A stretch of 64,000 nucleotides of DNA, from assembly GCA_963676565.1 (NCBI GenBank), contig OY781089.1:1216001-1280000 (forward strand). Direction: 5' to 3'. Source of the DNA: Halarcobacter sp. Lineage in GTDB: Bacteria > Campylobacterota > Campylobacteria > Campylobacterales > Arcobacteraceae. The notes under the pieces are model-generated. The model had not been told where the DNA came from. It was given only the letters and a program-made list of their open reading frames with translations, and did no database searches. Positions 1 to 64,000 of the stretch are shown one piece after another. Position 1 is the first letter of the stretch, and every line of letters starts with the position of its first letter. The position numbers and the translations under genes were made by a program.

Positions 1-52
1 ATAAAAAAAGAGTTGAGGGTTATAAACAAATGCATTATCTATAGGGATAAAA

Positions 53-1693
53 ATGTTAGGGATTATAGTTTCTACACTACTAATTGCAATAGTAGTAAAT
101 ATTATATTAAAAAAGTTTCATTTACCAACAATTATAGGGTATATTGTTACAGGTACAATTATAGCTTATGTTTTTAATTTACATGATGCAGTTAATAATC
201 ATAGTTTAAAAGAAATTGCCGAATTTGGTGTTGTTTTTCTAATGTTTACAATTGGTTTAGAGTTTTCAATTGAACACTTAAAAAGGATGAGAAAAGAGGT
301 TTTCTTTACAGGTTCATTACAAATATTTGTAACTACAGCTTTTGTGGTAATTATCTGCCAATATGTTTTAGGTTTTGATTTTCAAACTTCACTAATTATC
401 GGTGCAGCTTTATCTTTATCTTCAACGGCAATTGTATTAAAAACCTATAATGAGACAAATGATATTAAAAAAAGACATGGGCAAAGGGTTCTTGGAATTT
501 TGATTATGCAAGATATTGCAGTAATCCCTATTTTACTTTTAATATCTTTTTTTACAGTAGGGGATGATCAATCTGCATTAAAAATTATCTTTGATACAAC
601 TGTTGCAGCACTTGTTTTATTAGCACTTTTATATTTAGTTGGTAAATATTTACTAGAACCATTTTTTGAACATGTTACAAAAGCAGAATCTGATGAGTTA
701 TTTGTTGCTTCTGTTTTGCTTATAGCAATTGGTTCATCTTATATGGCACATTATTTTGGTTTTACCCATTCATTAGGTGCTTTTGTTGCAGGTATGATGA
801 TTAGTGAAACAAAATTTAAACATCAAGTTGAAGCTGACCTTACTCCATTTAGGAATCTTTTATTAGGTGTTTTCTTTATAACAGTTGGTATGCAAATAAA
901 CTTTACTGTAATTGCTGAAAATATCTTTACAATTTTGATTTTACTTCCTATCCTTTTAGTTCTTAAATATGTAATTATTTATACTATTGTAAGAATTGAT
1001 GATACAAGAAGAGTTGCCTTTAAAACAGCAGTTTCTTTAGTTCAAATTGGAGAGTTTTCTTTAGCAATTTTAGAGCTTGCTAGAAGTAATAGTTTAATAG
1101 ACCCAACATATTCTCAAATACTAATAGTAACAATTGTAATCTCAATGATTTTAACACCAATAGTTCTTAAAAATCTATCTTCATTGGCATCTACTTTAGT
1201 GCCAGAAGACCCAATGCAAATTCAAAATACTTATAATATTGATAAAGATACAAAAGGTCATATTGTAGTGATTGGATTTGGACATTTAGGGCAAGAGATT
1301 GCTCATAATTTAAGGGAAGATGGACACGAGTATATAATCATTGAGCATAACTTAAAATATTTCGAGATGGGGTATAAAGATGACGAGCCAATTTTATTTG
1401 GTAATGCAGCCCATAAACATATACTGGAATCTGTTAATATTAAAAATGCTTGTGCAGTAATTGTGGCAATTGATAATGCAGAGAAAGTACATCTAATTTG
1501 TGAAGTAATAGATGACTTAACAAAAAATACAAAAACAATTGTAAAAGTAACTAGATTTAGTGAAAAAGAGGAATTGAAAAATCTTCACTTAGAACATATT
1601 ATTGTTGAAGATGATGTAGTTGCACGTGCACTTGTTAATGAAACAAAGGAGTGTAAATTAGACTTCTTACAAGAAGAAGCTAAAAAAGAATAA
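53..1693 (+). CDS. Kef-type K+/H+ antiporter (CPA2 + TrkA-N)
   Basis: Multi-TM N-terminus (GVVFLMFTIGLE, LSLSSTAIV); C-terminal Rossmann motif IVVIGFGHLG. Confidence 0.9.
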   Translation: MLGIIVSTLLIAIVVNIILKKFHLPTIIGYIVTGTIIAYVFNLHDAVNNHSLKEIAEFGVVFLMFTIGLEFSIEHLKRMRKEVFFTGSLQIFVTTAFVVIICQYVLGFDFQTSLIIGAALSLSSTAIVLKTYNETNDIKKRHGQRVLGILIMQDIAVIPILLLISFFTVGDDQSALKIIFDTTVAALVLLALLYLVGKYLLEPFFEHVTKAESDELFVASVLLIAIGSSYMAHYFGFTHSLGAFVAGMMISETKFKHQVEADLTPFRNLLLGVFFITVGMQINFTVIAENIFTILILLPILLVLKYVIIYTIVRIDDTRRVAFKTAVSLVQIGEFSLAILELARSNSLIDPTYSQILIVTIVISMILTPIVLKNLSSLASTLVPEDPMQIQNTYNIDKDTKGHIVVIGFGHLGQEIAHNLREDGHEYIIIEHNLKYFEMGYKDDEPILFGNAAHKHILESVNIKNACAVIVAIDNAEKVHLICEVIDDLTKNTKTIVKVTRFSEKEELKNLHLEHIIVEDDVVARALVNETKECKLDFLQEEAKKE

Positions 1694-1707
1694 TGATATA
1701 TTGGAGT

Positions 1708-3417
1708 TTATTCTCCAATATATCTTTTTCTTGCACTTTGTTTTATTTTTTTGATATCAACTAAAATAAAGCCATCTACACAATCTGAAAAATCTGTATC
1801 TACATTAAATCCTAAAAATTTAACTCCACCCTCTTCACATATATCTGAGTATTGTTTGAATAAAGTTGGAACAGCAACACCCATATTTAATAGATTTGAT
1901 TTTAATCTTTTAAAATCCTCTTTTTTATCATCAAGGACAAATATATCCTTTAAATCTTGAATATGTGAAGAGTATTGGTATGGTAGTTTTGCCTCAATTA
2001 GTTCTTCTTCATTTGCAAAATAGTGTGAGTAGTAAAAAATCATCATATCTTTTGCACTACTAGGAAAAGTCCCAGAGATTGATACTGGACCAAACATATA
2101 CTTAATTTGTGGATTTGCTCTTAAGTAAGCTCCAATTCCATACCATAAATAATCTAAGGCTCTAGTTCCCCAATATTTTGGTTGTACAAAACTTCTACCA
2201 AGTTCAATTGAATCATCTAAATATTTGTCAAATCTTTTATTATATTTAAAAAGTGAATTAGAATAAAAACCTTTAATACCAATATTCTTATTTATAAAAT
2301 CACCATTTCCTATTCTATATGAACCAACAATTTCTAAATCGTTTTCATCCCATAAAATTATATGTTGATAATAAATGTCATATTTATCTGTATCTCTTTT
2401 TTTATTTATACCTTCACCAACTTTTCTAAATGAAAGCTCCCTTAATCTTCCTAACTCTTTTAAAACAATAGAATCATCTTCATAATCATATAAATAGATT
2501 TTTTTACCATCTTTTGTTTCCCCAATTAATTTTGATTTTTTCAATTCTTTAATTAGTTGATCTTTTTTTTGTGGATGGGCTATGGCTTTTTGTGTTAGGA
2601 AATAAGACTTCTTTCCTTTTTTTAAAGAGTAAAGATGTTTTCTATAAAGATTAACAATAACTTTTTTATCTAAACCTCTAGGTTTGATATTGTCATTTGG
2701 AATCAATTCTCCAATTTTCATTTGTATTGTCATTGACTTTTTATTAAACATCTCATTTGATAAAAGTAGGGTTGAAAATGTTTTATTAATTACTGACATT
2801 GTATAAAATGTTTTAGAGTTTTTGCCACCAATAAATATTGGTAAAATTGGAGCATTTGAATTTATAGCAAAGTTTAAAAAGCCTTTATTCCAAATTGGGT
2901 CTTTAATCCCTTTAGCTCCTGCACGGCTTACTTCTCCTGCTGGAAAAATTATAACTGCACAATCATCATTTAAAGTATCATAAATAGCTTGAACATCTTT
3001 TTTTGATTGTCTAGCTTTAAAGTTATCAACTGGAACTAATAGTGATTTTAAGGCATCAATTCCATTTAGAAAATCATTTGCAACAATTTTTACATCAGTT
3101 CTTACAGTTCCAACTAGTTTTAATAGTGATAAGGCATCTAATGCTCCTAATGGATGGTTAGCAATAATTACAACTTTTCCTGTTGGTGGGATATTTTGAA
3201 TATCATTACTTGAAACAGTATAATCAAAATCAAAAAAGTCTAACACAGCATCTACAAACTCAAAACCTTTTAGGTGAGCATTATTTTTTAAAAATTCATT
3301 TACTGAATCTTCATGGATTACTTTTTTTGCAATTTTAATCAAAGATTTACTTAAAAAGTTAGGGTTTTTCGCAAGTTTAGGAAACTTTTTTTCAATCTCT
3401 TTTTGCACATCAATCAT
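1708..3417 (-). CDS. Acyltransferase + GNAT fusion (OlsF-like ornithine-lipid synthesis)
   Basis: NHPLGALD (HX4D) and IFPAGEVS in N-half; LRELSFR/ELGRSFV GNAT domain in C-half. Confidence 0.75.
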   Translation of the reverse strand: MIDVQKEIEKKFPKLAKNPNFLSKSLIKIAKKVIHEDSVNEFLKNNAHLKGFEFVDAVLDFFDFDYTVSSNDIQNIPPTGKVVIIANHPLGALDALSLLKLVGTVRTDVKIVANDFLNGIDALKSLLVPVDNFKARQSKKDVQAIYDTLNDDCAVIIFPAGEVSRAGAKGIKDPIWNKGFLNFAINSNAPILPIFIGGKNSKTFYTMSVINKTFSTLLLSNEMFNKKSMTIQMKIGELIPNDNIKPRGLDKKVIVNLYRKHLYSLKKGKKSYFLTQKAIAHPQKKDQLIKELKKSKLIGETKDGKKIYLYDYEDDSIVLKELGRLRELSFRKVGEGINKKRDTDKYDIYYQHIILWDENDLEIVGSYRIGNGDFINKNIGIKGFYSNSLFKYNKRFDKYLDDSIELGRSFVQPKYWGTRALDYLWYGIGAYLRANPQIKYMFGPVSISGTFPSSAKDMMIFYYSHYFANEEELIEAKLPYQYSSHIQDLKDIFVLDDKKEDFKRLKSNLLNMGVAVPTLFKQYSDICEEGGVKFLGFNVDTDFSDCVDGFILVDIKKIKQSARKRYIGE

Positions 3418-3548
3418 TTTATCTCCTTAGAATATGCAATTCTAAATAAAATCCATTACATCTAAGTTACAAATGATTTTAGCTTCCCAAAATTAACTAT
3501 TTACATACTTTATGTTAAAATCCAATTTTTATAAAATAGGAGGATTTA

Positions 3549-4256
3549 ATGAACAAATCAGATATCACAAATATATTTACTATTCTTCTTTTAGCCTTTG
3601 GTTACAGTACTCAAAACGATACAATTTTTACTATTGGGCTTTTTGCTTTTAGTGGAGCTATTACAAATACTTTAGCTATTCATATGCTTTTTGAGAAGGT
3701 ACCATATCTTTATGGAAGTGGAGTTATAGAAAAAAAGTTTGATACTTTTAAAGCATCAATTCATAATCTAATAATGGAACAGTTTTTTAGTCCTCAAAAT
3801 CTAAAAAAGTTTTTTGAAGATGAGATGAGTAGTGTAAAAAATACTGTTGATTTTGAATATATTTTAAATAAAACAGATTTTACCCCTGCCTATGACTCTT
3901 TAAAAGAAGCAGTTATAGAATCACCATTTGGTGGTATGCTTGGAATGTTTGGTGGAGAATCGGCACTTGAGCCTTTAAAGGAACCTTTTACTAAAAAACT
4001 GCAAGTTTCAATTATAAAAATATCACAAAGTGATTCTTTCCAAAAGGTTTTAGAAGAAGCAATGAAAACTGAAGCTTTAAATGAAGATATCCATGAAAAA
4101 CTAAGTTTAATCGTTACAAAAAGATTAGATGAACTAACTCCAAAAATGGTTAAAGAGATAGTTCAAGAGATGATAAAAGAGCATCTTGGTTGGTTAGTTA
4201 TTTGGGGAGCCGTTTTTGGTGGACTAATTGGATTTGTTTCAACTTTAGTAATATAG
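3549..4256 (+). CDS. DUF445-family membrane protein; integration target of the element
   Basis: GAITNTLAIHMLF N-terminal and WLVIWGAVFGGLIG C-terminal motifs. Confidence 0.8.
   Translation: MNKSDITNIFTILLLAFGYSTQNDTIFTIGLFAFSGAITNTLAIHMLFEKVPYLYGSGVIEKKFDTFKASIHNLIMEQFFSPQNLKKFFEDEMSSVKNTVDFEYILNKTDFTPAYDSLKEAVIESPFGGMLGMFGGESALEPLKEPFTKKLQVSIIKISQSDSFQKVLEEAMKTEALNEDIHEKLSLIVTKRLDELTPKMVKEIVQEMIKEHLGWLVIWGAVFGGLIGFVSTLVI
4215..4240 (+). repeat. attL core (26-bp direct repeat)
   Basis: tttggtggactaattggatttgtttc, identical to 28881-28906. Confidence 0.9.
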
Positions 4257-4293
4257 CCCTATATAAAGGCTTTATGTAGAAAGCATGGTAGTT

Positions 4294-4323
4294 TTTTACT
4301 ACAAAGTTTTACTACATTTTGTA
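4294..4323 (+). repeat. Putative integrase arm-type sites, left
   Basis: ttttactacaaagttttactacattttgta, identical to 28729-28758; tandem TTTTACTACA. Confidence 0.75.
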
Positions 4324-4493
4324 ATAAACCTGCTAATTTTTGATTGAAATTGAAAGAAAAGAGGATGCTCTGATATTAGTTTTAATCCAAAGCTTTACGT
4401 CCTGAACGACTTCCTCTTATAAGAAGAGAATAAATTTTAAGTTTAGACTCCCTAAATGTATATTATATCAAAAAGTTTATATTTTACTTCAAC

Positions 4494-4802
4494 TTGATTT
4501 TGTATAGAAACTTGGTTCTTTTAATATTAAATCAAAAGACTTGGACTAAAGTTGAAAGATATGGAAGAACATTAGCTCAAAAACTAGGGTATATCAACTC
4601 TATTTCTATTGCTAGTTATGATAACATAAATCAAAAGATTGGAAATGATATTGTGATACCAACAAAGCTTTATAGAATTTATTTTAACAATAAAGAAAAA
4701 TTTGAAAAGTGTTTTGAATATGATAATGTATTAGATGTTGATTATAAAAGTGATAAATTAAAAGATCATGAGATAAATTGTGATGTTTTAAAAATAAAGT
4801 AA
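4494..4802 (+). pseudogene. C-terminal fragment of DNA/RNA non-specific endonuclease
   Basis: LNQKTWTKVERYGR...IVIPTKLYRIY; catalytic DRGH region absent. Confidence 0.6.
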
Positions 4803-4918
4803 AATGAAATTGTTTCTTAAGATAGGATATATATGTTAGTAAATACAGAGAGAATGAAAGTAAAATGTATAAATGTTTTTAGAGGCAATGGAAGAAGTTA
4901 TTTAGTTGGAAATACGAG

Positions 4919-5236
4919 ATGAATTATATAAATTGGCTTTACTTTATATCAGAATTTAATAGTAATAAAAAAAGAGTATTTACTTTTATTTATGGTTTAT
5001 CGTTACCTACACAACAAGATATAAAGGACTTACCGATTAAGTCAGAAAAAATAAATAAAAAAATGGCACTTGTATGTTCTGCATCTATTACAAAAGAACC
5101 TTTGCCTATATCAGAAGAATTGAATTTTGATGGATTTATAGGTAAGGAAACTTATTTAACAAATATAGTGCATCACAAGCAAACTTTACATCTACATAAA
5201 AATAGAGACTGTTCAGAGTTTTGTGTCAGTAACTGA
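4919..5236 (+). pseudogene. Hypothetical protein truncated by an IS end
   Basis: Last codons (RDCSEFCVSN) read through the IS256-like terminal repeat starting at 5205. Confidence 0.5.
5205..5228 (-). mobile_element. IS256-family terminal inverted repeat remnant
   Basis: gagactgttcagagttttgtgtca resembles IS256-family ends; same orientation as the tnp fragment at 16825. Confidence 0.55.
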
Positions 5237-5419
5237 TAGTTCCTAGAATTTTAGCATATTTAATCTTACTAATCCTAATTTGCGCCAAAAAGTACAGGTT
5301 GTTGAACTTATATTTTTTACCTCATTTATAGTGTCTAATAAAGTGTAGGCATTTCAAAGTAACATATGTCTTCTTATAAAACTCTATATAAAGACTTCTG
5401 CAATCATACTACAAATGAA

Positions 5420-7381
5420 TTAAATTTCAGTTTTAGGTTCACTAAAATAATAGCCTTGTGAGTAGTCTATCCCTAATTCTTTAACTTTATTAAAAATCAA
5501 TTCATTTTCAACATACTCAGCAATAGTTTTTATATTCATCTTTTTTGAAAAATCTACAATAGTAGACACTATTATTTGAGACTCTTTATTTTTATGCAAG
5601 TTCTTAATTAAAGAACCATCAATTTTTATATAATCTGTTTTTAATTTCATCAAATAAGCAAAATTACTATATCCTGTTCCAAAGTCATCAATTGCAATTT
5701 TACAATTAAATGATTTTACATTTTCTATAAACTCTATTACTTTATCAAAGTTTTCAATTGATTCACTTTCAACTATTTCAAAAACTACATATTTTCCAAT
5801 ATCATATTTATTTAAAAGATAAAAGAGATGTGTTTTAATATCATCATTTAAAATATCTTCAACGGTTAAGTTTATAGAAAACTCTTTTTTAGTCTCACAA
5901 AAAAACTCAAATGTTTTTTCTGTCATAATCTTAGTTATATTAATATATTGTTTAGTCTTTTTTGCAATATCTAGGAAGAAAAATGGAGTGACAAGTCTAT
6001 CATTTTCTTTTAATCTAACCAATGATTCATACTTTTCATACTCTAATGTTTTATTATTAACAATAGGCTGAAAAACTGGAATAATATTATTTGTATCAAT
6101 AGCTTTTTTAATAGATTTTGTCCATTTTATATTATTTTTATATTCATCATTTAGTGAAATTTCATCTCTATATATTATAAATGATTTATTTTCCCTTTTT
6201 GCAACCTTCAATGCCATATCTACAGTTTGTAAAATACTACTTTTCTCCTCTGTTGAAACAGCTGTTGTAAAATTAAGTAATATCTCTTTTGAATTTACTA
6301 TAACATTTACTTTTTTTAATTTATTTTCTATTTCTAATAAGTTTTCAATAAATTCATCTTTTGAAATATTTTTATTATATATAACAAACTCATCACTATG
6401 TATATGATAAATTTCAAGTCCATTATAAGTTAATATAGTTTTAAGATTATTGGAGAATTGAATTAAAACATTATCTCCTGCTTCATGTCCATAAAGTTCA
6501 TTAATCTGCGAAAAATCATCAATATTAATAACTGCCATTGCAGGATTAATAGATTCATCTAAATCATTTAATAGCTTATATCTGCTTCCTAATCCAGTTA
6601 AACTATTTGTATTTGCAATATTATCTAGTTTGTTTTTTTGTTCAATAGTTTCAGTTATATCATGTCTTACTGCAATATATTCATATATTTCACCTTTGTC
6701 ATCAAGTATTGGTAAAATACTCAAATCTATCCAATAATCCCCAAGCTTTCCTCTATTTTTTAAAATCTTTTTAAATATATTTTTAGATTGTATAGTTTTC
6801 CACATCTCTTTATATAAAGATTTAGGGTTATCTGGATGTCTTAAAATATTGTGTGGTTTACCAATAACTTCATCTTGTGTAAAACCTGTAATTTGATAAA
6901 AGTTTTCATTTGCATATGTAATAAAACCATTAATATCTGATTTTGTAACGATATTTGAAGCATTTAGTGCATTTTGATGACTTTTTAAAAATGCTAATGT
7001 TTTATGCAACTCTTGCTGCGCATGTTTCTCTTTTGTAATATCAGAATAGACAGCCATTATATGATGACTATCTAGTTTATATATAATATTTTCTCTATAT
7101 CCAGAAATTCTATCATCTTCATAAAATTTCAAAGGATGGCTAATAGTTTTTCCTGTTTTATAAACTTTATTAAATACATCTAGTAAGCCCATCTCTTTTA
7201 TACCTGGAAATACATCTAAAACATCTTTACCTACAAGATCTTCTCTAGAAAGTTTTTCTAATTCCAAACTTGAAGTATTAACTTCAACTATCTTAAACTT
7301 TTTACCATCATTATCTGCTTTATAAATAACAAGACAATCTGAAATAGTATTTATCAAATTTTTATAAAAGCTTATATCCAT
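5420..7381 (-). CDS. PAS-PAS-degenerate GGDEF-EAL c-di-GMP phosphodiesterase
   Basis: HSDEF replaces GGDEF; ESLVRL, IDDFGTGYS, IKIDGS, SQGYYF. Confidence 0.9.
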   Translation of the reverse strand: MDISFYKNLINTISDCLVIYKADNDGKKFKIVEVNTSSLELEKLSREDLVGKDVLDVFPGIKEMGLLDVFNKVYKTGKTISHPLKFYEDDRISGYRENIIYKLDSHHIMAVYSDITKEKHAQQELHKTLAFLKSHQNALNASNIVTKSDINGFITYANENFYQITGFTQDEVIGKPHNILRHPDNPKSLYKEMWKTIQSKNIFKKILKNRGKLGDYWIDLSILPILDDKGEIYEYIAVRHDITETIEQKNKLDNIANTNSLTGLGSRYKLLNDLDESINPAMAVINIDDFSQINELYGHEAGDNVLIQFSNNLKTILTYNGLEIYHIHSDEFVIYNKNISKDEFIENLLEIENKLKKVNVIVNSKEILLNFTTAVSTEEKSSILQTVDMALKVAKRENKSFIIYRDEISLNDEYKNNIKWTKSIKKAIDTNNIIPVFQPIVNNKTLEYEKYESLVRLKENDRLVTPFFFLDIAKKTKQYINITKIMTEKTFEFFCETKKEFSINLTVEDILNDDIKTHLFYLLNKYDIGKYVVFEIVESESIENFDKVIEFIENVKSFNCKIAIDDFGTGYSNFAYLMKLKTDYIKIDGSLIKNLHKNKESQIIVSTIVDFSKKMNIKTIAEYVENELIFNKVKELGIDYSQGYYFSEPKTEI

Positions 7382-7386
7382 TGAAT

Positions 7387-8529
7387 CTACTTTATCATAG
7401 GTAATGTGATAGTGAACTTTGCACCTTTGTAAGACTTCTCTTCATACTCAAAGATTTCATTCTCTGCTTTAATAGTTCCTTTTAGGTTCTTAGTGATTAT
7501 AGTATGAGTAATATATAAGCCCAAACCTGTTCCATGTATACTTCCTTTTGTAGTATAGTATGGTTCAAATATTTTTGGTAGAATATTTTCAGGAATTCCA
7601 CCTGCATTGTCTTTTATTGTGATTACAATATGATTATGTTCATCTTCTTTAACTGTAAAAATAAACACTAATTTTTCATGTAAAGTAGATGCATCTTTTA
7701 ATGCATCCTTTGCATTATTCAAAATATTTATAATAGCTTGTAAAAGTTGATTTGGGTCACCAAAAGAGTTTATTTTTTCATCTATTTCTTTTACTGTTTT
7801 TATCAAATTATTATCAAATGAAGCACTAACTAAATCAATACATTTGTTTAAATACTCATGTAAATTAAACACTTTAAGTTGATTTTTAGGAGAAAAAAAG
7901 TTTTTAAAATCTTCTATTGTATTAGATAAATATTGAGTATTGTCATTTATCACATCACAGTTTTTATAAAACTGTTCATCTGGTAAGTTATCCATCTCTT
8001 TTAACAGTTTCATCCCTGTAGCTGTTGTTGAGATAGCTGAAAGGGGTTGTCTCCATTGGTGAGCTATATTTGACAACATCTCACCTATTGCAGCTAGCTT
8101 TGATGATTGTAAAAGCATCTGTTCTTTTTCGAAAAGCTCTATTCTAATTTCAATATTATCAATAATATTTAAAATCTTTTTTTCTAAAAGTTCTAAACTA
8201 ATTGGTTTTAGTAAATAACCTTCAACTTGCAATTCAATGGCATCTTGAAAATAATCAACATCACTAAATGCTGTTGTAAAAATAATAGGGATATCTTGGT
8301 TTTTTTCTTTTATTTTTTTACACATCTCAATACCATCCATTACAGGCATTTTAATATCTGTAATAATAATATCAGGTTTATATGCATCAAAATATTTTAG
8401 AGCTTGTATTCCATCATCTGCTGTATAAAGTGTCTCACAAAAAGTTTCTATAACTTCTGCTAACTCCTCTTGAATAGCTTTTTCATCCTCAACATACAAA
8501 ATAGATTTAACTTTTTTAACCTCTGTCAT
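7387..8529 (-). CDS. Hybrid REC-histidine kinase
   Basis: REC (TDIKMP) + IAHQWRQPL H-box + HATPase (DNAGG, GTGLGL). Confidence 0.9.
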   Translation of the reverse strand: MTEVKKVKSILYVEDEKAIQEELAEVIETFCETLYTADDGIQALKYFDAYKPDIIITDIKMPVMDGIEMCKKIKEKNQDIPIIFTTAFSDVDYFQDAIELQVEGYLLKPISLELLEKKILNIIDNIEIRIELFEKEQMLLQSSKLAAIGEMLSNIAHQWRQPLSAISTTATGMKLLKEMDNLPDEQFYKNCDVINDNTQYLSNTIEDFKNFFSPKNQLKVFNLHEYLNKCIDLVSASFDNNLIKTVKEIDEKINSFGDPNQLLQAIINILNNAKDALKDASTLHEKLVFIFTVKEDEHNHIVITIKDNAGGIPENILPKIFEPYYTTKGSIHGTGLGLYITHTIITKNLKGTIKAENEIFEYEEKSYKGAKFTITLPMIK

Positions 8530-10186
8530 TTTTTACCTTTGAAAAATTACTTACTAACTTGTTTCTTCCTTGAGCTTTTGCATTATACAATAATTCGTCA
8601 GCTTCATTATATAGTTTATTTGTACTTTCAATATCTTTTGCTTTTTTACAAACAAGTCCTGCTGATATGGTTAGATATGGTGATATATTATTATTTTCAT
8701 GCTTAACTTTCAAATCTTCAATAGATTTTACTATTATTTTAGTAAATTCAATACCTTTTTCAACACTAAGTGGTTTAAATAAAACACCAAACTCTTCTCC
8801 ACCAAGTCTAAATATATAATCATCATCTCTTTTAAGAGACTTTTTTACAGTTTGTGCTACTATTTTTAAAGCTTCATCACCTTTTTGATGTCCATAAGTG
8901 TCATTGTATTGTTTAAAATAATCAATATCAAACATCACAAAACATACTAGCTTATCATCTCTTTTAGCACCATCTATATAGCTTCCAAAGGTTTGATTGA
9001 AAAAATGTCTATTAAAAACTTGAGTCAAAGAATCTATAGTAGCCAACTCTTCTACTATTTTAAGATTTGTAATATTGTGGTGTATTGAACTGTATCCTAT
9101 TTTTTCACCATTTTCATCATAGTTTGGATAAATTTTTAAATACACCCAATAATCTTCACCATTTTTATTTCTATTTTTTATTTCACCTGTCCAAATTTGA
9201 TTTTGTTTAATTGTTTCCCACAACTGTTTATATACATTTTTATCTATTTGAGGGTTTCTTATTATATTGTGTTTTTTACCTATAAGTTCCTCTTTTTCAT
9301 ACCCTGTTACCTTACAAAAAGCACTTGATACATAAGTTATTACACCACTTAAATCTGTACTTGAAGTTACTACATTTTCATCTATTATTTGAATATATTC
9401 ATTTATCTTATCTTTTGAATATATCTCTTTTGTAATATCTTTTGTAGCTATTAAAATCCTGTTTTTATCAGGCATTAGTGATAGAGAAATATCTAGGATT
9501 ATTTTTTTACCATCTTTATTTATAACTCTTTGTTGAAAATGCTCCACATGATGATTTTTGATTACAGTTAATATTACCTCTTTAAATCTGTTTTTATCCT
9601 CATCTATTGTTATATCAATAGCTTTTAAGCTTTTTATCTCTTTTAAGTTAAACCCTACAATATGTTCAAAAGCATTATTTGCATATAAAAAATGTGTAGT
9701 AAAATCTAAGATTGCTATACCATCTAATGTTGTTGCTAATATAGTTTCTAGTTCAGCTTTTTTCTTAAGTTCATATTGTGTTTTTTTTTCTAATTGTTTA
9801 TTTAAAAGTTCAATTCTAATGGTTTTTATCATCAAAGATTCTAACTTTTCTAAATCTATTGGTTTTATTATATAGCCATCTGCATGTATCTCTATGGCTT
9901 TTTGCAAATATTCTATATCAGTAAATGCTGTAAGAAAGATTATATGAATATCACTGTTTAATTCAAATAAGTTTTTAGCAAGTTCTATACCATCCATTTG
10001 TGGCATTCTTATATCTGTGACAACTATTTTGGGTTGATGTTTTTTATATAATTCTAAGCCTTCAAGACCATCATCTGCTACATATAACTTATCACAAAAA
10101 TCTTCTAAAAACTCTGCAAGTTCATTTTGAACACTTTTCTCATCTTCAACATATAAAATTGAATTTATCTTTTTCATATCTTTCAT
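8516..10186 (-). CDS. REC-PAS-PAS-GGDEF diguanylate cyclase
   Basis: REC (TDIRMP), two PAS domains, RDDD I-site, GGEEF. Confidence 0.9.
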   Translation of the reverse strand: MKDMKKINSILYVEDEKSVQNELAEFLEDFCDKLYVADDGLEGLELYKKHQPKIVVTDIRMPQMDGIELAKNLFELNSDIHIIFLTAFTDIEYLQKAIEIHADGYIIKPIDLEKLESLMIKTIRIELLNKQLEKKTQYELKKKAELETILATTLDGIAILDFTTHFLYANNAFEHIVGFNLKEIKSLKAIDITIDEDKNRFKEVILTVIKNHHVEHFQQRVINKDGKKIILDISLSLMPDKNRILIATKDITKEIYSKDKINEYIQIIDENVVTSSTDLSGVITYVSSAFCKVTGYEKEELIGKKHNIIRNPQIDKNVYKQLWETIKQNQIWTGEIKNRNKNGEDYWVYLKIYPNYDENGEKIGYSSIHHNITNLKIVEELATIDSLTQVFNRHFFNQTFGSYIDGAKRDDKLVCFVMFDIDYFKQYNDTYGHQKGDEALKIVAQTVKKSLKRDDDYIFRLGGEEFGVLFKPLSVEKGIEFTKIIVKSIEDLKVKHENNNISPYLTISAGLVCKKAKDIESTNKLYNEADELLYNAKAQGRNKLVSNFSKVKNDRG

Positions 10187-10192
10187 ACTTCT

Positions 10193-12049
10193 TTAACCCT
10201 TCAACTCAATAGTGATTAAAACACCATCATTTTCATTTTCAATTCTTAGTTTGCCACCCATATTATCTTCAATTATCATCTTTGACATATAAAGTCCCAT
10301 CCCTGTTCCTTCACCTTGCTGTTTTGTGGTAAAGTATGGTTCAAATACTCTATCTATTATATTTTGTGGTATCCCTCCACCATTATCTTTTATCTTTATT
10401 ATATCTTCTTTTATATCTATTTGGATTTTTGGATTTTGGATATTATTTTGTACTAGTGCATCTTTTGAGTTACTTATTAGGTTTATAATTACTTGTTGAA
10501 ACTCTGTTTTAAACCCTACATATAAAAAATCATCTCCATTTAGTTCTAAATCTATATGGTGGTTTTTTAGTTGTGCATTTTGGATATTTAAAACCTCTTC
10601 TATTGCATCTTTTATATGAAAATCTTTTTTCTCTTTATCTATTCTAAAAAAGTTTCTAAAATCATCTATTGTTTTACTCATAAAATCTATTGTATTTTTA
10701 TTCTTTTTTATAAACTCTTTTATAAACTCTTCATCTATTTGCTCTTTTGCATAGTTATATTTTAGTTTTTGTATTCTAATACTTAGTTCATTTAATGGTT
10801 GTCTCCATTGATGGGCTATTGCTCCTATCATCTCTCCCATTGAGGCTAGTTTACTTTGTTGGATAAGTGCTTTTTCTTTTTCTCTTCTTAGAGTTACTTC
10901 ATTTTTAACTTTTTTTTCTAAATTTTTTTTATAATCTTCAGTTTGAAGCAATAACTCATTTGTTTTATTATTTAAAAGTTTAAACTCTAAAGCTGCTTTT
11001 ATTAGTTTACCTATAATATCATCTTGCTTATATTCAGGTATTTTAACCTCTTTTTTATCTTGTAAAATATCCTCAAACATTAAAGTTAAGTTTTCAATTG
11101 GTCTTAATAAAACTCTTATTAGTAGGAAAAAACTTATAAAAACTAAAATAGTATAAATGATGCTCATAATAAGGTTTGAGTTTTTATTTATACTAAGTAA
11201 ATGGTCTATCTCATTTTTTATTTCACCAATCTCTTTAAAACTAATTTGCTTAATACTTTGAGCATAATAGTCTATTTCATAAATATTTCCTGGCATTACA
11301 ACCTTTGTAATCATAGAATAAGTTCTATAGTGAGAAATTGTTTTGTTTGATAGTCCTATAAGTTTTAAAACTTTTTTTTCTATAAATTTTTTCATCTTAC
11401 TATCTAATTCTTGGTTACTTTTAAATAGTTCTTCTAAAAGATATTTTAGATTTAATTGCTCTTTTTTCAGCTTTATAATAAAACTTCCATCATCTGTTTC
11501 AAAATATCTAAATACAGCTTTTTCAATCTCTAAAATAGATTTTTTAAATAAAATTAAATCAAATAAAGATTTTTTAGATGAGATATCTATTTTCAAATTT
11601 TCTGCTATGTTTTCTAAGTTTTGAGCTTCTTGTCTCACATTTTTACGAAAATCAAAATTAAGAGGTATTTGTTCTTCTGCTATTTTAAAATCTTCTCTAA
11701 ACCTATCTATATTTTGAATAATTTTTGTAAAAGAGTAATATAAATTTTTATCATCAATAAAGTTGATGTTCTTATCTATATTTTTAAAGTTATCTAAGGT
11801 TTGATTTATATATATTAATAGTTCATCATCTCCAAAACGAATAAATTCATAGACATTTTTATGAAGTTTTTCTGTTTGAGATACAAGAATTAATAAGTTT
11901 TGCAAAGAATCATTTTTTTGATTTAGTTTTTTTATATTATTTGAGATATTTTTAATATTTGATTGATGAATTATAGCTGATATTACAAAAAATGTCACAA
12001 GAAAGAAAGACAATATATATATTTTATAATGAAATTTTATATTATTCAT
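10193..12049 (-). CDS. Membrane sensor histidine kinase (periplasmic helical sensor, HAMP-like)
   Basis: Two TMs, IAHQWRQPL, GTGMGL. Confidence 0.9.
   Translation of the reverse strand: MNNIKFHYKIYILSFFLVTFFVISAIIHQSNIKNISNNIKKLNQKNDSLQNLLILVSQTEKLHKNVYEFIRFGDDELLIYINQTLDNFKNIDKNINFIDDKNLYYSFTKIIQNIDRFREDFKIAEEQIPLNFDFRKNVRQEAQNLENIAENLKIDISSKKSLFDLILFKKSILEIEKAVFRYFETDDGSFIIKLKKEQLNLKYLLEELFKSNQELDSKMKKFIEKKVLKLIGLSNKTISHYRTYSMITKVVMPGNIYEIDYYAQSIKQISFKEIGEIKNEIDHLLSINKNSNLIMSIIYTILVFISFFLLIRVLLRPIENLTLMFEDILQDKKEVKIPEYKQDDIIGKLIKAALEFKLLNNKTNELLLQTEDYKKNLEKKVKNEVTLRREKEKALIQQSKLASMGEMIGAIAHQWRQPLNELSIRIQKLKYNYAKEQIDEEFIKEFIKKNKNTIDFMSKTIDDFRNFFRIDKEKKDFHIKDAIEEVLNIQNAQLKNHHIDLELNGDDFLYVGFKTEFQQVIINLISNSKDALVQNNIQNPKIQIDIKEDIIKIKDNGGGIPQNIIDRVFEPYFTTKQQGEGTGMGLYMSKMIIEDNMGGKLRIENENDGVLITIELKG
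10206..10861. repeat. 656-bp direct repeat, copy 1 (kinase DHp+CA region)
   Basis: Reads identical to 13327-13982. Confidence 0.9.
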
Positions 12050-12052
12050 AAC

Positions 12053-13312
12053 TTACACTCTTTTACTTATAAAATGATACCATTTGTTTAAACTATAATC
12101 AAAATTTGGCATTACAGTATTCCAAACGGCAATATTTTCAAATCTATTAATATATGAACCGCCTGTTCTTTTTGTACCTTTTTTTACAGATATTTTTCCA
12201 TCTGTTCCATATAAATCTTTTTTTGCAACTTTTCCATTATACCAATAATCCCATTCCTCCTCTTCCATAAATCCTTTTGAACGATTAGGATTTGATATAT
12301 AATATCCTTGTTTGGCAATAAATGCTCCAGTCCAACCTGATAACCACCAATTCATATACTCATAAGCAGCATCTTTTTGTTCACCTTTTGAAGCACTTGA
12401 CAAACTCATAACTCCATACCATGCACGGTAACCCTCTTTAGGTGCAGCATAAATACAAGGTATTCCCATACCCTTTAAACTACTAGCAGCTGGGGAGAAC
12501 ATACTTTCTATAAATACTTCATTGTTTTTCATCAACTCAACACTATGGGGAACAGAATTCCAAAAACCTCTAAAATGGCCTTTTTGTTTATATTCAGTCA
12601 ATATGTCAAATAACTCATCAATTTCGACTCTTGTAAGGTTTCCTATATCTTTAAAAGTTGCTAATTTTTTTCCTTGCACAGCCAAAGCTAAATCAAATAA
12701 TCCAATAGTTGGTTCATTTACAATTGCTACTTTCCCTTTATATTTTTCATCCAATAACCAACTCCAACTCTCTGTTTCATATGGTATTCCTTGAGTGATT
12801 ATATTTGAGTTATAACCAAAAGAATCAACATTGTGAACATAAGGCATAAATGAGATGTTGTTTGTAGGGTTTGAACCTAGTGTATTATTTTCTTGTATAT
12901 ATAAAATCTTATTGGGAACATCTCCTGCTCCTTTTTTTGCATTTGGACTAATTTTTCCTGTTTTGGGTAAGGAGTTAATCTCATCCCAATACTTTAATTT
13001 ATCTATTTGTATGGGTTGAATAGCACCTGAATCCCATAACAGTCTTGTACTATTTGACCATTGTTCATATATATCAAAAGTATTAGGGTTTGAAATTGCC
13101 CTTGTTAAAACCTCTGCACTTCCGCCTGGGTAAAACTCTACATTTATTTTTAGCTCTTCCATAGCTTTTTGTCTAATTTTCTCTTGTAAGGTAACATGTG
13201 TTCCTAAAACTTTTATAGTTGGGTATTTATTTTTTGCTGTTAATATAGCAGGAAAACCTATACTTGCAACAATTGCTGATGAACTTTTTTTTATAAAATC
13301 TCTTCTATGCAT
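12053..13312 (-). CDS. Tat-exported solute-binding protein (PotD/PotF-like)
   Basis: RRDFIK twin-arginine signal; SWSWLLDEKYKGKVA, APKEGYRAW, AAYEYMNWW. Confidence 0.75.
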   Translation of the reverse strand: MHRRDFIKKSSSAIVASIGFPAILTAKNKYPTIKVLGTHVTLQEKIRQKAMEELKINVEFYPGGSAEVLTRAISNPNTFDIYEQWSNSTRLLWDSGAIQPIQIDKLKYWDEINSLPKTGKISPNAKKGAGDVPNKILYIQENNTLGSNPTNNISFMPYVHNVDSFGYNSNIITQGIPYETESWSWLLDEKYKGKVAIVNEPTIGLFDLALAVQGKKLATFKDIGNLTRVEIDELFDILTEYKQKGHFRGFWNSVPHSVELMKNNEVFIESMFSPAASSLKGMGIPCIYAAPKEGYRAWYGVMSLSSASKGEQKDAAYEYMNWWLSGWTGAFIAKQGYYISNPNRSKGFMEEEEWDYWYNGKVAKKDLYGTDGKISVKKGTKRTGGSYINRFENIAVWNTVMPNFDYSLNKWYHFISKRV

Positions 13313-15659
13313 AATTACCCTTCAAATCAATAGTGATTAAAACACCATCATTTTCATTTTCAATTCTTAGTTTGCCACCCATATTATCTTCAATTATCAT
13401 CTTTGACATATAAAGTCCCATCCCTGTTCCTTCACCTTGCTGTTTTGTGGTAAAGTATGGTTCAAATACTCTATCTATTATATTTTGTGGTATCCCTCCA
13501 CCATTATCTTTTATCTTTATTATATCTTCTTTTATATCTATTTGGATTTTTGGATTTTGGATATTATTTTGTACTAGTGCATCTTTTGAGTTACTTATTA
13601 GGTTTATAATTACTTGTTGAAACTCTGTTTTAAACCCTACATATAAAAAATCATCTCCATTTAGTTCTAAATCTATATGGTGGTTTTTTAGTTGTGCATT
13701 TTGGATATTTAAAACCTCTTCTATTGCATCTTTTATATGAAAATCTTTTTTCTCTTTATCTATTCTAAAAAAGTTTCTAAAATCATCTATTGTTTTACTC
13801 ATAAAATCTATTGTATTTTTATTCTTTTTTATAAACTCTTTTATAAACTCTTCATCTATTTGCTCTTTTGCATAGTTATATTTTAGTTTTTGTATTCTAA
13901 TACTTAGTTCATTTAATGGTTGTCTCCATTGATGGGCTATTGCTCCTATCATCTCTCCCATTGAGGCTAGTTTACTTTGTTGAAGAAAAATAGCTTCTTT
14001 TTTCTCCTCCTCTTTTTTAGCTAAGGTTTTTTCTGTAATATCTTGTATTGTAACTTTTCTTTGACTAGCTTGAAAGTTTTCATCAAATTCACAAGATAAA
14101 AATAATTCAAGATATTTTATATTATGATTTTGTGTAATAATTTTAATTTCAATATTATCTTTATTTATAAAACTATTTTTATACTGTTCATTTTTTTGAA
14201 AAAATTTAATTAATCTATATTTATCATCCTCATCAACTCTTGAAAGTATTTTTTCACTAGTTATTTCACTATCTTGTTCAAACTCAAATATTTTATAAAA
14301 CTGTTTAGAAACCCAATACTTTTCTGTTTTAAAACTCTTTTTTACAGTTGCAATTTTTGCTAACTCTTGAGTCTCTTCATGCATTTGATTTAACTCTTTT
14401 AACTCTTGCGTTGCAATCTTTACCTCTTTTTCAATTGCTATTTTTTGTTTTCTTAATATTATTTGTCTATAAAGGAAAAAAGAGATTATTAAAAAAGAGA
14501 TTATAGCAATCCAATATGCTATTGTGTAATCTATTTTTTCTATTCTTGTGTTTTGTAGCCATTTGTTGATTATTTTTTGTTTTTCATTCTCATCAATATT
14601 ATCAATTAATTTATTTAATATAGGAACTAATTGTTCACTTTGTTTATTTACCATAATTTGAATATCAAAGTTAAATTTACTAGTACCTGATATTTTTAGA
14701 TTTGTAAACCCATATTTGTTTAATTCATAATTTATTACAGGTAATATATCAGCTGCTGCATAAACTTTTCCATTTGCTAAAAGGTCTAATGCAGTTTGAA
14801 TATTTTTAACAGGTACAAAATCTATTTTAGGATAATGTTTTTGTAAAAGCTTATGGGCTGAATAGTTTTTTCCAACAGCAACTTTTTTACCCTCTAACTT
14901 TTTTAAATCAAGCAAAAAATCCTCTTTTGAATTTGTTGCAATGGCAATAGGAAAGGAAGCATAAGGTTTAGTAAAGGAAGCATACTCTTCTCTTTGTTTT
15001 GTCGCTGATGTTGAAGTTATAATAGTATTTGGTTTAGTTTTAATAAGTTCAAGAATTTTACTAAAACTATCGACAGCTTGATAGGTGGTTTTTATATTTG
15101 AATTTTTTGTAATCTCATCCCAAAAGTCAACTGATATACCTTTGACTAAATCATTTTCAGGGAAAATAAAAGGATACCAGCCTTTTGAATTATAATAAAT
15201 TAAAAAATCATTATCTGATAAAAACTTCTTTTCCTCTTTGCTTAAAATATTATTATTCATACTATAATCAATATTATCATTTGTATTTAAATCATAATAA
15301 AGTGTCAAATAACCAATATTTTCATCTTTGAAAAAAATTGTTTGTTTTATTTCAAAATCATATTTAAGGTTTTTAGGTATCTTTTCAGTAAAAAATAAAA
15401 CATCTTTATCCCTATAAAAAGAAAACATTATCTTATCTTCTAAATTTTCAGTAACAACTAATGCTTTGATTTTTTTATTATCATAAACTAAAGCATTTAA
15501 AGTATGAGATAACTGTTTTTCATCTAAAGTGTATACAAAACTTGAACTAATCTCTGCTATTATTTCTGCTTCATTTTTTGCAATATCTTTTGTAGAAGCA
15601 TTTAATTGAAGTGCAAAAATAAAAAACAATACTAATTTAAATAAAATTTTTAAAATCAT
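13305..15659 (-). CDS. Histidine kinase with periplasmic family-3 SBP domain (BvgS-like sensor)
   Basis: WYPF...GISVD, FTKPY, LEGKKVAV; TM; IAHQWRQPL. Confidence 0.85.
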   Translation of the reverse strand: MILKILFKLVLFFIFALQLNASTKDIAKNEAEIIAEISSSFVYTLDEKQLSHTLNALVYDNKKIKALVVTENLEDKIMFSFYRDKDVLFFTEKIPKNLKYDFEIKQTIFFKDENIGYLTLYYDLNTNDNIDYSMNNNILSKEEKKFLSDNDFLIYYNSKGWYPFIFPENDLVKGISVDFWDEITKNSNIKTTYQAVDSFSKILELIKTKPNTIITSTSATKQREEYASFTKPYASFPIAIATNSKEDFLLDLKKLEGKKVAVGKNYSAHKLLQKHYPKIDFVPVKNIQTALDLLANGKVYAAADILPVINYELNKYGFTNLKISGTSKFNFDIQIMVNKQSEQLVPILNKLIDNIDENEKQKIINKWLQNTRIEKIDYTIAYWIAIISFLIISFFLYRQIILRKQKIAIEKEVKIATQELKELNQMHEETQELAKIATVKKSFKTEKYWVSKQFYKIFEFEQDSEITSEKILSRVDEDDKYRLIKFFQKNEQYKNSFINKDNIEIKIITQNHNIKYLELFLSCEFDENFQASQRKVTIQDITEKTLAKKEEEKKEAIFLQQSKLASMGEMIGAIAHQWRQPLNELSIRIQKLKYNYAKEQIDEEFIKEFIKKNKNTIDFMSKTIDDFRNFFRIDKEKKDFHIKDAIEEVLNIQNAQLKNHHIDLELNGDDFLYVGFKTEFQQVIINLISNSKDALVQNNIQNPKIQIDIKEDIIKIKDNGGGIPQNIIDRVFEPYFTTKQQGEGTGMGLYMSKMIIEDNMGGKLRIENENDGVLITIDLKGNYA
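13327..13982. repeat. 656-bp direct repeat, copy 2
   Basis: Reads identical to 10206-10861; offset 3121 bp. Confidence 0.9.
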
Positions 15660-15666
15660 CTCCTAC

Positions 15667-16386
15667 CTACTCTTTTAATCCATTCCATATTTTTTCTGCT
15701 ATTTCTTTATTTTGATTATAAAACTGTTTTGAGAAAACTAAAAAATAGTTTTTCTGACGAATTGGATTTTTCTCTTTTACAATATTCTTTTTAAATGTAG
15801 GATACTTTTCTAAAAGTTCATCTATATCTTTTCCTACAGCTGCATAAGAAGAGAGTTTCTTTGAATAAAGTTCTCTAAGTAATGCCACTTTTGATTCCAT
15901 CTGTTTTATTTCAATATTTTTATGCTTATTTAAATCTTCAATTACTGCAAAATTTGTTTCTACTCCAAGAGGAGCATCAGGATTTTTAAAAACATCTCCA
16001 TCCCAAGATATTTTACTATCTTTATTTTTATAAATATAGTAACTTTTACCTGAATTTAGCTTTCTTTGATTATCAAGGGTACCTAAACTTGTTTTAGGGT
16101 ATGCAGCATACAATGCTCTATCTTCTTTATAACTAGCATTTATAAGACCATCTGCCTTATTAACTTTTAACATTAATAAAGCTCTTTGCCAAGGTACACC
16201 TTGAAACTTTACACTTACTCCTATATTATTTGCAATTTTTGTTATTTTTTCTAAATATTGTACATTTGAAGTTCTGACTTTTCCATCAGTTGAACTATGC
16301 AGAATTAAAATATCTGACTTAAATTCGCTATTAGCATAAGACAAAATGGAAAAAAATAGTAAAATAAATATAATTCTTAAATGCAT
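15667..16386 (-). CDS. Family-3 substrate-binding protein
   Basis: Signal peptide; VPWQRALLMLK, ASYKEDR, YFLVFSK. Confidence 0.75.
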   Translation of the reverse strand: MHLRIIFILLFFSILSYANSEFKSDILILHSSTDGKVRTSNVQYLEKITKIANNIGVSVKFQGVPWQRALLMLKVNKADGLINASYKEDRALYAAYPKTSLGTLDNQRKLNSGKSYYIYKNKDSKISWDGDVFKNPDAPLGVETNFAVIEDLNKHKNIEIKQMESKVALLRELYSKKLSSYAAVGKDIDELLEKYPTFKKNIVKEKNPIRQKNYFLVFSKQFYNQNKEIAEKIWNGLKE

Positions 16387-16824
16387 GTTTTTGCCTTAGG
16401 TCAAGTTAAATTTATTTTATAGTAATTTGTATAAAACTAAACATAGCTAAAAGCAAAACAGTATTAATCTTTAATCTAAACAATTTTTCATATTCAAATT
16501 ACTCTTTAATTTTCAGAATTTTAAGAATTATTTTTATTTAAATCATATCTTCCTAATCCCACAAAACATAAAACTTATTGCCAATCATATAAAGTGAAAA
16601 TACCAAAATATTGACCTATGTAGTATTATATTGTAGTTCAAGTGTATCAATTCTATCCTTGTCAACAAACTCTTATATTTGGAACAAAATTAGAAAATCT
16701 AACTTATTGGCTTTATAACCTTTGTTTAGAGATATAATTTGTTCCAAAAAGTGTTCAAGAAGTAGAATTTAGTGATTCTCTCAAATCCTAAGGACTTTTT
16801 GAACAACAAAAATCACTTTTTAAG

Positions 16825-17211
16825 TCATAAGTTTAAAGATTCATCTAGTCTACCCTCAAATAATATTGCCAACTGTGAAATAGTTAGCGACCAATTCCAA
16901 ATAGGCATAGTCCATTTTTTAGAAGCATTCTGAATGCCCATATACAAAAGTTTGAGAAGACTATTTTCATTTGGGAAAGCACCTTTAGTTTTAGTAAGTT
17001 TTCTAAACTGCCTGTGAACTGATTCAATAATATTAGTAGTGTAGATGATGCGTCTTATCTCTTCAGGATATTTAAAATATGCAGATAGATGTTCCCATTT
17101 GTTCCTCCACGACTTAATTACAATAGGATATTTTTTACCCCACTTAGACTCAAGGTTGTCAAGTTCCATTTCAGCAGCTTCTTTGGAGATAGCTTGATAG
17201 ATAATCTTCAA
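16825..17211 (-). pseudogene. IS256-family transposase, C-terminal fragment
   Basis: IYTTNIIESVHRQFRKLTKTKGAFPNE; 5' part missing. Confidence 0.9.
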
Positions 17212-17395
17212 TTTGTTTTATTATACAGAGTACATTTATTTTCTAGTACTTTATAGATTTTGCAATAATGAAATAATATAACTCAATACAAAATTTAATT
17301 AAAAATATTACATATTGTTAATTTTATTTATAAAACACCTTCAGCTTCATTTTATTTGATTTCAATCTTTTTTAATCATATATCATCAACATAGA

Positions 17396-17416
17396 CAAAG
17401 TGAATCGGTCACTTTG
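17396..17416. promoter_or_regulatory. Palindrome upstream of the DUF932 operon (operator or leader hairpin)
   Basis: caaagtga-atcgg-tcactttg, perfect 8-bp inverted repeat. Confidence 0.45.
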
Positions 17417-17441
17417 AAAACTCAAGATAAGGAGCTATAAC

Positions 17442-17549
17442 ATGTTTCAAAAGTTAAGAAAGTTCTGTGTATTCACAACTAAGCCAAAATTCGATGATTT
17501 AGTTTGTGATGGAAGGAAATGGATAAATAGAAATAGAGGTGTGTCATGA
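17442..17549 (+). CDS. 35-aa small protein (not in ORF track)
   Basis: AAGGAG RBS; MFQKLRKFCVF...NRGVS; ATGA overlap with next ORF. Confidence 0.55.
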   Translation: MFQKLRKFCVFTTKPKFDDLVCDGRKWINRNRGVS

Positions 17550-17731
17550 AGATGAAAGAGCAACTTCAAAAACAGCAAGATGAAGAGTTTCAAAAGGATC
17601 TATCTTTTGCACAATGGCATGATTTCTTCTCAAAAGAGCCTACAAGTAAAGAACTTAACGATATGGAAGATGAAGCTTGTAAAAACAAACCTCAAAACAA
17701 TCCATATTATCAACCACTACAAGGTGCTTAA
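17546..17731 (+). CDS. Hypothetical protein
   Basis: AGAGGT RBS, operon position. Confidence 0.6.
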   Translation: MKMKEQLQKQQDEEFQKDLSFAQWHDFFSKEPTSKELNDMEDEACKNKPQNNPYYQPLQGA

Positions 17732-17732
17732 A

Positions 17733-17825
17733 ATGATTCCCAATAGCGTATTAATGGCAATTATCATTGCATCAGCAACAATATTTAAAGAGTACCTAGA
17801 TTCAAAAGAAGATGATAAGTTTTAG
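17733..17825 (+). CDS. 30-aa hydrophobic peptide
   Basis: AAGGTG RBS; MIPNSVLMAIIIASATIFKEYLDSKEDDKF. Confidence 0.5.
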   Translation: MIPNSVLMAIIIASATIFKEYLDSKEDDKF

Positions 17826-17873
17826 TCAACTGACTTTCAACATAAAACAATAAAAAATAATAAGGATAAAACC

Positions 17874-18692
17874 ATGTCAAAACCAATTAAACCATTAACA
17901 AATGAAGAGTTAAAAGCAAAAGCACCAAGTCTGTTCCAAGAACAACCATATCATGAAGTAAGTGATAAATATCACTTCATACCTACAATTGATATTGTAG
18001 AAAATCTAAGAGGGCAAAGTTGGTTTCCTGTTTCAGTAAATGAAGCAGGAGTTAGAGATATAGCAAAAGATGGATTCCAACAACACTATGTAAGATTCCA
18101 AAATTTCCAAGACTTAATTAACCCAAGTGGAAATGTAGTTGAACTACTTTTGTTTAATAGTCATGATAGAAGTAAAGCTTTTACAATTAGTGCTGGAATT
18201 TACAGATATGTATGTTCTAATGGTCTTGTAATAGCTGATAGTGTATTTGATAGCTATAAAATTAAACACTTAGGCGATAGAAACAATGATGTAGAAAATG
18301 CAGTTACAAGAATTACAGAAATAAAACCAAAACTACTTTCAAAAATTGCAAAATTTGAATCTATCAAACTAAACAAAAGTGAAAAAGAAGCTTTTATGCA
18401 AAGTGCTTTACCATTGCGATTTGAAAACCACTTAGAACTTGATAATCCAAATGATTTATTAAATCCACTACGAGCTGAGGATATGAAAGATGATTTATAT
18501 ACAACACTTAATGTACTTCAAGAGAATCTTTTATCTTCTAAAATTAGTGGTTATAACAAAGATACTGGAAGACGATTTACAAGTAAAGAGATTACATCTA
18601 TTTCAAAAGATGTAGAGATAAATAAAGGTCTTTGGGATATAGCTGAAAGAATTGCTAGTATCAAAGACTCTTCTTATGCAATGGCTGCATAG
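17874..18692 (+). CDS. DUF932/DUF945-family protein
   Basis: VSDKYHFIPT, NSHDRSKAF, GIYRYVCSNGLV, LNVLQENL. Confidence 0.9.
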   Translation: MSKPIKPLTNEELKAKAPSLFQEQPYHEVSDKYHFIPTIDIVENLRGQSWFPVSVNEAGVRDIAKDGFQQHYVRFQNFQDLINPSGNVVELLLFNSHDRSKAFTISAGIYRYVCSNGLVIADSVFDSYKIKHLGDRNNDVENAVTRITEIKPKLLSKIAKFESIKLNKSEKEAFMQSALPLRFENHLELDNPNDLLNPLRAEDMKDDLYTTLNVLQENLLSSKISGYNKDTGRRFTSKEITSISKDVEINKGLWDIAERIASIKDSSYAMAA

Positions 18693-18695
18693 GAG

Positions 18696-19295
18696 TTGAA
18701 AATGAAACTAGTTAATTATGCACTTCAAACACAAATAGAGACTCTTAGTGAAACTAAATCTCAAAAGTTCTTTAAAAGCTATATTCAACAAATTCTAGAA
18801 GATGACAGTAAGCCATATTATCAAAAAGCTGATTATGTTGGACTATCTCTAAATGAATTGAAAAACAAAATAGATTATCTGTCAACAAATATCAAAGAGC
18901 TACAAGCATTAAAACAAAAACTTAATGAATCATTAGAGATTGCCAAAGTTTTAACAGCTGATGTTTTAATTAAAAATGGTGTTGATAGGATAGATGGGAA
19001 TATTTTGAGTTCATTAACTCTTACAAAAGAATCAACCACTATCAAAAAGAAAATCACAATCAAAGATGAAAATGCAGTTATGGGATTAGGATATGTGAAA
19101 TTTAGTGTTGATGATGAAGCAATAGCAAAAGTTGTAGATGAAAACTCTGATGCAGTAAAAGAGCTAAGTGAGTTTATTACAGTTGAAAAGATTGAAACTA
19201 CAAACCCAGCTAAAGTAAAAATCAATACAAAAAGAGCAGTTCACAATACAACAATAATAACTGATGAAATTTTAGAGTTAAAACAAGCATCATAA
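18696..19295 (+). CDS. Gp157/Gam-like coiled-coil protein
   Basis: Coiled coil IKELQALKQKL followed by GVDRIDG; adjacent to SSAP gene. Confidence 0.5.
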   Translation: MKMKLVNYALQTQIETLSETKSQKFFKSYIQQILEDDSKPYYQKADYVGLSLNELKNKIDYLSTNIKELQALKQKLNESLEIAKVLTADVLIKNGVDRIDGNILSSLTLTKESTTIKKKITIKDENAVMGLGYVKFSVDDEAIAKVVDENSDAVKELSEFITVEKIETTNPAKVKINTKRAVHNTTIITDEILELKQAS

Positions 19296-19306
19296 GGAGG
19301 TAAAAG

Positions 19307-20020
19307 ATGTTTAATGATAAACAAATAAAGACATTAGAAGATGAGTTAGACTCTTCAAGAATTAAAACAAGAGAAAAAGGAAACATCAACCTCTCATATT
19401 TAGAGGGGTTTGATGTAATTGAAACGGCTAATAATGTGTTTGGTTTTGGTAATTGGTCTTATACTGTATCAAAGTTAGAGCAAGTATCTCAAGAAACAAA
19501 TGTCAACCAAAACTATGTAGTATGCTATAAAGCAGTCCTTAGAGTACTAGTTTATAATAATACGCATACTATCAATGTAAATAGAGAAGATGTAGGATTT
19601 GGAACTGGAATTGCAAAGACTTTAGCTGATTCCCATGAAAATGGAGCAAAAGAAGCTATTACAGATGCATTAAAAAGAGCACTTAGGTCTTTTGGAAATC
19701 AGTTTGGTAACTCACTATATGATAAGAGTAGAAACCATAATAACCAAAATCTAATAAATCAACAAAATAAACAAGTAACCTATAATCAACAAACTCTACC
19801 TTCAAACAATCAAAATCAAAGAAGTACTAATCAAGGGTTTAATCAATATGAGTATCAATCCCTTTACAATCTAGGATTAAATATCATCGAACAAAATGGC
19901 TTCTTAATAGTTGTAGGTGATGATATTTTTGCTAAGAAAGATTCTATTAAGGCTTGTGGCTTTAGATGGGATGGAAACTCTAAGCAATGGTATAAATCAC
20001 TAGAACAAGGGGCTGCTTAA
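19307..20020 (+). CDS. Rad52/Rad22-family single-strand annealing protein (Sak-like)
   Basis: LSYLEG, ANNVFGFGNWS, REDVGFG, KEAITDALKRALRSFGNQFGNSLY. Confidence 0.9.
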   Translation: MFNDKQIKTLEDELDSSRIKTREKGNINLSYLEGFDVIETANNVFGFGNWSYTVSKLEQVSQETNVNQNYVVCYKAVLRVLVYNNTHTINVNREDVGFGTGIAKTLADSHENGAKEAITDALKRALRSFGNQFGNSLYDKSRNHNNQNLINQQNKQVTYNQQTLPSNNQNQRSTNQGFNQYEYQSLYNLGLNIIEQNGFLIVVGDDIFAKKDSIKACGFRWDGNSKQWYKSLEQGAA

Positions 20021-20316
20021 TGGAATTAATACCAAATGAAATAAAAGAAAAAATTCCTAAACTATATGATACAGAAAATATTTCAGACCCTATTGTTCAT
20101 ATAAAATTATTCTTAGATAGATGGACATGGTATATAATAGAGATATCAATTGATAATGATATTTGTTTTGGATATGTAGTTTCACCATTTGAAAGTGAAT
20201 TGGGATATTTCAGTCTTAATGAAATTAAAGAAATAAAAGGAAGTCTAGGGCTTGGTGTTGAAAGAGATTTATTATTTAAACCTACTAATTTATCAAAATT
20301 AAAAAAAGCTTCTTAG
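20020..20316 (+). CDS. DUF2958-family protein
   Basis: IPKLYDTE, WTWYIIE, ELGYFSLNEI, VERDLLF. Confidence 0.85.
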   Translation: MELIPNEIKEKIPKLYDTENISDPIVHIKLFLDRWTWYIIEISIDNDICFGYVVSPFESELGYFSLNEIKEIKGSLGLGVERDLLFKPTNLSKLKKAS

Positions 20317-20640
20317 ATGGACAATTTATATATTAAAGATGAATCAGATATTGGTCATCTAAATTGGACAAAGGAAGGATGGGAATTTCTTCTACAAAGT
20401 AACGAGTTTAAAGAACTTGCGATAATCACACTTTCTAAAATTTTGGATCTGTATCAAAGAGTTGAATTTAAATACAATAATCTCTATTATGAAGTATTTG
20501 ATTCTTCAAATAGTGGGTATATTATTAATGTATTTTCAAGTGATATTAAAGATGAAGGTGGATATTACTTGGAAGATAATTTTGTTGATGGTGGACTATG
20601 TACTGGTAGTTCTAAAGATGCAATTGAGTTTATGTTGTAA
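20317..20640 (+). CDS. Hypothetical protein
   Basis: Abuts DUF2958 gene; acidic; VDGGLCTG tail. Confidence 0.65.
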   Translation: MDNLYIKDESDIGHLNWTKEGWEFLLQSNEFKELAIITLSKILDLYQRVEFKYNNLYYEVFDSSNSGYIINVFSSDIKDEGGYYLEDNFVDGGLCTGSSKDAIEFML

Positions 20641-20652
20641 AAGGTATGTAAA

Positions 20653-20754
20653 ATGAAACAGCCAACAATGCAAGAGTTAGTTAATCTCTTTAAAGAAAAT
20701 GACTATATTGAGATTGGATATGTTGATGGTATGAAGAGAATATATCTATCTTAA
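20653..20754 (+). CDS. 33-aa small protein (not in ORF track)
   Basis: AAAGG RBS; MKQPTMQELVNLFKENDYIEIGYVDGMKRIYLS. Confidence 0.4.
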   Translation: MKQPTMQELVNLFKENDYIEIGYVDGMKRIYLS

Positions 20755-20760
20755 CATAAG

Positions 20761-21187
20761 TGCCTAAAACTCTACTTTATGGTTTTAGGCATTATATTTA
20801 TTGGGTAAAAGTTTGGGTATTTTGTAATAAACTTTTTTCTTTTCTTTTTTTCAATATTTATTTATATTTATAATATTTCACACAAATGAGATTCCATAGG
20901 GGAATCTTTCTTTGGTGAATATTGTGAAATATAAAAGAACTGTAGACTGTTATTACAGTTTATGGGATATGTAAAAACTATGATAAAGATAGTTTTTACA
21001 GGGATGCCCAACTTTTTACCCAAAATCTCAAGATCTAACAGAATTAGTAAATCATTATGAATTCAATATAAGCTAAATAGCAATATTCTAGTTCTATTTT
21101 CCATTAAAACTTAAGCAAAATGCCTCTAGAATCCTATTAGGTTAATAATAGGAAAAGCCTCGTTTAGTAACGGGTTTTAGGCAGTTT
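20761..21187 (+). other. Highly structured non-coding region (candidate ncRNA or single-strand origin)
   Basis: Several nested stems; the imperfect pairs are mostly G-U/G-T on the + strand. Confidence 0.55.
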
Positions 21188-21214
21188 TTGAGTAGGTTTT
21201 AATAAGTCCATCAC

Positions 21215-23236
21215 TTAATCTCTAAAGATTTTGTATCTTTTTTTACCCTGATATTTGCTTTTATCTGTTGGTGTTTCATTATACATCCTTCCTTTTCCCT
21301 GTAAGATTTTAATAAACTCATTATTATCTGGGATTAGTTCTTCTTGATGAATAATATTAAAGTACTTACTAAGCATTGGCTGTGCAATCATCTCTTCTTT
21401 TAAATTGTATAGCAATTCATTATAGACATCTTCATCATATTGTTGTATAGATTGAAAAGCATCAATATTCCTTTTGAAAATATCCTCTACAAAACAATCA
21501 ATCTTTCTATCAATTTTTGGTGTAATAAGTACACCATTTTTCATTGTACTCAGATAAGTTTTCTCATCAGTATTTAAGATAGTTAATGGATAATTGTCTT
21601 GAGCATATTGAACTAATCTACTGGTAAAATAATCAATATCATCAGTCATAGATTTTTCAAAATCAGAATAATCCATATCTAATTTATTTAAAATACTTTC
21701 AATATCTTTAACTCTAAGAACAGAACAACTACTTAAAATATTCTTCAAATATGAATAAGGGCTCTCTTTACTTGCTGTAACAAGAAGTTCACCGTAGATA
21801 TATTGTTCATCATTATCCCAAGCTTCATTGGGTGTAATATGATTAGGCTTTACAATGCTTCTTATGAGTTTACTAACTCTTTTTGTATCAGTTTTACTGT
21901 TAAGGTTATTGATATGATAAAAAATCTTGTCTTCTAATAATTTTTCATTTTCACTCTCTTTTTCTAAAATAGTGTTACTAATGGTACTAAGATACTTCTT
22001 TTTTTTAATAAATATTGGTTTAACAATGAAGTCCATTATAATATCAGTAGTTTCCTCATCTCCTATAAGTACAAGTGCAATATTTGATTTCTCTAAAAAC
22101 CAGAAGAAACCAGATAACCATGTTATAAAAAAATAGAACTTTTCTTCATTTTGAAAAACTAGTCTAAGAAACTGTTCTATAAAGCTGTTATCGTTAGTTA
22201 CCAATGAATCCTTAATGAAGTTCAAGTTATTTTGTTTTTCTCTAAGTTGATTATTATAGATATCTTGTAGCAAAGGTAAATTTGGATAGTGAAGCTTTTG
22301 CTTTATATTATTTATTTCATGTTCTAATTGAACAAGATATGTAGGATATAATCTCTTCTCCAATAATTTTGTGTATTCAAAAGTGTTTCTATCATAAAGA
22401 TTATTGCTGATAAATATAAACTCATTATTTGAAAATGGGTTGAAGATATTTTTTCTGACGGTAGGTAATAGCGAAATTATTATATAATCTGCATCTATAA
22501 CCTGTACATCATTTGCAGAGTCATATATATTTATATAAAATCCTATTATATCAGCTATTTCATTCTTAGTGATTTTTTGTTCTTTTTCAAATGATTTTTG
22601 TCTATAGTAGAGTTTATTGTTTTGATCTTTCCATATTTTTAAGTCTTGATTGCCTAGTAAATCAACTGTTCTATTGTGGTTTTTAATAATTTTATTTTTT
22701 GTATCAATATCTTTTTGATAAAGAAAGTTTTGCTCAAACTCTATTATTTTTTGCTGTTGTGAAATAAGGGCTAAATCATTAATCCATTTTTCATTAGTTT
22801 TGATGATTTCTTTGTTATTGTTATTTGTATAAGTGGGAATTGATGACATGGGTAAATGTGTTGGGTTATAAGTTTGAACTGCTTGAGCAGATGTTGTATT
22901 ATCAAGATTCAAAGTAATTTGATTAAAATATTTTTCTAAAAGTGTTATATTATCTAGATTATTTATATCTATATCCATAAGTTCACTACTATCTCGAAGT
23001 AAGGCTTTAAAGATTTCAAGAGCTAGTAACTCTTCTTGCGTGTAGTTATCAAAAAATCTCTCAGGATTCTCTTCTTGATTATTGTAAGAATCTATAAAGT
23101 TTACATAATCTTTAAAAAGTTTTACTATTAAACTATTGTGTCTTGTACTATTTGTGTAGTTAAACTGATTATTATCTAACATAAAGATTATTTCATCACA
23201 AATATCAATTTTCCAATTTGATTTATTGTCTACCAT
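21215..23236 (-). CDS. Degenerate SF3/DUF5906 helicase-like protein
   Basis: WLSGFFWFLEKSNIALVLIGDEETT aligns with WLAHMFVFLNKSQVAFVLRGVQGSGK of 24352..25902. Confidence 0.65.
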   Translation of the reverse strand: MVDNKSNWKIDICDEIIFMLDNNQFNYTNSTRHNSLIVKLFKDYVNFIDSYNNQEENPERFFDNYTQEELLALEIFKALLRDSSELMDIDINNLDNITLLEKYFNQITLNLDNTTSAQAVQTYNPTHLPMSSIPTYTNNNNKEIIKTNEKWINDLALISQQQKIIEFEQNFLYQKDIDTKNKIIKNHNRTVDLLGNQDLKIWKDQNNKLYYRQKSFEKEQKITKNEIADIIGFYINIYDSANDVQVIDADYIIISLLPTVRKNIFNPFSNNEFIFISNNLYDRNTFEYTKLLEKRLYPTYLVQLEHEINNIKQKLHYPNLPLLQDIYNNQLREKQNNLNFIKDSLVTNDNSFIEQFLRLVFQNEEKFYFFITWLSGFFWFLEKSNIALVLIGDEETTDIIMDFIVKPIFIKKKKYLSTISNTILEKESENEKLLEDKIFYHINNLNSKTDTKRVSKLIRSIVKPNHITPNEAWDNDEQYIYGELLVTASKESPYSYLKNILSSCSVLRVKDIESILNKLDMDYSDFEKSMTDDIDYFTSRLVQYAQDNYPLTILNTDEKTYLSTMKNGVLITPKIDRKIDCFVEDIFKRNIDAFQSIQQYDEDVYNELLYNLKEEMIAQPMLSKYFNIIHQEELIPDNNEFIKILQGKGRMYNETPTDKSKYQGKKRYKIFRD

Positions 23237-24281
23237 AGGGAAACTCCTTTGTATTGATAAGTTCCTCTATCTTTTTATACGAAAGGTATGTTGCGTCATA
23301 TATCGCTTCTCTATCAAATTTAAATTCAGGTTCGTTCCCATATCTATTTTTTTGATTTTGGATGATCTCTTCTGCCTTTGCTATTTGTTTTGATTCTAGG
23401 TATCTCAAATCATAAGTAGCGTAACTTGAACTAGTATTTAAATCTCTACTTATGAAGTTTAAATTATTCAAATGTAGATTTTCACTACCTCCTAAAGCAA
23501 GTTTTTGACTAAAGAATTTAGCGATAGCAGATATATCTTTGTCAAACTCTAAAAAAGATAGTCTGTATATAATAATAGATAATCTATTTAATAAAACTTT
23601 TTCATTTACAAACATCTTAATATCATCAAGAATTAAATTTTGAAAACAGTACTTTTTTGAAGTATACTCTGTATCTCTAAGTATTTTGTTAAACATAAGA
23701 GGGTAGGGCTCTCTAATAATAGTTTCATAAATATAGTTACCAATTTTATGATACTCTTTATTTATCATTAGTGCCAATAATGGTAACTTTTTGATATAGT
23801 TTATGTGTTCTTCTTGTTCTGTTAACTCGGGCTTTGATAAATCATGATCTAATCCATTTGTGAGTTTATTCAAAAGTTGCTCGGTTAGAAAATCTTTTCT
23901 AAATCTACTGTTTAGATTAAGAGAATAACCTTTGAGTGAAACACATAAAATAGGTCTATATATTTCGATAAAATTAGGTGTATGTAGTGTTACTAAAATT
24001 ATATTTCTATTTTGTTCATATTTAAGATCTGGTATGTTGATTGACCATGTAAAATATACTGAATATAATCTTGTTGCAAAACAGTTATTGTTATCTTCAA
24101 GAATTTCTTCTTGTTGTTCATTCATAATAGTTCTGATAAGTTTTTTAACTATTTGGAAAGTTCGCATTCCATGACTTTCTACTTGCAAATTTAATATTTC
24201 TTCATTATGTACATTGTTTTTTGTATTGACTAACCAATGTTCACATAGTTTAAAGCTATTATCATAGGGTGTTATAAACAT
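23223..24281 (-). CDS. Hypothetical protein
   Basis: 352-aa ORF with AAGGAG RBS; overlaps downstream gene. Confidence 0.7.
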   Translation of the reverse strand: MFITPYDNSFKLCEHWLVNTKNNVHNEEILNLQVESHGMRTFQIVKKLIRTIMNEQQEEILEDNNNCFATRLYSVYFTWSINIPDLKYEQNRNIILVTLHTPNFIEIYRPILCVSLKGYSLNLNSRFRKDFLTEQLLNKLTNGLDHDLSKPELTEQEEHINYIKKLPLLALMINKEYHKIGNYIYETIIREPYPLMFNKILRDTEYTSKKYCFQNLILDDIKMFVNEKVLLNRLSIIIYRLSFLEFDKDISAIAKFFSQKLALGGSENLHLNNLNFISRDLNTSSSYATYDLRYLESKQIAKAEEIIQNQKNRYGNEPEFKFDREAIYDATYLSYKKIEELINTKEFPYGRQ

Positions 24282-24315
24282 TTTGGTACTCCTTGTGTAT
24301 TTATTTTTTGTGATT

Positions 24316-24349
24316 AAAAAATAGCCTTAGACAATTAAGTCTAAAGCCA
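24316..24349 (-). terminator. Rho-independent terminator after the helicase gene
   Basis: Minus strand tggctttagac-ttaatt-gtctaaggcta + T6. Confidence 0.6.
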
Positions 24350-24351
24350 TT

Positions 24352-25902
24352 TTATAAGTTAAAGTAGTATTCGTTAGATTTTTTTCGTAGCTCTCTTGAA
24401 AATTTTGTTGGTTCGTATATCTCAAGCTTATCAAGTAGTGCTTGAGTAGACATAGTAAAATCACCAGGATTTACTGCGATAAAGGCAGGTAACATATCTC
24501 TTTGATATATTCTTCCTTTTTTGAATCCAGAAATAATATTTGCATAGATGATAGAATCCTTCGCTTTTAATGGTTCTAAATACTCTATATCTTGAGTTAA
24601 GAGTGCATTAATGAACAATTTAAATCTATCATTCGTTCCTTTGACTAAAGCTTTTTTCTCAGGTGTATTGAGTGCTTTATTTGCAAGGTTTGTATCTATT
24701 GGATAGTTTTTCAAGTACAGTGCCAAATCTGGCAATTCTGATTCTAATTGTTTTTTGAAAATTTTAAAATCTCCAAATCCAAAAAAGTTACATTCTTCAC
24801 TTGATATATTTCCAGCTGTAGACAGTACAGTGTATCTTCTATCTTCTGGTTCAATTTCAAGAATGTATGCTTCATTTGAAGTTATCAATATTTGAGCAGT
24901 TAACTTAATTGGTTTAGAAATATTTTCATATTTTTTTTCACCTGCAAACTCTGAATCAGTCACTAATTCTTTTAAAGAATTTTTATTTTCTTTATTAGAT
25001 TTTATATCATGTGACATCTCATTGATATTGATAAAAAGTTTATTCTCAAATACACTACCTAGAAATTGTGATTTAAGAGTTTTGTTCCCTACTGTAAAAC
25101 AGAACTCTTTGCCAAATAATATAGATATAATTTGATTAAAAAAAATACCTTTGCCACTTCCTTGTACACCTCGAAGTACAAAAGCAACCTGAGATTTATT
25201 TAAAAATACAAACATATGAGCTAACCAGTTTATAATATAATAAAATCTCTCTTCATCATAATTTACTAAGTGTGCTATTAGTTTCAACGAATATGTTGGC
25301 TTTTTGTAAGGTTTATTTTTATTTAGCATCAAAATTTTATTAGGCTTAAACTTATTCATTTTATAAATATTTCCTTCTTTAAAAAATTCAGCCATGACAT
25401 TAATAGCAAAAACAACTTCAGTAACTAGCATAATATCATCATGAGTAATATCAGGTGGTCTTTCTTTTGAACCTCTTCCTATTACTACATATTCTCCAAT
25501 AAGTTTACTTATTACGATACTAGCTTTATCTGGGGTAACTTTTTTAAAATCTGTATCAGGTGCTGATCTCAACATCAGATTGCCATCATCAAACATAATT
25601 AATGCTCCACCAGCTTTTTCTAATTTGATAAGGCACTCGTTATCATTAACTCTAAAATTATTGAATTTGTATTCTGAAAAATTAGGTGCTGGCTCCAATT
25701 TATCCTTTTTTATCCTATCTTGAAATCCCTTACCATCACAAATAATATTTGTATTTGTGATTTCTATTTTCTTATTTTTATCAAATATATTGTCAGTAGT
25801 ATTTACCTTCTCTTGCAATATAATATTTTCATTATTTTCAGTAGATTTTTTATTATCTCTAAAAATTTTTTTTTCAAAAAAATTACTATTAAAAACTTCC
25901 AA
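24352..25902 (-). CDS. SF3 (D5/DUF5906-like) helicase ATPase
   Basis: Walker A GVQGSGKG, Walker B FININE, motif C ILITSN, EDRRY. Confidence 0.85.
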   Translation of the reverse strand: MEVFNSNFFEKKIFRDNKKSTENNENIILQEKVNTTDNIFDKNKKIEITNTNIICDGKGFQDRIKKDKLEPAPNFSEYKFNNFRVNDNECLIKLEKAGGALIMFDDGNLMLRSAPDTDFKKVTPDKASIVISKLIGEYVVIGRGSKERPPDITHDDIMLVTEVVFAINVMAEFFKEGNIYKMNKFKPNKILMLNKNKPYKKPTYSLKLIAHLVNYDEERFYYIINWLAHMFVFLNKSQVAFVLRGVQGSGKGIFFNQIISILFGKEFCFTVGNKTLKSQFLGSVFENKLFININEMSHDIKSNKENKNSLKELVTDSEFAGEKKYENISKPIKLTAQILITSNEAYILEIEPEDRRYTVLSTAGNISSEECNFFGFGDFKIFKKQLESELPDLALYLKNYPIDTNLANKALNTPEKKALVKGTNDRFKLFINALLTQDIEYLEPLKAKDSIIYANIISGFKKGRIYQRDMLPAFIAVNPGDFTMSTQALLDKLEIYEPTKFSRELRKKSNEYYFNL

Positions 25903-25916
25903 AATATACTCCTTTA

Positions 25917-26111
25917 TTAAGAATCTAAGAAAGATGCAATTTCTTCAAGAGTAAAGTAAATCCCACCTCCCACTCTTTTTGATGATATAGCGTTTTGCTT
26001 TCTAAGCCTGTCTAAAGTCGCTATACTACAGTTTAGCTCTACCGCTACTTCTTTTTTCTTTAATAACGACTTTGTTGGATATTTCTGTCGCAAATAGTTT
26101 AGATTTGACAT
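25917..26111 (-). CDS. Excisionase/AlpA-like HTH protein
   Basis: LLKKKEVAVELNCSIATLDRLRK...GGGIYF; near integrase. Confidence 0.8.
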   Translation of the reverse strand: MSNLNYLRQKYPTKSLLKKKEVAVELNCSIATLDRLRKQNAISSKRVGGGIYFTLEEIASFLDS

Positions 26112-26207
26112 AAGTTATTTCTCCTTTTTTTATATTGAGGAGAATTATTACATGAGAGTTTTTTTTGCGTACCCACTTTTTTTATAATTTTGTGGGTACA
26201 AAGTAGT

Positions 26208-27485
26208 CTAAAATAGTTGTTCTGAGTTTATTATATTAATGTATTTAATATCATCGATATATGGTTTTATCCATGTATAGTAATTATAGGCTGTGCCAGA
26301 TGAAATAAAAGATTCTTTAAATTTAGTTTCTTTAAAAATATAGTGTTTTGATGTTTTATTAATAGATGGTACATTTAATGGCTTTAATTTTTCATGTTGT
26401 ATAATTTCTTCATATGGAATTCTATCTTTTGCTTTTTGTTGATCTGTTAAATATCTGTCATCATTAATTTTTTTTATATTATTTATAGCCTCTTCTAAAA
26501 TAACATTCTCTAAATTTTCTTCTTCTCGTTTTTTATTTTCTTGCTCTACTTCTTCTACTCTAAATTTGTAATAGTCATAGCAAAAGAATGTATCAGCAAG
26601 TGCCATTTGTTTTTTTATTTTTACTTCAATAATTTTGAAAAAATCTTCTAAAAATTTAATTACTTGTTTGTGAAGTATTAAATGGTTTGATGAAAACTTA
26701 AGTATATGATCTGTTAGTAACTTTCTTTTTGTTAGAGGATATAAGTTTCTTGTAATTTTGTTATTATCGTCATCAATAGTTGTCTCAATATAGTAAGTTC
26801 CTTTATATTCACGCTTTATATATAAAGATGTCGAAGGAGATTCTTCATATTCCTCATCATTTCTCTCTTCATTTTCTTTGTAGTAATAGAGAAGAAAATC
26901 TATATATAACTCTTTTTTAATTATTTCAGGTATAACTAATACAAAATCATATAACCAATTAAAATATTCTATTAAAACATTATTATTGCAATATTTAAAA
27001 TCTAAATCTTCTATTTCGTCATTAGTATTTTCAATTTTTAATTTATTTTTTATTACATTTTTAAAATCATTAAAATCTAATTTAAAAATTTTCTGTTGTT
27101 CTCTATCAAGTTTTTCTAAAGGATCTTTTTCATATCTTTTTAAAGCTTCTTCAAAATTATCTTTTTCAGATTTTTGTTCAATTATTTTAGAACTAAAAGG
27201 GTATAAATCAATACCTTCAATAATAGTGGTATTGTTTTCATTATTTGTAAAATCTTTAGAAGGAATAGTTTCTAATTGAGCTTTGTTAATATTTTCATCT
27301 ATTTTTTTATGTAATCTTTCACAATATTCAAATTTTTTTTCAAGTTCTTTAAACTTTTTTGTTCTTATAGCCATTTCATAAAAAACATTATTGATTAACT
27401 CAAAATCTTTAAAATTTTCTATTTCTTTATATATCTCATCATCTCGTCTAGGTATTCTTTCTTTTTGTTTATAGCCCATAGTCAA
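26208..27485 (-). CDS. Hypothetical protein coupled to the integrase (possible regulator)
   Basis: 425-aa ORF overlapping the int 3' end. Confidence 0.7.
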   Translation of the reverse strand: MTMGYKQKERIPRRDDEIYKEIENFKDFELINNVFYEMAIRTKKFKELEKKFEYCERLHKKIDENINKAQLETIPSKDFTNNENNTTIIEGIDLYPFSSKIIEQKSEKDNFEEALKRYEKDPLEKLDREQQKIFKLDFNDFKNVIKNKLKIENTNDEIEDLDFKYCNNNVLIEYFNWLYDFVLVIPEIIKKELYIDFLLYYYKENEERNDEEYEESPSTSLYIKREYKGTYYIETTIDDDNNKITRNLYPLTKRKLLTDHILKFSSNHLILHKQVIKFLEDFFKIIEVKIKKQMALADTFFCYDYYKFRVEEVEQENKKREEENLENVILEEAINNIKKINDDRYLTDQQKAKDRIPYEEIIQHEKLKPLNVPSINKTSKHYIFKETKFKESFISSGTAYNYYTWIKPYIDDIKYINIINSEQLF

Positions 27486-28653
27486 TTATCTCCATATCAT
27501 CTTCTATATTTAAATACTTCATTGTTGTATCAATTTCTGTGTGGTTTAAAAACCTTTTAGCATGAACGATTCCAAATTTTTTGTAAACCTTAGTCGCAGC
27601 AGTTCTTCTCATTGTATAAACGCTAACTCTATATGCTAAGTCATATGTTCCAATATTCTGATTAAAATGTTTATCAAATATTTTTCTTAATTGTTCTGCA
27701 TATTTTTGATATCTTGTAGATTGGTTCTTGAATGCTTCTTTTTCATACTTTGTTGTAGCTCTTTTATATAGTTGTTCTGGATAGAATATACAATTATCAT
27801 GTACTAGGTTATGTTGAGTAATCCAATTTTTTAACAAAGTTAATAACTCTTGGCTTACTCTAGCATCATAGGGTTTACCTTGTTTCATGGCTCTAATATG
27901 AATCGTTCCTTTATTAAAATTGATATGTTTAACTTTAATATCTATCACAGCTGATGGTCTTGCACCAGTATGATAACATGCCTTTAAGAACAATAATAAT
28001 CTAGGTTTAGTGATGAAATCATCTAAGTTCCAAAGCTTTTCAAGCTCTTCATCAGATAAAACTCTACCTGCTTCATTTCTATCAACTTTGATTATATCTT
28101 TTATAATTACTGGATTTTTATCTGTATATCCTTGTTTTATTGCCCAATTAAAAAGTGCTCGTAAATAACCTATAACTTTTTTTACTGTTCTAGGGTTAAA
28201 TGGTGTACCTTGCCTTGATGGAGTTTTTTTTAGAGTGTCGCCAAGGTTTTTAATATCTTCTGTTTTTATTTTAGTGATTTTCTTTTTTCCTATATATGGG
28301 TTGACAAGTCTATTATATGCAGATTCAATCATATCTGTTGATTTTGCTGTTTTAGTTGGGAAGTAAAGTTTTGCTACATCTTCAAGGTTTAAATTATTAC
28401 TCATGACTTTTTGACGTAAAAGTGAAGAGTCTTTTTGTATCTCTTTTCTATCTTTTGATATTTCTATCTTTTTGTCATTTAGTATTTTTAAGGCTTCCTC
28501 TTTACTTGTTGCATCACATTTAACTTTTTGGGGTTTATTTTCAATATCCCTATACATGATATAATAGGCAATTGTTTTTTTATCGTGATCAGAGTCTTTA
28601 TAGTATTCGTATATGCTATTATACTTTTTGCCTTTTACTTTTCTAAAACCCAC
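27469..28653 (-). CDS. int: Tyrosine recombinase/integrase
   Basis: TGARPSA (R), YTMRR, LNH, TTMKY; SAM-like middle domain. Confidence 0.95.
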   Translation of the reverse strand: MGFRKVKGKKYNSIYEYYKDSDHDKKTIAYYIMYRDIENKPQKVKCDATSKEEALKILNDKKIEISKDRKEIQKDSSLLRQKVMSNNLNLEDVAKLYFPTKTAKSTDMIESAYNRLVNPYIGKKKITKIKTEDIKNLGDTLKKTPSRQGTPFNPRTVKKVIGYLRALFNWAIKQGYTDKNPVIIKDIIKVDRNEAGRVLSDEELEKLWNLDDFITKPRLLLFLKACYHTGARPSAVIDIKVKHINFNKGTIHIRAMKQGKPYDARVSQELLTLLKNWITQHNLVHDNCIFYPEQLYKRATTKYEKEAFKNQSTRYQKYAEQLRKIFDKHFNQNIGTYDLAYRVSVYTMRRTAATKVYKKFGIVHAKRFLNHTEIDTTMKYLNIEDDMEIIDYGL

Positions 28654-28728
28654 TACTTTACCTCTTTACTACAAAATAAATGTTAATATGTCATCCATAA
28701 TTTATATATTAACATAATAGATATAATG

Positions 28729-28758
28729 TTTTACTACAAAGTTTTACTACATTTTGTA
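28729..28758 (+). repeat. Putative arm-type sites, right
   Basis: Identical to 4294-4323; extra tttactacaaa at 28665-28675. Confidence 0.75.
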
Positions 28759-28880
28759 TGAAAATAGCAGAAAAATGAGAAAATATGAAAAAAATTAAGA
28801 AAATAAAAACTACTGTAAAGCTTTACTTTAAGGGATATTGAATGAGATTGATGAATAGTGATCAAAGTATGGGGTTAGTA

Positions 28881-28919
28881 TTTGGTGGACTAATTGGATT
28901 TGTTTCTACTTTTCTTTAG
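28881..28919 (+). repeat. attR core plus displaced 3' end of the DUF445 gene
   Basis: 26-bp core at 28881-28906; reads FGGLIGFVSTFL-stop. Confidence 0.9.
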
Positions 28920-28946
28920 GAAGTCTAGTTTCTAGGCTTTCTTTTT
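28918..28946 (+). terminator. Displaced native terminator of the DUF445 gene
   Basis: aggaagtctag-ttt-ctaggctttct + T run. Confidence 0.6.
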
Positions 28947-28999
28947 ATATCACTTCTTTTTTTATATAAATTTTTGATTGATTTATCTTTTTGAACTTA

Positions 29000-29032
29000 T
29001 GCAAGTTTCATGACAGACTTATTTTTTATAAT
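29000..29032 (+). promoter_or_regulatory. Regulon box 1 + -10
   Basis: TGCAAGTTTCATGACAGA-N9-TATAAT. Confidence 0.75.
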
Positions 29033-29060
29033 CTCATAATATCTTTAGAAAGGATTACTT

Positions 29061-29909
29061 ATGAAATATAAAAAACTATTTTTCCCTATTGGTGGTGGAG
29101 ATGAATTAGAAGAGAGACTTTACGGAGCTTTCTTGATTGCAAAACATTTTAATGTCAGTCTTGAAGTTTTAAAATGTGGATTAAAAACGAATATGAGTAT
29201 ATATAAAGCACTATCAATACCTAAAGATATTATGCAAAAGATTGATGAAGTAGTTGATACGAAACTAGATGATGAAAATCATCAGATGCAAGAACTATTT
29301 GAGAAAATAGCAGCCGAAGTAAGTATAAAAGTTTCACAAAAAGCTCTTGAAAACGAAGCAAATACTTTTTTAAATATAAAAGAAGGTTTGCGAAGCTCCC
29401 TAGTTGAACAAGAGTCAAAGTTTTGTGATTTGGTTATAGCAGCAGCTCCTCCTTCTGGTGTTACAACTGCAACTTTTGAAACAGCAGTGTTAAAAAGTGG
29501 TAAATGTGTACTTATGTTCCCTAGAGTAATGAGAAATTTTAAAACGGACTCAATCATTATTGGATGGAACAATTCCCCTGAAGCATCACGTGCAGTTACT
29601 TCATCAATTGATATTTTAAAACAAGCTCAAAGAGTACACATAGTCTCTTCAGAAGAGTATACAGATGATTTAGAAAAAATGAATAGATTAAGAGAATACC
29701 TTTTATATCATGGAATTGATGCAAGTTATGAGATAGTTAAAACAACAAGGATACCAGGACAAGCGCTTTTAAATGCCGCTCTTGATGGAAATTTTGATTT
29801 AATTGTTGCCGGTTCTTACGGACATAAGGGCTTAAAAGAGCTTATGTTTGGTGGAGCTACAAGATATTTATTAGAAAAATCAACACTTCCTATTTTTATG
29901 TCCCACTAA
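29061..29909 (+). CDS. Universal stress protein
   Basis: IIGWNNSPEASRAV, DLIVAGSYGH, MFGGATRYLL. Confidence 0.9.
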   Translation: MKYKKLFFPIGGGDELEERLYGAFLIAKHFNVSLEVLKCGLKTNMSIYKALSIPKDIMQKIDEVVDTKLDDENHQMQELFEKIAAEVSIKVSQKALENEANTFLNIKEGLRSSLVEQESKFCDLVIAAAPPSGVTTATFETAVLKSGKCVLMFPRVMRNFKTDSIIIGWNNSPEASRAVTSSIDILKQAQRVHIVSSEEYTDDLEKMNRLREYLLYHGIDASYEIVKTTRIPGQALLNAALDGNFDLIVAGSYGHKGLKELMFGGATRYLLEKSTLPIFMSH

Positions 29910-29928
29910 TTTATGGTAGAATCTACTT

Positions 29929-30585
29929 ATGAAACTATTAATCCTTGAAGACAATGAAACTTTAGCAGATGGTATTTATAAAAAGCTAAAAGAGATAGGT
30001 TTTATTGCGGATGTTTTTTATGAGGGGGAAGAGGGACTTTTCGCTTTAGAAACATCTACATATGACCTTCTTATTTTAGACTTAGGTCTTCCTGGGATTG
30101 ATGGAATCGATATTATAAAAAAGCTACGTAGCTCTCAAAAAAATCTTCCTATTTTAGTTATATCTGCAAGGGATAGATTAGATCAAAGAATTTTAGGTTT
30201 AGATACTGGTGCGGATGATTATATATGTAAACCTTTTGAACTAGATGAAGTTGTTGCAAGGGTACAAGCCCTTCTTAGAAGAAGTAATAATCAAACTTCA
30301 AATATCATAAAATATAATGACTTGGAATTTAACTCTCAAACTTTATCTTTAACAAGAGGTGAAGAAAAAATTGAATTAAGTAAAAGAGAATTAACTATCT
30401 TTGAATATCTACTTCAAAATCTAAATGCAATAGTAAGTAAAGAAAATATAGTAGAACATATAACCTCCATAGATGATGAATTTAATCCAACTGCCGTTGA
30501 AACTTATGTCTCAAGACTTAGAAAAAAACTGGGAGATTCCATAAATTTAAAAACAGTTAGAGGTTTAGGTTATATGATGAGTTAA
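29929..30585 (+). CDS. tctD: OmpR-family response regulator (TctD-like)
   Basis: REC + wHTH (VETYVSRLRKKL, TVRGLGY); adjacent to TTT genes. Confidence 0.8.
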   Translation: MKLLILEDNETLADGIYKKLKEIGFIADVFYEGEEGLFALETSTYDLLILDLGLPGIDGIDIIKKLRSSQKNLPILVISARDRLDQRILGLDTGADDYICKPFELDEVVARVQALLRRSNNQTSNIIKYNDLEFNSQTLSLTRGEEKIELSKRELTIFEYLLQNLNAIVSKENIVEHITSIDDEFNPTAVETYVSRLRKKLGDSINLKTVRGLGYMMS

Positions 30586-30586
30586 T

Positions 30587-31960
30587 ATGGAACAAAACAC
30601 AACATCTATTAAATCAAGCCTTATTGCTTGGCTAACTTTCCCACTATTTATATTCACCATGATTCTTTTTGTATATATATATTTTGTTTTAGAAAAAAAA
30701 GTTACAGATTTTTTTGATAATAGATTAAAAGCTAGTGCTAAAAGTATTGAATATAGTATTGGAATAAAGAATTCAAAACTTTATGTTGATATACCTAGTT
30801 TTTCAATTGAGTTGCTTTCTTCAAACGATAAAGGTTTAATTTATTACTCTGTGGTTGATGAAGATAATAGACTTCTTGTGGGATATGAGTCTTTATTAAA
30901 TAAAAAAAGACTAGTAGATGAAGAGGTTATATTTTATAATACTAAATATAATAATTCCAATTTAAGAATAGTATCATATAAAATGTCCCTTTATAGTGCC
31001 GGAAAAGCTTATAATGCCTATATTACTTTAGGAGAGACTACAGAAGAAAGAGATGAAAATATAAACTATGTATTAAGTCTACTTTTAATTATAATGGTAA
31101 TAGTAATCGTCTCAACTGTATTAATAACTCTTGTTGCAGTCTCTGAGGGATTAAAGCCACTAAATAGACTAAAGAAAATTATAAAAAAAAGAGATGAAAG
31201 GGATTTAGAACCCCTTATTTTTAATGCCCCTAAAGAGGTTGAAGATATTGTAAAAAGTATCAATATCTTATTAGAAAGAAGCAGAGATACTATTGATTAT
31301 ATAGAACAATTCAACTCAGATGTATCCCATCAATTAAGAACTCCTCTTGCCGAGATGAAAGTAAAATTAGAGTTTTTATATGATAAAGATGATAAAGATT
31401 ATATAGCTTTAAACTCTCTTCTAAATAATATGTCACATATAACCGAGCAGCTTCTTTTATATGCAAAAACAAATCCTAATACTATAAATCTAAAACGATT
31501 CAAAAAACAAAGCCTAAATAAGATTTGTAAAGAGTATAGTTTAAAAACTGCCCCAAGAGTATATGAAAAAGGTTTTGAATTTGCCTTTGAAAATATGGAA
31601 GAAGAGATTTTTATTAATTGTGACCAAATCCTTCTTGAGAGTATGTTAGATAATATAATAAACAATGCTTTACACTATGCAGTTGATGAAAATGGAAATC
31701 CTATGGGAACAATTACCTTATCTTTAGAAAGACACAATAATACTGTTTGGTTAAATGTAAAAGATGAAGGGAATGGTGTGGATAAAAAGTTTTTAAAGAC
31801 TATTTTTGAGAGATACTATAGAGTTGACTCTAAAAAAAGTGGTTCAGGATTAGGACTTAGTATTGTAAAACAAATAGCTATACTCCATAATGCAAAGGTT
31901 CAAGCAATAAATGAAAATGGATTAAAAATATCTTTAATCTTTGATTTACCAAAAGCTTAA
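30587..31960 (+). CDS. tctE: Sensor kinase (TctE-like)
   Basis: DVSHQLRTPL, GSGLGL; gene context. Confidence 0.8.
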   Translation: MEQNTTSIKSSLIAWLTFPLFIFTMILFVYIYFVLEKKVTDFFDNRLKASAKSIEYSIGIKNSKLYVDIPSFSIELLSSNDKGLIYYSVVDEDNRLLVGYESLLNKKRLVDEEVIFYNTKYNNSNLRIVSYKMSLYSAGKAYNAYITLGETTEERDENINYVLSLLLIIMVIVIVSTVLITLVAVSEGLKPLNRLKKIIKKRDERDLEPLIFNAPKEVEDIVKSINILLERSRDTIDYIEQFNSDVSHQLRTPLAEMKVKLEFLYDKDDKDYIALNSLLNNMSHITEQLLLYAKTNPNTINLKRFKKQSLNKICKEYSLKTAPRVYEKGFEFAFENMEEEIFINCDQILLESMLDNIINNALHYAVDENGNPMGTITLSLERHNNTVWLNVKDEGNGVDKKFLKTIFERYYRVDSKKSGSGLGLSIVKQIAILHNAKVQAINENGLKISLIFDLPKA

Positions 31961-31962
31961 AA

Positions 31963-32931
31963 CTAATCTTCTATTAAATAGTTATATTTTTTAAAATCTT
32001 CATATGAGTTTTTTAAAATTTTTGTAGAATTTTTTGAACCTATCCATGAATAACCAATATTTTTTCTTTTTAAATATCTATGTACAGATTTTTTTGCCAA
32101 GGTCTTTTTAATTGCATTTTCTAGAATTCTAAATCTATGGGGAAAATCTTCTTTAAATTTTTTTGAAACAGCAATTCCTCTTATTGGTCCATTTATAATA
32201 GGCATTGTGATACCTGTATCTTTTATTGTATCATTTAAAGTTGGGGCATCCCATCTTTTAGATGGTTTACTGGATACAATAGCAAGTGGCTTTATATCTT
32301 CTCTATACTTTTCACTTCCTTGAGCTGCAATAACAAGAAGATCAACTTTTGATTCAAGTAATGCTTTTCTTGCACTTCCACCACCACTATAAAGTTTTAT
32401 ATTTACATCTTTAAAAGGGATGTTAAATTTCTCTAGTAATAGTTTAAAAAGAATATGTCCACTTGATTTATTTATTAGTGCTACTTTTAACTCTTTTGGA
32501 TTCTTTTTTATATAATTTAAAACTTCAATTATAGAGTTAAATTCAGAGTCTTTTTCCACTGCAATGAAATCTTGTTCAAACCATTGAAGATTTATTATTT
32601 CAAAATCATCTAGTGAAAAATCTGTTTTTTTACTTATTATTAGATTTAATAGATATGGAGAAAAAGTAGAACAAAAAACCTTATATCCATCATGGGGTTC
32701 TTTTAAAACATAATTAGCAGCATCTAAAGAGCCATTTGTTTTGATTGTTTTCACATTAATATACACACCTAATTCTTCTTGAAGAAGTGATGCCATATTT
32801 CTTGTCATTCTATCTGCACTTCCACCTTCACCAAGACCAACTACAAACTCAATTGGTTTATTAGGATAATCAAGTGAAAAAAGCAAACTTTTTAACAAAA
32901 TAAAAAATAAAAAGATAAATCTCATATTCAA
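31963..32931 (-). CDS. TctC-family substrate-binding protein
   Basis: YPNKPIEFVVGLGEGGSAD. Confidence 0.85.
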   Translation of the reverse strand: MNMRFIFLFFILLKSLLFSLDYPNKPIEFVVGLGEGGSADRMTRNMASLLQEELGVYINVKTIKTNGSLDAANYVLKEPHDGYKVFCSTFSPYLLNLIISKKTDFSLDDFEIINLQWFEQDFIAVEKDSEFNSIIEVLNYIKKNPKELKVALINKSSGHILFKLLLEKFNIPFKDVNIKLYSGGGSARKALLESKVDLLVIAAQGSEKYREDIKPLAIVSSKPSKRWDAPTLNDTIKDTGITMPIINGPIRGIAVSKKFKEDFPHRFRILENAIKKTLAKKSVHRYLKRKNIGYSWIGSKNSTKILKNSYEDFKKYNYLIED

Positions 32932-32934
32932 ACC

Positions 32935-33693
32935 TTACATCAAAACAATTCCATCATAAATTAATTTACTTCCTAGTATAAGTATAACAACTTTTAAAAT
33001 CATTTTAAATAGTTCATTACTACTTTTATCAAGAAGTTTTTTACCTGCAAGTGTTCCTAAATATGAAAATAGGATTAACAAAAGAATTAAAAATATCCAA
33101 GGAGTATAATCAAATCCTAAGCCACCAAAAATAATTGCCTTCCCAAAATTTTGAAAAGATACACACCAAGCAAGAGTTCCAACTATTAGATGTCTTTTTG
33201 TTAAAATTGAAGATAAAAAAATTGCAATTAATGGTCCCATAACACCAACAAACATTGTTAAGAACCCTGTTATTATACCAAAAACTACAATTAGAAAATT
33301 AGATACTTTTTCAAACTTTAAATTAGGAAGTAGGTTTAATACAATAATTCCAACTCCCAAAGAAAGTTTCATTATATATTCAGGTAAAGATATCAAAAAG
33401 TAGATACTTAAAGTATATCCTATAAGGGTTCCAATCATAAAAAGAATGAAAAATTTTACTAAAAAAGATTTCCTAAATAGAAAAGAGCGTAAAAGTCCTG
33501 ATCCCGATTGTGTAAGTGCATGAATTGAAAGAAGTGCAGTAGGAGGAAGAACCATACTCATCCCTCCTATTACTAAAAGTCCTCCACCAGAACCAACTGT
33601 TGTTGATATAGCTGCTCCTATAAAACAGCATATTATTAATATAAATATATCAAAAAGCTCTAGTGGAAGATAAAAAAAGTCCATCTTATACAA
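32935..33693 (-). CDS. TauE/SafE-family membrane protein
   Basis: VGSGGGLL, FVGVMGP, multi-TM. Confidence 0.8.
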   Translation of the reverse strand: MYKMDFFYLPLELFDIFILIICCFIGAAISTTVGSGGGLLVIGGMSMVLPPTALLSIHALTQSGSGLLRSFLFRKSFLVKFFILFMIGTLIGYTLSIYFLISLPEYIMKLSLGVGIIVLNLLPNLKFEKVSNFLIVVFGIITGFLTMFVGVMGPLIAIFLSSILTKRHLIVGTLAWCVSFQNFGKAIIFGGLGFDYTPWIFLILLLILFSYLGTLAGKKLLDKSSNELFKMILKVVILILGSKLIYDGIVLM

Positions 33694-34756
33694 AAACCTC
33701 TCCGGCCATTAGAAGTCTAGCCGTTCTTGTTGTTTTTCCTTCCACATCTTTTATATCTGTTGTAGGAAAATTTACTCCAACATCGATTGTTCCTGAAGGT
33801 GTTTCTATTTTCACAATGTGTTCTCCAATTTCAAACTCTTTAGAGTTTATTTGATGTAAGATAGTCCCTTTTATAAAAGAACCAGCTGCTACACAAAAAC
33901 CTGCACTCACTGCAAGAGCTGGGTGAGCAGTTGTAGGGGTAAAATATCGAATATTTATATCCCCATCATTTTTTGCCTCTGAAATAATTGCAAATTTTGG
34001 AATTACATTTCCTTTTGCATTACCTAAGCCCATCTTCTGTGAAGCTTGTTCTCTAATTGATTCTATTTTTTCAAAAAGCTCTTTTTTTGCATCAAGTTCA
34101 TTTGGTGTTTCATATCCTGTTAAACCCATATCTTTAGCTTTTACAAAAACAACTGGCATAGAGATATCTAAACAAGTTGCCTTAACCCCATCAAAAATAT
34201 CATATGTATTTCCAGTAGGAAGATAATCTCCTGTTTTCCCACCAGTTATATTTTTAAAAAACATTTTTATAGGAGAAGCTGTACCTGGAACTCCTGCTAT
34301 CTCAAAGTCACCATGGTATTGAACTGTTCTATTTGGAGTTTGGATTACTTGGGTAATAGTTGCACCTGTATTTACATCATATACATTTACTGTTGTTTCA
34401 CCATCTTCTACAGATACCAAACCTTTTTCAATCCCAAATGCTCCAACAGCTGTGAGAATATTACCGCAAGTTGGTTTATCATCTGCTATTGCTTCATCTA
34501 TACTTGGTTGGATAAATTTATACTCTAAATCTATCCCTTCCCTTTTTGATACTGATATAATAGCAACTTTTGTAGTAACTGTTGTTGCCCCACCTATACC
34601 ATCAATTTGTCTAATATCAGGGCTTCCCATAATCTTTAAAATTAAATTATGTCTTTCCTCTTTATCTTTAGGTAAATCATTATCTAAAAAATATGCACCT
34701 TTAGAAGTTCCTGATCTATATAAAATACAGCTAATTCTTTTTAAATCATTCATCAT
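33686..34756 (-). CDS. PrpF/4-oxalomesaconate tautomerase-family isomerase
   Basis: RSGTSKGAYF, QIDGIGGA, CGNIL, RTARLLMAGEV. Confidence 0.85.
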   Translation of the reverse strand: MMNDLKRISCILYRSGTSKGAYFLDNDLPKDKEERHNLILKIMGSPDIRQIDGIGGATTVTTKVAIISVSKREGIDLEYKFIQPSIDEAIADDKPTCGNILTAVGAFGIEKGLVSVEDGETTVNVYDVNTGATITQVIQTPNRTVQYHGDFEIAGVPGTASPIKMFFKNITGGKTGDYLPTGNTYDIFDGVKATCLDISMPVVFVKAKDMGLTGYETPNELDAKKELFEKIESIREQASQKMGLGNAKGNVIPKFAIISEAKNDGDINIRYFTPTTAHPALAVSAGFCVAAGSFIKGTILHQINSKEFEIGEHIVKIETPSGTIDVGVNFPTTDIKDVEGKTTRTARLLMAGEVFV

Positions 34757-34757
34757 T

Positions 34758-36749
34758 TTATGCTCCTGTTATTGCATCATAAATTAAACCTGTTGGAAGG
34801 TGAAGTGTCATAATATGGCTTATAAATAGAAGAAACCCTATTGCCACACCAGTAATAATGAATATTTTTAACCAAGAAGATTTCATCTTTGTTCTAATAA
34901 TTATTATAAAAAGAATTGCTAATGATGGAACAAAACCTAAAATCCAAGTTCCCAATAAGAAAATAGGAAGGATTAAAAAGTTTTTCCAAATATCAATCCA
35001 TGTAGATGAAAGCTGTCCATTTTCAGTAATTGCAACTGATAAAATATCATTTTGTCTTTTTTTAGATGTAATTTGAATTGATAATATAACTCCAAAAAAT
35101 AGAAGTAATGAACTAATTACTATTGGAAAAATACCACCTAAAAATTGGTGTCCCCAAGAGTCAATTAATGCAAATAAACCAAATGCCATAAGAAGCCAGA
35201 TAAATAATAATTCTCCTGTAAAAAATGAGTACGGATAATTTGTAGTTTCTTCTTCATTTTGTATATTTAATTCTTTCTCTTTTTTAGAATCTCTATTTTT
35301 AAAATAAACACTAATTAAAACTGAAGCGACCATAAATACTATTAAAATAATTACACCTGGTCTTTCCATCATTTCCCAAGAATAAAACTGAACTGCTTGA
35401 TAATAATATGTTTCAATTGTTCCAGCTAAAACAAAACCAATAAGTAGGGCAGGTCTTGGCCAATCAAAGTATTTAAATAGTGTACCTAATGCACCAATTG
35501 CAATTAAAAGCATTAAATCTTCTAAAGATCTTGTTGCTTGAAGTGCAGCAAAGAAGATAATCATTAACATAAATGGAGCAACATATCCATAAGGAATAGT
35601 TGTAATTTTTGAAATCTTATTTGATAGAAGCATACAAGTTCCAGTACCAACAACATTTGCAATTGCTAAAGACCAAATAATAATATATGAAACCTCTAAG
35701 TTCTCATTAACCATTCCAGGTCCAGGTTCAATTCCAAGAATTACAAGTCCACCTAAGAATACAGCCATAGAACCACTTCCAGGGATACCAAATAGAAGTG
35801 TTGGAACTAATCCTCCACCTTCTTTTGCATTATTTGCTGATTCAGGAGCAATAACTCCCCTTACATCACCTTTACCAAATTGTGATTTATCTTTTGAAGT
35901 TTGTACAACATGACCATAAGCAATCCAGTCAACAACACTTCCTCCCAGACCAGGAATAGCACCAATCATAGCACCAATTGGAGCACAACGTGCTACTATC
36001 CATCTTGAAATCCATACATCTTTAATACCTTGAACAAAACTTCCTCCAAGCTTTTCAGCTTTTGAAATCTTTTTGTTCTCAACTAATAAAGAGATGATTT
36101 CAGGAACTGCATAAACACCAAGTCCTAAAATTACAAGTTTAATACCATCATATAAATAGTAACTATCCATTGTCATTCTAAATTCACCAGTTGCTGGTGC
36201 TGAACCAACTGATCCTAAAAGAAGTCCAATTGCAGCAGCTATAAATCCTTTATATAAAGATTTACCACTTAAAACCCCAACCATACTAAGTCCAAAAATA
36301 CCTAAAATAAATAGTTCAGCAGATCCAAGTTTTAAAATTAAATCTCTTGCAAAGATTATAAATATAGATAAAATTAAAGCACCTAATAGTCCTCCAATTA
36401 ATGAAGCAGAAAATGCAGCTCCAAGTGCTCTTGCTGCTTCACCTTTTTTAGACATAGGATATCCATCAAGAACTGTTGCTTGAGAAGCAGAAGAACCTGG
36501 TATTCCCATAAGAACTGAAGTAAAAGTATCTGAGGTTGGAATAACTGCAACCATACCAATTAGCATTGCTAATGCTGAGGTTTGATCCATACCATAAAGA
36601 AATGGTAACATTATAGAAAAACCTACAATACCTCCTAATCCTGGTAAAATCCCAACTAAAATTCCTAAAAACACTCCACCAAGTAGATAAATCATATGAT
36701 GAATTTGCATTAATTCAGAAAATGCATTCATAAGTGTTTCAAAAGCCAT
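34758..36749 (-). CDS. tctA: TctA permease with C-terminal TctB-like extension
   Basis: GILPGLG, APESANNA, LFGIPGS; ~170 extra TM-rich residues. Confidence 0.85.
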   Translation of the reverse strand: MAFETLMNAFSELMQIHHMIYLLGGVFLGILVGILPGLGGIVGFSIMLPFLYGMDQTSALAMLIGMVAVIPTSDTFTSVLMGIPGSSASQATVLDGYPMSKKGEAARALGAAFSASLIGGLLGALILSIFIIFARDLILKLGSAELFILGIFGLSMVGVLSGKSLYKGFIAAAIGLLLGSVGSAPATGEFRMTMDSYYLYDGIKLVILGLGVYAVPEIISLLVENKKISKAEKLGGSFVQGIKDVWISRWIVARCAPIGAMIGAIPGLGGSVVDWIAYGHVVQTSKDKSQFGKGDVRGVIAPESANNAKEGGGLVPTLLFGIPGSGSMAVFLGGLVILGIEPGPGMVNENLEVSYIIIWSLAIANVVGTGTCMLLSNKISKITTIPYGYVAPFMLMIIFFAALQATRSLEDLMLLIAIGALGTLFKYFDWPRPALLIGFVLAGTIETYYYQAVQFYSWEMMERPGVIILIVFMVASVLISVYFKNRDSKKEKELNIQNEEETTNYPYSFFTGELLFIWLLMAFGLFALIDSWGHQFLGGIFPIVISSLLLFFGVILSIQITSKKRQNDILSVAITENGQLSSTWIDIWKNFLILPIFLLGTWILGFVPSLAILFIIIIRTKMKSSWLKIFIITGVAIGFLLFISHIMTLHLPTGLIYDAITGA

Positions 36750-36795
36750 CTTAAATCCTTTCTCGAAGTACTACTACTTCTCATTTTATAAAAGA

Positions 36796-36828
36796 AGATT
36801 AACATTCTACTCTGGCATGAAACTTGCA
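36796..36828 (-). promoter_or_regulatory. Regulon box 2 + -10
   Basis: TGCAAGTTTCATGCCAGA-N9-TAATCT. Confidence 0.75.
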
Positions 36829-36868
36829 TTTTTTTGTAAAAAAAGTAATATTAAAAATCTGTAAAAAT

Positions 36869-36905
36869 AAAAAAAGCCACCATCGTCAAATAGATGGTGG
36901 CTTTT
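36869..36905 (-). terminator. Rho-independent terminator of tctC
   Basis: aaaagccaccatc / gatggtggctttt 13-bp stem. Confidence 0.85.
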
Positions 36906-36929
36906 AGAAGGAAGGGTTAAATTTTATGT

Positions 36930-38039
36930 TTAGAATCTAACGTTATAGTTAGTAGTAAGCCAATTTTGAATCCACTTTCTATCTTCATCGTTTACGTTTG
37001 TTGCAGTTGATTTAAGCTTGTCTGCTTTTTCTCCAACTGTTTGAGGATAAATACCAAGTTGTTGTTCACTCATTGCTTTAAATTCTGGGTCTGAAACAAT
37101 CTTTTTCATCGCATTTTGGTAAGTTTCAACAACATCATTTGATACATCTTTTGGCAACATAATCATCTTTTGAGATGGGAATGAAGCTGTAAAGAATGTT
37201 TTCCATGCATTAAAGGCATCACCTGATGGTTTTTTACCATGAACTTTTTCATATACTTCACCAAAATGTGGTAAATTTGGGAAAGTTGGGTCTCTTTGGA
37301 AATCGCCATTATCATCTAGTGTTCCCCACGCAAATAAAGGAACAGCTCTACCATCTTTTTGTGCAGGTAATACATTTTTAATATAAGAAGACGTAGTTTG
37401 GAAATCAATATTTGTTTCCCCTCTTAAAAATGCAAGTCTTGTTGACTTTTTACCTTTCATACCAAATACTGGTTGAGTTTTAATATCTAATAAATCAAAT
37501 GCTAGTAATGCAATTAAATCCATAGAAGTTGCACCTTGAGATCCAAACTTTAATTCTTGAGAACTAAGCTTATCTAAATCATCAATACTATTAACTCCTA
37601 GTTTAGATGATACATAAACAACTCCACCAGTTGGTGAAGAGATTACTGCTTTCCAATTTTTATAATCATATCTTACTCTTTTATCTCCAAGAAGAAATGG
37701 GATTTGAGTTGAAGCAGATGAAGCAAAAATTGTTAAACCATCTTTTGAAGCTCTTTTTGCAAAGAAGTTTGCACCTTTAGTTGAACCACCACCTGGCATA
37801 TTTTTAATTACAACAGTTGGTTGTCCTGGAAGATTTTTAGAAATTAAAGGAGCATAAAATCTACTCCATTTATCAGTTCCTCCGCCAGCTTTATAAGGAA
37901 CTATCCATTCAATAGTTTTCCCTTTAAAACTAACCTCTTTTGCTGTTGCAACATTTACTAGCATCCCTAGTGCTAGAGTTGAAGCTAAAATTGTCTTTGT
38001 CATTTTACCTGTAAACAGGATTCCTTTTCTAGTCATCAT
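36930..38039 (-). CDS. tctC: TctC-family substrate-binding protein
   Basis: WIVPYKAGGGTD, NMPGGGS. Confidence 0.9.
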   Translation of the reverse strand: MMTRKGILFTGKMTKTILASTLALGMLVNVATAKEVSFKGKTIEWIVPYKAGGGTDKWSRFYAPLISKNLPGQPTVVIKNMPGGGSTKGANFFAKRASKDGLTIFASSASTQIPFLLGDKRVRYDYKNWKAVISSPTGGVVYVSSKLGVNSIDDLDKLSSQELKFGSQGATSMDLIALLAFDLLDIKTQPVFGMKGKKSTRLAFLRGETNIDFQTTSSYIKNVLPAQKDGRAVPLFAWGTLDDNGDFQRDPTFPNLPHFGEVYEKVHGKKPSGDAFNAWKTFFTASFPSQKMIMLPKDVSNDVVETYQNAMKKIVSDPEFKAMSEQQLGIYPQTVGEKADKLKSTATNVNDEDRKWIQNWLTTNYNVRF

Positions 38040-38069
38040 GTTAAATCCTTTTTTTGATTTTATGTTGGA

Positions 38070-38102
38070 AGATTAACATTGGATTCTGGCATGAACCTTG
38101 CA
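38070..38102 (-). promoter_or_regulatory. Regulon box 3 + -10
   Basis: TGCAAGGTTCATGCCAGA-N9-TAATCT. Confidence 0.75.
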
Positions 38103-38164
38103 GAATTGTAAGTTTTATATTGAGATTTCAAATGCTATTTTATTGCTATGTTTAGGGCTTTTTT

Positions 38165-38197
38165 TGCAAGATTATTGACAGAATCCAATGTTAATAT
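38165..38197 (+). promoter_or_regulatory. Regulon box 4 + -10
   Basis: TGCAAGATTATTGACAGA-N9-TAATAT. Confidence 0.75.
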
Positions 38198-38256
38198 CAC
38201 ACATTGATTTTATTTAGTGACTGCTAGATAAAAAATCTACATAAAAAAGGAATAAA

Positions 38257-39474
38257 ATGGGGAAATCATATAAAAGAAGCCTTATTGCTGCATTTTTAAT
38301 AGTATCAACAGGTTCACAAGTTTTAGCTTCTGATTCAGTAGTAGAAGCTTTTACAAATGGAAAAGTGAAAGGTGAATTAAAATCATACTATTTTAATGAA
38401 GCTTATGATTCGGCAACATCATCAGATAATAATGTATGGGCGAATGGTATAAAATTAGGATATAAAACTGATTCATATAAAGGGATAAGTTTAGGAGCGA
38501 CATTTCAAGGAGCGGATGTTACATCTATAGATGATGATGCCAATAAACAGACAAAAACTATGAATGCTGGTGGAGCAGTTTTATCAGAAGCTTATGTAAA
38601 CTACAAATATAAAAATACACAGTTTAAAGGTGGTAGACAGTTTATCTCTTTACCTTTAATAAAAGGTTCTGGTTCAAGACTTATAAAAGAATCATTTGAG
38701 GGATATTTTTTATCTAACACAGATATACCTGATACACTTATCTCTTTAGGAAAAATCACTAAATATCAAACAAGAACAGATGCAGTTACATCAACAACTA
38801 ATGCCGCATCATTTACAAACTCAGATTCAAATACAGGTGATGTTGGGGAATTTAATAAAATTGGAACAAATGGAGCTATATCTTTATATTTAAAGAATAA
38901 GTCAATTGAAAACTTAACTATTCAAACTCACTATGTTGATTTTATTGATGAAGTAGCTGATTTATATATTGATGCTAAATATAATTTTGGTGGAGAGTTT
39001 AAACCATATATTGCAGCACAATACTATAACTCAAACTATGATAATAGTGCAACAAAAGATAGCTTTATGACAGGATATAAAGTGGGTGCAACATTTGCTG
39101 GTTATAATATACATGCTTCATATACTTCAACAGATGATGATGGAAATGTAAATAGAGGTATTGGTGAAGCTGCAACAGCATCATTTACATCTGCTACAGC
39201 AACTACAGGAAACTATACAGCAGGAACAGATACTTGGCAAGTAGGAGTTTCTAAAAAGTTTGGTGACTTATCAGCGGAAGTGAAGTACACAAGTAGTGAT
39301 GCTGAATTAAAAAAGAATGACTTAGACCAAATATATTTAGGGTTAAAATATAAATTCTCTGGTGAGCTTAAAAATCTTTCATTATCAACTGAATATACTA
39401 TTTATGACTATGGACAAGGTAATGAAGCAAAAGAAAAAAATGAATTAAGAGCAAAACTAATTTATAAATTCTAA
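38257..39474 (+). CDS. OprD-family outer-membrane porin
   Basis: Signal peptide, LSEAYVNY, GGRQ, C-terminal ELRAKLIYKF. Confidence 0.85.
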   Translation: MGKSYKRSLIAAFLIVSTGSQVLASDSVVEAFTNGKVKGELKSYYFNEAYDSATSSDNNVWANGIKLGYKTDSYKGISLGATFQGADVTSIDDDANKQTKTMNAGGAVLSEAYVNYKYKNTQFKGGRQFISLPLIKGSGSRLIKESFEGYFLSNTDIPDTLISLGKITKYQTRTDAVTSTTNAASFTNSDSNTGDVGEFNKIGTNGAISLYLKNKSIENLTIQTHYVDFIDEVADLYIDAKYNFGGEFKPYIAAQYYNSNYDNSATKDSFMTGYKVGATFAGYNIHASYTSTDDDGNVNRGIGEAATASFTSATATTGNYTAGTDTWQVGVSKKFGDLSAEVKYTSSDAELKKNDLDQIYLGLKYKFSGELKNLSLSTEYTIYDYGQGNEAKEKNELRAKLIYKF

Positions 39475-39515
39475 TGATTATCTTCTAAAATTAGAAATCA
39501 ATATGCGCGAACAAG

Positions 39516-39543
39516 AAAAAAAGGAGCTAAGACTCCTTTTTTT
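39516..39543 (+). terminator. Rho-independent terminator
   Basis: aaaaaaaggag-ctaaga-ctccttttttt. Confidence 0.8.
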
Positions 39544-39558
39544 AATTTTATCTATACT

Positions 39559-39591
39559 TGCAAGATTTATGACAGAAAAATAAAGTACTAT
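39559..39591 (+). promoter_or_regulatory. Regulon box 5 + -10
   Basis: TGCAAGATTTATGACAGA-N9-TACTAT. Confidence 0.75.
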
Positions 39592-39615
39592 TCGAAAAAA
39601 TTAAAAAGGATTAAC

Positions 39616-40101
39616 ATGAGACAATATAGAACAGCTGATCTTTGTGATGAAAATCAAGATAAAAAAATTCAAGTATTATCCCACAAATTCAAAAACTATG
39701 GTGGAAAAAAAAGATTTAAAGGAAGAGTAAAAACTATTAAAATTGAAAAAAGTAATTGGGCAGTAATTGATGTGCTAAAAAATGAACCAGGTAAAAATAA
39801 AGTTTTAGTTATTGATGTGGAAGAAGCTCCTTATGGTATTGTTGGAGATAAATTATCTACTCTTGCAGAAAGAAATCAATATGAAGCTATGATTATAAAT
39901 GGATTTGTTAGAGATACAATGGAAACAAAAAAGTTTAATATTGGACTTTTTGCACTAGGGACTTGTCCTTTAAGAAATTTTGATAAAACGCCATCACAAT
40001 TAGGTATTGATTTATACTTTGGAAATGTTTCTTTTAAAGAAGATGATTATATATATTGTGATGAAGATGGAATTATTGTTTCAAATGAAAAGCTTATGTA
40101 A
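39616..40101 (+). CDS. rraA: RraA-like / HMG aldolase-family protein
   Basis: TADLCD, VLVID, GFVRD, DEDGIIV. Confidence 0.85.
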   Translation: MRQYRTADLCDENQDKKIQVLSHKFKNYGGKKRFKGRVKTIKIEKSNWAVIDVLKNEPGKNKVLVIDVEEAPYGIVGDKLSTLAERNQYEAMIINGFVRDTMETKKFNIGLFALGTCPLRNFDKTPSQLGIDLYFGNVSFKEDDYIYCDEDGIIVSNEKLM

Positions 40102-40258
40102 GACGTGCTTTCTTCTTTGCACTTAGTCTTCTAAATCCCAAATTAAACCTTATTTAAATACAATACGCTTTTAATAAATTGTTGGCAAAAGTGTGGTTGT
40201 AGTCGTTACAGCTTAATTAATTGATTAGGGTAGTTATTACTTAAGGAAAAAATAGATT

Positions 40259-40567
40259 ATGGAAGATAATGGAATAGAATTACTTGTTTTATTGGATATT
40301 TCAGGTTTAGAAGATAAACAAAGATTTGAAAAACATTTAAAAAGAGAAGGCTTTAAAACAGTTGAAGGGGAAGAGTTCGTTTATACAGCAAAATCTTCAA
40401 CTACAACTTTTTCTACAAAAGCTTATATTTTAGAAGTATTTAAAGAAGGTCTTAGAAAACAAGAGTTTAAAGGTAGTGCAAATATGGTTTTCTTACTTAA
40501 TGAAACACCATACCCAGCTTATTATTTTGATACAAATACAAATGAGTTTGAACTAGTAAAAGAGTAG
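40259..40567 (+). CDS. Hypothetical protein (possible Cas2/VapD-like fold)
   Basis: LLVLLDIS...HLKREGF...FVY pattern. Confidence 0.6.
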   Translation: MEDNGIELLVLLDISGLEDKQRFEKHLKREGFKTVEGEEFVYTAKSSTTTFSTKAYILEVFKEGLRKQEFKGSANMVFLLNETPYPAYYFDTNTNEFELVKE

Positions 40568-40569
40568 TA

Positions 40570-43557
40570 TTGAAAAATATATATGAATTTCTAAAGAATT
40601 TAAAAGATAATAAAGAGTTAAAAAGCTGCCAACTTTTACTTGTAAATGATGACAAACAAGCACAAGTTGCCAATGATATTATTTCATTTTTAGGGTTTGA
40701 ATCTTTTGTATTATCTGATTTTAGGGCAAATTTTGGTGATGACTTACTCTCTTTTAGTGAAGAGTTACAAAGTATTACTAAAACTCTAAATGATTATTAC
40801 TCTTATAAAAAAGAGAACAAAATCCTAATCTCACCAATTAGGACAGCATCTTTTCCTATGCCAAAGGATAGATGTTTTGATTCTTTTGAAATTTCATTTG
40901 CTGATACTTTAAAACTAGAAGAATTAAAAGATAAACTTCACAACTGGGGATACTATTTTGTTGATATAGTTACATCTGAAGCAGAGGTTTCAATAAGGGG
41001 AGATATCCTTGATATTTGCCCCCTTGGTAGTGAAAAAGGTTACAGGGTTTCACTTTTTGATGACGAGGTTGAATCAATTAGAGAGTTTGATATTGAAGAC
41101 CAAAAATCTTCAAAAGAGGAGATTGAATCTTTTAAAATAACCCCTGCCTTTTTAGCTTTAGATGAAGAAACTTTAGAAGAAATAAATGAGCAAATAGAAT
41201 TAGTTGAATCTGATGCTTTCATTAAAGATATACACTCTTTAGGTTTTTGGTATTTGGGAGAATTAGGTGAGTATTTACCACAAAAGTTAAACTCGTTTAT
41301 TACCCATGAAGCCTTAGATGAACTCAATGAAGTTTATGTTTTTGAAGATAAAAGATTAAACAAAGATAAGTTTTTAACTATCCCTCAAATTACATATTCA
41401 AAAGATTATCAGGAAATTGCTCCTGCTAATGTAAAAGAGTTTCTAAGCTTCCATGAGGGTAAAAAAGTAACTATTATCTCATCTTCTGAAGCAAAAGTAA
41501 AATCTTTTGATTTAGATCTTTCAAATGAAAAAATAAACTATGTATTTAATAATTCAATTATAAATTTAGTTTCAAATAGTGAAGTGATTATCTCATTAAA
41601 TAAAGAGATTAAAAAAAGAAGAAAAAAGAAAATTAAACTTGTGCTTGATGAACTACAAAATGGCGATTTTGTAGTTCATGAGAAACATGGTATTGGTCAG
41701 TACAAAGGGATAGAACCAGTTGTAGTTATGGGTGCAAAAAGAGATTTTGTAGTTGTAATGTATGCTGGCGATGACAAGCTTTTACTTCCAGTTGAAAATA
41801 TTGATTTAATAGATAGATATGTTGCAGATGGAAGCTCTTATGCTGTTGTTGATAAGCTTGGGAAAGGTAGCTTTGCCAAATTAAAAGAAAAAGTAAAAGA
41901 TAGACTTTTTGCCATAGCTAATGATATTATAAAAATAGCAGCTGCAAGGGAGCTTGTAAATGGTATCAAAATCAATACAGAAAAAAAGATTTTACAAGAT
42001 TTTCAAAATAGTGCAGGTTTCGAATATACAAAAGATCAAAAAAGAAGTGTTCGAGAGATTTTTGAAGATTTAAGTAGTGGTCGAGTAATGGATAGACTTT
42101 TAAGTGGTGATGTAGGTTTTGGTAAAACAGAAGTTGCTATGAATGCAATCCTTGCTACAGTTCTAGATGGTTATCAAGCTGTATTTGTTTGTCCAACTAC
42201 ACTTTTGGCATCACAACATTTCCATAGTATGCAAAAGAGGTTTAAAGATTTTGATATAAAAATGGCAAAACTTGATGGGCAATCAACAGCAAAAGAGAAA
42301 ACCCAAATTAAAAAAGATTTAGCAAGTGGAGAGTTGCAATTAGTTATAGGAACACACTCCCTACTTAGTGTAAAAACTCATAATTTAGCACTTGTGATAA
42401 TAGACGAAGAGCATAAATTTGGAGTAAAACAAAAAGAGAAATTAAAAGCATTAAGAGAAGATGTACATATCTTTTCTATGAGTGCAACCCCAATTCCTAG
42501 AACATTAAACTTAGCCCTTAGTAAATTAAAAGGTATGAGTTCACTTTTAACTCCTCCACAAGAAAGATTAGGGGTTAGAACCTATGTAAAAGAGTATAGT
42601 GATAAACTTATAAAAGAGATTATTTTAAGGGAAAAAAGAAGGGGTGGACAACTTTTTTATGTACACAATAATATAGCTTCAATAGATGCAAAAAAAGCAG
42701 ATATAGAAGAGATTGTACCAAATATAAAGATTGAAATAATTCACTCAAAAATAAAACCAGCAGATGCTGAAAAAATTGTTGAAAAATTTGACAATAAAGA
42801 GTTTGATATTCTTTTAGCTACTTCTATTGTAGAGTCTGGTCTTCACCTTCCAAATGCAAACTCAATAATAATTGATGGAGCAGATAGATTTGGTATTGCA
42901 GATTTACACCAATTAAGAGGAAGAGTTGGAAGAAGTGATAAAGAGGGCTTTTGTTATTATGTAGTTGAAGATAAAAAGAAAATTACAAATGATGCTATAA
43001 AAAGACTTGTTGCATTGGAATCAAACTCATATTTAGGAAGTGGTACAGCTTTAGCCCATCAAGATTTAGAAATTAGAGGTGGGGGAAATATTATTGGTGA
43101 AGCTCAAAGTGGTCATATCAAACAAATTGGTTATGGCTTATATCTTAAGATGTTAGAAGATGCACTTGCAACCCTTAGTGGAGATACAAAAGAGGAAGCT
43201 AAAGCCGTTGATATTAAACTAGCAATTTCAGCATATATTAGTAGTGATTATATAGTTGAAGATAGAGTAAGACTTGAACTTTATAGAAGACTTTCAAAAT
43301 GTAAAGGAAAAGATGAAGTTTATGTTATAGAAGAAGAGATGGAGGATAGATTTGGAAAACCTGATACTCCAACAAAACAGTTCTTAGAACTTATTATTAT
43401 AAAAATCCTTGCCATTGCAAAAGGGATTAAGACAATTAGTTCATATGAGATGAATATCACTTTTACAAAATCTGATGATATAAAAGAGACAATAAAAAGT
43501 TCTAGTAAAGACGATGATGATATTATCTCTTCCACTTTACAGTATTTAAGAAAGTAA
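40570..43557 (+). CDS. mfd: Transcription-repair coupling factor
   Basis: VVHEKHGIG, GDVGFGKT, DEEH, HQLRGRVGRS, TRCF C-terminus. Confidence 0.95.
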   Translation: MKNIYEFLKNLKDNKELKSCQLLLVNDDKQAQVANDIISFLGFESFVLSDFRANFGDDLLSFSEELQSITKTLNDYYSYKKENKILISPIRTASFPMPKDRCFDSFEISFADTLKLEELKDKLHNWGYYFVDIVTSEAEVSIRGDILDICPLGSEKGYRVSLFDDEVESIREFDIEDQKSSKEEIESFKITPAFLALDEETLEEINEQIELVESDAFIKDIHSLGFWYLGELGEYLPQKLNSFITHEALDELNEVYVFEDKRLNKDKFLTIPQITYSKDYQEIAPANVKEFLSFHEGKKVTIISSSEAKVKSFDLDLSNEKINYVFNNSIINLVSNSEVIISLNKEIKKRRKKKIKLVLDELQNGDFVVHEKHGIGQYKGIEPVVVMGAKRDFVVVMYAGDDKLLLPVENIDLIDRYVADGSSYAVVDKLGKGSFAKLKEKVKDRLFAIANDIIKIAAARELVNGIKINTEKKILQDFQNSAGFEYTKDQKRSVREIFEDLSSGRVMDRLLSGDVGFGKTEVAMNAILATVLDGYQAVFVCPTTLLASQHFHSMQKRFKDFDIKMAKLDGQSTAKEKTQIKKDLASGELQLVIGTHSLLSVKTHNLALVIIDEEHKFGVKQKEKLKALREDVHIFSMSATPIPRTLNLALSKLKGMSSLLTPPQERLGVRTYVKEYSDKLIKEIILREKRRGGQLFYVHNNIASIDAKKADIEEIVPNIKIEIIHSKIKPADAEKIVEKFDNKEFDILLATSIVESGLHLPNANSIIIDGADRFGIADLHQLRGRVGRSDKEGFCYYVVEDKKKITNDAIKRLVALESNSYLGSGTALAHQDLEIRGGGNIIGEAQSGHIKQIGYGLYLKMLEDALATLSGDTKEEAKAVDIKLAISAYISSDYIVEDRVRLELYRRLSKCKGKDEVYVIEEEMEDRFGKPDTPTKQFLELIIIKILAIAKGIKTISSYEMNITFTKSDDIKETIKSSSKDDDDIISSTLQYLRK

Positions 43558-43662
43558 TAATTAATTATTTCCTTAAGTTATACCACTTTTTAATATGGTA
43601 TAATCGTGACACTTATAAATCTAAATACAGTTTTATTCTATTTGTAAAAGGGAAGGGGTACA

Positions 43663-46647
43663 ATGAAAATAAGGCTTTTGTTTCTATTCGTACTATCTTC
43701 AATTATAATTGTAGTATTAACTTTTTTTTATATTGAGTATGACAAAAATAGACAACTTAAAAAAGTTACAAAAGATTATGTTAAAGCATATAACACAGTA
43801 TATAATGACCAAAAAGAATTAAGCTATGTAATATTAAAAAACTTTTTAGACTTAGGACATATACGAAATAGACTTTATGATTTTGACAAATTACCTAAAA
43901 ATATGCAAGATTATATAAGAAAGGTAACTTATAAAGAGTTAGAAAATAGATACAATGAGTTTAAGTTCTTAGGTATTAGACAAGTTCATATTCATCTTCC
44001 TGATAATACAAGTTTTTTAAGAATGCATTTTCCTTCAAAATATGGAGATAATTTAACAGGTATAAGACCAACTGTTGAGTATGTAAATAAAAATAAAAAA
44101 CCCATTGATACCTTTGAAGAAGGTCGTGTTCAATATGGCTTAAGATTTGTGTATCCAGTTTTTAGAGATCAAGAACATGTTGGAAGTATTGAAATCTCAT
44201 TTGGTGCTTATGCTCTTATCTCAAAGCTAATAAATGAATATGGTGTTTTAAGTAATTTTTTCATTAAAAAATCAATAGTTCATGATAAAACCTTTGACTT
44301 TTCTGCTACTAGATATATAAGTTCACAACATGAAGATTATTATTTAGATAAAGAGATAGTTGATAAACTAAAAGAGGTTTCAAAAGTAAACTATGTAAAA
44401 CTTCTCCCTTCCAAAAAGATAATAAATCAAATTAGAGAAATTGGTTCAGGAGACAAACCCTCATCTATATATGTTGAATCTTTTAATTCAATTATTACCG
44501 TAATTCCAATATTTAATAAGTTGACAAAGGAAAATGTAGCTTTTATAACAATCAGAAGTAATGATACAGTTATAAAAAGTTCTACGATTTATGCTTATAT
44601 AACTATGATTGGGACAATTTTTTCCCTTGCTTTAATTACATATATCTTTTTTATTATTAGTTCTAAGGAAAGATTGTTTAAATCTATGCTTAAGTATTCA
44701 AGTGAAGAGGTTTTTATATTAGATTTAGATGGTAATTTAATTGATTGCTCTTTGAAAGCAGCTAAGAAATTAGGTTACTCAATGGATACTATGAAAACTT
44801 TAAATGTAAGCCATTGGGATAAAGATATGTCCATAGAAGATTTTAAAAAAGTTGCAGAAACATTAGGGGAAGAGCCTAAAACTTTTAGAAAGATATTTAC
44901 AAAAAGAAATGGGTTTACCTATGATGCAGAGATAAGTACAAATTTATTTGATATTGATGGAAAAAAAGTAATCTATTCTTCTGTTAGAGATATCTCTGAA
45001 CAAAATAGAATATTAGAGGTTTTAGATTATGAACGAAACAAGTATAGAAATATATTAGAGCTCTCTTCAGATGGTATCCATATTCTTGATAGAGAAGGAA
45101 GATTAGTAGAGTTCTCAAAAACCTTTGCCCAAAACCTTGGATATACAAGTGAAGAGTTAAAAGAGCTTAGTGTTTTTGATTGGGATGTTGGACTTTCTTA
45201 TGATGAGTTAGTTAAAAGAACAAAAGACTTAATAGAAAATCCTGATACCTTTGAAACAAAACATATAAGAAAAGATGGTTCAGTTTTTGATGTTCAAATC
45301 TCCGCTAAGGATATTGAAATTGAAGGGGAACATTATCTTTATGCTTCCCAGCGAGACATAAGTGTATTAAAAAATAAAGAAAAAGAGATTAATGATATAA
45401 ATAAAAAACAAAAATCTTTACTCTCTTTATTTGAGAAGGGTGATTCTGTTTTATTTAAGTGGAAAAATGATGATACTTGGACAACTGAGTATGTATCTTC
45501 AAATGTAAAAAATCTTTTAGGATTTCCAAAAGAGGAGTTTTTGTCTGGGAAGGTTAAATATATTGGTTGTATCCATGAAGATGATTTTAAAAAGCTTAAA
45601 AATGAAGTTGATTCTAGTATTAGAAAAAATAAAGACTTTTTTAAACATTCTCCTTATAGGATTATTACAAAAGAGGGGAAAATAAAATGGATATTAGATT
45701 ATACAGTTACAGAAAAAAATAGCAATGGTGAAATAGAGTACTTTATTAGTTATTTAATAGATATTTCTGAACATGAAAATCTTATGTCAAATCTTGAAAA
45801 ATTTGTTGATGCTCAAGAAAACTTAATCATCCTAAGTAATGGTGAAGAAATATCATATGCAAATAAAAAGTTTTTTGACTTTTTTGGCTTTAGTGATTTG
45901 GATAACTTCCACAAAAATCATAATTGTGTATGCGAAAGATTCTTAGAAAATGAGAAATTTTTCCATCCAGGGAAAATTGAAGCTTCTCAAAAATGGATTG
46001 AAGAAATAGAAAAATTACCTGACAATAAAAAAGTTGTCTCTATGTTAAGTAAAAATCTTGAAGTTCATGCCTTTTTTGTAAATGTAAATAAATTTGATGA
46101 AAATCTTTTAATTGTAAGTTTTACTGATATTACCCAAACTATGATAGAGCAAATTGCCCTTGAAGAGAAAATTGTTCATGACCAGTTAACTGGCGCATAC
46201 AATAGAGAATATTTTGAAAAAAATTACAAATTACTTTTACAAAAATATAAAAAAGATGGCTTACTTGCCTTGGCTTTTTTAGATATTGATTACTTTAAAA
46301 AAGTAAATGATATGTTTGGACATGATATTGGGGATAAGGTTTTAATTAAATTTGTTGAAACTATAAATAAACACTCTAGAGAATACGATATCTTAATTAG
46401 ATGGGGTGGTGAGGAGTTTATTTTAATACTAAAACTAAATAAAGAAGAAGACTTATTTAGAATCTTAGATAAATTAAGAAAAATTATTGAAACAACTTAT
46501 TTCCCTCAAGTTGATACTATGACTTGTTCAATGGGTGCAACTATTCATAAAGATAATGAAAGTATCTATAAAACAATTAAAAGAGCAGACAAAGCAGTTT
46601 ATGATGCAAAAGCTCAAGGAAGAAATAAAGTTATTATTGATATTTAA
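43663..46647 (+). CDS. Cache-multi-PAS diguanylate cyclase
   Basis: TM-Cache-TM, several PAS domains, RWGGEEF. Confidence 0.9.
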   Translation: MKIRLLFLFVLSSIIIVVLTFFYIEYDKNRQLKKVTKDYVKAYNTVYNDQKELSYVILKNFLDLGHIRNRLYDFDKLPKNMQDYIRKVTYKELENRYNEFKFLGIRQVHIHLPDNTSFLRMHFPSKYGDNLTGIRPTVEYVNKNKKPIDTFEEGRVQYGLRFVYPVFRDQEHVGSIEISFGAYALISKLINEYGVLSNFFIKKSIVHDKTFDFSATRYISSQHEDYYLDKEIVDKLKEVSKVNYVKLLPSKKIINQIREIGSGDKPSSIYVESFNSIITVIPIFNKLTKENVAFITIRSNDTVIKSSTIYAYITMIGTIFSLALITYIFFIISSKERLFKSMLKYSSEEVFILDLDGNLIDCSLKAAKKLGYSMDTMKTLNVSHWDKDMSIEDFKKVAETLGEEPKTFRKIFTKRNGFTYDAEISTNLFDIDGKKVIYSSVRDISEQNRILEVLDYERNKYRNILELSSDGIHILDREGRLVEFSKTFAQNLGYTSEELKELSVFDWDVGLSYDELVKRTKDLIENPDTFETKHIRKDGSVFDVQISAKDIEIEGEHYLYASQRDISVLKNKEKEINDINKKQKSLLSLFEKGDSVLFKWKNDDTWTTEYVSSNVKNLLGFPKEEFLSGKVKYIGCIHEDDFKKLKNEVDSSIRKNKDFFKHSPYRIITKEGKIKWILDYTVTEKNSNGEIEYFISYLIDISEHENLMSNLEKFVDAQENLIILSNGEEISYANKKFFDFFGFSDLDNFHKNHNCVCERFLENEKFFHPGKIEASQKWIEEIEKLPDNKKVVSMLSKNLEVHAFFVNVNKFDENLLIVSFTDITQTMIEQIALEEKIVHDQLTGAYNREYFEKNYKLLLQKYKKDGLLALAFLDIDYFKKVNDMFGHDIGDKVLIKFVETINKHSREYDILIRWGGEEFILILKLNKEEDLFRILDKLRKIIETTYFPQVDTMTCSMGATIHKDNESIYKTIKRADKAVYDAKAQGRNKVIIDI

Positions 46648-46667
46648 AGAGTATTGTTAATATCAAA

Positions 46668-46985
46668 TTAACAACACTCTTGTTCACATTTATTTAGGGC
46701 ATTAAGTCCTTGTTCATCTTCAGCTTTTTCAAATAGCTCATCTAAATAAAAACTATTAGAACAAACCAAATAAAGTAAAGCCTCTTTTTCATCATCCTTT
46801 GGGTCTCTAGTATAATAAGCTTTTGGAATCATAGGAATTACTTTTTTCCAATAAATATTCATATTCTTTGGATTTTCTAATACCCTTAACATATTGTCAA
46901 TTACTACACAAGCATTTTCAAAACAGTCTATGTTTTTAAAACTTATATAACTTTCATCAACTCTTATTTGATTGTTTGACATCAC
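46668..46985 (-). CDS. Hypothetical protein
   Basis: RBS AAGGAG; ends CEQECC. Confidence 0.7.
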   Translation of the reverse strand: MMSNNQIRVDESYISFKNIDCFENACVVIDNMLRVLENPKNMNIYWKKVIPMIPKAYYTRDPKDDEKEALLYLVCSNSFYLDELFEKAEDEQGLNALNKCEQECC

Positions 46986-47086
46986 TTCTCCTTGTTATAT
47001 TTATATACAATTATATATTTCTATGTGTATATTTACTATGTTATAATATGAATAATTAGTGACATTTTACGAAAATTGTAGGAAAT

Positions 47087-48091
47087 ATGGCAGAGGTATC
47101 AAGTTTAACTTTTCATTATGTATTAAAATCTTTAGAAAAAATAACAACTATAAAAATTGAGGAGATGCTTCATATAGCTGATATTTCATCTGAAGTTATA
47201 TCAAGTCATGAAAGTAAAATTGATAGTAATAAATTATCATTGATTTTTAGATATTGTGCCAAAAAATCAAATAATCCATATCTAGCTTTACATATAGGTC
47301 AAGCAAGTTCATATCAATCATTAGGGATTTTAGGTTATTTGCTTCTAAATACAAAAAACTTAAAAGAGATAATTGAAAAATTTAATACATACCAAAGATT
47401 AATAAGTGGATATTTCAAGTTTCATTTTAATGATGATGGAACATATTATAAGTTAGCAATTTATATAAATGAAAATCCAATGATACCAGTTCCTAGTTTT
47501 CATGCTCAGGTTCATCTATCTTCACTTGTTTCAATTCTTTCACAAATATTAGGTGAAAAAGTTATCCCTGATTTTACTTGTTTTTCTCAAAAAGAGGAAA
47601 AAAATCTTCATGAGTATAGAAAAATATTTGGAAATAATATTTGCTTTGAAAAGCAAGAAAATGCAATTTTCTTTAAAAAAGATAGATTAGATATCCCTGT
47701 AAAAAACTCAAATGCCTCTATGTTAGAGTATTTTGAAAAACAAGCAAATAAAATCTTAGATGAACAAAAACAAGAATCCTGGTATTTTAAAGTTGAAAAG
47801 GAGATATTTAAAAATATTGGTGTAAATGATATCACAATTGATATGATCTCAAAAAATTTAAATGTTACACCAAGAACTTTACAAAATTATTTAAAAGCAG
47901 AATCAAAAACTTTTCGAAAAGCTTTAGATAGTATTAGACAAAAACTAGCAAATCATTATATAAATAATACAAAAATGGACTTAGGAACAATCTCTATCTT
48001 TTTAGGATATAGTGAACCAAGTTCTTTTTTTAGAGCTTATAAAAGATGGAATAAAAAAACTCCAAAGCAAAGCAAAATAGCATCTTGTTAA
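47087..48091 (+). CDS. AraC-family regulator
   Basis: TPRTLQNYL, LGYSEPSSFFRAYKRW. Confidence 0.9.
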   Translation: MAEVSSLTFHYVLKSLEKITTIKIEEMLHIADISSEVISSHESKIDSNKLSLIFRYCAKKSNNPYLALHIGQASSYQSLGILGYLLLNTKNLKEIIEKFNTYQRLISGYFKFHFNDDGTYYKLAIYINENPMIPVPSFHAQVHLSSLVSILSQILGEKVIPDFTCFSQKEEKNLHEYRKIFGNNICFEKQENAIFFKKDRLDIPVKNSNASMLEYFEKQANKILDEQKQESWYFKVEKEIFKNIGVNDITIDMISKNLNVTPRTLQNYLKAESKTFRKALDSIRQKLANHYINNTKMDLGTISIFLGYSEPSSFFRAYKRWNKKTPKQSKIASC

Positions 48092-48171
48092 AATTACGTT
48101 AATATAGAATTAAAATACCATTAAAAGCTTAGTGTCATAATTTCATTGTAAGAAATAAAAAAGGATTTACA

Positions 48172-48723
48172 ATGAAAAGAAAAATTTTAGCAACGGTAGC
48201 TTTAACTACTTTATTAGGAACAGGACTTTACTCAGCAGGATGTAACTTTCAAGGCCAAAATATGCAAGGAATGTATGGAATGCAAGGTCAAGGTCAAGGT
48301 ATGAAAGGTATGAATAATATGCAAGGTATTAAAGGGATGAAAGGAAATAAATCTTGCGGTATGTCAAAAAAAGGTTCAAAAGGTTCAAGAAATTCTGTTA
48401 TGAATATTTTTAAAAAATTAAATCTATCTCCAGACCAATATATGAAAATGGCACAAATTAGACAAGAAGTATTTAAAAAATATGCAACTTTTACTAATGT
48501 AGCTTTTACAAAAGATTCATTTGATAAAGCAAAATATATTGAAATAATGAAACAAAAAAGAGATAATATGATAGAATCAAAAGCTGAAATGGTAGAAAAA
48601 TCATATGCATTATTAACTCCTGAGCAAAAAGAGCAATTTAAAGTTCTTTTAGATTTAAGAGAGGAAAGAAGAAGCACAATGATGCAAAATAGACCGTATA
48701 TGAAAAAAGGAATGAATTTTTGA
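48172..48723 (+). CDS. Spy/CpxP-family periplasmic protein
   Basis: LNLSPDQ, LLTPEQ; Met/Gly-rich N-terminus. Confidence 0.85.
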   Translation: MKRKILATVALTTLLGTGLYSAGCNFQGQNMQGMYGMQGQGQGMKGMNNMQGIKGMKGNKSCGMSKKGSKGSRNSVMNIFKKLNLSPDQYMKMAQIRQEVFKKYATFTNVAFTKDSFDKAKYIEIMKQKRDNMIESKAEMVEKSYALLTPEQKEQFKVLLDLREERRSTMMQNRPYMKKGMNF

Positions 48724-49409
48724 TAAAAATTGCAATGGTTGAAGATGATTTAGAACTTGCAGATGTTTTAACTCAATACTTAAAGCAATACAATATTGAA
48801 GTAACAAACTATGAGGAGCCTTTCTTGGCTCTTAGTAGTTTGAAGTTCAATAAATATGATTTGATTATATTAGATCTAACTCTTCCAGGAATGGATGGGC
48901 TTGATGTTTGTAAACTTATTGTAAAAGATTATGATATACCAATAATCATTTCAAGTGCAAGAAGTGATATAACTGATAAAGTAACAGCACTTCAATTAGG
49001 TGCTGATGATTATCTTCCAAAACCTTATGATCCAAGGGAGTTAGAGGTAAGAATTAAAACGATTCTTAGAAGATTTAATTCAAATCATGAAGATTCAGCT
49101 TCTCCCCAAGAAAAAGTAAAATTATTTAATTTAGATATTGAAAAAAGAGAAATTACAAAAAATGGAGAATATCTTAAGCTAACTGCTGCAGAGTATGAGG
49201 TTTTATCTTTAATGTTAAAAAGAGAGGGTTTTATAATAAGCCGAGAAGAGATTTTTGATAATGCAGATTTACTAAATTCAGACTTTGAAAGTTCAGGTTC
49301 TCTAGCTGTTATTATAAATAGAATAAGACATAAAATAGAAAATAACCCAAAAGAACCTAAATATTTACATACAATAAGAGGAATGGGGTATAAATTTACA
49401 AATGAATAG
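48720..49409 (+). CDS. OmpR-family response regulator
   Basis: LDLTLPGMDG, TIRGMGY. Confidence 0.9.
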   Translation: MIKIAMVEDDLELADVLTQYLKQYNIEVTNYEEPFLALSSLKFNKYDLIILDLTLPGMDGLDVCKLIVKDYDIPIIISSARSDITDKVTALQLGADDYLPKPYDPRELEVRIKTILRRFNSNHEDSASPQEKVKLFNLDIEKREITKNGEYLKLTAAEYEVLSLMLKREGFIISREEIFDNADLLNSDFESSGSLAVIINRIRHKIENNPKEPKYLHTIRGMGYKFTNE

Positions 49410-50643
49410 ACAATCGATATTTTTTACCCTGACAATAAGTTTTTTAATAAGTATTATTTTAGTTGTTATAAGTTTTGGAATTTTGATGATAGGAAACCAA
49501 AAAAGATTGGACCATCATCTAGTAGACAAATATAGACCTCTTACAAAAATGCTTATGAGAAAAGAGTTTAGACAAGGTGGTTTAGATGAATTATTCGCAC
49601 AAGATTTAAAAAGATTTAATTATCTTCTATATTTAGACCAAAATAAAATTAATGCAATAACATATAATCCAAAAACAAAAGTAATCGCACAAAGACAATT
49701 TAATGATATATTATTTAGAGTATTACAATTAAACGACAAACAGTTTTTATATTTAAAAAAGAATAACAAAACTTTTTTTGTAGAAGATAAAAATGAGATT
49801 ACCAAAACTTCTAAAACATATATAATTTTAGGATTTGTGATAATCTTATTAACCTTGATTCTTTCATTTATTGTTACACTTAGAAAATTGATGCCATTAA
49901 AACTTTTAAAAGAAAAAGTTAACACCTTAGGTGATGAAAATTTTGATTTTGAATGTTGTAATATGGATGGTAAAGATGAGGTTTCACAGCTTGCTAGAGA
50001 GTTTAAAAATAGTGCAAAAAAACTTAAAGATATAAAAGAAGCTAGAAATGTATTTATTAGAAATATTATGCATGAACTTAAAACACCTATTACCAAAGGG
50101 AAGTTTTTAGCAGAACTTGAAAAAAGCCAAGAAAATGATGAAAAATTAAAAGAGGTTTTCAATAGACTAGAAGCTTTAATCAACGAGTTTGCTTCAATTG
50201 AAGAATTAATTTCTTCGAATAAAAATATTGATAAAAAACACTATTTTTTAAATGATATTATGGACAATGTAAAAGATATTTTGATGATTGAAGACGAGGA
50301 GATTATAAGTTCATATGATAATAAAAAATATGAAGTTAATTTTAAACTATTTTCAATAGCAGTTAAAAATTTAATCGATAATGCCATTAAATATAGTGAT
50401 GATAAAAAAGTAGAAGTAAAAACTGATGGGAACGATATCTTATTTATAAACAGTGGTAAAGAGCTTGAATATGAGCTTGAACAGTATTATGAACCATTCT
50501 TTGCAAATGAAGAAAAAAGAAAAAACTCTTTTGGTTTAGGTTTATATATTATCCATAATATTTTAAAAGCAAATGGATATACACTGTTTTATGAATACAA
50601 AGATGGGAAAAATATCTTCATATGCAAAAAGGATGAAGAATAA
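49402..50643 (+). CDS. ArsS-like sensor histidine kinase
   Basis: HAMP (DEVSQLA), MHELKTPI, FGLGL. Confidence 0.9.
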   Translation: MNRQSIFFTLTISFLISIILVVISFGILMIGNQKRLDHHLVDKYRPLTKMLMRKEFRQGGLDELFAQDLKRFNYLLYLDQNKINAITYNPKTKVIAQRQFNDILFRVLQLNDKQFLYLKKNNKTFFVEDKNEITKTSKTYIILGFVIILLTLILSFIVTLRKLMPLKLLKEKVNTLGDENFDFECCNMDGKDEVSQLAREFKNSAKKLKDIKEARNVFIRNIMHELKTPITKGKFLAELEKSQENDEKLKEVFNRLEALINEFASIEELISSNKNIDKKHYFLNDIMDNVKDILMIEDEEIISSYDNKKYEVNFKLFSIAVKNLIDNAIKYSDDKKVEVKTDGNDILFINSGKELEYELEQYYEPFFANEEKRKNSFGLGLYIIHNILKANGYTLFYEYKDGKNIFICKKDEE

Positions 50644-51776
50644 TCTACGATATAGCTATTATAGGAGCAGGGGCTAGTGGCCTTATGCTTGCAACTCAAA
50701 TAAAAAATAAAAAAATCTGTTTAATTGATACAAATGATAAAATTGGTGCAAAGATAAAAGTAAGTGGTGGAGCGAAGTGCAATATCACCAATGAAAAGGT
50801 AAGTTTTAATAATTATCTAGGAGATGAAGAGTTTGTAAAAAATACTTTATCAAAATACTCAAATAAAGATTTACTAAATTTTTTAAATAAAAATGGTGTT
50901 TATCCAAAGGTGAATCCAAAAATAGTAAAAGGAACATACTTTTGTAATAGTTCAAAAGAGGTTATAAGTATGTTTGAAAAACTTACTAGCCATGTAAAAA
51001 AATATATGAATACAAAAGTTTTAGATGTAGACTTTGATAAATACTATAAAATCAAAACTAACAAACAAGAGATTTTAACAAAAAAGCTTATTGTTGCAAG
51101 TGGTGGTTTATCTTATCAAACCTTAGGTGCAACATCAATTGCCTATGATATTGCTTCAAAGTTTGGACACACAATTAATCAAACAAAACCTGCACTTGTA
51201 GGTTTTACTGTTCAAAAAGAGCAGTTTTGGTTTAAAAACCTAAGTGGTATATCAACAATGGTTGAAGCAAAAATTGGTGAAAAAAGTTTTTATGGAAGTT
51301 TATTATTTGCCCATAAAGGTTGCTCTGGACCTGTTATTTTAAACTCCTCTTTATATTGGCAAAAAGGCAAGATGAGCTTAGATTTCCTTCCAAATAAAAA
51401 AATAGAAACCCTTTTAAAAGGTAATAAGAAAATTAGTTCAGCAATCCCTCTTCCTAAAAGATTTATGACAGAGTTTTTAAACTCAATAGAACTAGAAGAT
51501 AAAGCAGTTAGCACATTAACAAAAGAGGAAAAAGAAAAGATAAAACTTCTTAAAAATTATGAGTTTGCTCCTGCTGGAACTTTTGGATATACAAAAGCAG
51601 AGGTTACAAGTGGTGGAATAAATACCAATGAAGTAGATATTAATTCTTTTGAAAGTAAAAAACAAAAAGATTTATATTTTATTGGTGAGTGTTTGGATGC
51701 AACAGGGGAATTAGGTGGATACAATTTTCAATTATACTTTTCACAAGCATATGTATGCTCGAAGGGATTTAATTAA
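50640..51776 (+). CDS. HI0933/BaiN-family flavoprotein (true start probably upstream of 50685)
   Basis: IYDIAIIGAGASG in frame upstream of the ATG; SGGAKCN, GELGGYN. Confidence 0.85.
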   Translation: MIYDIAIIGAGASGLMLATQIKNKKICLIDTNDKIGAKIKVSGGAKCNITNEKVSFNNYLGDEEFVKNTLSKYSNKDLLNFLNKNGVYPKVNPKIVKGTYFCNSSKEVISMFEKLTSHVKKYMNTKVLDVDFDKYYKIKTNKQEILTKKLIVASGGLSYQTLGATSIAYDIASKFGHTINQTKPALVGFTVQKEQFWFKNLSGISTMVEAKIGEKSFYGSLLFAHKGCSGPVILNSSLYWQKGKMSLDFLPNKKIETLLKGNKKISSAIPLPKRFMTEFLNSIELEDKAVSTLTKEEKEKIKLLKNYEFAPAGTFGYTKAEVTSGGINTNEVDINSFESKKQKDLYFIGECLDATGELGGYNFQLYFSQAYVCSKGFN

Positions 51777-51794
51777 GTTAGTAAGATAATCTTA

Positions 51795-53768
51795 CTAACT
51801 TAAAAGATGAATAAAGTGCATATGTTTTTGATAATGGTCAACTATATCATTTCTAATACCATCTTTTGACCATCCCATAATATCGTAGTCTTGTCCACCT
51901 TCAATTAAATGAACAACGGCACAATAATATAGTTCTTCTTCTGTTCTTTCTGCTTCTTCTTTTTCTTCAATTGCAAAGCTTGGTTTAACTCTAGGTACAA
52001 CTTTGACTTTATAGATAAAGTTTTTGTTTTCTCCAAAGTTTCCTTCTTCTCCAAGAAAGACAGTTAGAGATATTCCATCATCACTTTCATTTATAGAAAC
52101 ATCTAATTCATGTTTTTTTAATTCTTCAGCAACATCAGTAATAGCAGGATATGCAATTTTTTGAATAAACCTTTTTACATTGTTTTTAGATGGAAAATCA
52201 ATTATATTACTTAACCTTGCATCCCAATCAGCAGTATTACTTGTAGTTGTGATTTGAGTTGGACTATATAATAAACTCTCTTTTTTTGCTATATCTACTC
52301 TTAAGGCTTTCATTAAACCATAGCAAGCTATTAACAGGACAATAGAAAAGGGCAGGGCACTAGCAATAGTCATTGTTTGTAAAGCACTTAATCCACCAAC
52401 TAAAATTAATATAGAGGCAATTACACCTTCTCCTACAGCCCAATAAACCCTTTGCCAAATAGGTGTATTATCATTTCCATTTGAGCAAAGCATATCAATA
52501 ACCATAGAACCTGAGTCCGATGATGTTACGAAGAATACAATTACCATAATTGTTGCTACAATTGATGTTAAACCACTAAAACTAAAGTGTTCTAAAAATG
52601 CAAAAATTGCAACAGGTACATTATCTTTTACAATTTGACCAAATTGGATAAGTCCATCATCTAAAATTAAACTAATAGCAGAATTACCAAAAAAGGTCAT
52701 CCACATCAAAGTAAATCCAGTAGGAACAAGAAGAACCCCAAGTGTAAATTCTCTAATTGTTCTACCCCTAGAGATTCTTGCAATAAATAAACCAACAAAT
52801 GGTGACCAAGAGATCCACCATGCCCAATAAAGAATAGTCCAACCACCTATCCAATCTGTTTTTTGATAAGCAAAAAGATTAAAGGTACTTTTTAATAAGT
52901 TTGAAGCATAATCCCCAACATTTTGTACATATGCTTGAAGTAAGAAAATAGTATTTCCCGCAACTAAAACAAAAAGTAAAAGTAATACTGCTAATACAAG
53001 ATTTATCTCTGATAAAATTTTGATACCTTTATCAAGTCCTGTTGTTACTGAAAGTGTAGCTAGAGCAGTTATTCCAATAATCAAAATGACTTGTGAAGTT
53101 GGGCTTACTGGAATATCCCATAAATAGTTAAGTCCTGTATTTACTTGAAGAACACCATAACCTAAAGATGTTGCAACCCCAAATAAAGTACCAATAACTG
53201 CAAAAATATCAACTGCATGACCAATAGGCCCATATATTTTATCTCCAATTAAAGGATAAAGTGCAGACCTTAATGTTAAAGGTAAATTATGTCTGTAACT
53301 AAAAAATGCAAGAATAATTGCAACAATGGCGTAAATAGCCCAGGCATGTAATCCCCAGTGAAAAAATGTAATCCTTAAAGCCTCTTTAGCAGACTCTATA
53401 GTACTTCCTTCTCCAACAGGAGGATTTAAAAAGTGCATTACAGGCTCAGCTACACCAAAAAACATTAAACCAATTCCCATACCAGCTGAAAATAACATGG
53501 CAAACCAAGAAAGATAAGAGTAATCAGCTTTAGAATGGTCAGGGCCTAATTTAATATCTCCATATTTGGAAATAGCTAAATATAAAACAGTAATTAGGAT
53601 TATTGCAACAGTTAATACATAAAACCAACTACCATTTTGCACAATAACATTTTGCAAGTTTTTAAAAAAATTATCAGCCACTTTTGGAAATATAGAAGCA
53701 AACAATGTTAATAAAATAATTATTCCAGAAGAGGTGAAAAAAACTTGTTTGTTCAATTTCGAACTCAT
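51795..53768 (-). CDS. betT: BCCT-family choline/betaine transporter (BetT-like)
   Basis: WFAMLFSAGMGIG, FHWGLHAW, WWISWSPFVGLFIARISRGRT; start MSSKL follows an RBS. Confidence 0.85.
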   Translation of the reverse strand: MSSKLNKQVFFTSSGIIILLTLFASIFPKVADNFFKNLQNVIVQNGSWFYVLTVAIILITVLYLAISKYGDIKLGPDHSKADYSYLSWFAMLFSAGMGIGLMFFGVAEPVMHFLNPPVGEGSTIESAKEALRITFFHWGLHAWAIYAIVAIILAFFSYRHNLPLTLRSALYPLIGDKIYGPIGHAVDIFAVIGTLFGVATSLGYGVLQVNTGLNYLWDIPVSPTSQVILIIGITALATLSVTTGLDKGIKILSEINLVLAVLLLLFVLVAGNTIFLLQAYVQNVGDYASNLLKSTFNLFAYQKTDWIGGWTILYWAWWISWSPFVGLFIARISRGRTIREFTLGVLLVPTGFTLMWMTFFGNSAISLILDDGLIQFGQIVKDNVPVAIFAFLEHFSFSGLTSIVATIMVIVFFVTSSDSGSMVIDMLCSNGNDNTPIWQRVYWAVGEGVIASILILVGGLSALQTMTIASALPFSIVLLIACYGLMKALRVDIAKKESLLYSPTQITTTSNTADWDARLSNIIDFPSKNNVKRFIQKIAYPAITDVAEELKKHELDVSINESDDGISLTVFLGEEGNFGENKNFIYKVKVVPRVKPSFAIEEKEEAERTEEELYYCAVVHLIEGGQDYDIMGWSKDGIRNDIVDHYQKHMHFIHLLS

Positions 53769-53952
53769 CAGTTTCCTTTTAGTAGTTTTATTAGTATACA
53801 AATTGTATACAATTTCCATTTTACAATTTTTTTCTTAATCTTCAATTCAATCATGTTGTAAGGCTTGATTTATAGGAAAAAATACTGATATAGAAAAGTA
53901 AAACCTAACCATATACTAGATACAATCTTAAAATATAAATATAAGGAAAAAT

Positions 53953-54783
53953 TTGATGCGTATTGCATTTATAGGTGATATAGTTGGTCGACCAGGAAGA
54001 AGAATAATAAAAGAGAACCTTTCAAAAATAAAAAATGAATATAATATAGATTTTGTAATAGCAAATGCAGAAAATGCAAGTCATGGTTTTGGATTAACTG
54101 TAAAAAATTGTAATGAATTATTAAAATGTGGAATTGATGTAATTACAGGTGGTAATCACTCCTTTGATAAAAAACAAGAGATGTTTGCTTTATTAGAAAC
54201 CTCTTATGTGTTAAGACCTGACAACTACCCAGAAGGTGTTCCAGGGACTGGATTAAAAATTTTTGAGATAAAAGATTCAGAAGAAAAAATAGAAAAGTTA
54301 GCGGTATTAAATTTAATGGGTCAGTTTTCTATGCCAACTGTTGAAAATCCATTTAATTGGGCAAAGAAAAAAGTTGAAGAGTTAAATCAACAAGGAATCA
54401 AAAATATTTTTGTAGATTTCCATGGGGAAGCAACAAGTGAAAAAAGAATCATTTTTATGATGCTTAAGGGTAAAGTTAGCGGAATTTGTGGAACACACAC
54501 CCATGTTGGAACCGATGACTTACAAGTTATTGATGGAACCTCTTATTTAACTGATATTGGACTAACAGGTTGTAGGGACAATATAATAGGGATGAATGAT
54601 AAAATTCCTATCCAAAAAGCTACAACAGGAATTGGTGGTCATTTTGAAGTACCAAATAACTGTAAAGCAATTTTACAAATGATGGTTTTAGAAATACAAG
54701 ATGGTAAAACTGTTGAGTCTTTTAAGTTAAAAAAATATTGTGATAGAGCTGAGATAATTAAAACTGAGGCAATCTTTGATTAA
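53953..54783 (+). CDS. YmdB/TIGR00282 metallophosphoesterase
   Basis: GDIVGRPG, GGNH, DFHGEATSEK, GTHTHV. Confidence 0.9.
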   Translation: MMRIAFIGDIVGRPGRRIIKENLSKIKNEYNIDFVIANAENASHGFGLTVKNCNELLKCGIDVITGGNHSFDKKQEMFALLETSYVLRPDNYPEGVPGTGLKIFEIKDSEEKIEKLAVLNLMGQFSMPTVENPFNWAKKKVEELNQQGIKNIFVDFHGEATSEKRIIFMMLKGKVSGICGTHTHVGTDDLQVIDGTSYLTDIGLTGCRDNIIGMNDKIPIQKATTGIGGHFEVPNNCKAILQMMVLEIQDGKTVESFKLKKYCDRAEIIKTEAIFD

Positions 54784-55438
54784 GATAAAAGATAGTTTTG
54801 ATTTATTGAAGTTTTTGAAAAATCAAAATTTATTGGAAAACTCCACTGAATTTTGGTGGCCAAATAACAATGATTTTGAAATCACTATTGGCGCAATTCT
54901 AACACAAAATACAAAATGGGAAAATGTAGAAAAATCCTTAAAAAATTTAAAAGATTTAAACCTTTTATCTTTGGATGCTTTAATCAAAATAGATATAGAA
55001 ATATTAATAGAAGCAATAACTCCAAGTGGTTTTAAAAATCAAAAATCCCATAGAATTAAATTATTTGCAAAGAACATTCTTGAAGAGTTTGGTGATTTTG
55101 AAAGTTTTCAAAAAAATGTTTCAAGAACTTGGCTTTTAAACCAAAAGGGAATAGGGCAAGAAACCGCAGATGCAATTTTGTGTTATGGATGTCATAAAGA
55201 GTTTATGGTTGTTGATAAATATACACAAAAACTTTTATTATTATTTAACCATGAATTCAATTCTTATGAAGATTTATCATCATGGTGTGAATATGGAATT
55301 AATGAAAATTTAGATAGAATTTACGAACTTTATGGATATGAAATATCTCTGAATAAGCTATATTGCAGGTTTCATGGGAAGATTATCGAATATATGAAGC
55401 AGAATAAATCAAAGAGTTTCACAAGGGTTGAAGAATGA
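54776..55438 (+). CDS. HhH-GPD DNA glycosylase (3-methyladenine glycosylase-like)
   Basis: GAILTQNTKW, KGIGQETADAIL. Confidence 0.85.
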   Translation: MIKIKDSFDLLKFLKNQNLLENSTEFWWPNNNDFEITIGAILTQNTKWENVEKSLKNLKDLNLLSLDALIKIDIEILIEAITPSGFKNQKSHRIKLFAKNILEEFGDFESFQKNVSRTWLLNQKGIGQETADAILCYGCHKEFMVVDKYTQKLLLLFNHEFNSYEDLSSWCEYGINENLDRIYELYGYEISLNKLYCRFHGKIIEYMKQNKSKSFTRVEE

Positions 55439-56226
55439 TTATTATTCCACAAACAAAAGGTGGTGTTGGGAAGTCAACAGTTGCGATGCAAGTTATTGCA
55501 CCTTATTTGTATAAAAAACATGGAAAAAAAGTAACATATATTGAGATTGATGATGAAAACAATGATAGTCAATCTTTTACAAGAACGCAAATTGTTAACA
55601 AAAGGATGTTAGGAACAAACAAACTAACTGAACTTGATGAACTAATTTTAATGGATGATAAACATGAGATTATTGTTGATGTTGGTGGAAACAAAACTTC
55701 AACTTTAGTTTTAGAAGAGATTAAAAAAGTTGGTTCTTTTGGAAATATAAAATGGATCATCCCTTTAGGTGATGGTGAACTTGATGGTAAAAATGCTATC
55801 GCTACAATGAAAAAAATCAAAAAAATTGAACAAAACATGGAAGACAATATTCTTTTTGCATTAAATAGAGCTATCTCTATGGATAAAGATTATATTGAAG
55901 AACAGTTTATTAACTTTTTTGGTCATAAATATTTAGATAGTAATTCTGTTATCTGTGATTTTGTAAAAGATCCTAAGTATTTTCCTGTTAAAAATGATAA
56001 GGTAATTACAATGAGTAGATATCTTGGAAGTACAGTTTGGGAAATGGCATACAACAATACTGACTTTGCAAAAAAAGCCATGCAGGCAAAAGAGTTAGGT
56101 GATATTGAAAGTGCAAGAAAATTTCTTTTCTTTAGAAGAATTCAAACTGAAGCAAAAGATTATGTTCTTGGAACATTAAACAAAATATTTTGTGATTTAG
56201 ATAACTGGCTTGAAATTAAAAAATGA
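55435..56226 (+). CDS. ParA/MinD-like P-loop ATPase
   Basis: KGGVGKST, IIVDVGG. Confidence 0.75.
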   Translation: MIIIPQTKGGVGKSTVAMQVIAPYLYKKHGKKVTYIEIDDENNDSQSFTRTQIVNKRMLGTNKLTELDELILMDDKHEIIVDVGGNKTSTLVLEEIKKVGSFGNIKWIIPLGDGELDGKNAIATMKKIKKIEQNMEDNILFALNRAISMDKDYIEEQFINFFGHKYLDSNSVICDFVKDPKYFPVKNDKVITMSRYLGSTVWEMAYNNTDFAKKAMQAKELGDIESARKFLFFRRIQTEAKDYVLGTLNKIFCDLDNWLEIKK

Positions 56227-56471
56227 GTGACATGACTTTTAAACAAGCTAAGGAGATAGTCGAAAGACTTGAATTAGCTGAACTTAGTTTACGAAACTCT
56301 TTTGATAATATTGATCATGCAAGAAGATCTTTGGATGATTCGCTTATTGCACAAAAAAAGATTTTAAATCAAGTACCACAAAAAGATAAAAAAATTTCTA
56401 TTTTATTTTTAATCATTATGTTAAATGTTGGTTTTATTTTAGGTCTTTTTGTTGGAAAATATTTAGTGTAG
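56223..56471 (+). CDS. Small protein with C-terminal TM helix
   Basis: Overlaps the ATPase stop codon; hydrophobic tail. Confidence 0.65.
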   Translation: MSDMTFKQAKEIVERLELAELSLRNSFDNIDHARRSLDDSLIAQKKILNQVPQKDKKISILFLIIMLNVGFILGLFVGKYLV

Positions 56472-56555
56472 GTTAATTACTTCATTTTTTGAAGTATTTT
56501 AAATTTTAGAAATTTATAAGTCTCTTTTAAATGAGACATTTTTTAGGAGTTATTT

Positions 56556-57266
56556 TTGGGAAAACAAGAAAAAATTGTATCTATGTTTAATGACATTGCT
56601 GGAACTTATGATGTTGCAAATAGAGTTCTTAGTATGGGAATTGATAAGTCATGGAGAAATAAAGCTTGTAATTTAGCCTATAAATTTTATGATAAAGATT
56701 CAATTGATAAAATTGTAGATGTAGCTTGTGGAACTGGTGATATGATTGAGTTCTGGAAAAAAATTGCAAAAAACAATGCAATTGAACTTAAAAATATTGT
56801 TGGAGTTGATCCAAGTGTTGGTATGATGGATGTTGCTAGAGTTAAACTTCCAGAAGTTGAGTTTATTGAAGCAGGAGCAGCACAAATGCCTCTTGATAGT
56901 AATAGTGCTGATATTATCTCTATTTCATATGGGATTAGAAATGTTGTTCAAAGACAAGAAGCCTTTGATGAATTTGCAAGGGTTCTAAAAAAAGGTGGCT
57001 TAGTAGTAATCTCTGAGTTTACAAAAAATGAGAAAAATTCACCACTTGATTATGTAACTGATTTTTATATGAATAAAATTTTACCAACTTTAGGTGGATT
57101 AATTTCAAGAAATAAAGAAGCGTATACTTATTTACCAAACTCAATTGATGAGTTTCTAACAACTGATAATTTATGTAAAGAGTTAAAGCAAGCAGGTCTT
57201 GAGCCAATTCATACACAAGCTTTTTCTATGAATATCTCAACTTTAATAATAGCAAGAAAACTTTAG
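56556..57266 (+). CDS. ubiE: Demethylmenaquinone methyltransferase
   Basis: YDVANRVLSMG, DVACGTGD, YGIRNV. Confidence 0.9.
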   Translation: MGKQEKIVSMFNDIAGTYDVANRVLSMGIDKSWRNKACNLAYKFYDKDSIDKIVDVACGTGDMIEFWKKIAKNNAIELKNIVGVDPSVGMMDVARVKLPEVEFIEAGAAQMPLDSNSADIISISYGIRNVVQRQEAFDEFARVLKKGGLVVISEFTKNEKNSPLDYVTDFYMNKILPTLGGLISRNKEAYTYLPNSIDEFLTTDNLCKELKQAGLEPIHTQAFSMNISTLIIARKL

Positions 57267-57288
57267 TTTTCTTGTCTTTAACAGGTTT

Positions 57289-58479
57289 TTGATGAATTCT
57301 CCAATTACAGTTTCAACTTTAAATACCCAAATTAAATCCTTATTAGAAACAACTTTTATAAATGTCTATGTTGAAGGTGAAATTTCAAATTTAACATATC
57401 ATAATTCAGGGCATATCTATTTTTCCATAAAAGATGAAAACTCAACAATCTCTTGTGTAATGTTTAAAGGAAATGCAAAATATTTAAAATTTCAATTAGA
57501 AGTTGGACTAAAAGTTGTAATAACTGGGAATATAACTGTTTATACTCCAAGGGGAAGTTATCAACTTATGTGTAATAAAATTGAACCTTCAGGTCAAGGT
57601 GCCTTAGCTTTAGCTTATGAACAGTTAAAACAAAAACTTCAAGCAAAAGGTTATTTTGAGCCTTCGATAAAAAAACAACTTCCAAGATATCCAAAAAAAA
57701 TTGCGCTTATAACATCTCCTACAGGAGCAGCAATTGAAGATATGAAAAAAGTTGCAAGTAACAGATGGCCTCTAACAAAATTTATTTTAGTACCAACTTT
57801 AGTTCAAGGTGAAGGTGCTAAAACTGATATTGTTAAATCAATAAATTATGCAAAAACTTTAGATGTTGATTTATTAGTAGTTGGACGTGGTGGGGGAAGT
57901 ATAGAAGATTTATGGGCCTTTAATGAAGAAGTTGTTGCCGATGCAATTTATAATTGTGAAAAACCTGTTGTCTCAGCAGTTGGTCATGAAATAGATTTTC
58001 TAATATCTGATTTTGTAGCTGATGTAAGAGCTGCAACCCCATCAAATGCAATGGAAATAGTATTGCCAGATGCAAATGAACATAGAATCTATTTAGACAA
58101 TTTACAAAATGAATTTACTAATAGAATAAAAAATACCATAGAAAACAAACAAAACTTATTAGATAATCTATCTAGACTTTTTGAACAAAACTCTTTAAAA
58201 ACTAGATTTAATCTAATTGAAAAAGAGATAGTTTTTATGAAAAACTCTTTTAAAACAAATTTAACACAAATTTTTAATTCTTATCAAAATGAAATTAATT
58301 CATTAAAAAATAGTTATAAAACAAATGATCCTACAAAAAAAGATTTCAAAGGTTATGTTCAAATATCTCAAAATAATGAGATAATTAACTTAGATAAAAC
58401 AAAAGTAGGTGAAAAAATAACTCTTCAAACACCTAATACAATCGCACTTTGTGAAATAAAAAAATTAAATAAACAATAA
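57289..58479 (+). CDS. xseA: Exodeoxyribonuclease VII large subunit
   Basis: VEGEISN, GRGGGSIEDLW, AVGHEID, RAATPS. Confidence 0.95.
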   Translation: MMNSPITVSTLNTQIKSLLETTFINVYVEGEISNLTYHNSGHIYFSIKDENSTISCVMFKGNAKYLKFQLEVGLKVVITGNITVYTPRGSYQLMCNKIEPSGQGALALAYEQLKQKLQAKGYFEPSIKKQLPRYPKKIALITSPTGAAIEDMKKVASNRWPLTKFILVPTLVQGEGAKTDIVKSINYAKTLDVDLLVVGRGGGSIEDLWAFNEEVVADAIYNCEKPVVSAVGHEIDFLISDFVADVRAATPSNAMEIVLPDANEHRIYLDNLQNEFTNRIKNTIENKQNLLDNLSRLFEQNSLKTRFNLIEKEIVFMKNSFKTNLTQIFNSYQNEINSLKNSYKTNDPTKKDFKGYVQISQNNEIINLDKTKVGEKITLQTPNTIALCEIKKLNKQ

Positions 58480-58530
58480 TAATTTAAGTTTACACTCGAT
58501 AGAATATCCCATTATACTCAAAGGTGTTTT

Positions 58531-60708
58531 ATGAAAAAAGACTCGATTGCTGGTAAAATTATTATTAGAGTATTGCTTGTTGCACTTGTTGTTATTGTAA
58601 TTGCTGGTGTAATTTCTTATTTCATTGTAAATTCAATGAAACAAGATGTTGAAGTAAAAACTAAAGAGCATTTTAAAGTTTTAATTGAAGAAAGAATTCA
58701 ATCAAAAATGGATGTTGCAATTTCAAATGCAGTAACTTTATCACAAAACACAGATTTACTTTTAGCTTTAGAAACAAACGATAGAAGTATGTTAAAAGTT
58801 ACTCTTACTTCTCTTACTGATACTATGAAAGATGGAACTACTTTTAACAATATAAAAATTCATGTACATGACAAAGATGTAAAATCTTTTTATAGAAGTT
58901 GGAAACCTGATAAACATGGAGATGATTTAAAATCTTTTAGGGATACAATTTTAGAGGTTAAGAAAACAAAAAAACCTCTTGCTGCAATTGAAGTTGGTAG
59001 AGCAGGACTTGTTCTAAGAGGCTTAGCACCAATATTTGATATGGATGGAAAGTATGTAGGTTCTGTTGAATTTATTCAAGGCTTTAATTCTGTGGTAAAA
59101 GATTTTGAAAAGGATGATGAGTTTTTAATTGTTTTAATGAATGAAAAATTAAAAAGAGGAGATGCCTTAACTTCACAAGATAAACTTGGGAAATACTATT
59201 TATCTCAAAAAACTTTTAACAAAGATTTTAGAGCATCTTTAGATAAATTAGATTTAAGTAAATTTGATAAAACAGGCTTTATTTCTGATGAAAACTATTT
59301 TTATTCAAGATTCCCAATTCTAGATTTTAAAGGTGAAAATCTAGGGTTTTATATTATTGCAGATCATATTGAACATGTTAATAACACATTTAATGAGTCT
59401 GCAAAATTAGTTTATATGATGCTTGGAATGATGGTTGTTTTAACACTTTTATTGGTTGTTACAATAATGTATTTCTTTAATAAAATTATTAGTGGTGGAT
59501 TAAATAAATTTAAAAAATCTTTTGCTGAATTTTTAGAATTTATTACTTTTAAAACTAATAGCTTTAATAAACCAGTAGTTTATACAAATGATGAAGTTGC
59601 TGATATGTTAAAACTTCTAAATGAAACAGCAGACGTATTCGATAAAAAATTAAAAGATGACATGAGAGTTATTGGAGAGATTGTTCTTACTACTGATAAA
59701 GTTGAACAAGGTATTTATAAATGTAGAATCCATTCATCTTCAGATAATCCTATGATTGTAACTTTAAAAGCTACTATAAATAAGATGCTTGATACGGTTG
59801 ATAAAAATATGATTGAACTTATTAGAACTGTTACAAACTATGCTAATGATGATTTTACTGATAAAGTTGAGATAAGTCCAAAATTAAAAGCTAAGATGTT
59901 AGAGGTTATGGAAAGTACAAATAAACTTGGACTTGCTCTAAGTGAAGGTGCAAAAAGAAACCTTAATAATGGACAAACTTTAGAAAAAAATGCTGATATT
60001 ATGAATAATTCAATGAAAAATCTTGCAGCAAAGGCAAATGAACAAGCCGCATCATTAGAAGAAACAGCGGCAGCTTTAGAAGAGATTACTTCAATTACAA
60101 GAAGTAATGCAGAAAATGCTTCAAAAATGGCAAATCTTGGTGAAACAGTAAAACAATCAGTTGTCTCAGGTGAATCTTTAGCAACTAAAACAGCATTTTC
60201 AATGGATGAGATAAATGATAAGGTTAGTTCAATTAATGAAGCAATTACTGTAATTGACCAAATTGCTTTCCAAACAAATATTTTATCTTTAAATGCAGCT
60301 GTAGAAGCGGCAACAGCAGGTGAGGCTGGAAAAGGTTTTGCAGTTGTAGCACAAGAGGTTAGAAACCTTGCAAGTAGAAGTGCAGAAGCAGCAAAAGAGA
60401 TTAAAAATTTGGTTGAAGATGCAAATTTAAAAGCTAATGAGGGTAAAAATATTTCTGATGAGATGATTCATGGGTATCAAGAGTTAAATACTCATATAAA
60501 TGAAACCTTACAATTAATCGAAAATGTTAGTAGTGCTAGTAAAGAGCAAATGACTGGAATTGAGCAAATTAACGACACTGTTACTATGCTTGACAGAGTT
60601 ACCCAAGAAAATGCAAGTGAAGCAAATCAAGTTAGAACTATTGCAAATGATGTATCATCAATGGCTAAAGATTTAGTTCAAGATGCATTGAGTAAAAAGT
60701 TTAATTAG
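58531..60708 (+). CDS. Methyl-accepting chemotaxis protein (Cache sensor)
   Basis: [31 protein letters not shown]. Confidence 0.95.
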
Positions 60709-60716
60709 GGGAAATT

Positions 60717-61121
60717 ATGGCAATTGGACAAGAAATAGTATTAGATCATAATGCTTTTTTGGTAAGTGAAACCGATGAAAAAGGTATAATAAGATTTGCA
60801 AATGATGATTTCTGTAAAGTGGCAGAGTATACCCTAGATGAATTAATGGGACAACCACACTCTATGGTAAGACATCATGATATGCCAAAAAAAGCTTTTA
60901 AATCCCTATGGGATACTGTTCAAGCAGGTGAAGTTTGGACAGGTTACGTTAAAAATGCAACTAAATCTGGTGGCTTTTACTGGGTTTATGCAACTGTTTA
61001 TCCTTTTGAAAGTTGTGATGGGTCAAAAGGGTATTTGTCCTGTAGAAGAAAACCATCAAAAAAAGAGATTGAAGAGATTGAAAAAGTATATAAAGAATGG
61101 AATAAAGAAGAAGGGAGATAA
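60717..61121 (+). CDS. Stand-alone Aer/CetB-like PAS protein
   Basis: VRHHDMPK, WTGYVKN, FYWV. Confidence 0.85.
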   Translation: MAIGQEIVLDHNAFLVSETDEKGIIRFANDDFCKVAEYTLDELMGQPHSMVRHHDMPKKAFKSLWDTVQAGEVWTGYVKNATKSGGFYWVYATVYPFESCDGSKGYLSCRRKPSKKEIEEIEKVYKEWNKEEGR

Positions 61122-61125
61122 TTAA

Positions 61126-61620
61126 ATGGAAACAAATAACACAAATCAAACAGAAGAAGAGATTTTAAATTACGCAAACACAAGTGAGTTTATGACTTTT
61201 GAATTAGGTAGAATGAAGTACGCAATTGAATTACCTAAAATTAGAGAGATTTTAACCTATCCAAAAAATATAACAGTTTTACCAAACACTACAAAATGGG
61301 TGAAAGGTTTAATTAATCTAAGAGGTGAAGTTGTTCCTATTTTAGATATAAGAATCAAATTTCAAACAGGAGAAGCTATTTATAATGATAGTACTGCTGT
61401 TATTGCTGTTATAACAAAAGATAATAGAATGATAGGTATTGTTGTTGATAAAGTTGATGATGTACAAAGATTAGATACATCAAGCTTAGCTCCTGTTTCA
61501 GATATGGGGTCAGCTATACCATCTAAATACCTAAAAGGTTTTGTTAGACTTGCAAATAATCAAATGTTAGTTGTTATGGATATAGAATCTGTAGTTCATA
61601 AAGATGAACTAAAGAATTAA
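61126..61620 (+). CDS. cheW: Chemotaxis coupling protein
   Basis: GLINLRGEVVPILD, GIVVDKV. Confidence 0.9.
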   Translation: METNNTNQTEEEILNYANTSEFMTFELGRMKYAIELPKIREILTYPKNITVLPNTTKWVKGLINLRGEVVPILDIRIKFQTGEAIYNDSTAVIAVITKDNRMIGIVVDKVDDVQRLDTSSLAPVSDMGSAIPSKYLKGFVRLANNQMLVVMDIESVVHKDELKN

Positions 61621-61636
61621 AGTAATAAAATACATT

Positions 61637-62026
61637 ATGCAAGAAAAAATTGAAAAATTAAAAAAATTAAAGCTTCTATTTGTTGAAGATGAAGAGGATT
61701 TAATTGAGATCATAACTGATACATTAAATAAACTTCAAGCAAGTTTTCTAACTGCAAAAAATGGAGAAGAAGCTTTAGGTGTCATTAAACAAAATCCTGA
61801 CATCGATGTTGTAATAACAGATTTAAATATGCCAATAATGAGTGGATTAGAATTAATCGAAAAGTTAAATGAAGATAATTTTAATAAACCTATTATTGTA
61901 ATGTCTGCACACACAGAAGTTGATTATATAAATAAAGCAAAAGAGTTTGGTGTTGATAACTATTTATTAAAACCTTTTGATTTTATAAAGTTTATTGATT
62001 TAGTTACAACAATGGATAATAAATAA
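61637..62026 (+). CDS. Single-domain response regulator
   Basis: VEDE, TDLNMP, KP. Confidence 0.9.
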   Translation: MQEKIEKLKKLKLLFVEDEEDLIEIITDTLNKLQASFLTAKNGEEALGVIKQNPDIDVVITDLNMPIMSGLELIEKLNEDNFNKPIIVMSAHTEVDYINKAKEFGVDNYLLKPFDFIKFIDLVTTMDNK

Positions 62027-62028
62027 AG

Positions 62029-63402
62029 ATGGCTTCAGTTGATAAAAAGCTTTTAAAAAGATTAACTGTTCTTTATGTTGAAGATGATGATAACGTAAGG
62101 AATGAGCTAACAAAACTTTTATCAAGCTTTTTTAATAAAATTTATACTGCTTGTGATGGTAAAGAGGGGTTATCTTTATATAGTGAAAAAAAAGATGAAA
62201 TCGATATTATCATAGCTGATATAAATATGCCTAAACTAACAGGTATAGAGATGCTTGAAGAGATTAGGAAAGTCAATAAATCTATTCCTGTAATTTTCAC
62301 AACAGCATATTCTGACACTAAGTTTTTAGTTGATTCAATAAAATTGAAAGTATTTGAATACATCATAAAACCAATAGATATAAGACTTTTGATAACTGTA
62401 TTAGGTGAACTTGCTACAATACTTTATCATGAGTTTTTATTAAAACAACAAAATAAAGAGTTGAAAAAGTATAAAGATATTATTTATAATAATAATATAG
62501 TAATAAGAACAAATAAAAATCTTAAAATTTCATTTGTTAATGATTTATTTATTGAAATAACAGGTTTTGATAAAAAAGAGTTAATAGGAAAAGATTTATT
62601 TTATCTAAAGCATAAAGATTTAGATGAAGATGTTTATAAAAAGATATACAATAGTGTTTATAACAATAAACAATGGAATGGTATTTTAAAAAATATTACA
62701 AAAGATGGAAACTATTATATTGCAAATAGTTCAGTTATTACAACTTTGGATGACACAGGAGTTATGACTGGATGTTTAGTGATACAAAAAGATGAGACAA
62801 AAGAGGCTTTAAAAAGAAGAGAAGTTCAAACCTCATTAATCAGAGATAAAAGTGAGATTTTTAAAAGAAGTAAAGAAACTGCAACATCCCTTGAGCAAAA
62901 AATTAATATCTTAGAAGAAGAGATTAAGATATTAGAAACAAAAATAGAGAATGAACAAACTGAAAAAAATAAATATATTAGTACTTCTGACATCTATTCA
63001 AAAGAGAATAGAAAATTAAGATCAGAACTAGCACTTTATAAAAAAGATTTAGATGAAACTAAAAATTTTCATAAAGATAAACAAAAATATGTAAAACAAA
63101 TAAGTGATTTAAAAGTTGAAGTGAAAAGATTATCAACAAAACTTGAAACAATAGAAGAAGAACATCAAAAGTATCTTAAACAACTAAGACTTAATTATGA
63201 TATTAAAATTGATGATTTAGAAAAAGAACTTAGAAGAACTACAGATAAATACGATGATTTAGAAAACGCTGAAGCAATATCTCAAAAGTTGATTTATTGG
63301 AAAGAAAAAGCAAAAAGTGAAGCTAAGAGGGCTGAAAAACTTGAAAGGGATATTTTAACCCATGGGGATAAAACAATTCTTTCAAAACTATTTGGAAAGT
63401 AA
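62029..63402 (+). CDS. REC-PAS-coiled-coil protein
   Basis: ADINMP, PAS domain, long E/K-rich coiled coil. Confidence 0.8.
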   Translation: MASVDKKLLKRLTVLYVEDDDNVRNELTKLLSSFFNKIYTACDGKEGLSLYSEKKDEIDIIIADINMPKLTGIEMLEEIRKVNKSIPVIFTTAYSDTKFLVDSIKLKVFEYIIKPIDIRLLITVLGELATILYHEFLLKQQNKELKKYKDIIYNNNIVIRTNKNLKISFVNDLFIEITGFDKKELIGKDLFYLKHKDLDEDVYKKIYNSVYNNKQWNGILKNITKDGNYYIANSSVITTLDDTGVMTGCLVIQKDETKEALKRREVQTSLIRDKSEIFKRSKETATSLEQKINILEEEIKILETKIENEQTEKNKYISTSDIYSKENRKLRSELALYKKDLDETKNFHKDKQKYVKQISDLKVEVKRLSTKLETIEEEHQKYLKQLRLNYDIKIDDLEKELRRTTDKYDDLENAEAISQKLIYWKEKAKSEAKRAEKLERDILTHGDKTILSKLFGK

Positions 63403-63418
63403 AAACTTTCCAAATAAC

Positions 63419-63949
63419 TTACTTAATAGTTATAGAAATAATCTTTTGATCATTTAATGGTCTGTTCCCCTGGTACTGGCTTGTAGTTGGAACATTTTCA
63501 ATTTTTTTAACTATATCCATACCTTTTTTTACATATCCAAAAATTGTATGTCTACCATTTAACCAGTATGTTGCAACAGTTGTTATAAAAAATTGACTTC
63601 CATTTGTATTTGGACCTGCATTAGCCATTGCTAATATTCCAGGCTTATCAAATACTGCATTAGGAGCGAATTCGTCTTCAAATGCTTTACCCCAAATAGA
63701 TTCTCCACCTCTTCCTGTTCCCGTTGGATCTCCACCTTGGATCATAAAGTTTTTAATAACTCTATGGAAAATTAGTCCATTGTAATAACCATTTTTTGCA
63801 TGAGTTACAAAATTCTCCACTGCTTTAGGTGCAATATCTGGCCTTAATTCAATTTCAATTTCACCTTGCTTCGTTTTTAACACAGCAATTGGATTTGCTG
63901 CTTCTAAAAGTAACACTAAGCTGAAAAAAAGAAATAAAATCTTTTTCAT
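63419..63949 (-). CDS. Cyclophilin-type peptidyl-prolyl isomerase
   Basis: [22 protein letters not shown]. Confidence 0.95.
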
Positions 63950-64000
63950 TTTTAACCTTTCTATATGATTTATTTAGAAGAATTAGTATATTATGTAAGG

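Follow-up and report, generated by a model that had tools for sequence, protein, structure and literature searches.

A site-specific integrative element at the 3' end of a DUF445 gene in Halarcobacter belongs to an island family with a DUF932-Rad52 backbone

An integrase gene in Halarcobacter sp. lies at one end of a 24.7-kb region bounded by direct repeats, together with replication and recombination genes and none of the packaging or transfer genes that we searched for. This raises the question of whether the region is a mobile element and, if so, how it is maintained and spreads. We addressed the question in a window of 64,000 nucleotides, the whole stretch of DNA analysed, whose coordinates are used throughout.

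Insertion site and boundaries

The target is the gene for a 235-aa DUF445 membrane protein (3549..4256, + strand; Pfam DUF445, E 2.3e-14), orthologues of which occur in 39 of 61 relatives. A repeat search of the window identified 35-nt direct repeats, 33/35 identical, at 4212-4246 (attL, +) and 28878-28912 (attR, +), with a spacing of 24,666. The perfect att core is 26 bp long (4215-4240 = 28881-28906), and both mismatches flank it. The original prediction had placed att repeats at both ends and a 24,666-bp circle at these same coordinates. Insertion is at the 3' end of the DUF445 gene, the last ~5 codons and the stop codon of which now come from the element. The interrupted C-terminus differs from the native one, which is found at attR and in G014; at attR, the native 3' end is followed by a terminator-like hairpin (28918-28942). 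The element provides a substitute gene end and a hairpin. In G014, a sister species with ~95.5% identical flanks, the site is empty, and compared with this empty site the repeat mismatches are distributed as a crossover within the core would predict.

An inward-facing tyrosine integrase is encoded at one end (27469..28653, -; Pfam Phage_integrase, 64.8 bits). Its residues R232, K257, R349, H371, and Y380 are invariant in an alignment with four family integrases (five in all), and the catalytic R..K..(H/Y)xxR..H..Y pattern of tyrosine integrases is present. Two copies of the 9-nt motif TTTACTACA (4295..4316, +) are candidate arm-type sites of the integrase on the P' arm and form part of a 30-nt block that recurs at the opposite end of the element, where three copies (28665..28751, +) are candidate P-arm sites. 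The motif has six matches in the window, five of them beside the att cores, against 1.44 expected; none of 100 shuffles reaches six. The flanking direct repeats and the empty attB in a relative are the hallmarks of a tyrosine-recombinase integrative element. At the level of sequence, comparison of the occupied and empty sites establishes the insertion of a predicted 24,666-bp circle by the tyrosine integrase, through crossover within the 26-bp core that it has in common with the DUF445 3' end.

It is highly improbable that the region is not a mobile element and simply varies within the chromosome, with repeats that arose by chance. The site does vary, as G010 has different genes after DUF445 and synteny returns only at position 40123 of the window. 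However, the 33/35 repeat coincides exactly with the two ends of the inserted DNA when the site is compared with that of G014, and an integrase is encoded at one end. The empty site in G014 and the enrichment of the arm motif at both ends contradict a non-mobile region.

Backbone and cargo

The genes for the integrase, a 425-aa protein, Xis, an SF3 helicase, a 352-aa protein, and a 673-aa protein (all -) converge on an operon of DUF932, Gp157-like, Rad52, and DUF2958 genes (all +), which is the order originally predicted. A hairpin with a terminator-like score on both strands lies between the two (20888..20908). Xis is a 64-aa HTH_17 protein of the excisionase/AlpA type (25917..26111, -; Pfam 28.5 bits; PHROG 66). 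The helicase has 516 residues (24352..25902, -; DUF5906/VapE) and carries the Walker A motif GVQGSGKG. No primase is recognisable in its N-terminal ~200 residues by Pfam, PHROGs, or NCBIfam, and the P4 primase_Cterm model scores 24.1 bits against it, with a cut-off of 108.7. Database searches with this helicase matched no plasmid and only four phages, all distantly; the nearest relative is the primase-helicase of the temperate Nitratiruptor phage NrS-1 (28.7% identity).

The 673-aa protein (21215..23236, -) is an inactive paralogue of the DUF5906-type SF3 helicase: it aligns to the helicase (E 7e-11) and has neither the Walker A GK nor the Walker B acidic residue, in agreement with its earlier description as a dead helicase. 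Because this type recurs in five loci (the window, G096, a second element of the same genome, G074, and G102), we consider it a conserved trait rather than the outcome of recent loss. The 352-aa protein (23223..24281, -) is homologous to the backbone clusters c17 and c18 (hhalign prob 97.7 and 93.1). Its N-terminal ~165 residues resemble, weakly, an SF3/AAA+ core (AF2 pLDDT 80.7; Foldseek best E 0.017; VIA Z 7.3-6.0), and the top fold matches of the model include the SaPI5 primase-helicase; no G-K-[ST] Walker A motif is found in the sequence. The modelled structure thus gives this protein a weak SF3-helicase-like fold, and by homology it is a member of a conserved backbone family. Two proteins had been listed as unknown: the 425-aa protein (26208..27485, -) still falls into an uncharacterised family in sequence and structure searches, whereas the 352-aa protein has gained this weak assignment. 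As no primase, origin, or iteron array was found in the element, we infer replication from helicase homology alone.

In the convergent operon, the DUF932 protein (17874..18692, +; Pfam 99.9 bits; PHROG 12094, E 7.9e-59) has homologues in at least 5000 plasmid records, 4455 of them typed as conjugative, versus 27 phage records, mostly of jumbo phages. A DUF932 scan of viral_contigs returned no locus. The Gp157-like protein (18696..19295, +) scores 25.4 bits with Pfam Sipho_Gp157, under the cut-off of 28.6; for its paralogue in the second element, which is 47% identical, the score is 38.3 bits. These are followed by a Rad52/Rad22-family single-strand annealing protein (19307..20020, +; Pfam 115.4 bits), with homologues in 25 phage records, and a DUF2958 protein (20020..20316, +; Pfam DUF2958, 44.8 bits). 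A conserved 61-aa ORF lies upstream of DUF932 (17546..17731, +; cluster c19; tblastn matches from G105b and G008) and has a 67% identical copy in the second element. Downstream, a 107-aa ORF with no family assigned (20317..20640, +) is 69% identical in G111.

As predicted, none of the ORFs of the element matched a capsid, terminase, portal, relaxase, coupling protein, or primase domain in Pfam, PHROGs, NCBIfam, and PADLOC scans. ORFs of at least 60 aa include no terS, capsid, portal, head-size, or interference gene of the known families in Pfam, PHROGs, and NCBIfam. The region differs from a prophage (no capsid, terminase, portal, or tail genes by Pfam and PHROGs) and from an ICE (no T4SS or coupling protein in the element by Pfam, and no VirB4, PF03135, in the genome). 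An IME would be marked by a relaxase and/or an oriT; Pfam finds no relaxase in the element. Searches of the whole genome with four marker families found no VirB4, PF03432 relaxase, HK97 capsid, or Terminase_6N match; thus, by these markers, no resident helper of either kind is seen.

The cargo (5420..16386, -) spans ~11 kb and is absent from the empty site in G014. Pfam assigns its seven genes, all on the - strand, to a PAS-GGDEF-EAL protein (5420-7381), a response-regulator/histidine-kinase hybrid (7387-8529), an RR-PAS-GGDEF protein (8516-10186), a histidine kinase (10193-12049), an SBP_bac_8 binding protein (12053-13312), an SBP_bac_3-histidine kinase (13305-15659), and an SBP_bac_3-like protein (15667-16386). 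By its predicted products, the cargo is a sensory/c-di-GMP cassette. The two histidine kinases share their kinase cores through a 666-nt duplication with one mismatch (10196..10861, -, and 13317-13982). None of the 18 element proteins matches a defence system in PADLOC.

Two genes are fragments, which points to some decay of the element. One encodes the C-terminal 128 aa of an IS256/Mutator-family transposase (16825..17211, -; Pfam Transposase_mut, E 9.6e-25), covering profile positions 277-377 of 379; G072 has a full-length relative of 400 aa. The other encodes 102 aa of a DNA/RNA non-specific endonuclease (Endonuclease_NS; 4494..4802, +; cluster c20; PHROG nuclease, E 6e-12; Pfam 20.8 bits, below the cut-off of 23), which is full-length (226-233 aa) in G008 and G105b. 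Both fragments and the ~11 kb of signalling cargo had been left out of the original prediction.

An island family in Campylobacterales

We define the Arcobacteraceae DUF932-Rad52 island family by the gene order DUF932-Gp157-Rad52-DUF2958, with variable cargo and with the operon beside an SF3-like helicase and/or a gene of the p352/c17/c18 family. The DUF445 element has all of these features, and the same operon recurs in its relatives; with the empty site in G014, this bears out the prediction of a discrete, site-specific integrative element of a recurring family. Of 184 Arcobacteraceae genomes, 33 carry the Rad52 marker at E<=1e-8, and 25 of these reach E<=1e-60; it also occurs in 10 of 362 other Campylobacterales genomes, spread over four families. 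A second member resides in the same genome at tRNA-Leu(CAA), between 19-bp repeats 36.8 kb apart. The order of the four operon genes is identical in 13/13 clustered loci. The wider gene order, which the prediction had proposed to look for in related genomes, is present in another genus: in G096, the xis-helicase-352-673 genes are 71/65/51/51% identical and converge on the same operon. Judged by these comparisons, the backbone of the DUF445 element appears conserved, not decaying.

The cargo of the relatives is mostly anti-phage defence, including type I/III R-M, Wadjet-like, SIR2-HerA, Kiwa, McrBC, GmrSD, and AbiE systems. An HUH Rep-like gene (cluster c7, matching Pfam YagK_YfjJ_C) is found in 8/13 loci, with HxH kept in 8/8, and is missing from the DUF445 element. 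Among 32 cluster representatives and 82 singletons (>=140 aa) from the relatives, only one transfer or packaging match was obtained, a weak one to TraG-D_C.

Maintenance, spread, and known systems

Based on the gene content, we suggest with moderate confidence that the element is a site-specific integrative cargo island, probably self-replicating and not self-transmissible, that resembles tycheposons. Excision assisted by Xis would yield a circle, which would be kept by a replication block in which one SF3 helicase is apparently active and its two SF3-like paralogues are inactive. As no primase is recognisable, priming would fall to the host or to an unrecognised protein. The convergent operon would serve as a module for annealing and 'establishment' that acts on single-stranded DNA, during replication of the element or its entry into a new cell, and transfer would depend on machinery encoded elsewhere. 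Since the annealase works on ssDNA and DUF932 belongs overwhelmingly to conjugative plasmids, packaging by a phage seems to us less likely than entry as ssDNA, whether a conjugative element mobilises the island or the cell takes it up by natural transformation. A more specific version, to which we give little credence, is that these islands are adapted across Campylobacterales to natural transformation, with neither helper packaging nor a relaxase: after single-strand entry into naturally competent cells, the Rad52-type annealase, DUF932, DUF2958, and the dead SF3-like proteins would rebuild and briefly replicate the circle, and the integrase would insert it.

Some observations run against the cargo island just described. 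In contigs of the public runs, no attP or attB joint was reported, and neither an excision product, a circle, nor a change in copy number was observed. The NrS-1 relative of the helicase, its lack of a plasmid match, and the phage-type Gp157 and Rad52 genes favour a phage link, and are shared by a reading that we regard as unlikely: a phage satellite with a PICI/P4-like lifestyle. Here a helper phage would induce excision, the SF3 block would replicate the circle, and its packaging into helper capsids would rely on a pac/cos mimic; capsid-remodelling genes are absent from the island. The int-xis-SF3 helicase layout, the SaPI5 match of the 352-aa model, and the defence-rich cargo of the relatives, which resembles P4/PICI hotspots, are consistent with a satellite. 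But the packaging and interference genes sought with Pfam and PHROGs are missing, neither of the two phage families searched (HK97 capsid, Terminase_6N) has a match in the genome, DUF932 is rare in phages, and 24.7 and 36.8 kb exceed the size of typical PICIs. The helper dependence in the original prediction, and its choice between satellite and IME, are inferential; no helper, oriT, or pac/cos site was seen.

The element also has no relaxase and no HUH Rep-like gene, and it carries the nuclease and transposase fragments. The missing Rep-like gene and the fragments, the apparent catalytic death of two of the three SF3-like proteins, and the lack of a helper by the four markers would fit an immobile remnant of a larger prophage or ICE, or of a formerly active island, now fixed, with a backbone shaped by drift or domestication. 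We find such a remnant doubtful. Every backbone ORF is intact, the compact block is retained at 51-71% identity in another genus, and the dead helicase is of a recurring type. There is no mismatch in the att core, the sister species has an empty site, and 0/13 related loci carry structural or T4SS genes as a possible source of decay. Two outcomes named in the original prediction as counting against it were a fixed core with no empty site in relatives and a decayed piece of a described prophage or ICE; the empty G014 site contradicts the one, and the scarce, distant database matches of the helicase speak against the other.

If the cargo-island reading is true, a sizeable share of Arcobacteraceae (33/184 species genomes by the Rad52 marker) and some other Campylobacterales carry one modular family, whose islands would move defence systems and, in the DUF445 element, a ready-made c-di-GMP/two-component sensing cassette. 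The family would then offer a tractable system for two matters: the spread of islands that encode neither packaging nor conjugation, and the roles of DUF932, DUF2958, and inactive SF3 paralogues, which often occur in the backbones of plasmids and islands.

Several known systems share parts of this design. In the leading/anti-defence regions of conjugative plasmids, DUF932 likewise occurs, next to SSB, JAB/RadC, methylase, and ParAB genes; the element differs in having a Rad52-type annealase and neither relaxase nor T4SS. E. coli islands of the CP4-57/CP4-6 type may be comparable in view of the YagK_YfjJ_C match of the c7 protein in the relatives; the DUF445 element has no YagK/YfjJ-like gene. 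PICI and P4-like satellites have in common with the element int, an xis/AlpA-type HTH protein and, in its relatives, defence cargo; its SF3 helicase, in which no primase domain was found, may correspond to their primase-helicase-type replication protein. In contrast, the element is larger, has no known helper, falls far below the P4 primase C-terminal cut-off, and lacks terS, capsid-remodelling, psu/delta/sid, and cos-associated genes.

Within the same bacterial family, ABGI1-3 of Arcobacter butzleri RM4018 are reported generically as small integrase-bounded islands, with the integrase at a terminus and direct repeats of 21-25 bp (PMC2147049). As with the second element of our genome, the site of ABGI1 is a tRNA-Leu, at its 3' end; type I R-M genes occur in ABGI2 (PMC2147049), as they do in many relatives of the element. 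In the available text of that paper, by whose descriptions the islands are compared here, neither backbone nor mechanism is described (PMC2147049). The prediction of a family undescribed in this lineage is only partly right: the DUF932-Rad52 family is widespread and barely described, whereas small integrase-bounded islands of Arcobacteraceae and the general design were known.

The closest counterparts in layout are the cargo-carrying tycheposons of Prochlorococcus, which combine an integrase, a replication module, and cargo without packaging genes; 419 of 501 members have no packaging or conjugation genes (bioRxiv 10.1101/2020.12.28.424599). They differ in host lineage. A protein-coding gene, at its 3' end, is the target of the DUF445 element, and a tRNA that of its sister element; the DUF932-Gp157-Rad52-DUF2958 operon and inactive SF3 paralogues are features that the available text on tycheposons does not mention. 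The likeness, which is one of layout alone, lies in a site-specific, inward-facing tyrosine integrase at one end, an adjoining small replication module with a helicase, and niche or defence cargo of up to 10 kb or more, an arrangement that the DUF445 element shares.

The insertion site at the DUF445 gene

The host genome, that of an environmental Arcobacter-family strain, is complete, 3.34 Mb in size and approximately 27% G+C, and homologues of the proteins in the window are assigned to Arcobacter, Halarcobacter, Aliarcobacter and Malaciobacter. A repeat scan of the window identified two direct copies of a 35-nt repeat, one at 4212-4246 and the other at 28878-28912 (33/35 identity; spacing 24,666), which bears out the att repeats and circle size of the original prediction. 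The identical stretch within the repeat, 26 nt at 4215-4240 and 28881-28906, coincides with the limits proposed there for the element. In the domain scan, the left repeat copy forms the end of a gene for a 235-aa DUF445 protein (3549-4256). The window contains no tRNA, and a tRNA target for this element is thereby ruled out.

An unoccupied site in a relative, which the original prediction had called for, was sought by comparing the flanks by blastn with the DUF445 loci of 16 of 29 relatives. In relative G014, the left flank matches at 95.5% over 1775 nt and the right flank at 95.6% over 1536 nt, and both matches share one contig, overlapping by approximately 63 nt. Thus, in G014 the DUF445 gene directly abuts the Usp gene and the site is empty. 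Aligned with the G014 site, attL has the host base to the left of the core and the element base to the right, and attR has the opposite arrangement. This pattern fits the predicted crossover inside the core. The native end of DUF445 is found 3' of attR with a terminator-like hairpin (28918-28942); at attL, the element provides a substitute gene end similar to that of DUF445 in another species, G010. The exact 26-bp core is present in 3 of the 29 relatives' DUF445 loci, those of G004, G007 and G030, rising to 5 with at most one mismatch and 10 with at most two. The insertion is site-specific. Near the cores we also find a 9-nt motif, TTTACTACA, which occurs six times in the 64-kb window compared with 1.44 expected, a count reached in 0 of 100 shuffles. 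Five of the six, all of them on the plus strand, are no more than about 220 nt away from a core (left end, two; right end, three) and are candidate arm-type sites for the integrase.

The region downstream of DUF445 is itself variable. Beyond the right end of the element, window 28913-40122 encodes Usp, an OmpR-type regulator, a kinase and others, an arrangement kept in G014 to at least 30412. G010 has approximately 3.4 kb of other genes in its place, and synteny returns from 40123. These genes include a hydrolase, a class II tRNA synthetase and a GDSL lipase, which rules out a related element at the same site in G010. At locus L011 of G006, the right flank (28870-30438) is 93.6% identical, but the DUF445 gene and left flank are only about 77-79% identical, a difference that suggests recombination or transfer at the junction. 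Besides the full gene on another contig, G002 has a stray 114-nt piece of the DUF445 3' end on a contig of 2.6 kb (L116, G002:C29:1813-1926); this fragment may mark the distal end of a further insertion at DUF445. The neighbouring ORF is unrelated to the element's integrase.

Contigs from public runs were also compared with the element. In four runs, contigs on 9200-29150 have joints whose sides are short (20-38 nt) and fall in repeated histidine-kinase sequence, none of them joining attL to attR; they weigh neither for nor against excision. Contigs of an unrelated run with a different study code, X1, extend over 25217-28937, crossing attR into the host flank, with near-identical integrase, 425-aa and excisionase genes (12, 1, 0, 0 and 2 differences in the successive pieces). 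Over the helicase (24377-25009) and Rad52 (19307-20207) the same run has 52 and 66 differences, or approximately 92-93% identity. The X1 contigs suggest that this site is occupied by a mosaic variant, or that modules are shuffled between elements there, a reading we treat as a lead because it comes from contigs only.

Backbone proteins and cargo

ORF and domain scans confirm the backbone order proposed from the sequence. From the right end, the minus strand encodes the integrase (27469-28653), the 425-aa protein, an HTH_17 excisionase-type protein, a 516-aa DUF5906/VapE SF3 helicase, and proteins of 352 and 673 aa. Convergent on this block, the plus strand carries a 61-aa ORF, DUF932, a Gp157-like protein, a Rad52-family annealase, DUF2958 and a 107-aa ORF, with a hairpin at 20888-20908 between the two blocks. 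An IS256-family transposase fragment lies to the left of both. The cargo, approximately 11 kb on the minus strand, consists of a PAS-GGDEF-EAL gene, a response regulator-histidine kinase hybrid, an RR-PAS-GGDEF gene, two histidine kinases and three periplasmic binding-protein-type genes; beside it, in the left part of the element, are a 105-aa ORF and a nuclease fragment. The cores of the two histidine kinases share 666 nt with one mismatch (10196-10861 and 13317-13982), which is indicative of a recent duplication or gene conversion. In a scan of 18 element proteins, no PADLOC defence model was matched.

The recombination apparatus is intact, and in the alignment the integrase retains the catalytic residues R, K, R, H and Y. 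In its HxxR motif Y replaces the first His, as in the integrase of G072. Searches for non-coding features gave little: Rfam has no match over 3000-30000 at E<=0.1, and Tandem Repeats Finder and repeat scans for iterons or an origin returned just short, weak repeats in the intergenic regions. A sigma-70 promoter scan found 88 sites compared with 84.3 expected, which is uninformative in such AT-rich DNA.

The 673-aa protein, described in the original prediction as a dead helicase, aligns with the element's helicase (E 7e-11) and with a 1003-aa protein of a second element in the same genome (29% identity, E 2e-25), and a protein atlas groups it with DUF5906 primase-helicase clusters (score 0.96). 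We aligned ten helicase-like proteins of the family. The Walker A GK is present in four (the window's 516-aa protein, G096, G072 and c48 of G074), and the position reads GR in one, from G029. The other five, namely the 673-aa protein, its orthologue in G096, the 1003-aa protein, and proteins of 540 aa in G074 and 546 aa in G102, have neither the Walker A GK nor the Walker B acid. The description as dead therefore holds, and the recurrence of this type in half of the proteins indicates a conserved component rather than a product of recent decay. A primase was not recognised across the element, again as predicted; the N-terminal ~200 residues of the helicase give a weak D5_N lead and nothing more.

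The structure-based searches proposed for the two unknown ORFs succeeded in part for one of them. The 352-aa protein has 65 homologues, none of them named. The best Foldseek and VIA matches of its AF2 model (pLDDT 80.7) are all SF3 helicase cores: the NrS-1 C-terminal region, the SaPI5 primase-helicase, PriRep1, poxvirus D5/E5 and AAV Rep40. The matches cover residues 1-165 and are weak (Foldseek E 0.017; VIA Z 7.3 to 5). A G-K-[ST] Walker A motif is not visible in the sequence, and a PDB profile search gave no match. As all fold matches fall below Z 8, we tentatively consider residues 1-165 SF3-like. Comparison by hhalign shows homology of the protein to clusters c17 (probability 97.7, E 2e-12) and c18 (93.1, E 3e-7), which adjoin the DUF932 operon in six other loci. 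Cluster c14, a 346-aa neighbour within the second element, is excluded as kin of the 352- and 425-aa families (hhalign probability <1). For the 425-aa protein no fold match was obtained (best PDB profile E 0.22; best Foldseek E 0.17; in a wide VIA search, helical hairpins only, best Z 5.9). It has 50 close homologues, and 185 relatives at E<=1e-3 emerge when 1.84 billion representatives are searched by profile; 29 of 30 scanned are without a Pfam domain. Its N-terminal motif recurs in G018, between integrase and excisionase.

A family of islands around the operon

The same genome contains a second copy of the operon (identity: Rad52 93%, DUF2958 79%, Gp157 47%, DUF932 35%). It belongs to a 36.8-kb element at G000:C1:2351461-2388309 (loci L117, L083 and L084), which runs from tRNA-Leu(CAA) to a 19-bp repeat, a copy of the tRNA 3' end, beside a 430-aa integrase. 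The cargo is rich in defence genes and comprises type III restriction-modification, RmuC-like, Ppl-like and WYL genes, a Wadjet-like set (MksE, DUF3584, DUF7281), a HerA-like gene, an LHH nuclease with SUKH immunity protein, a dynamin-like GTPase and AbiEii. Its sole helicase-like protein is the 1003-aa one of inactive type.

Rad52 matches occur in 33 of 184 Arcobacteraceae species genomes (E<=1e-8) and, in an order-level sample of 401 genomes, in 10 of 362 outside the Arcobacteraceae, from four families; this order-level census uses Rad52 as its single marker. A contig search with Rad52, a method confined to close relatives, returned only two loci. We clustered the proteins of 13 loci, the two elements of the host genome and 11 loci from relatives, selected among the best Rad52 hits on long contigs. 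DUF932, Gp157, Rad52 and DUF2958 occur in the same order in all 13, and an integrase of one loose cluster in 9, within the 34-40 kb covered per locus. Two layouts are seen: collinear, integrase-helicase-c18-operon-c7-cargo, as in G072, and convergent, in the window element, the second element, G029 and G096. G096, from another genus, is identical to the window at 71% for excisionase, 65% for helicase and 51% each for the 352- and 673-aa proteins. The original prediction proposed looking in related genomes for the same gene order and DUF445 target; the order of this conserved block recurs in G096, and flanks differ among loci. With only 21-28% pairwise identity among the integrases, these differences indicate that the module travels with different integrases to different sites.

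Cluster c7 (~200 aa) lies 3' of the operon in eight of the 13 loci (G015, G072, G073, G074, G099, G100, G105a and G008) and was not found in the window element, the second element or G029. It matches REP_ORF2-G2P and YagK_YfjJ_C, and all eight copies keep an HxH motif. By these matches c7 is predicted to be an HUH rolling-circle-type nuclease, Rep/YagK-YfjJ-like, and in members carrying it may act as a nickase for rolling-circle replication or mobilisation.

The cargo of the relatives is mostly defence. G029 carries SIR2-HerA and type I restriction-modification, and other relatives Kiwa KwaB, McrBC, Mrr, GmrSD, KAP NTPase, RhuM, UvrD-PD(D/E)XK, zeta toxin and WYL. Clusters for sugar metabolism, radical-SAM clusters and GGDEF sensor genes also occur. 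In the G099 island (L094:2453-6472), a gene for an AadA-type aminoglycoside nucleotidyltransferase, flanked by two IS4-like DDE transposase genes, adjoins the backbone.

Transfer, replication and known systems

A scan of 32 proteins representing clusters and 82 singletons of at least 140 aa found no capsid, terminase, portal, relaxase or T4SS protein, bar one weak match to TraG-D_C, a coupling-protein C-terminal domain. This 486-aa protein lies beside the operon in G100 (L098:1680-3140; E 4.9e-6, with no stretch passing alone) and is a hint, the only transfer-related one in the family. VirB4, the PF03432 relaxase, HK97 capsid and Terminase_6N are likewise without a match in the host genome; thus, these four probes reveal no resident helper. 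At least 5000 plasmid records (4455 typed conjugative) contain a DUF932 homologue, compared with 27 phage records, and a DUF932 search of viral contigs gave no loci. On two plasmids, the DUF932 neighbours are SSB, JAB/RadC, methylase and ParAB genes. The helicase, in contrast, matches no plasmid and has four distant matches in phages, of which Nitratiruptor phage NrS-1 gives the best, and Rad52 has 25 phage matches. With DUF932 linked to plasmids and the helicase and Rad52 to phages, the backbone is a phage/plasmid mosaic. We propose that the element would excise with the assistance of Xis, that the SF3 block would replicate the circle and that the operon would act on single-stranded DNA. We favour, at modest odds, entry as single-stranded DNA via mobilisation or transformation.

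The original prediction suggested that the family may be undescribed in this lineage. Judged by the summaries of matches in a full-text search, no such element is apparent in the DUF932 and DUF2958 literature, and to that extent the suggestion stands. Two precedents narrow it. Small integrase-bounded islands were reported in A. butzleri in 2007, in the passages concerned without backbone analysis (PMC2147049), and the design is of the tycheposon type. The element resembles the integration-replication core of PICI/P4 satellites, but without the packaging genes. As tycheposons are described in the portion of the source that bears on their design (bioRxiv 10.1101/2020.12.28.424599), it shares its overall design with the cargo-carrying members of that group.
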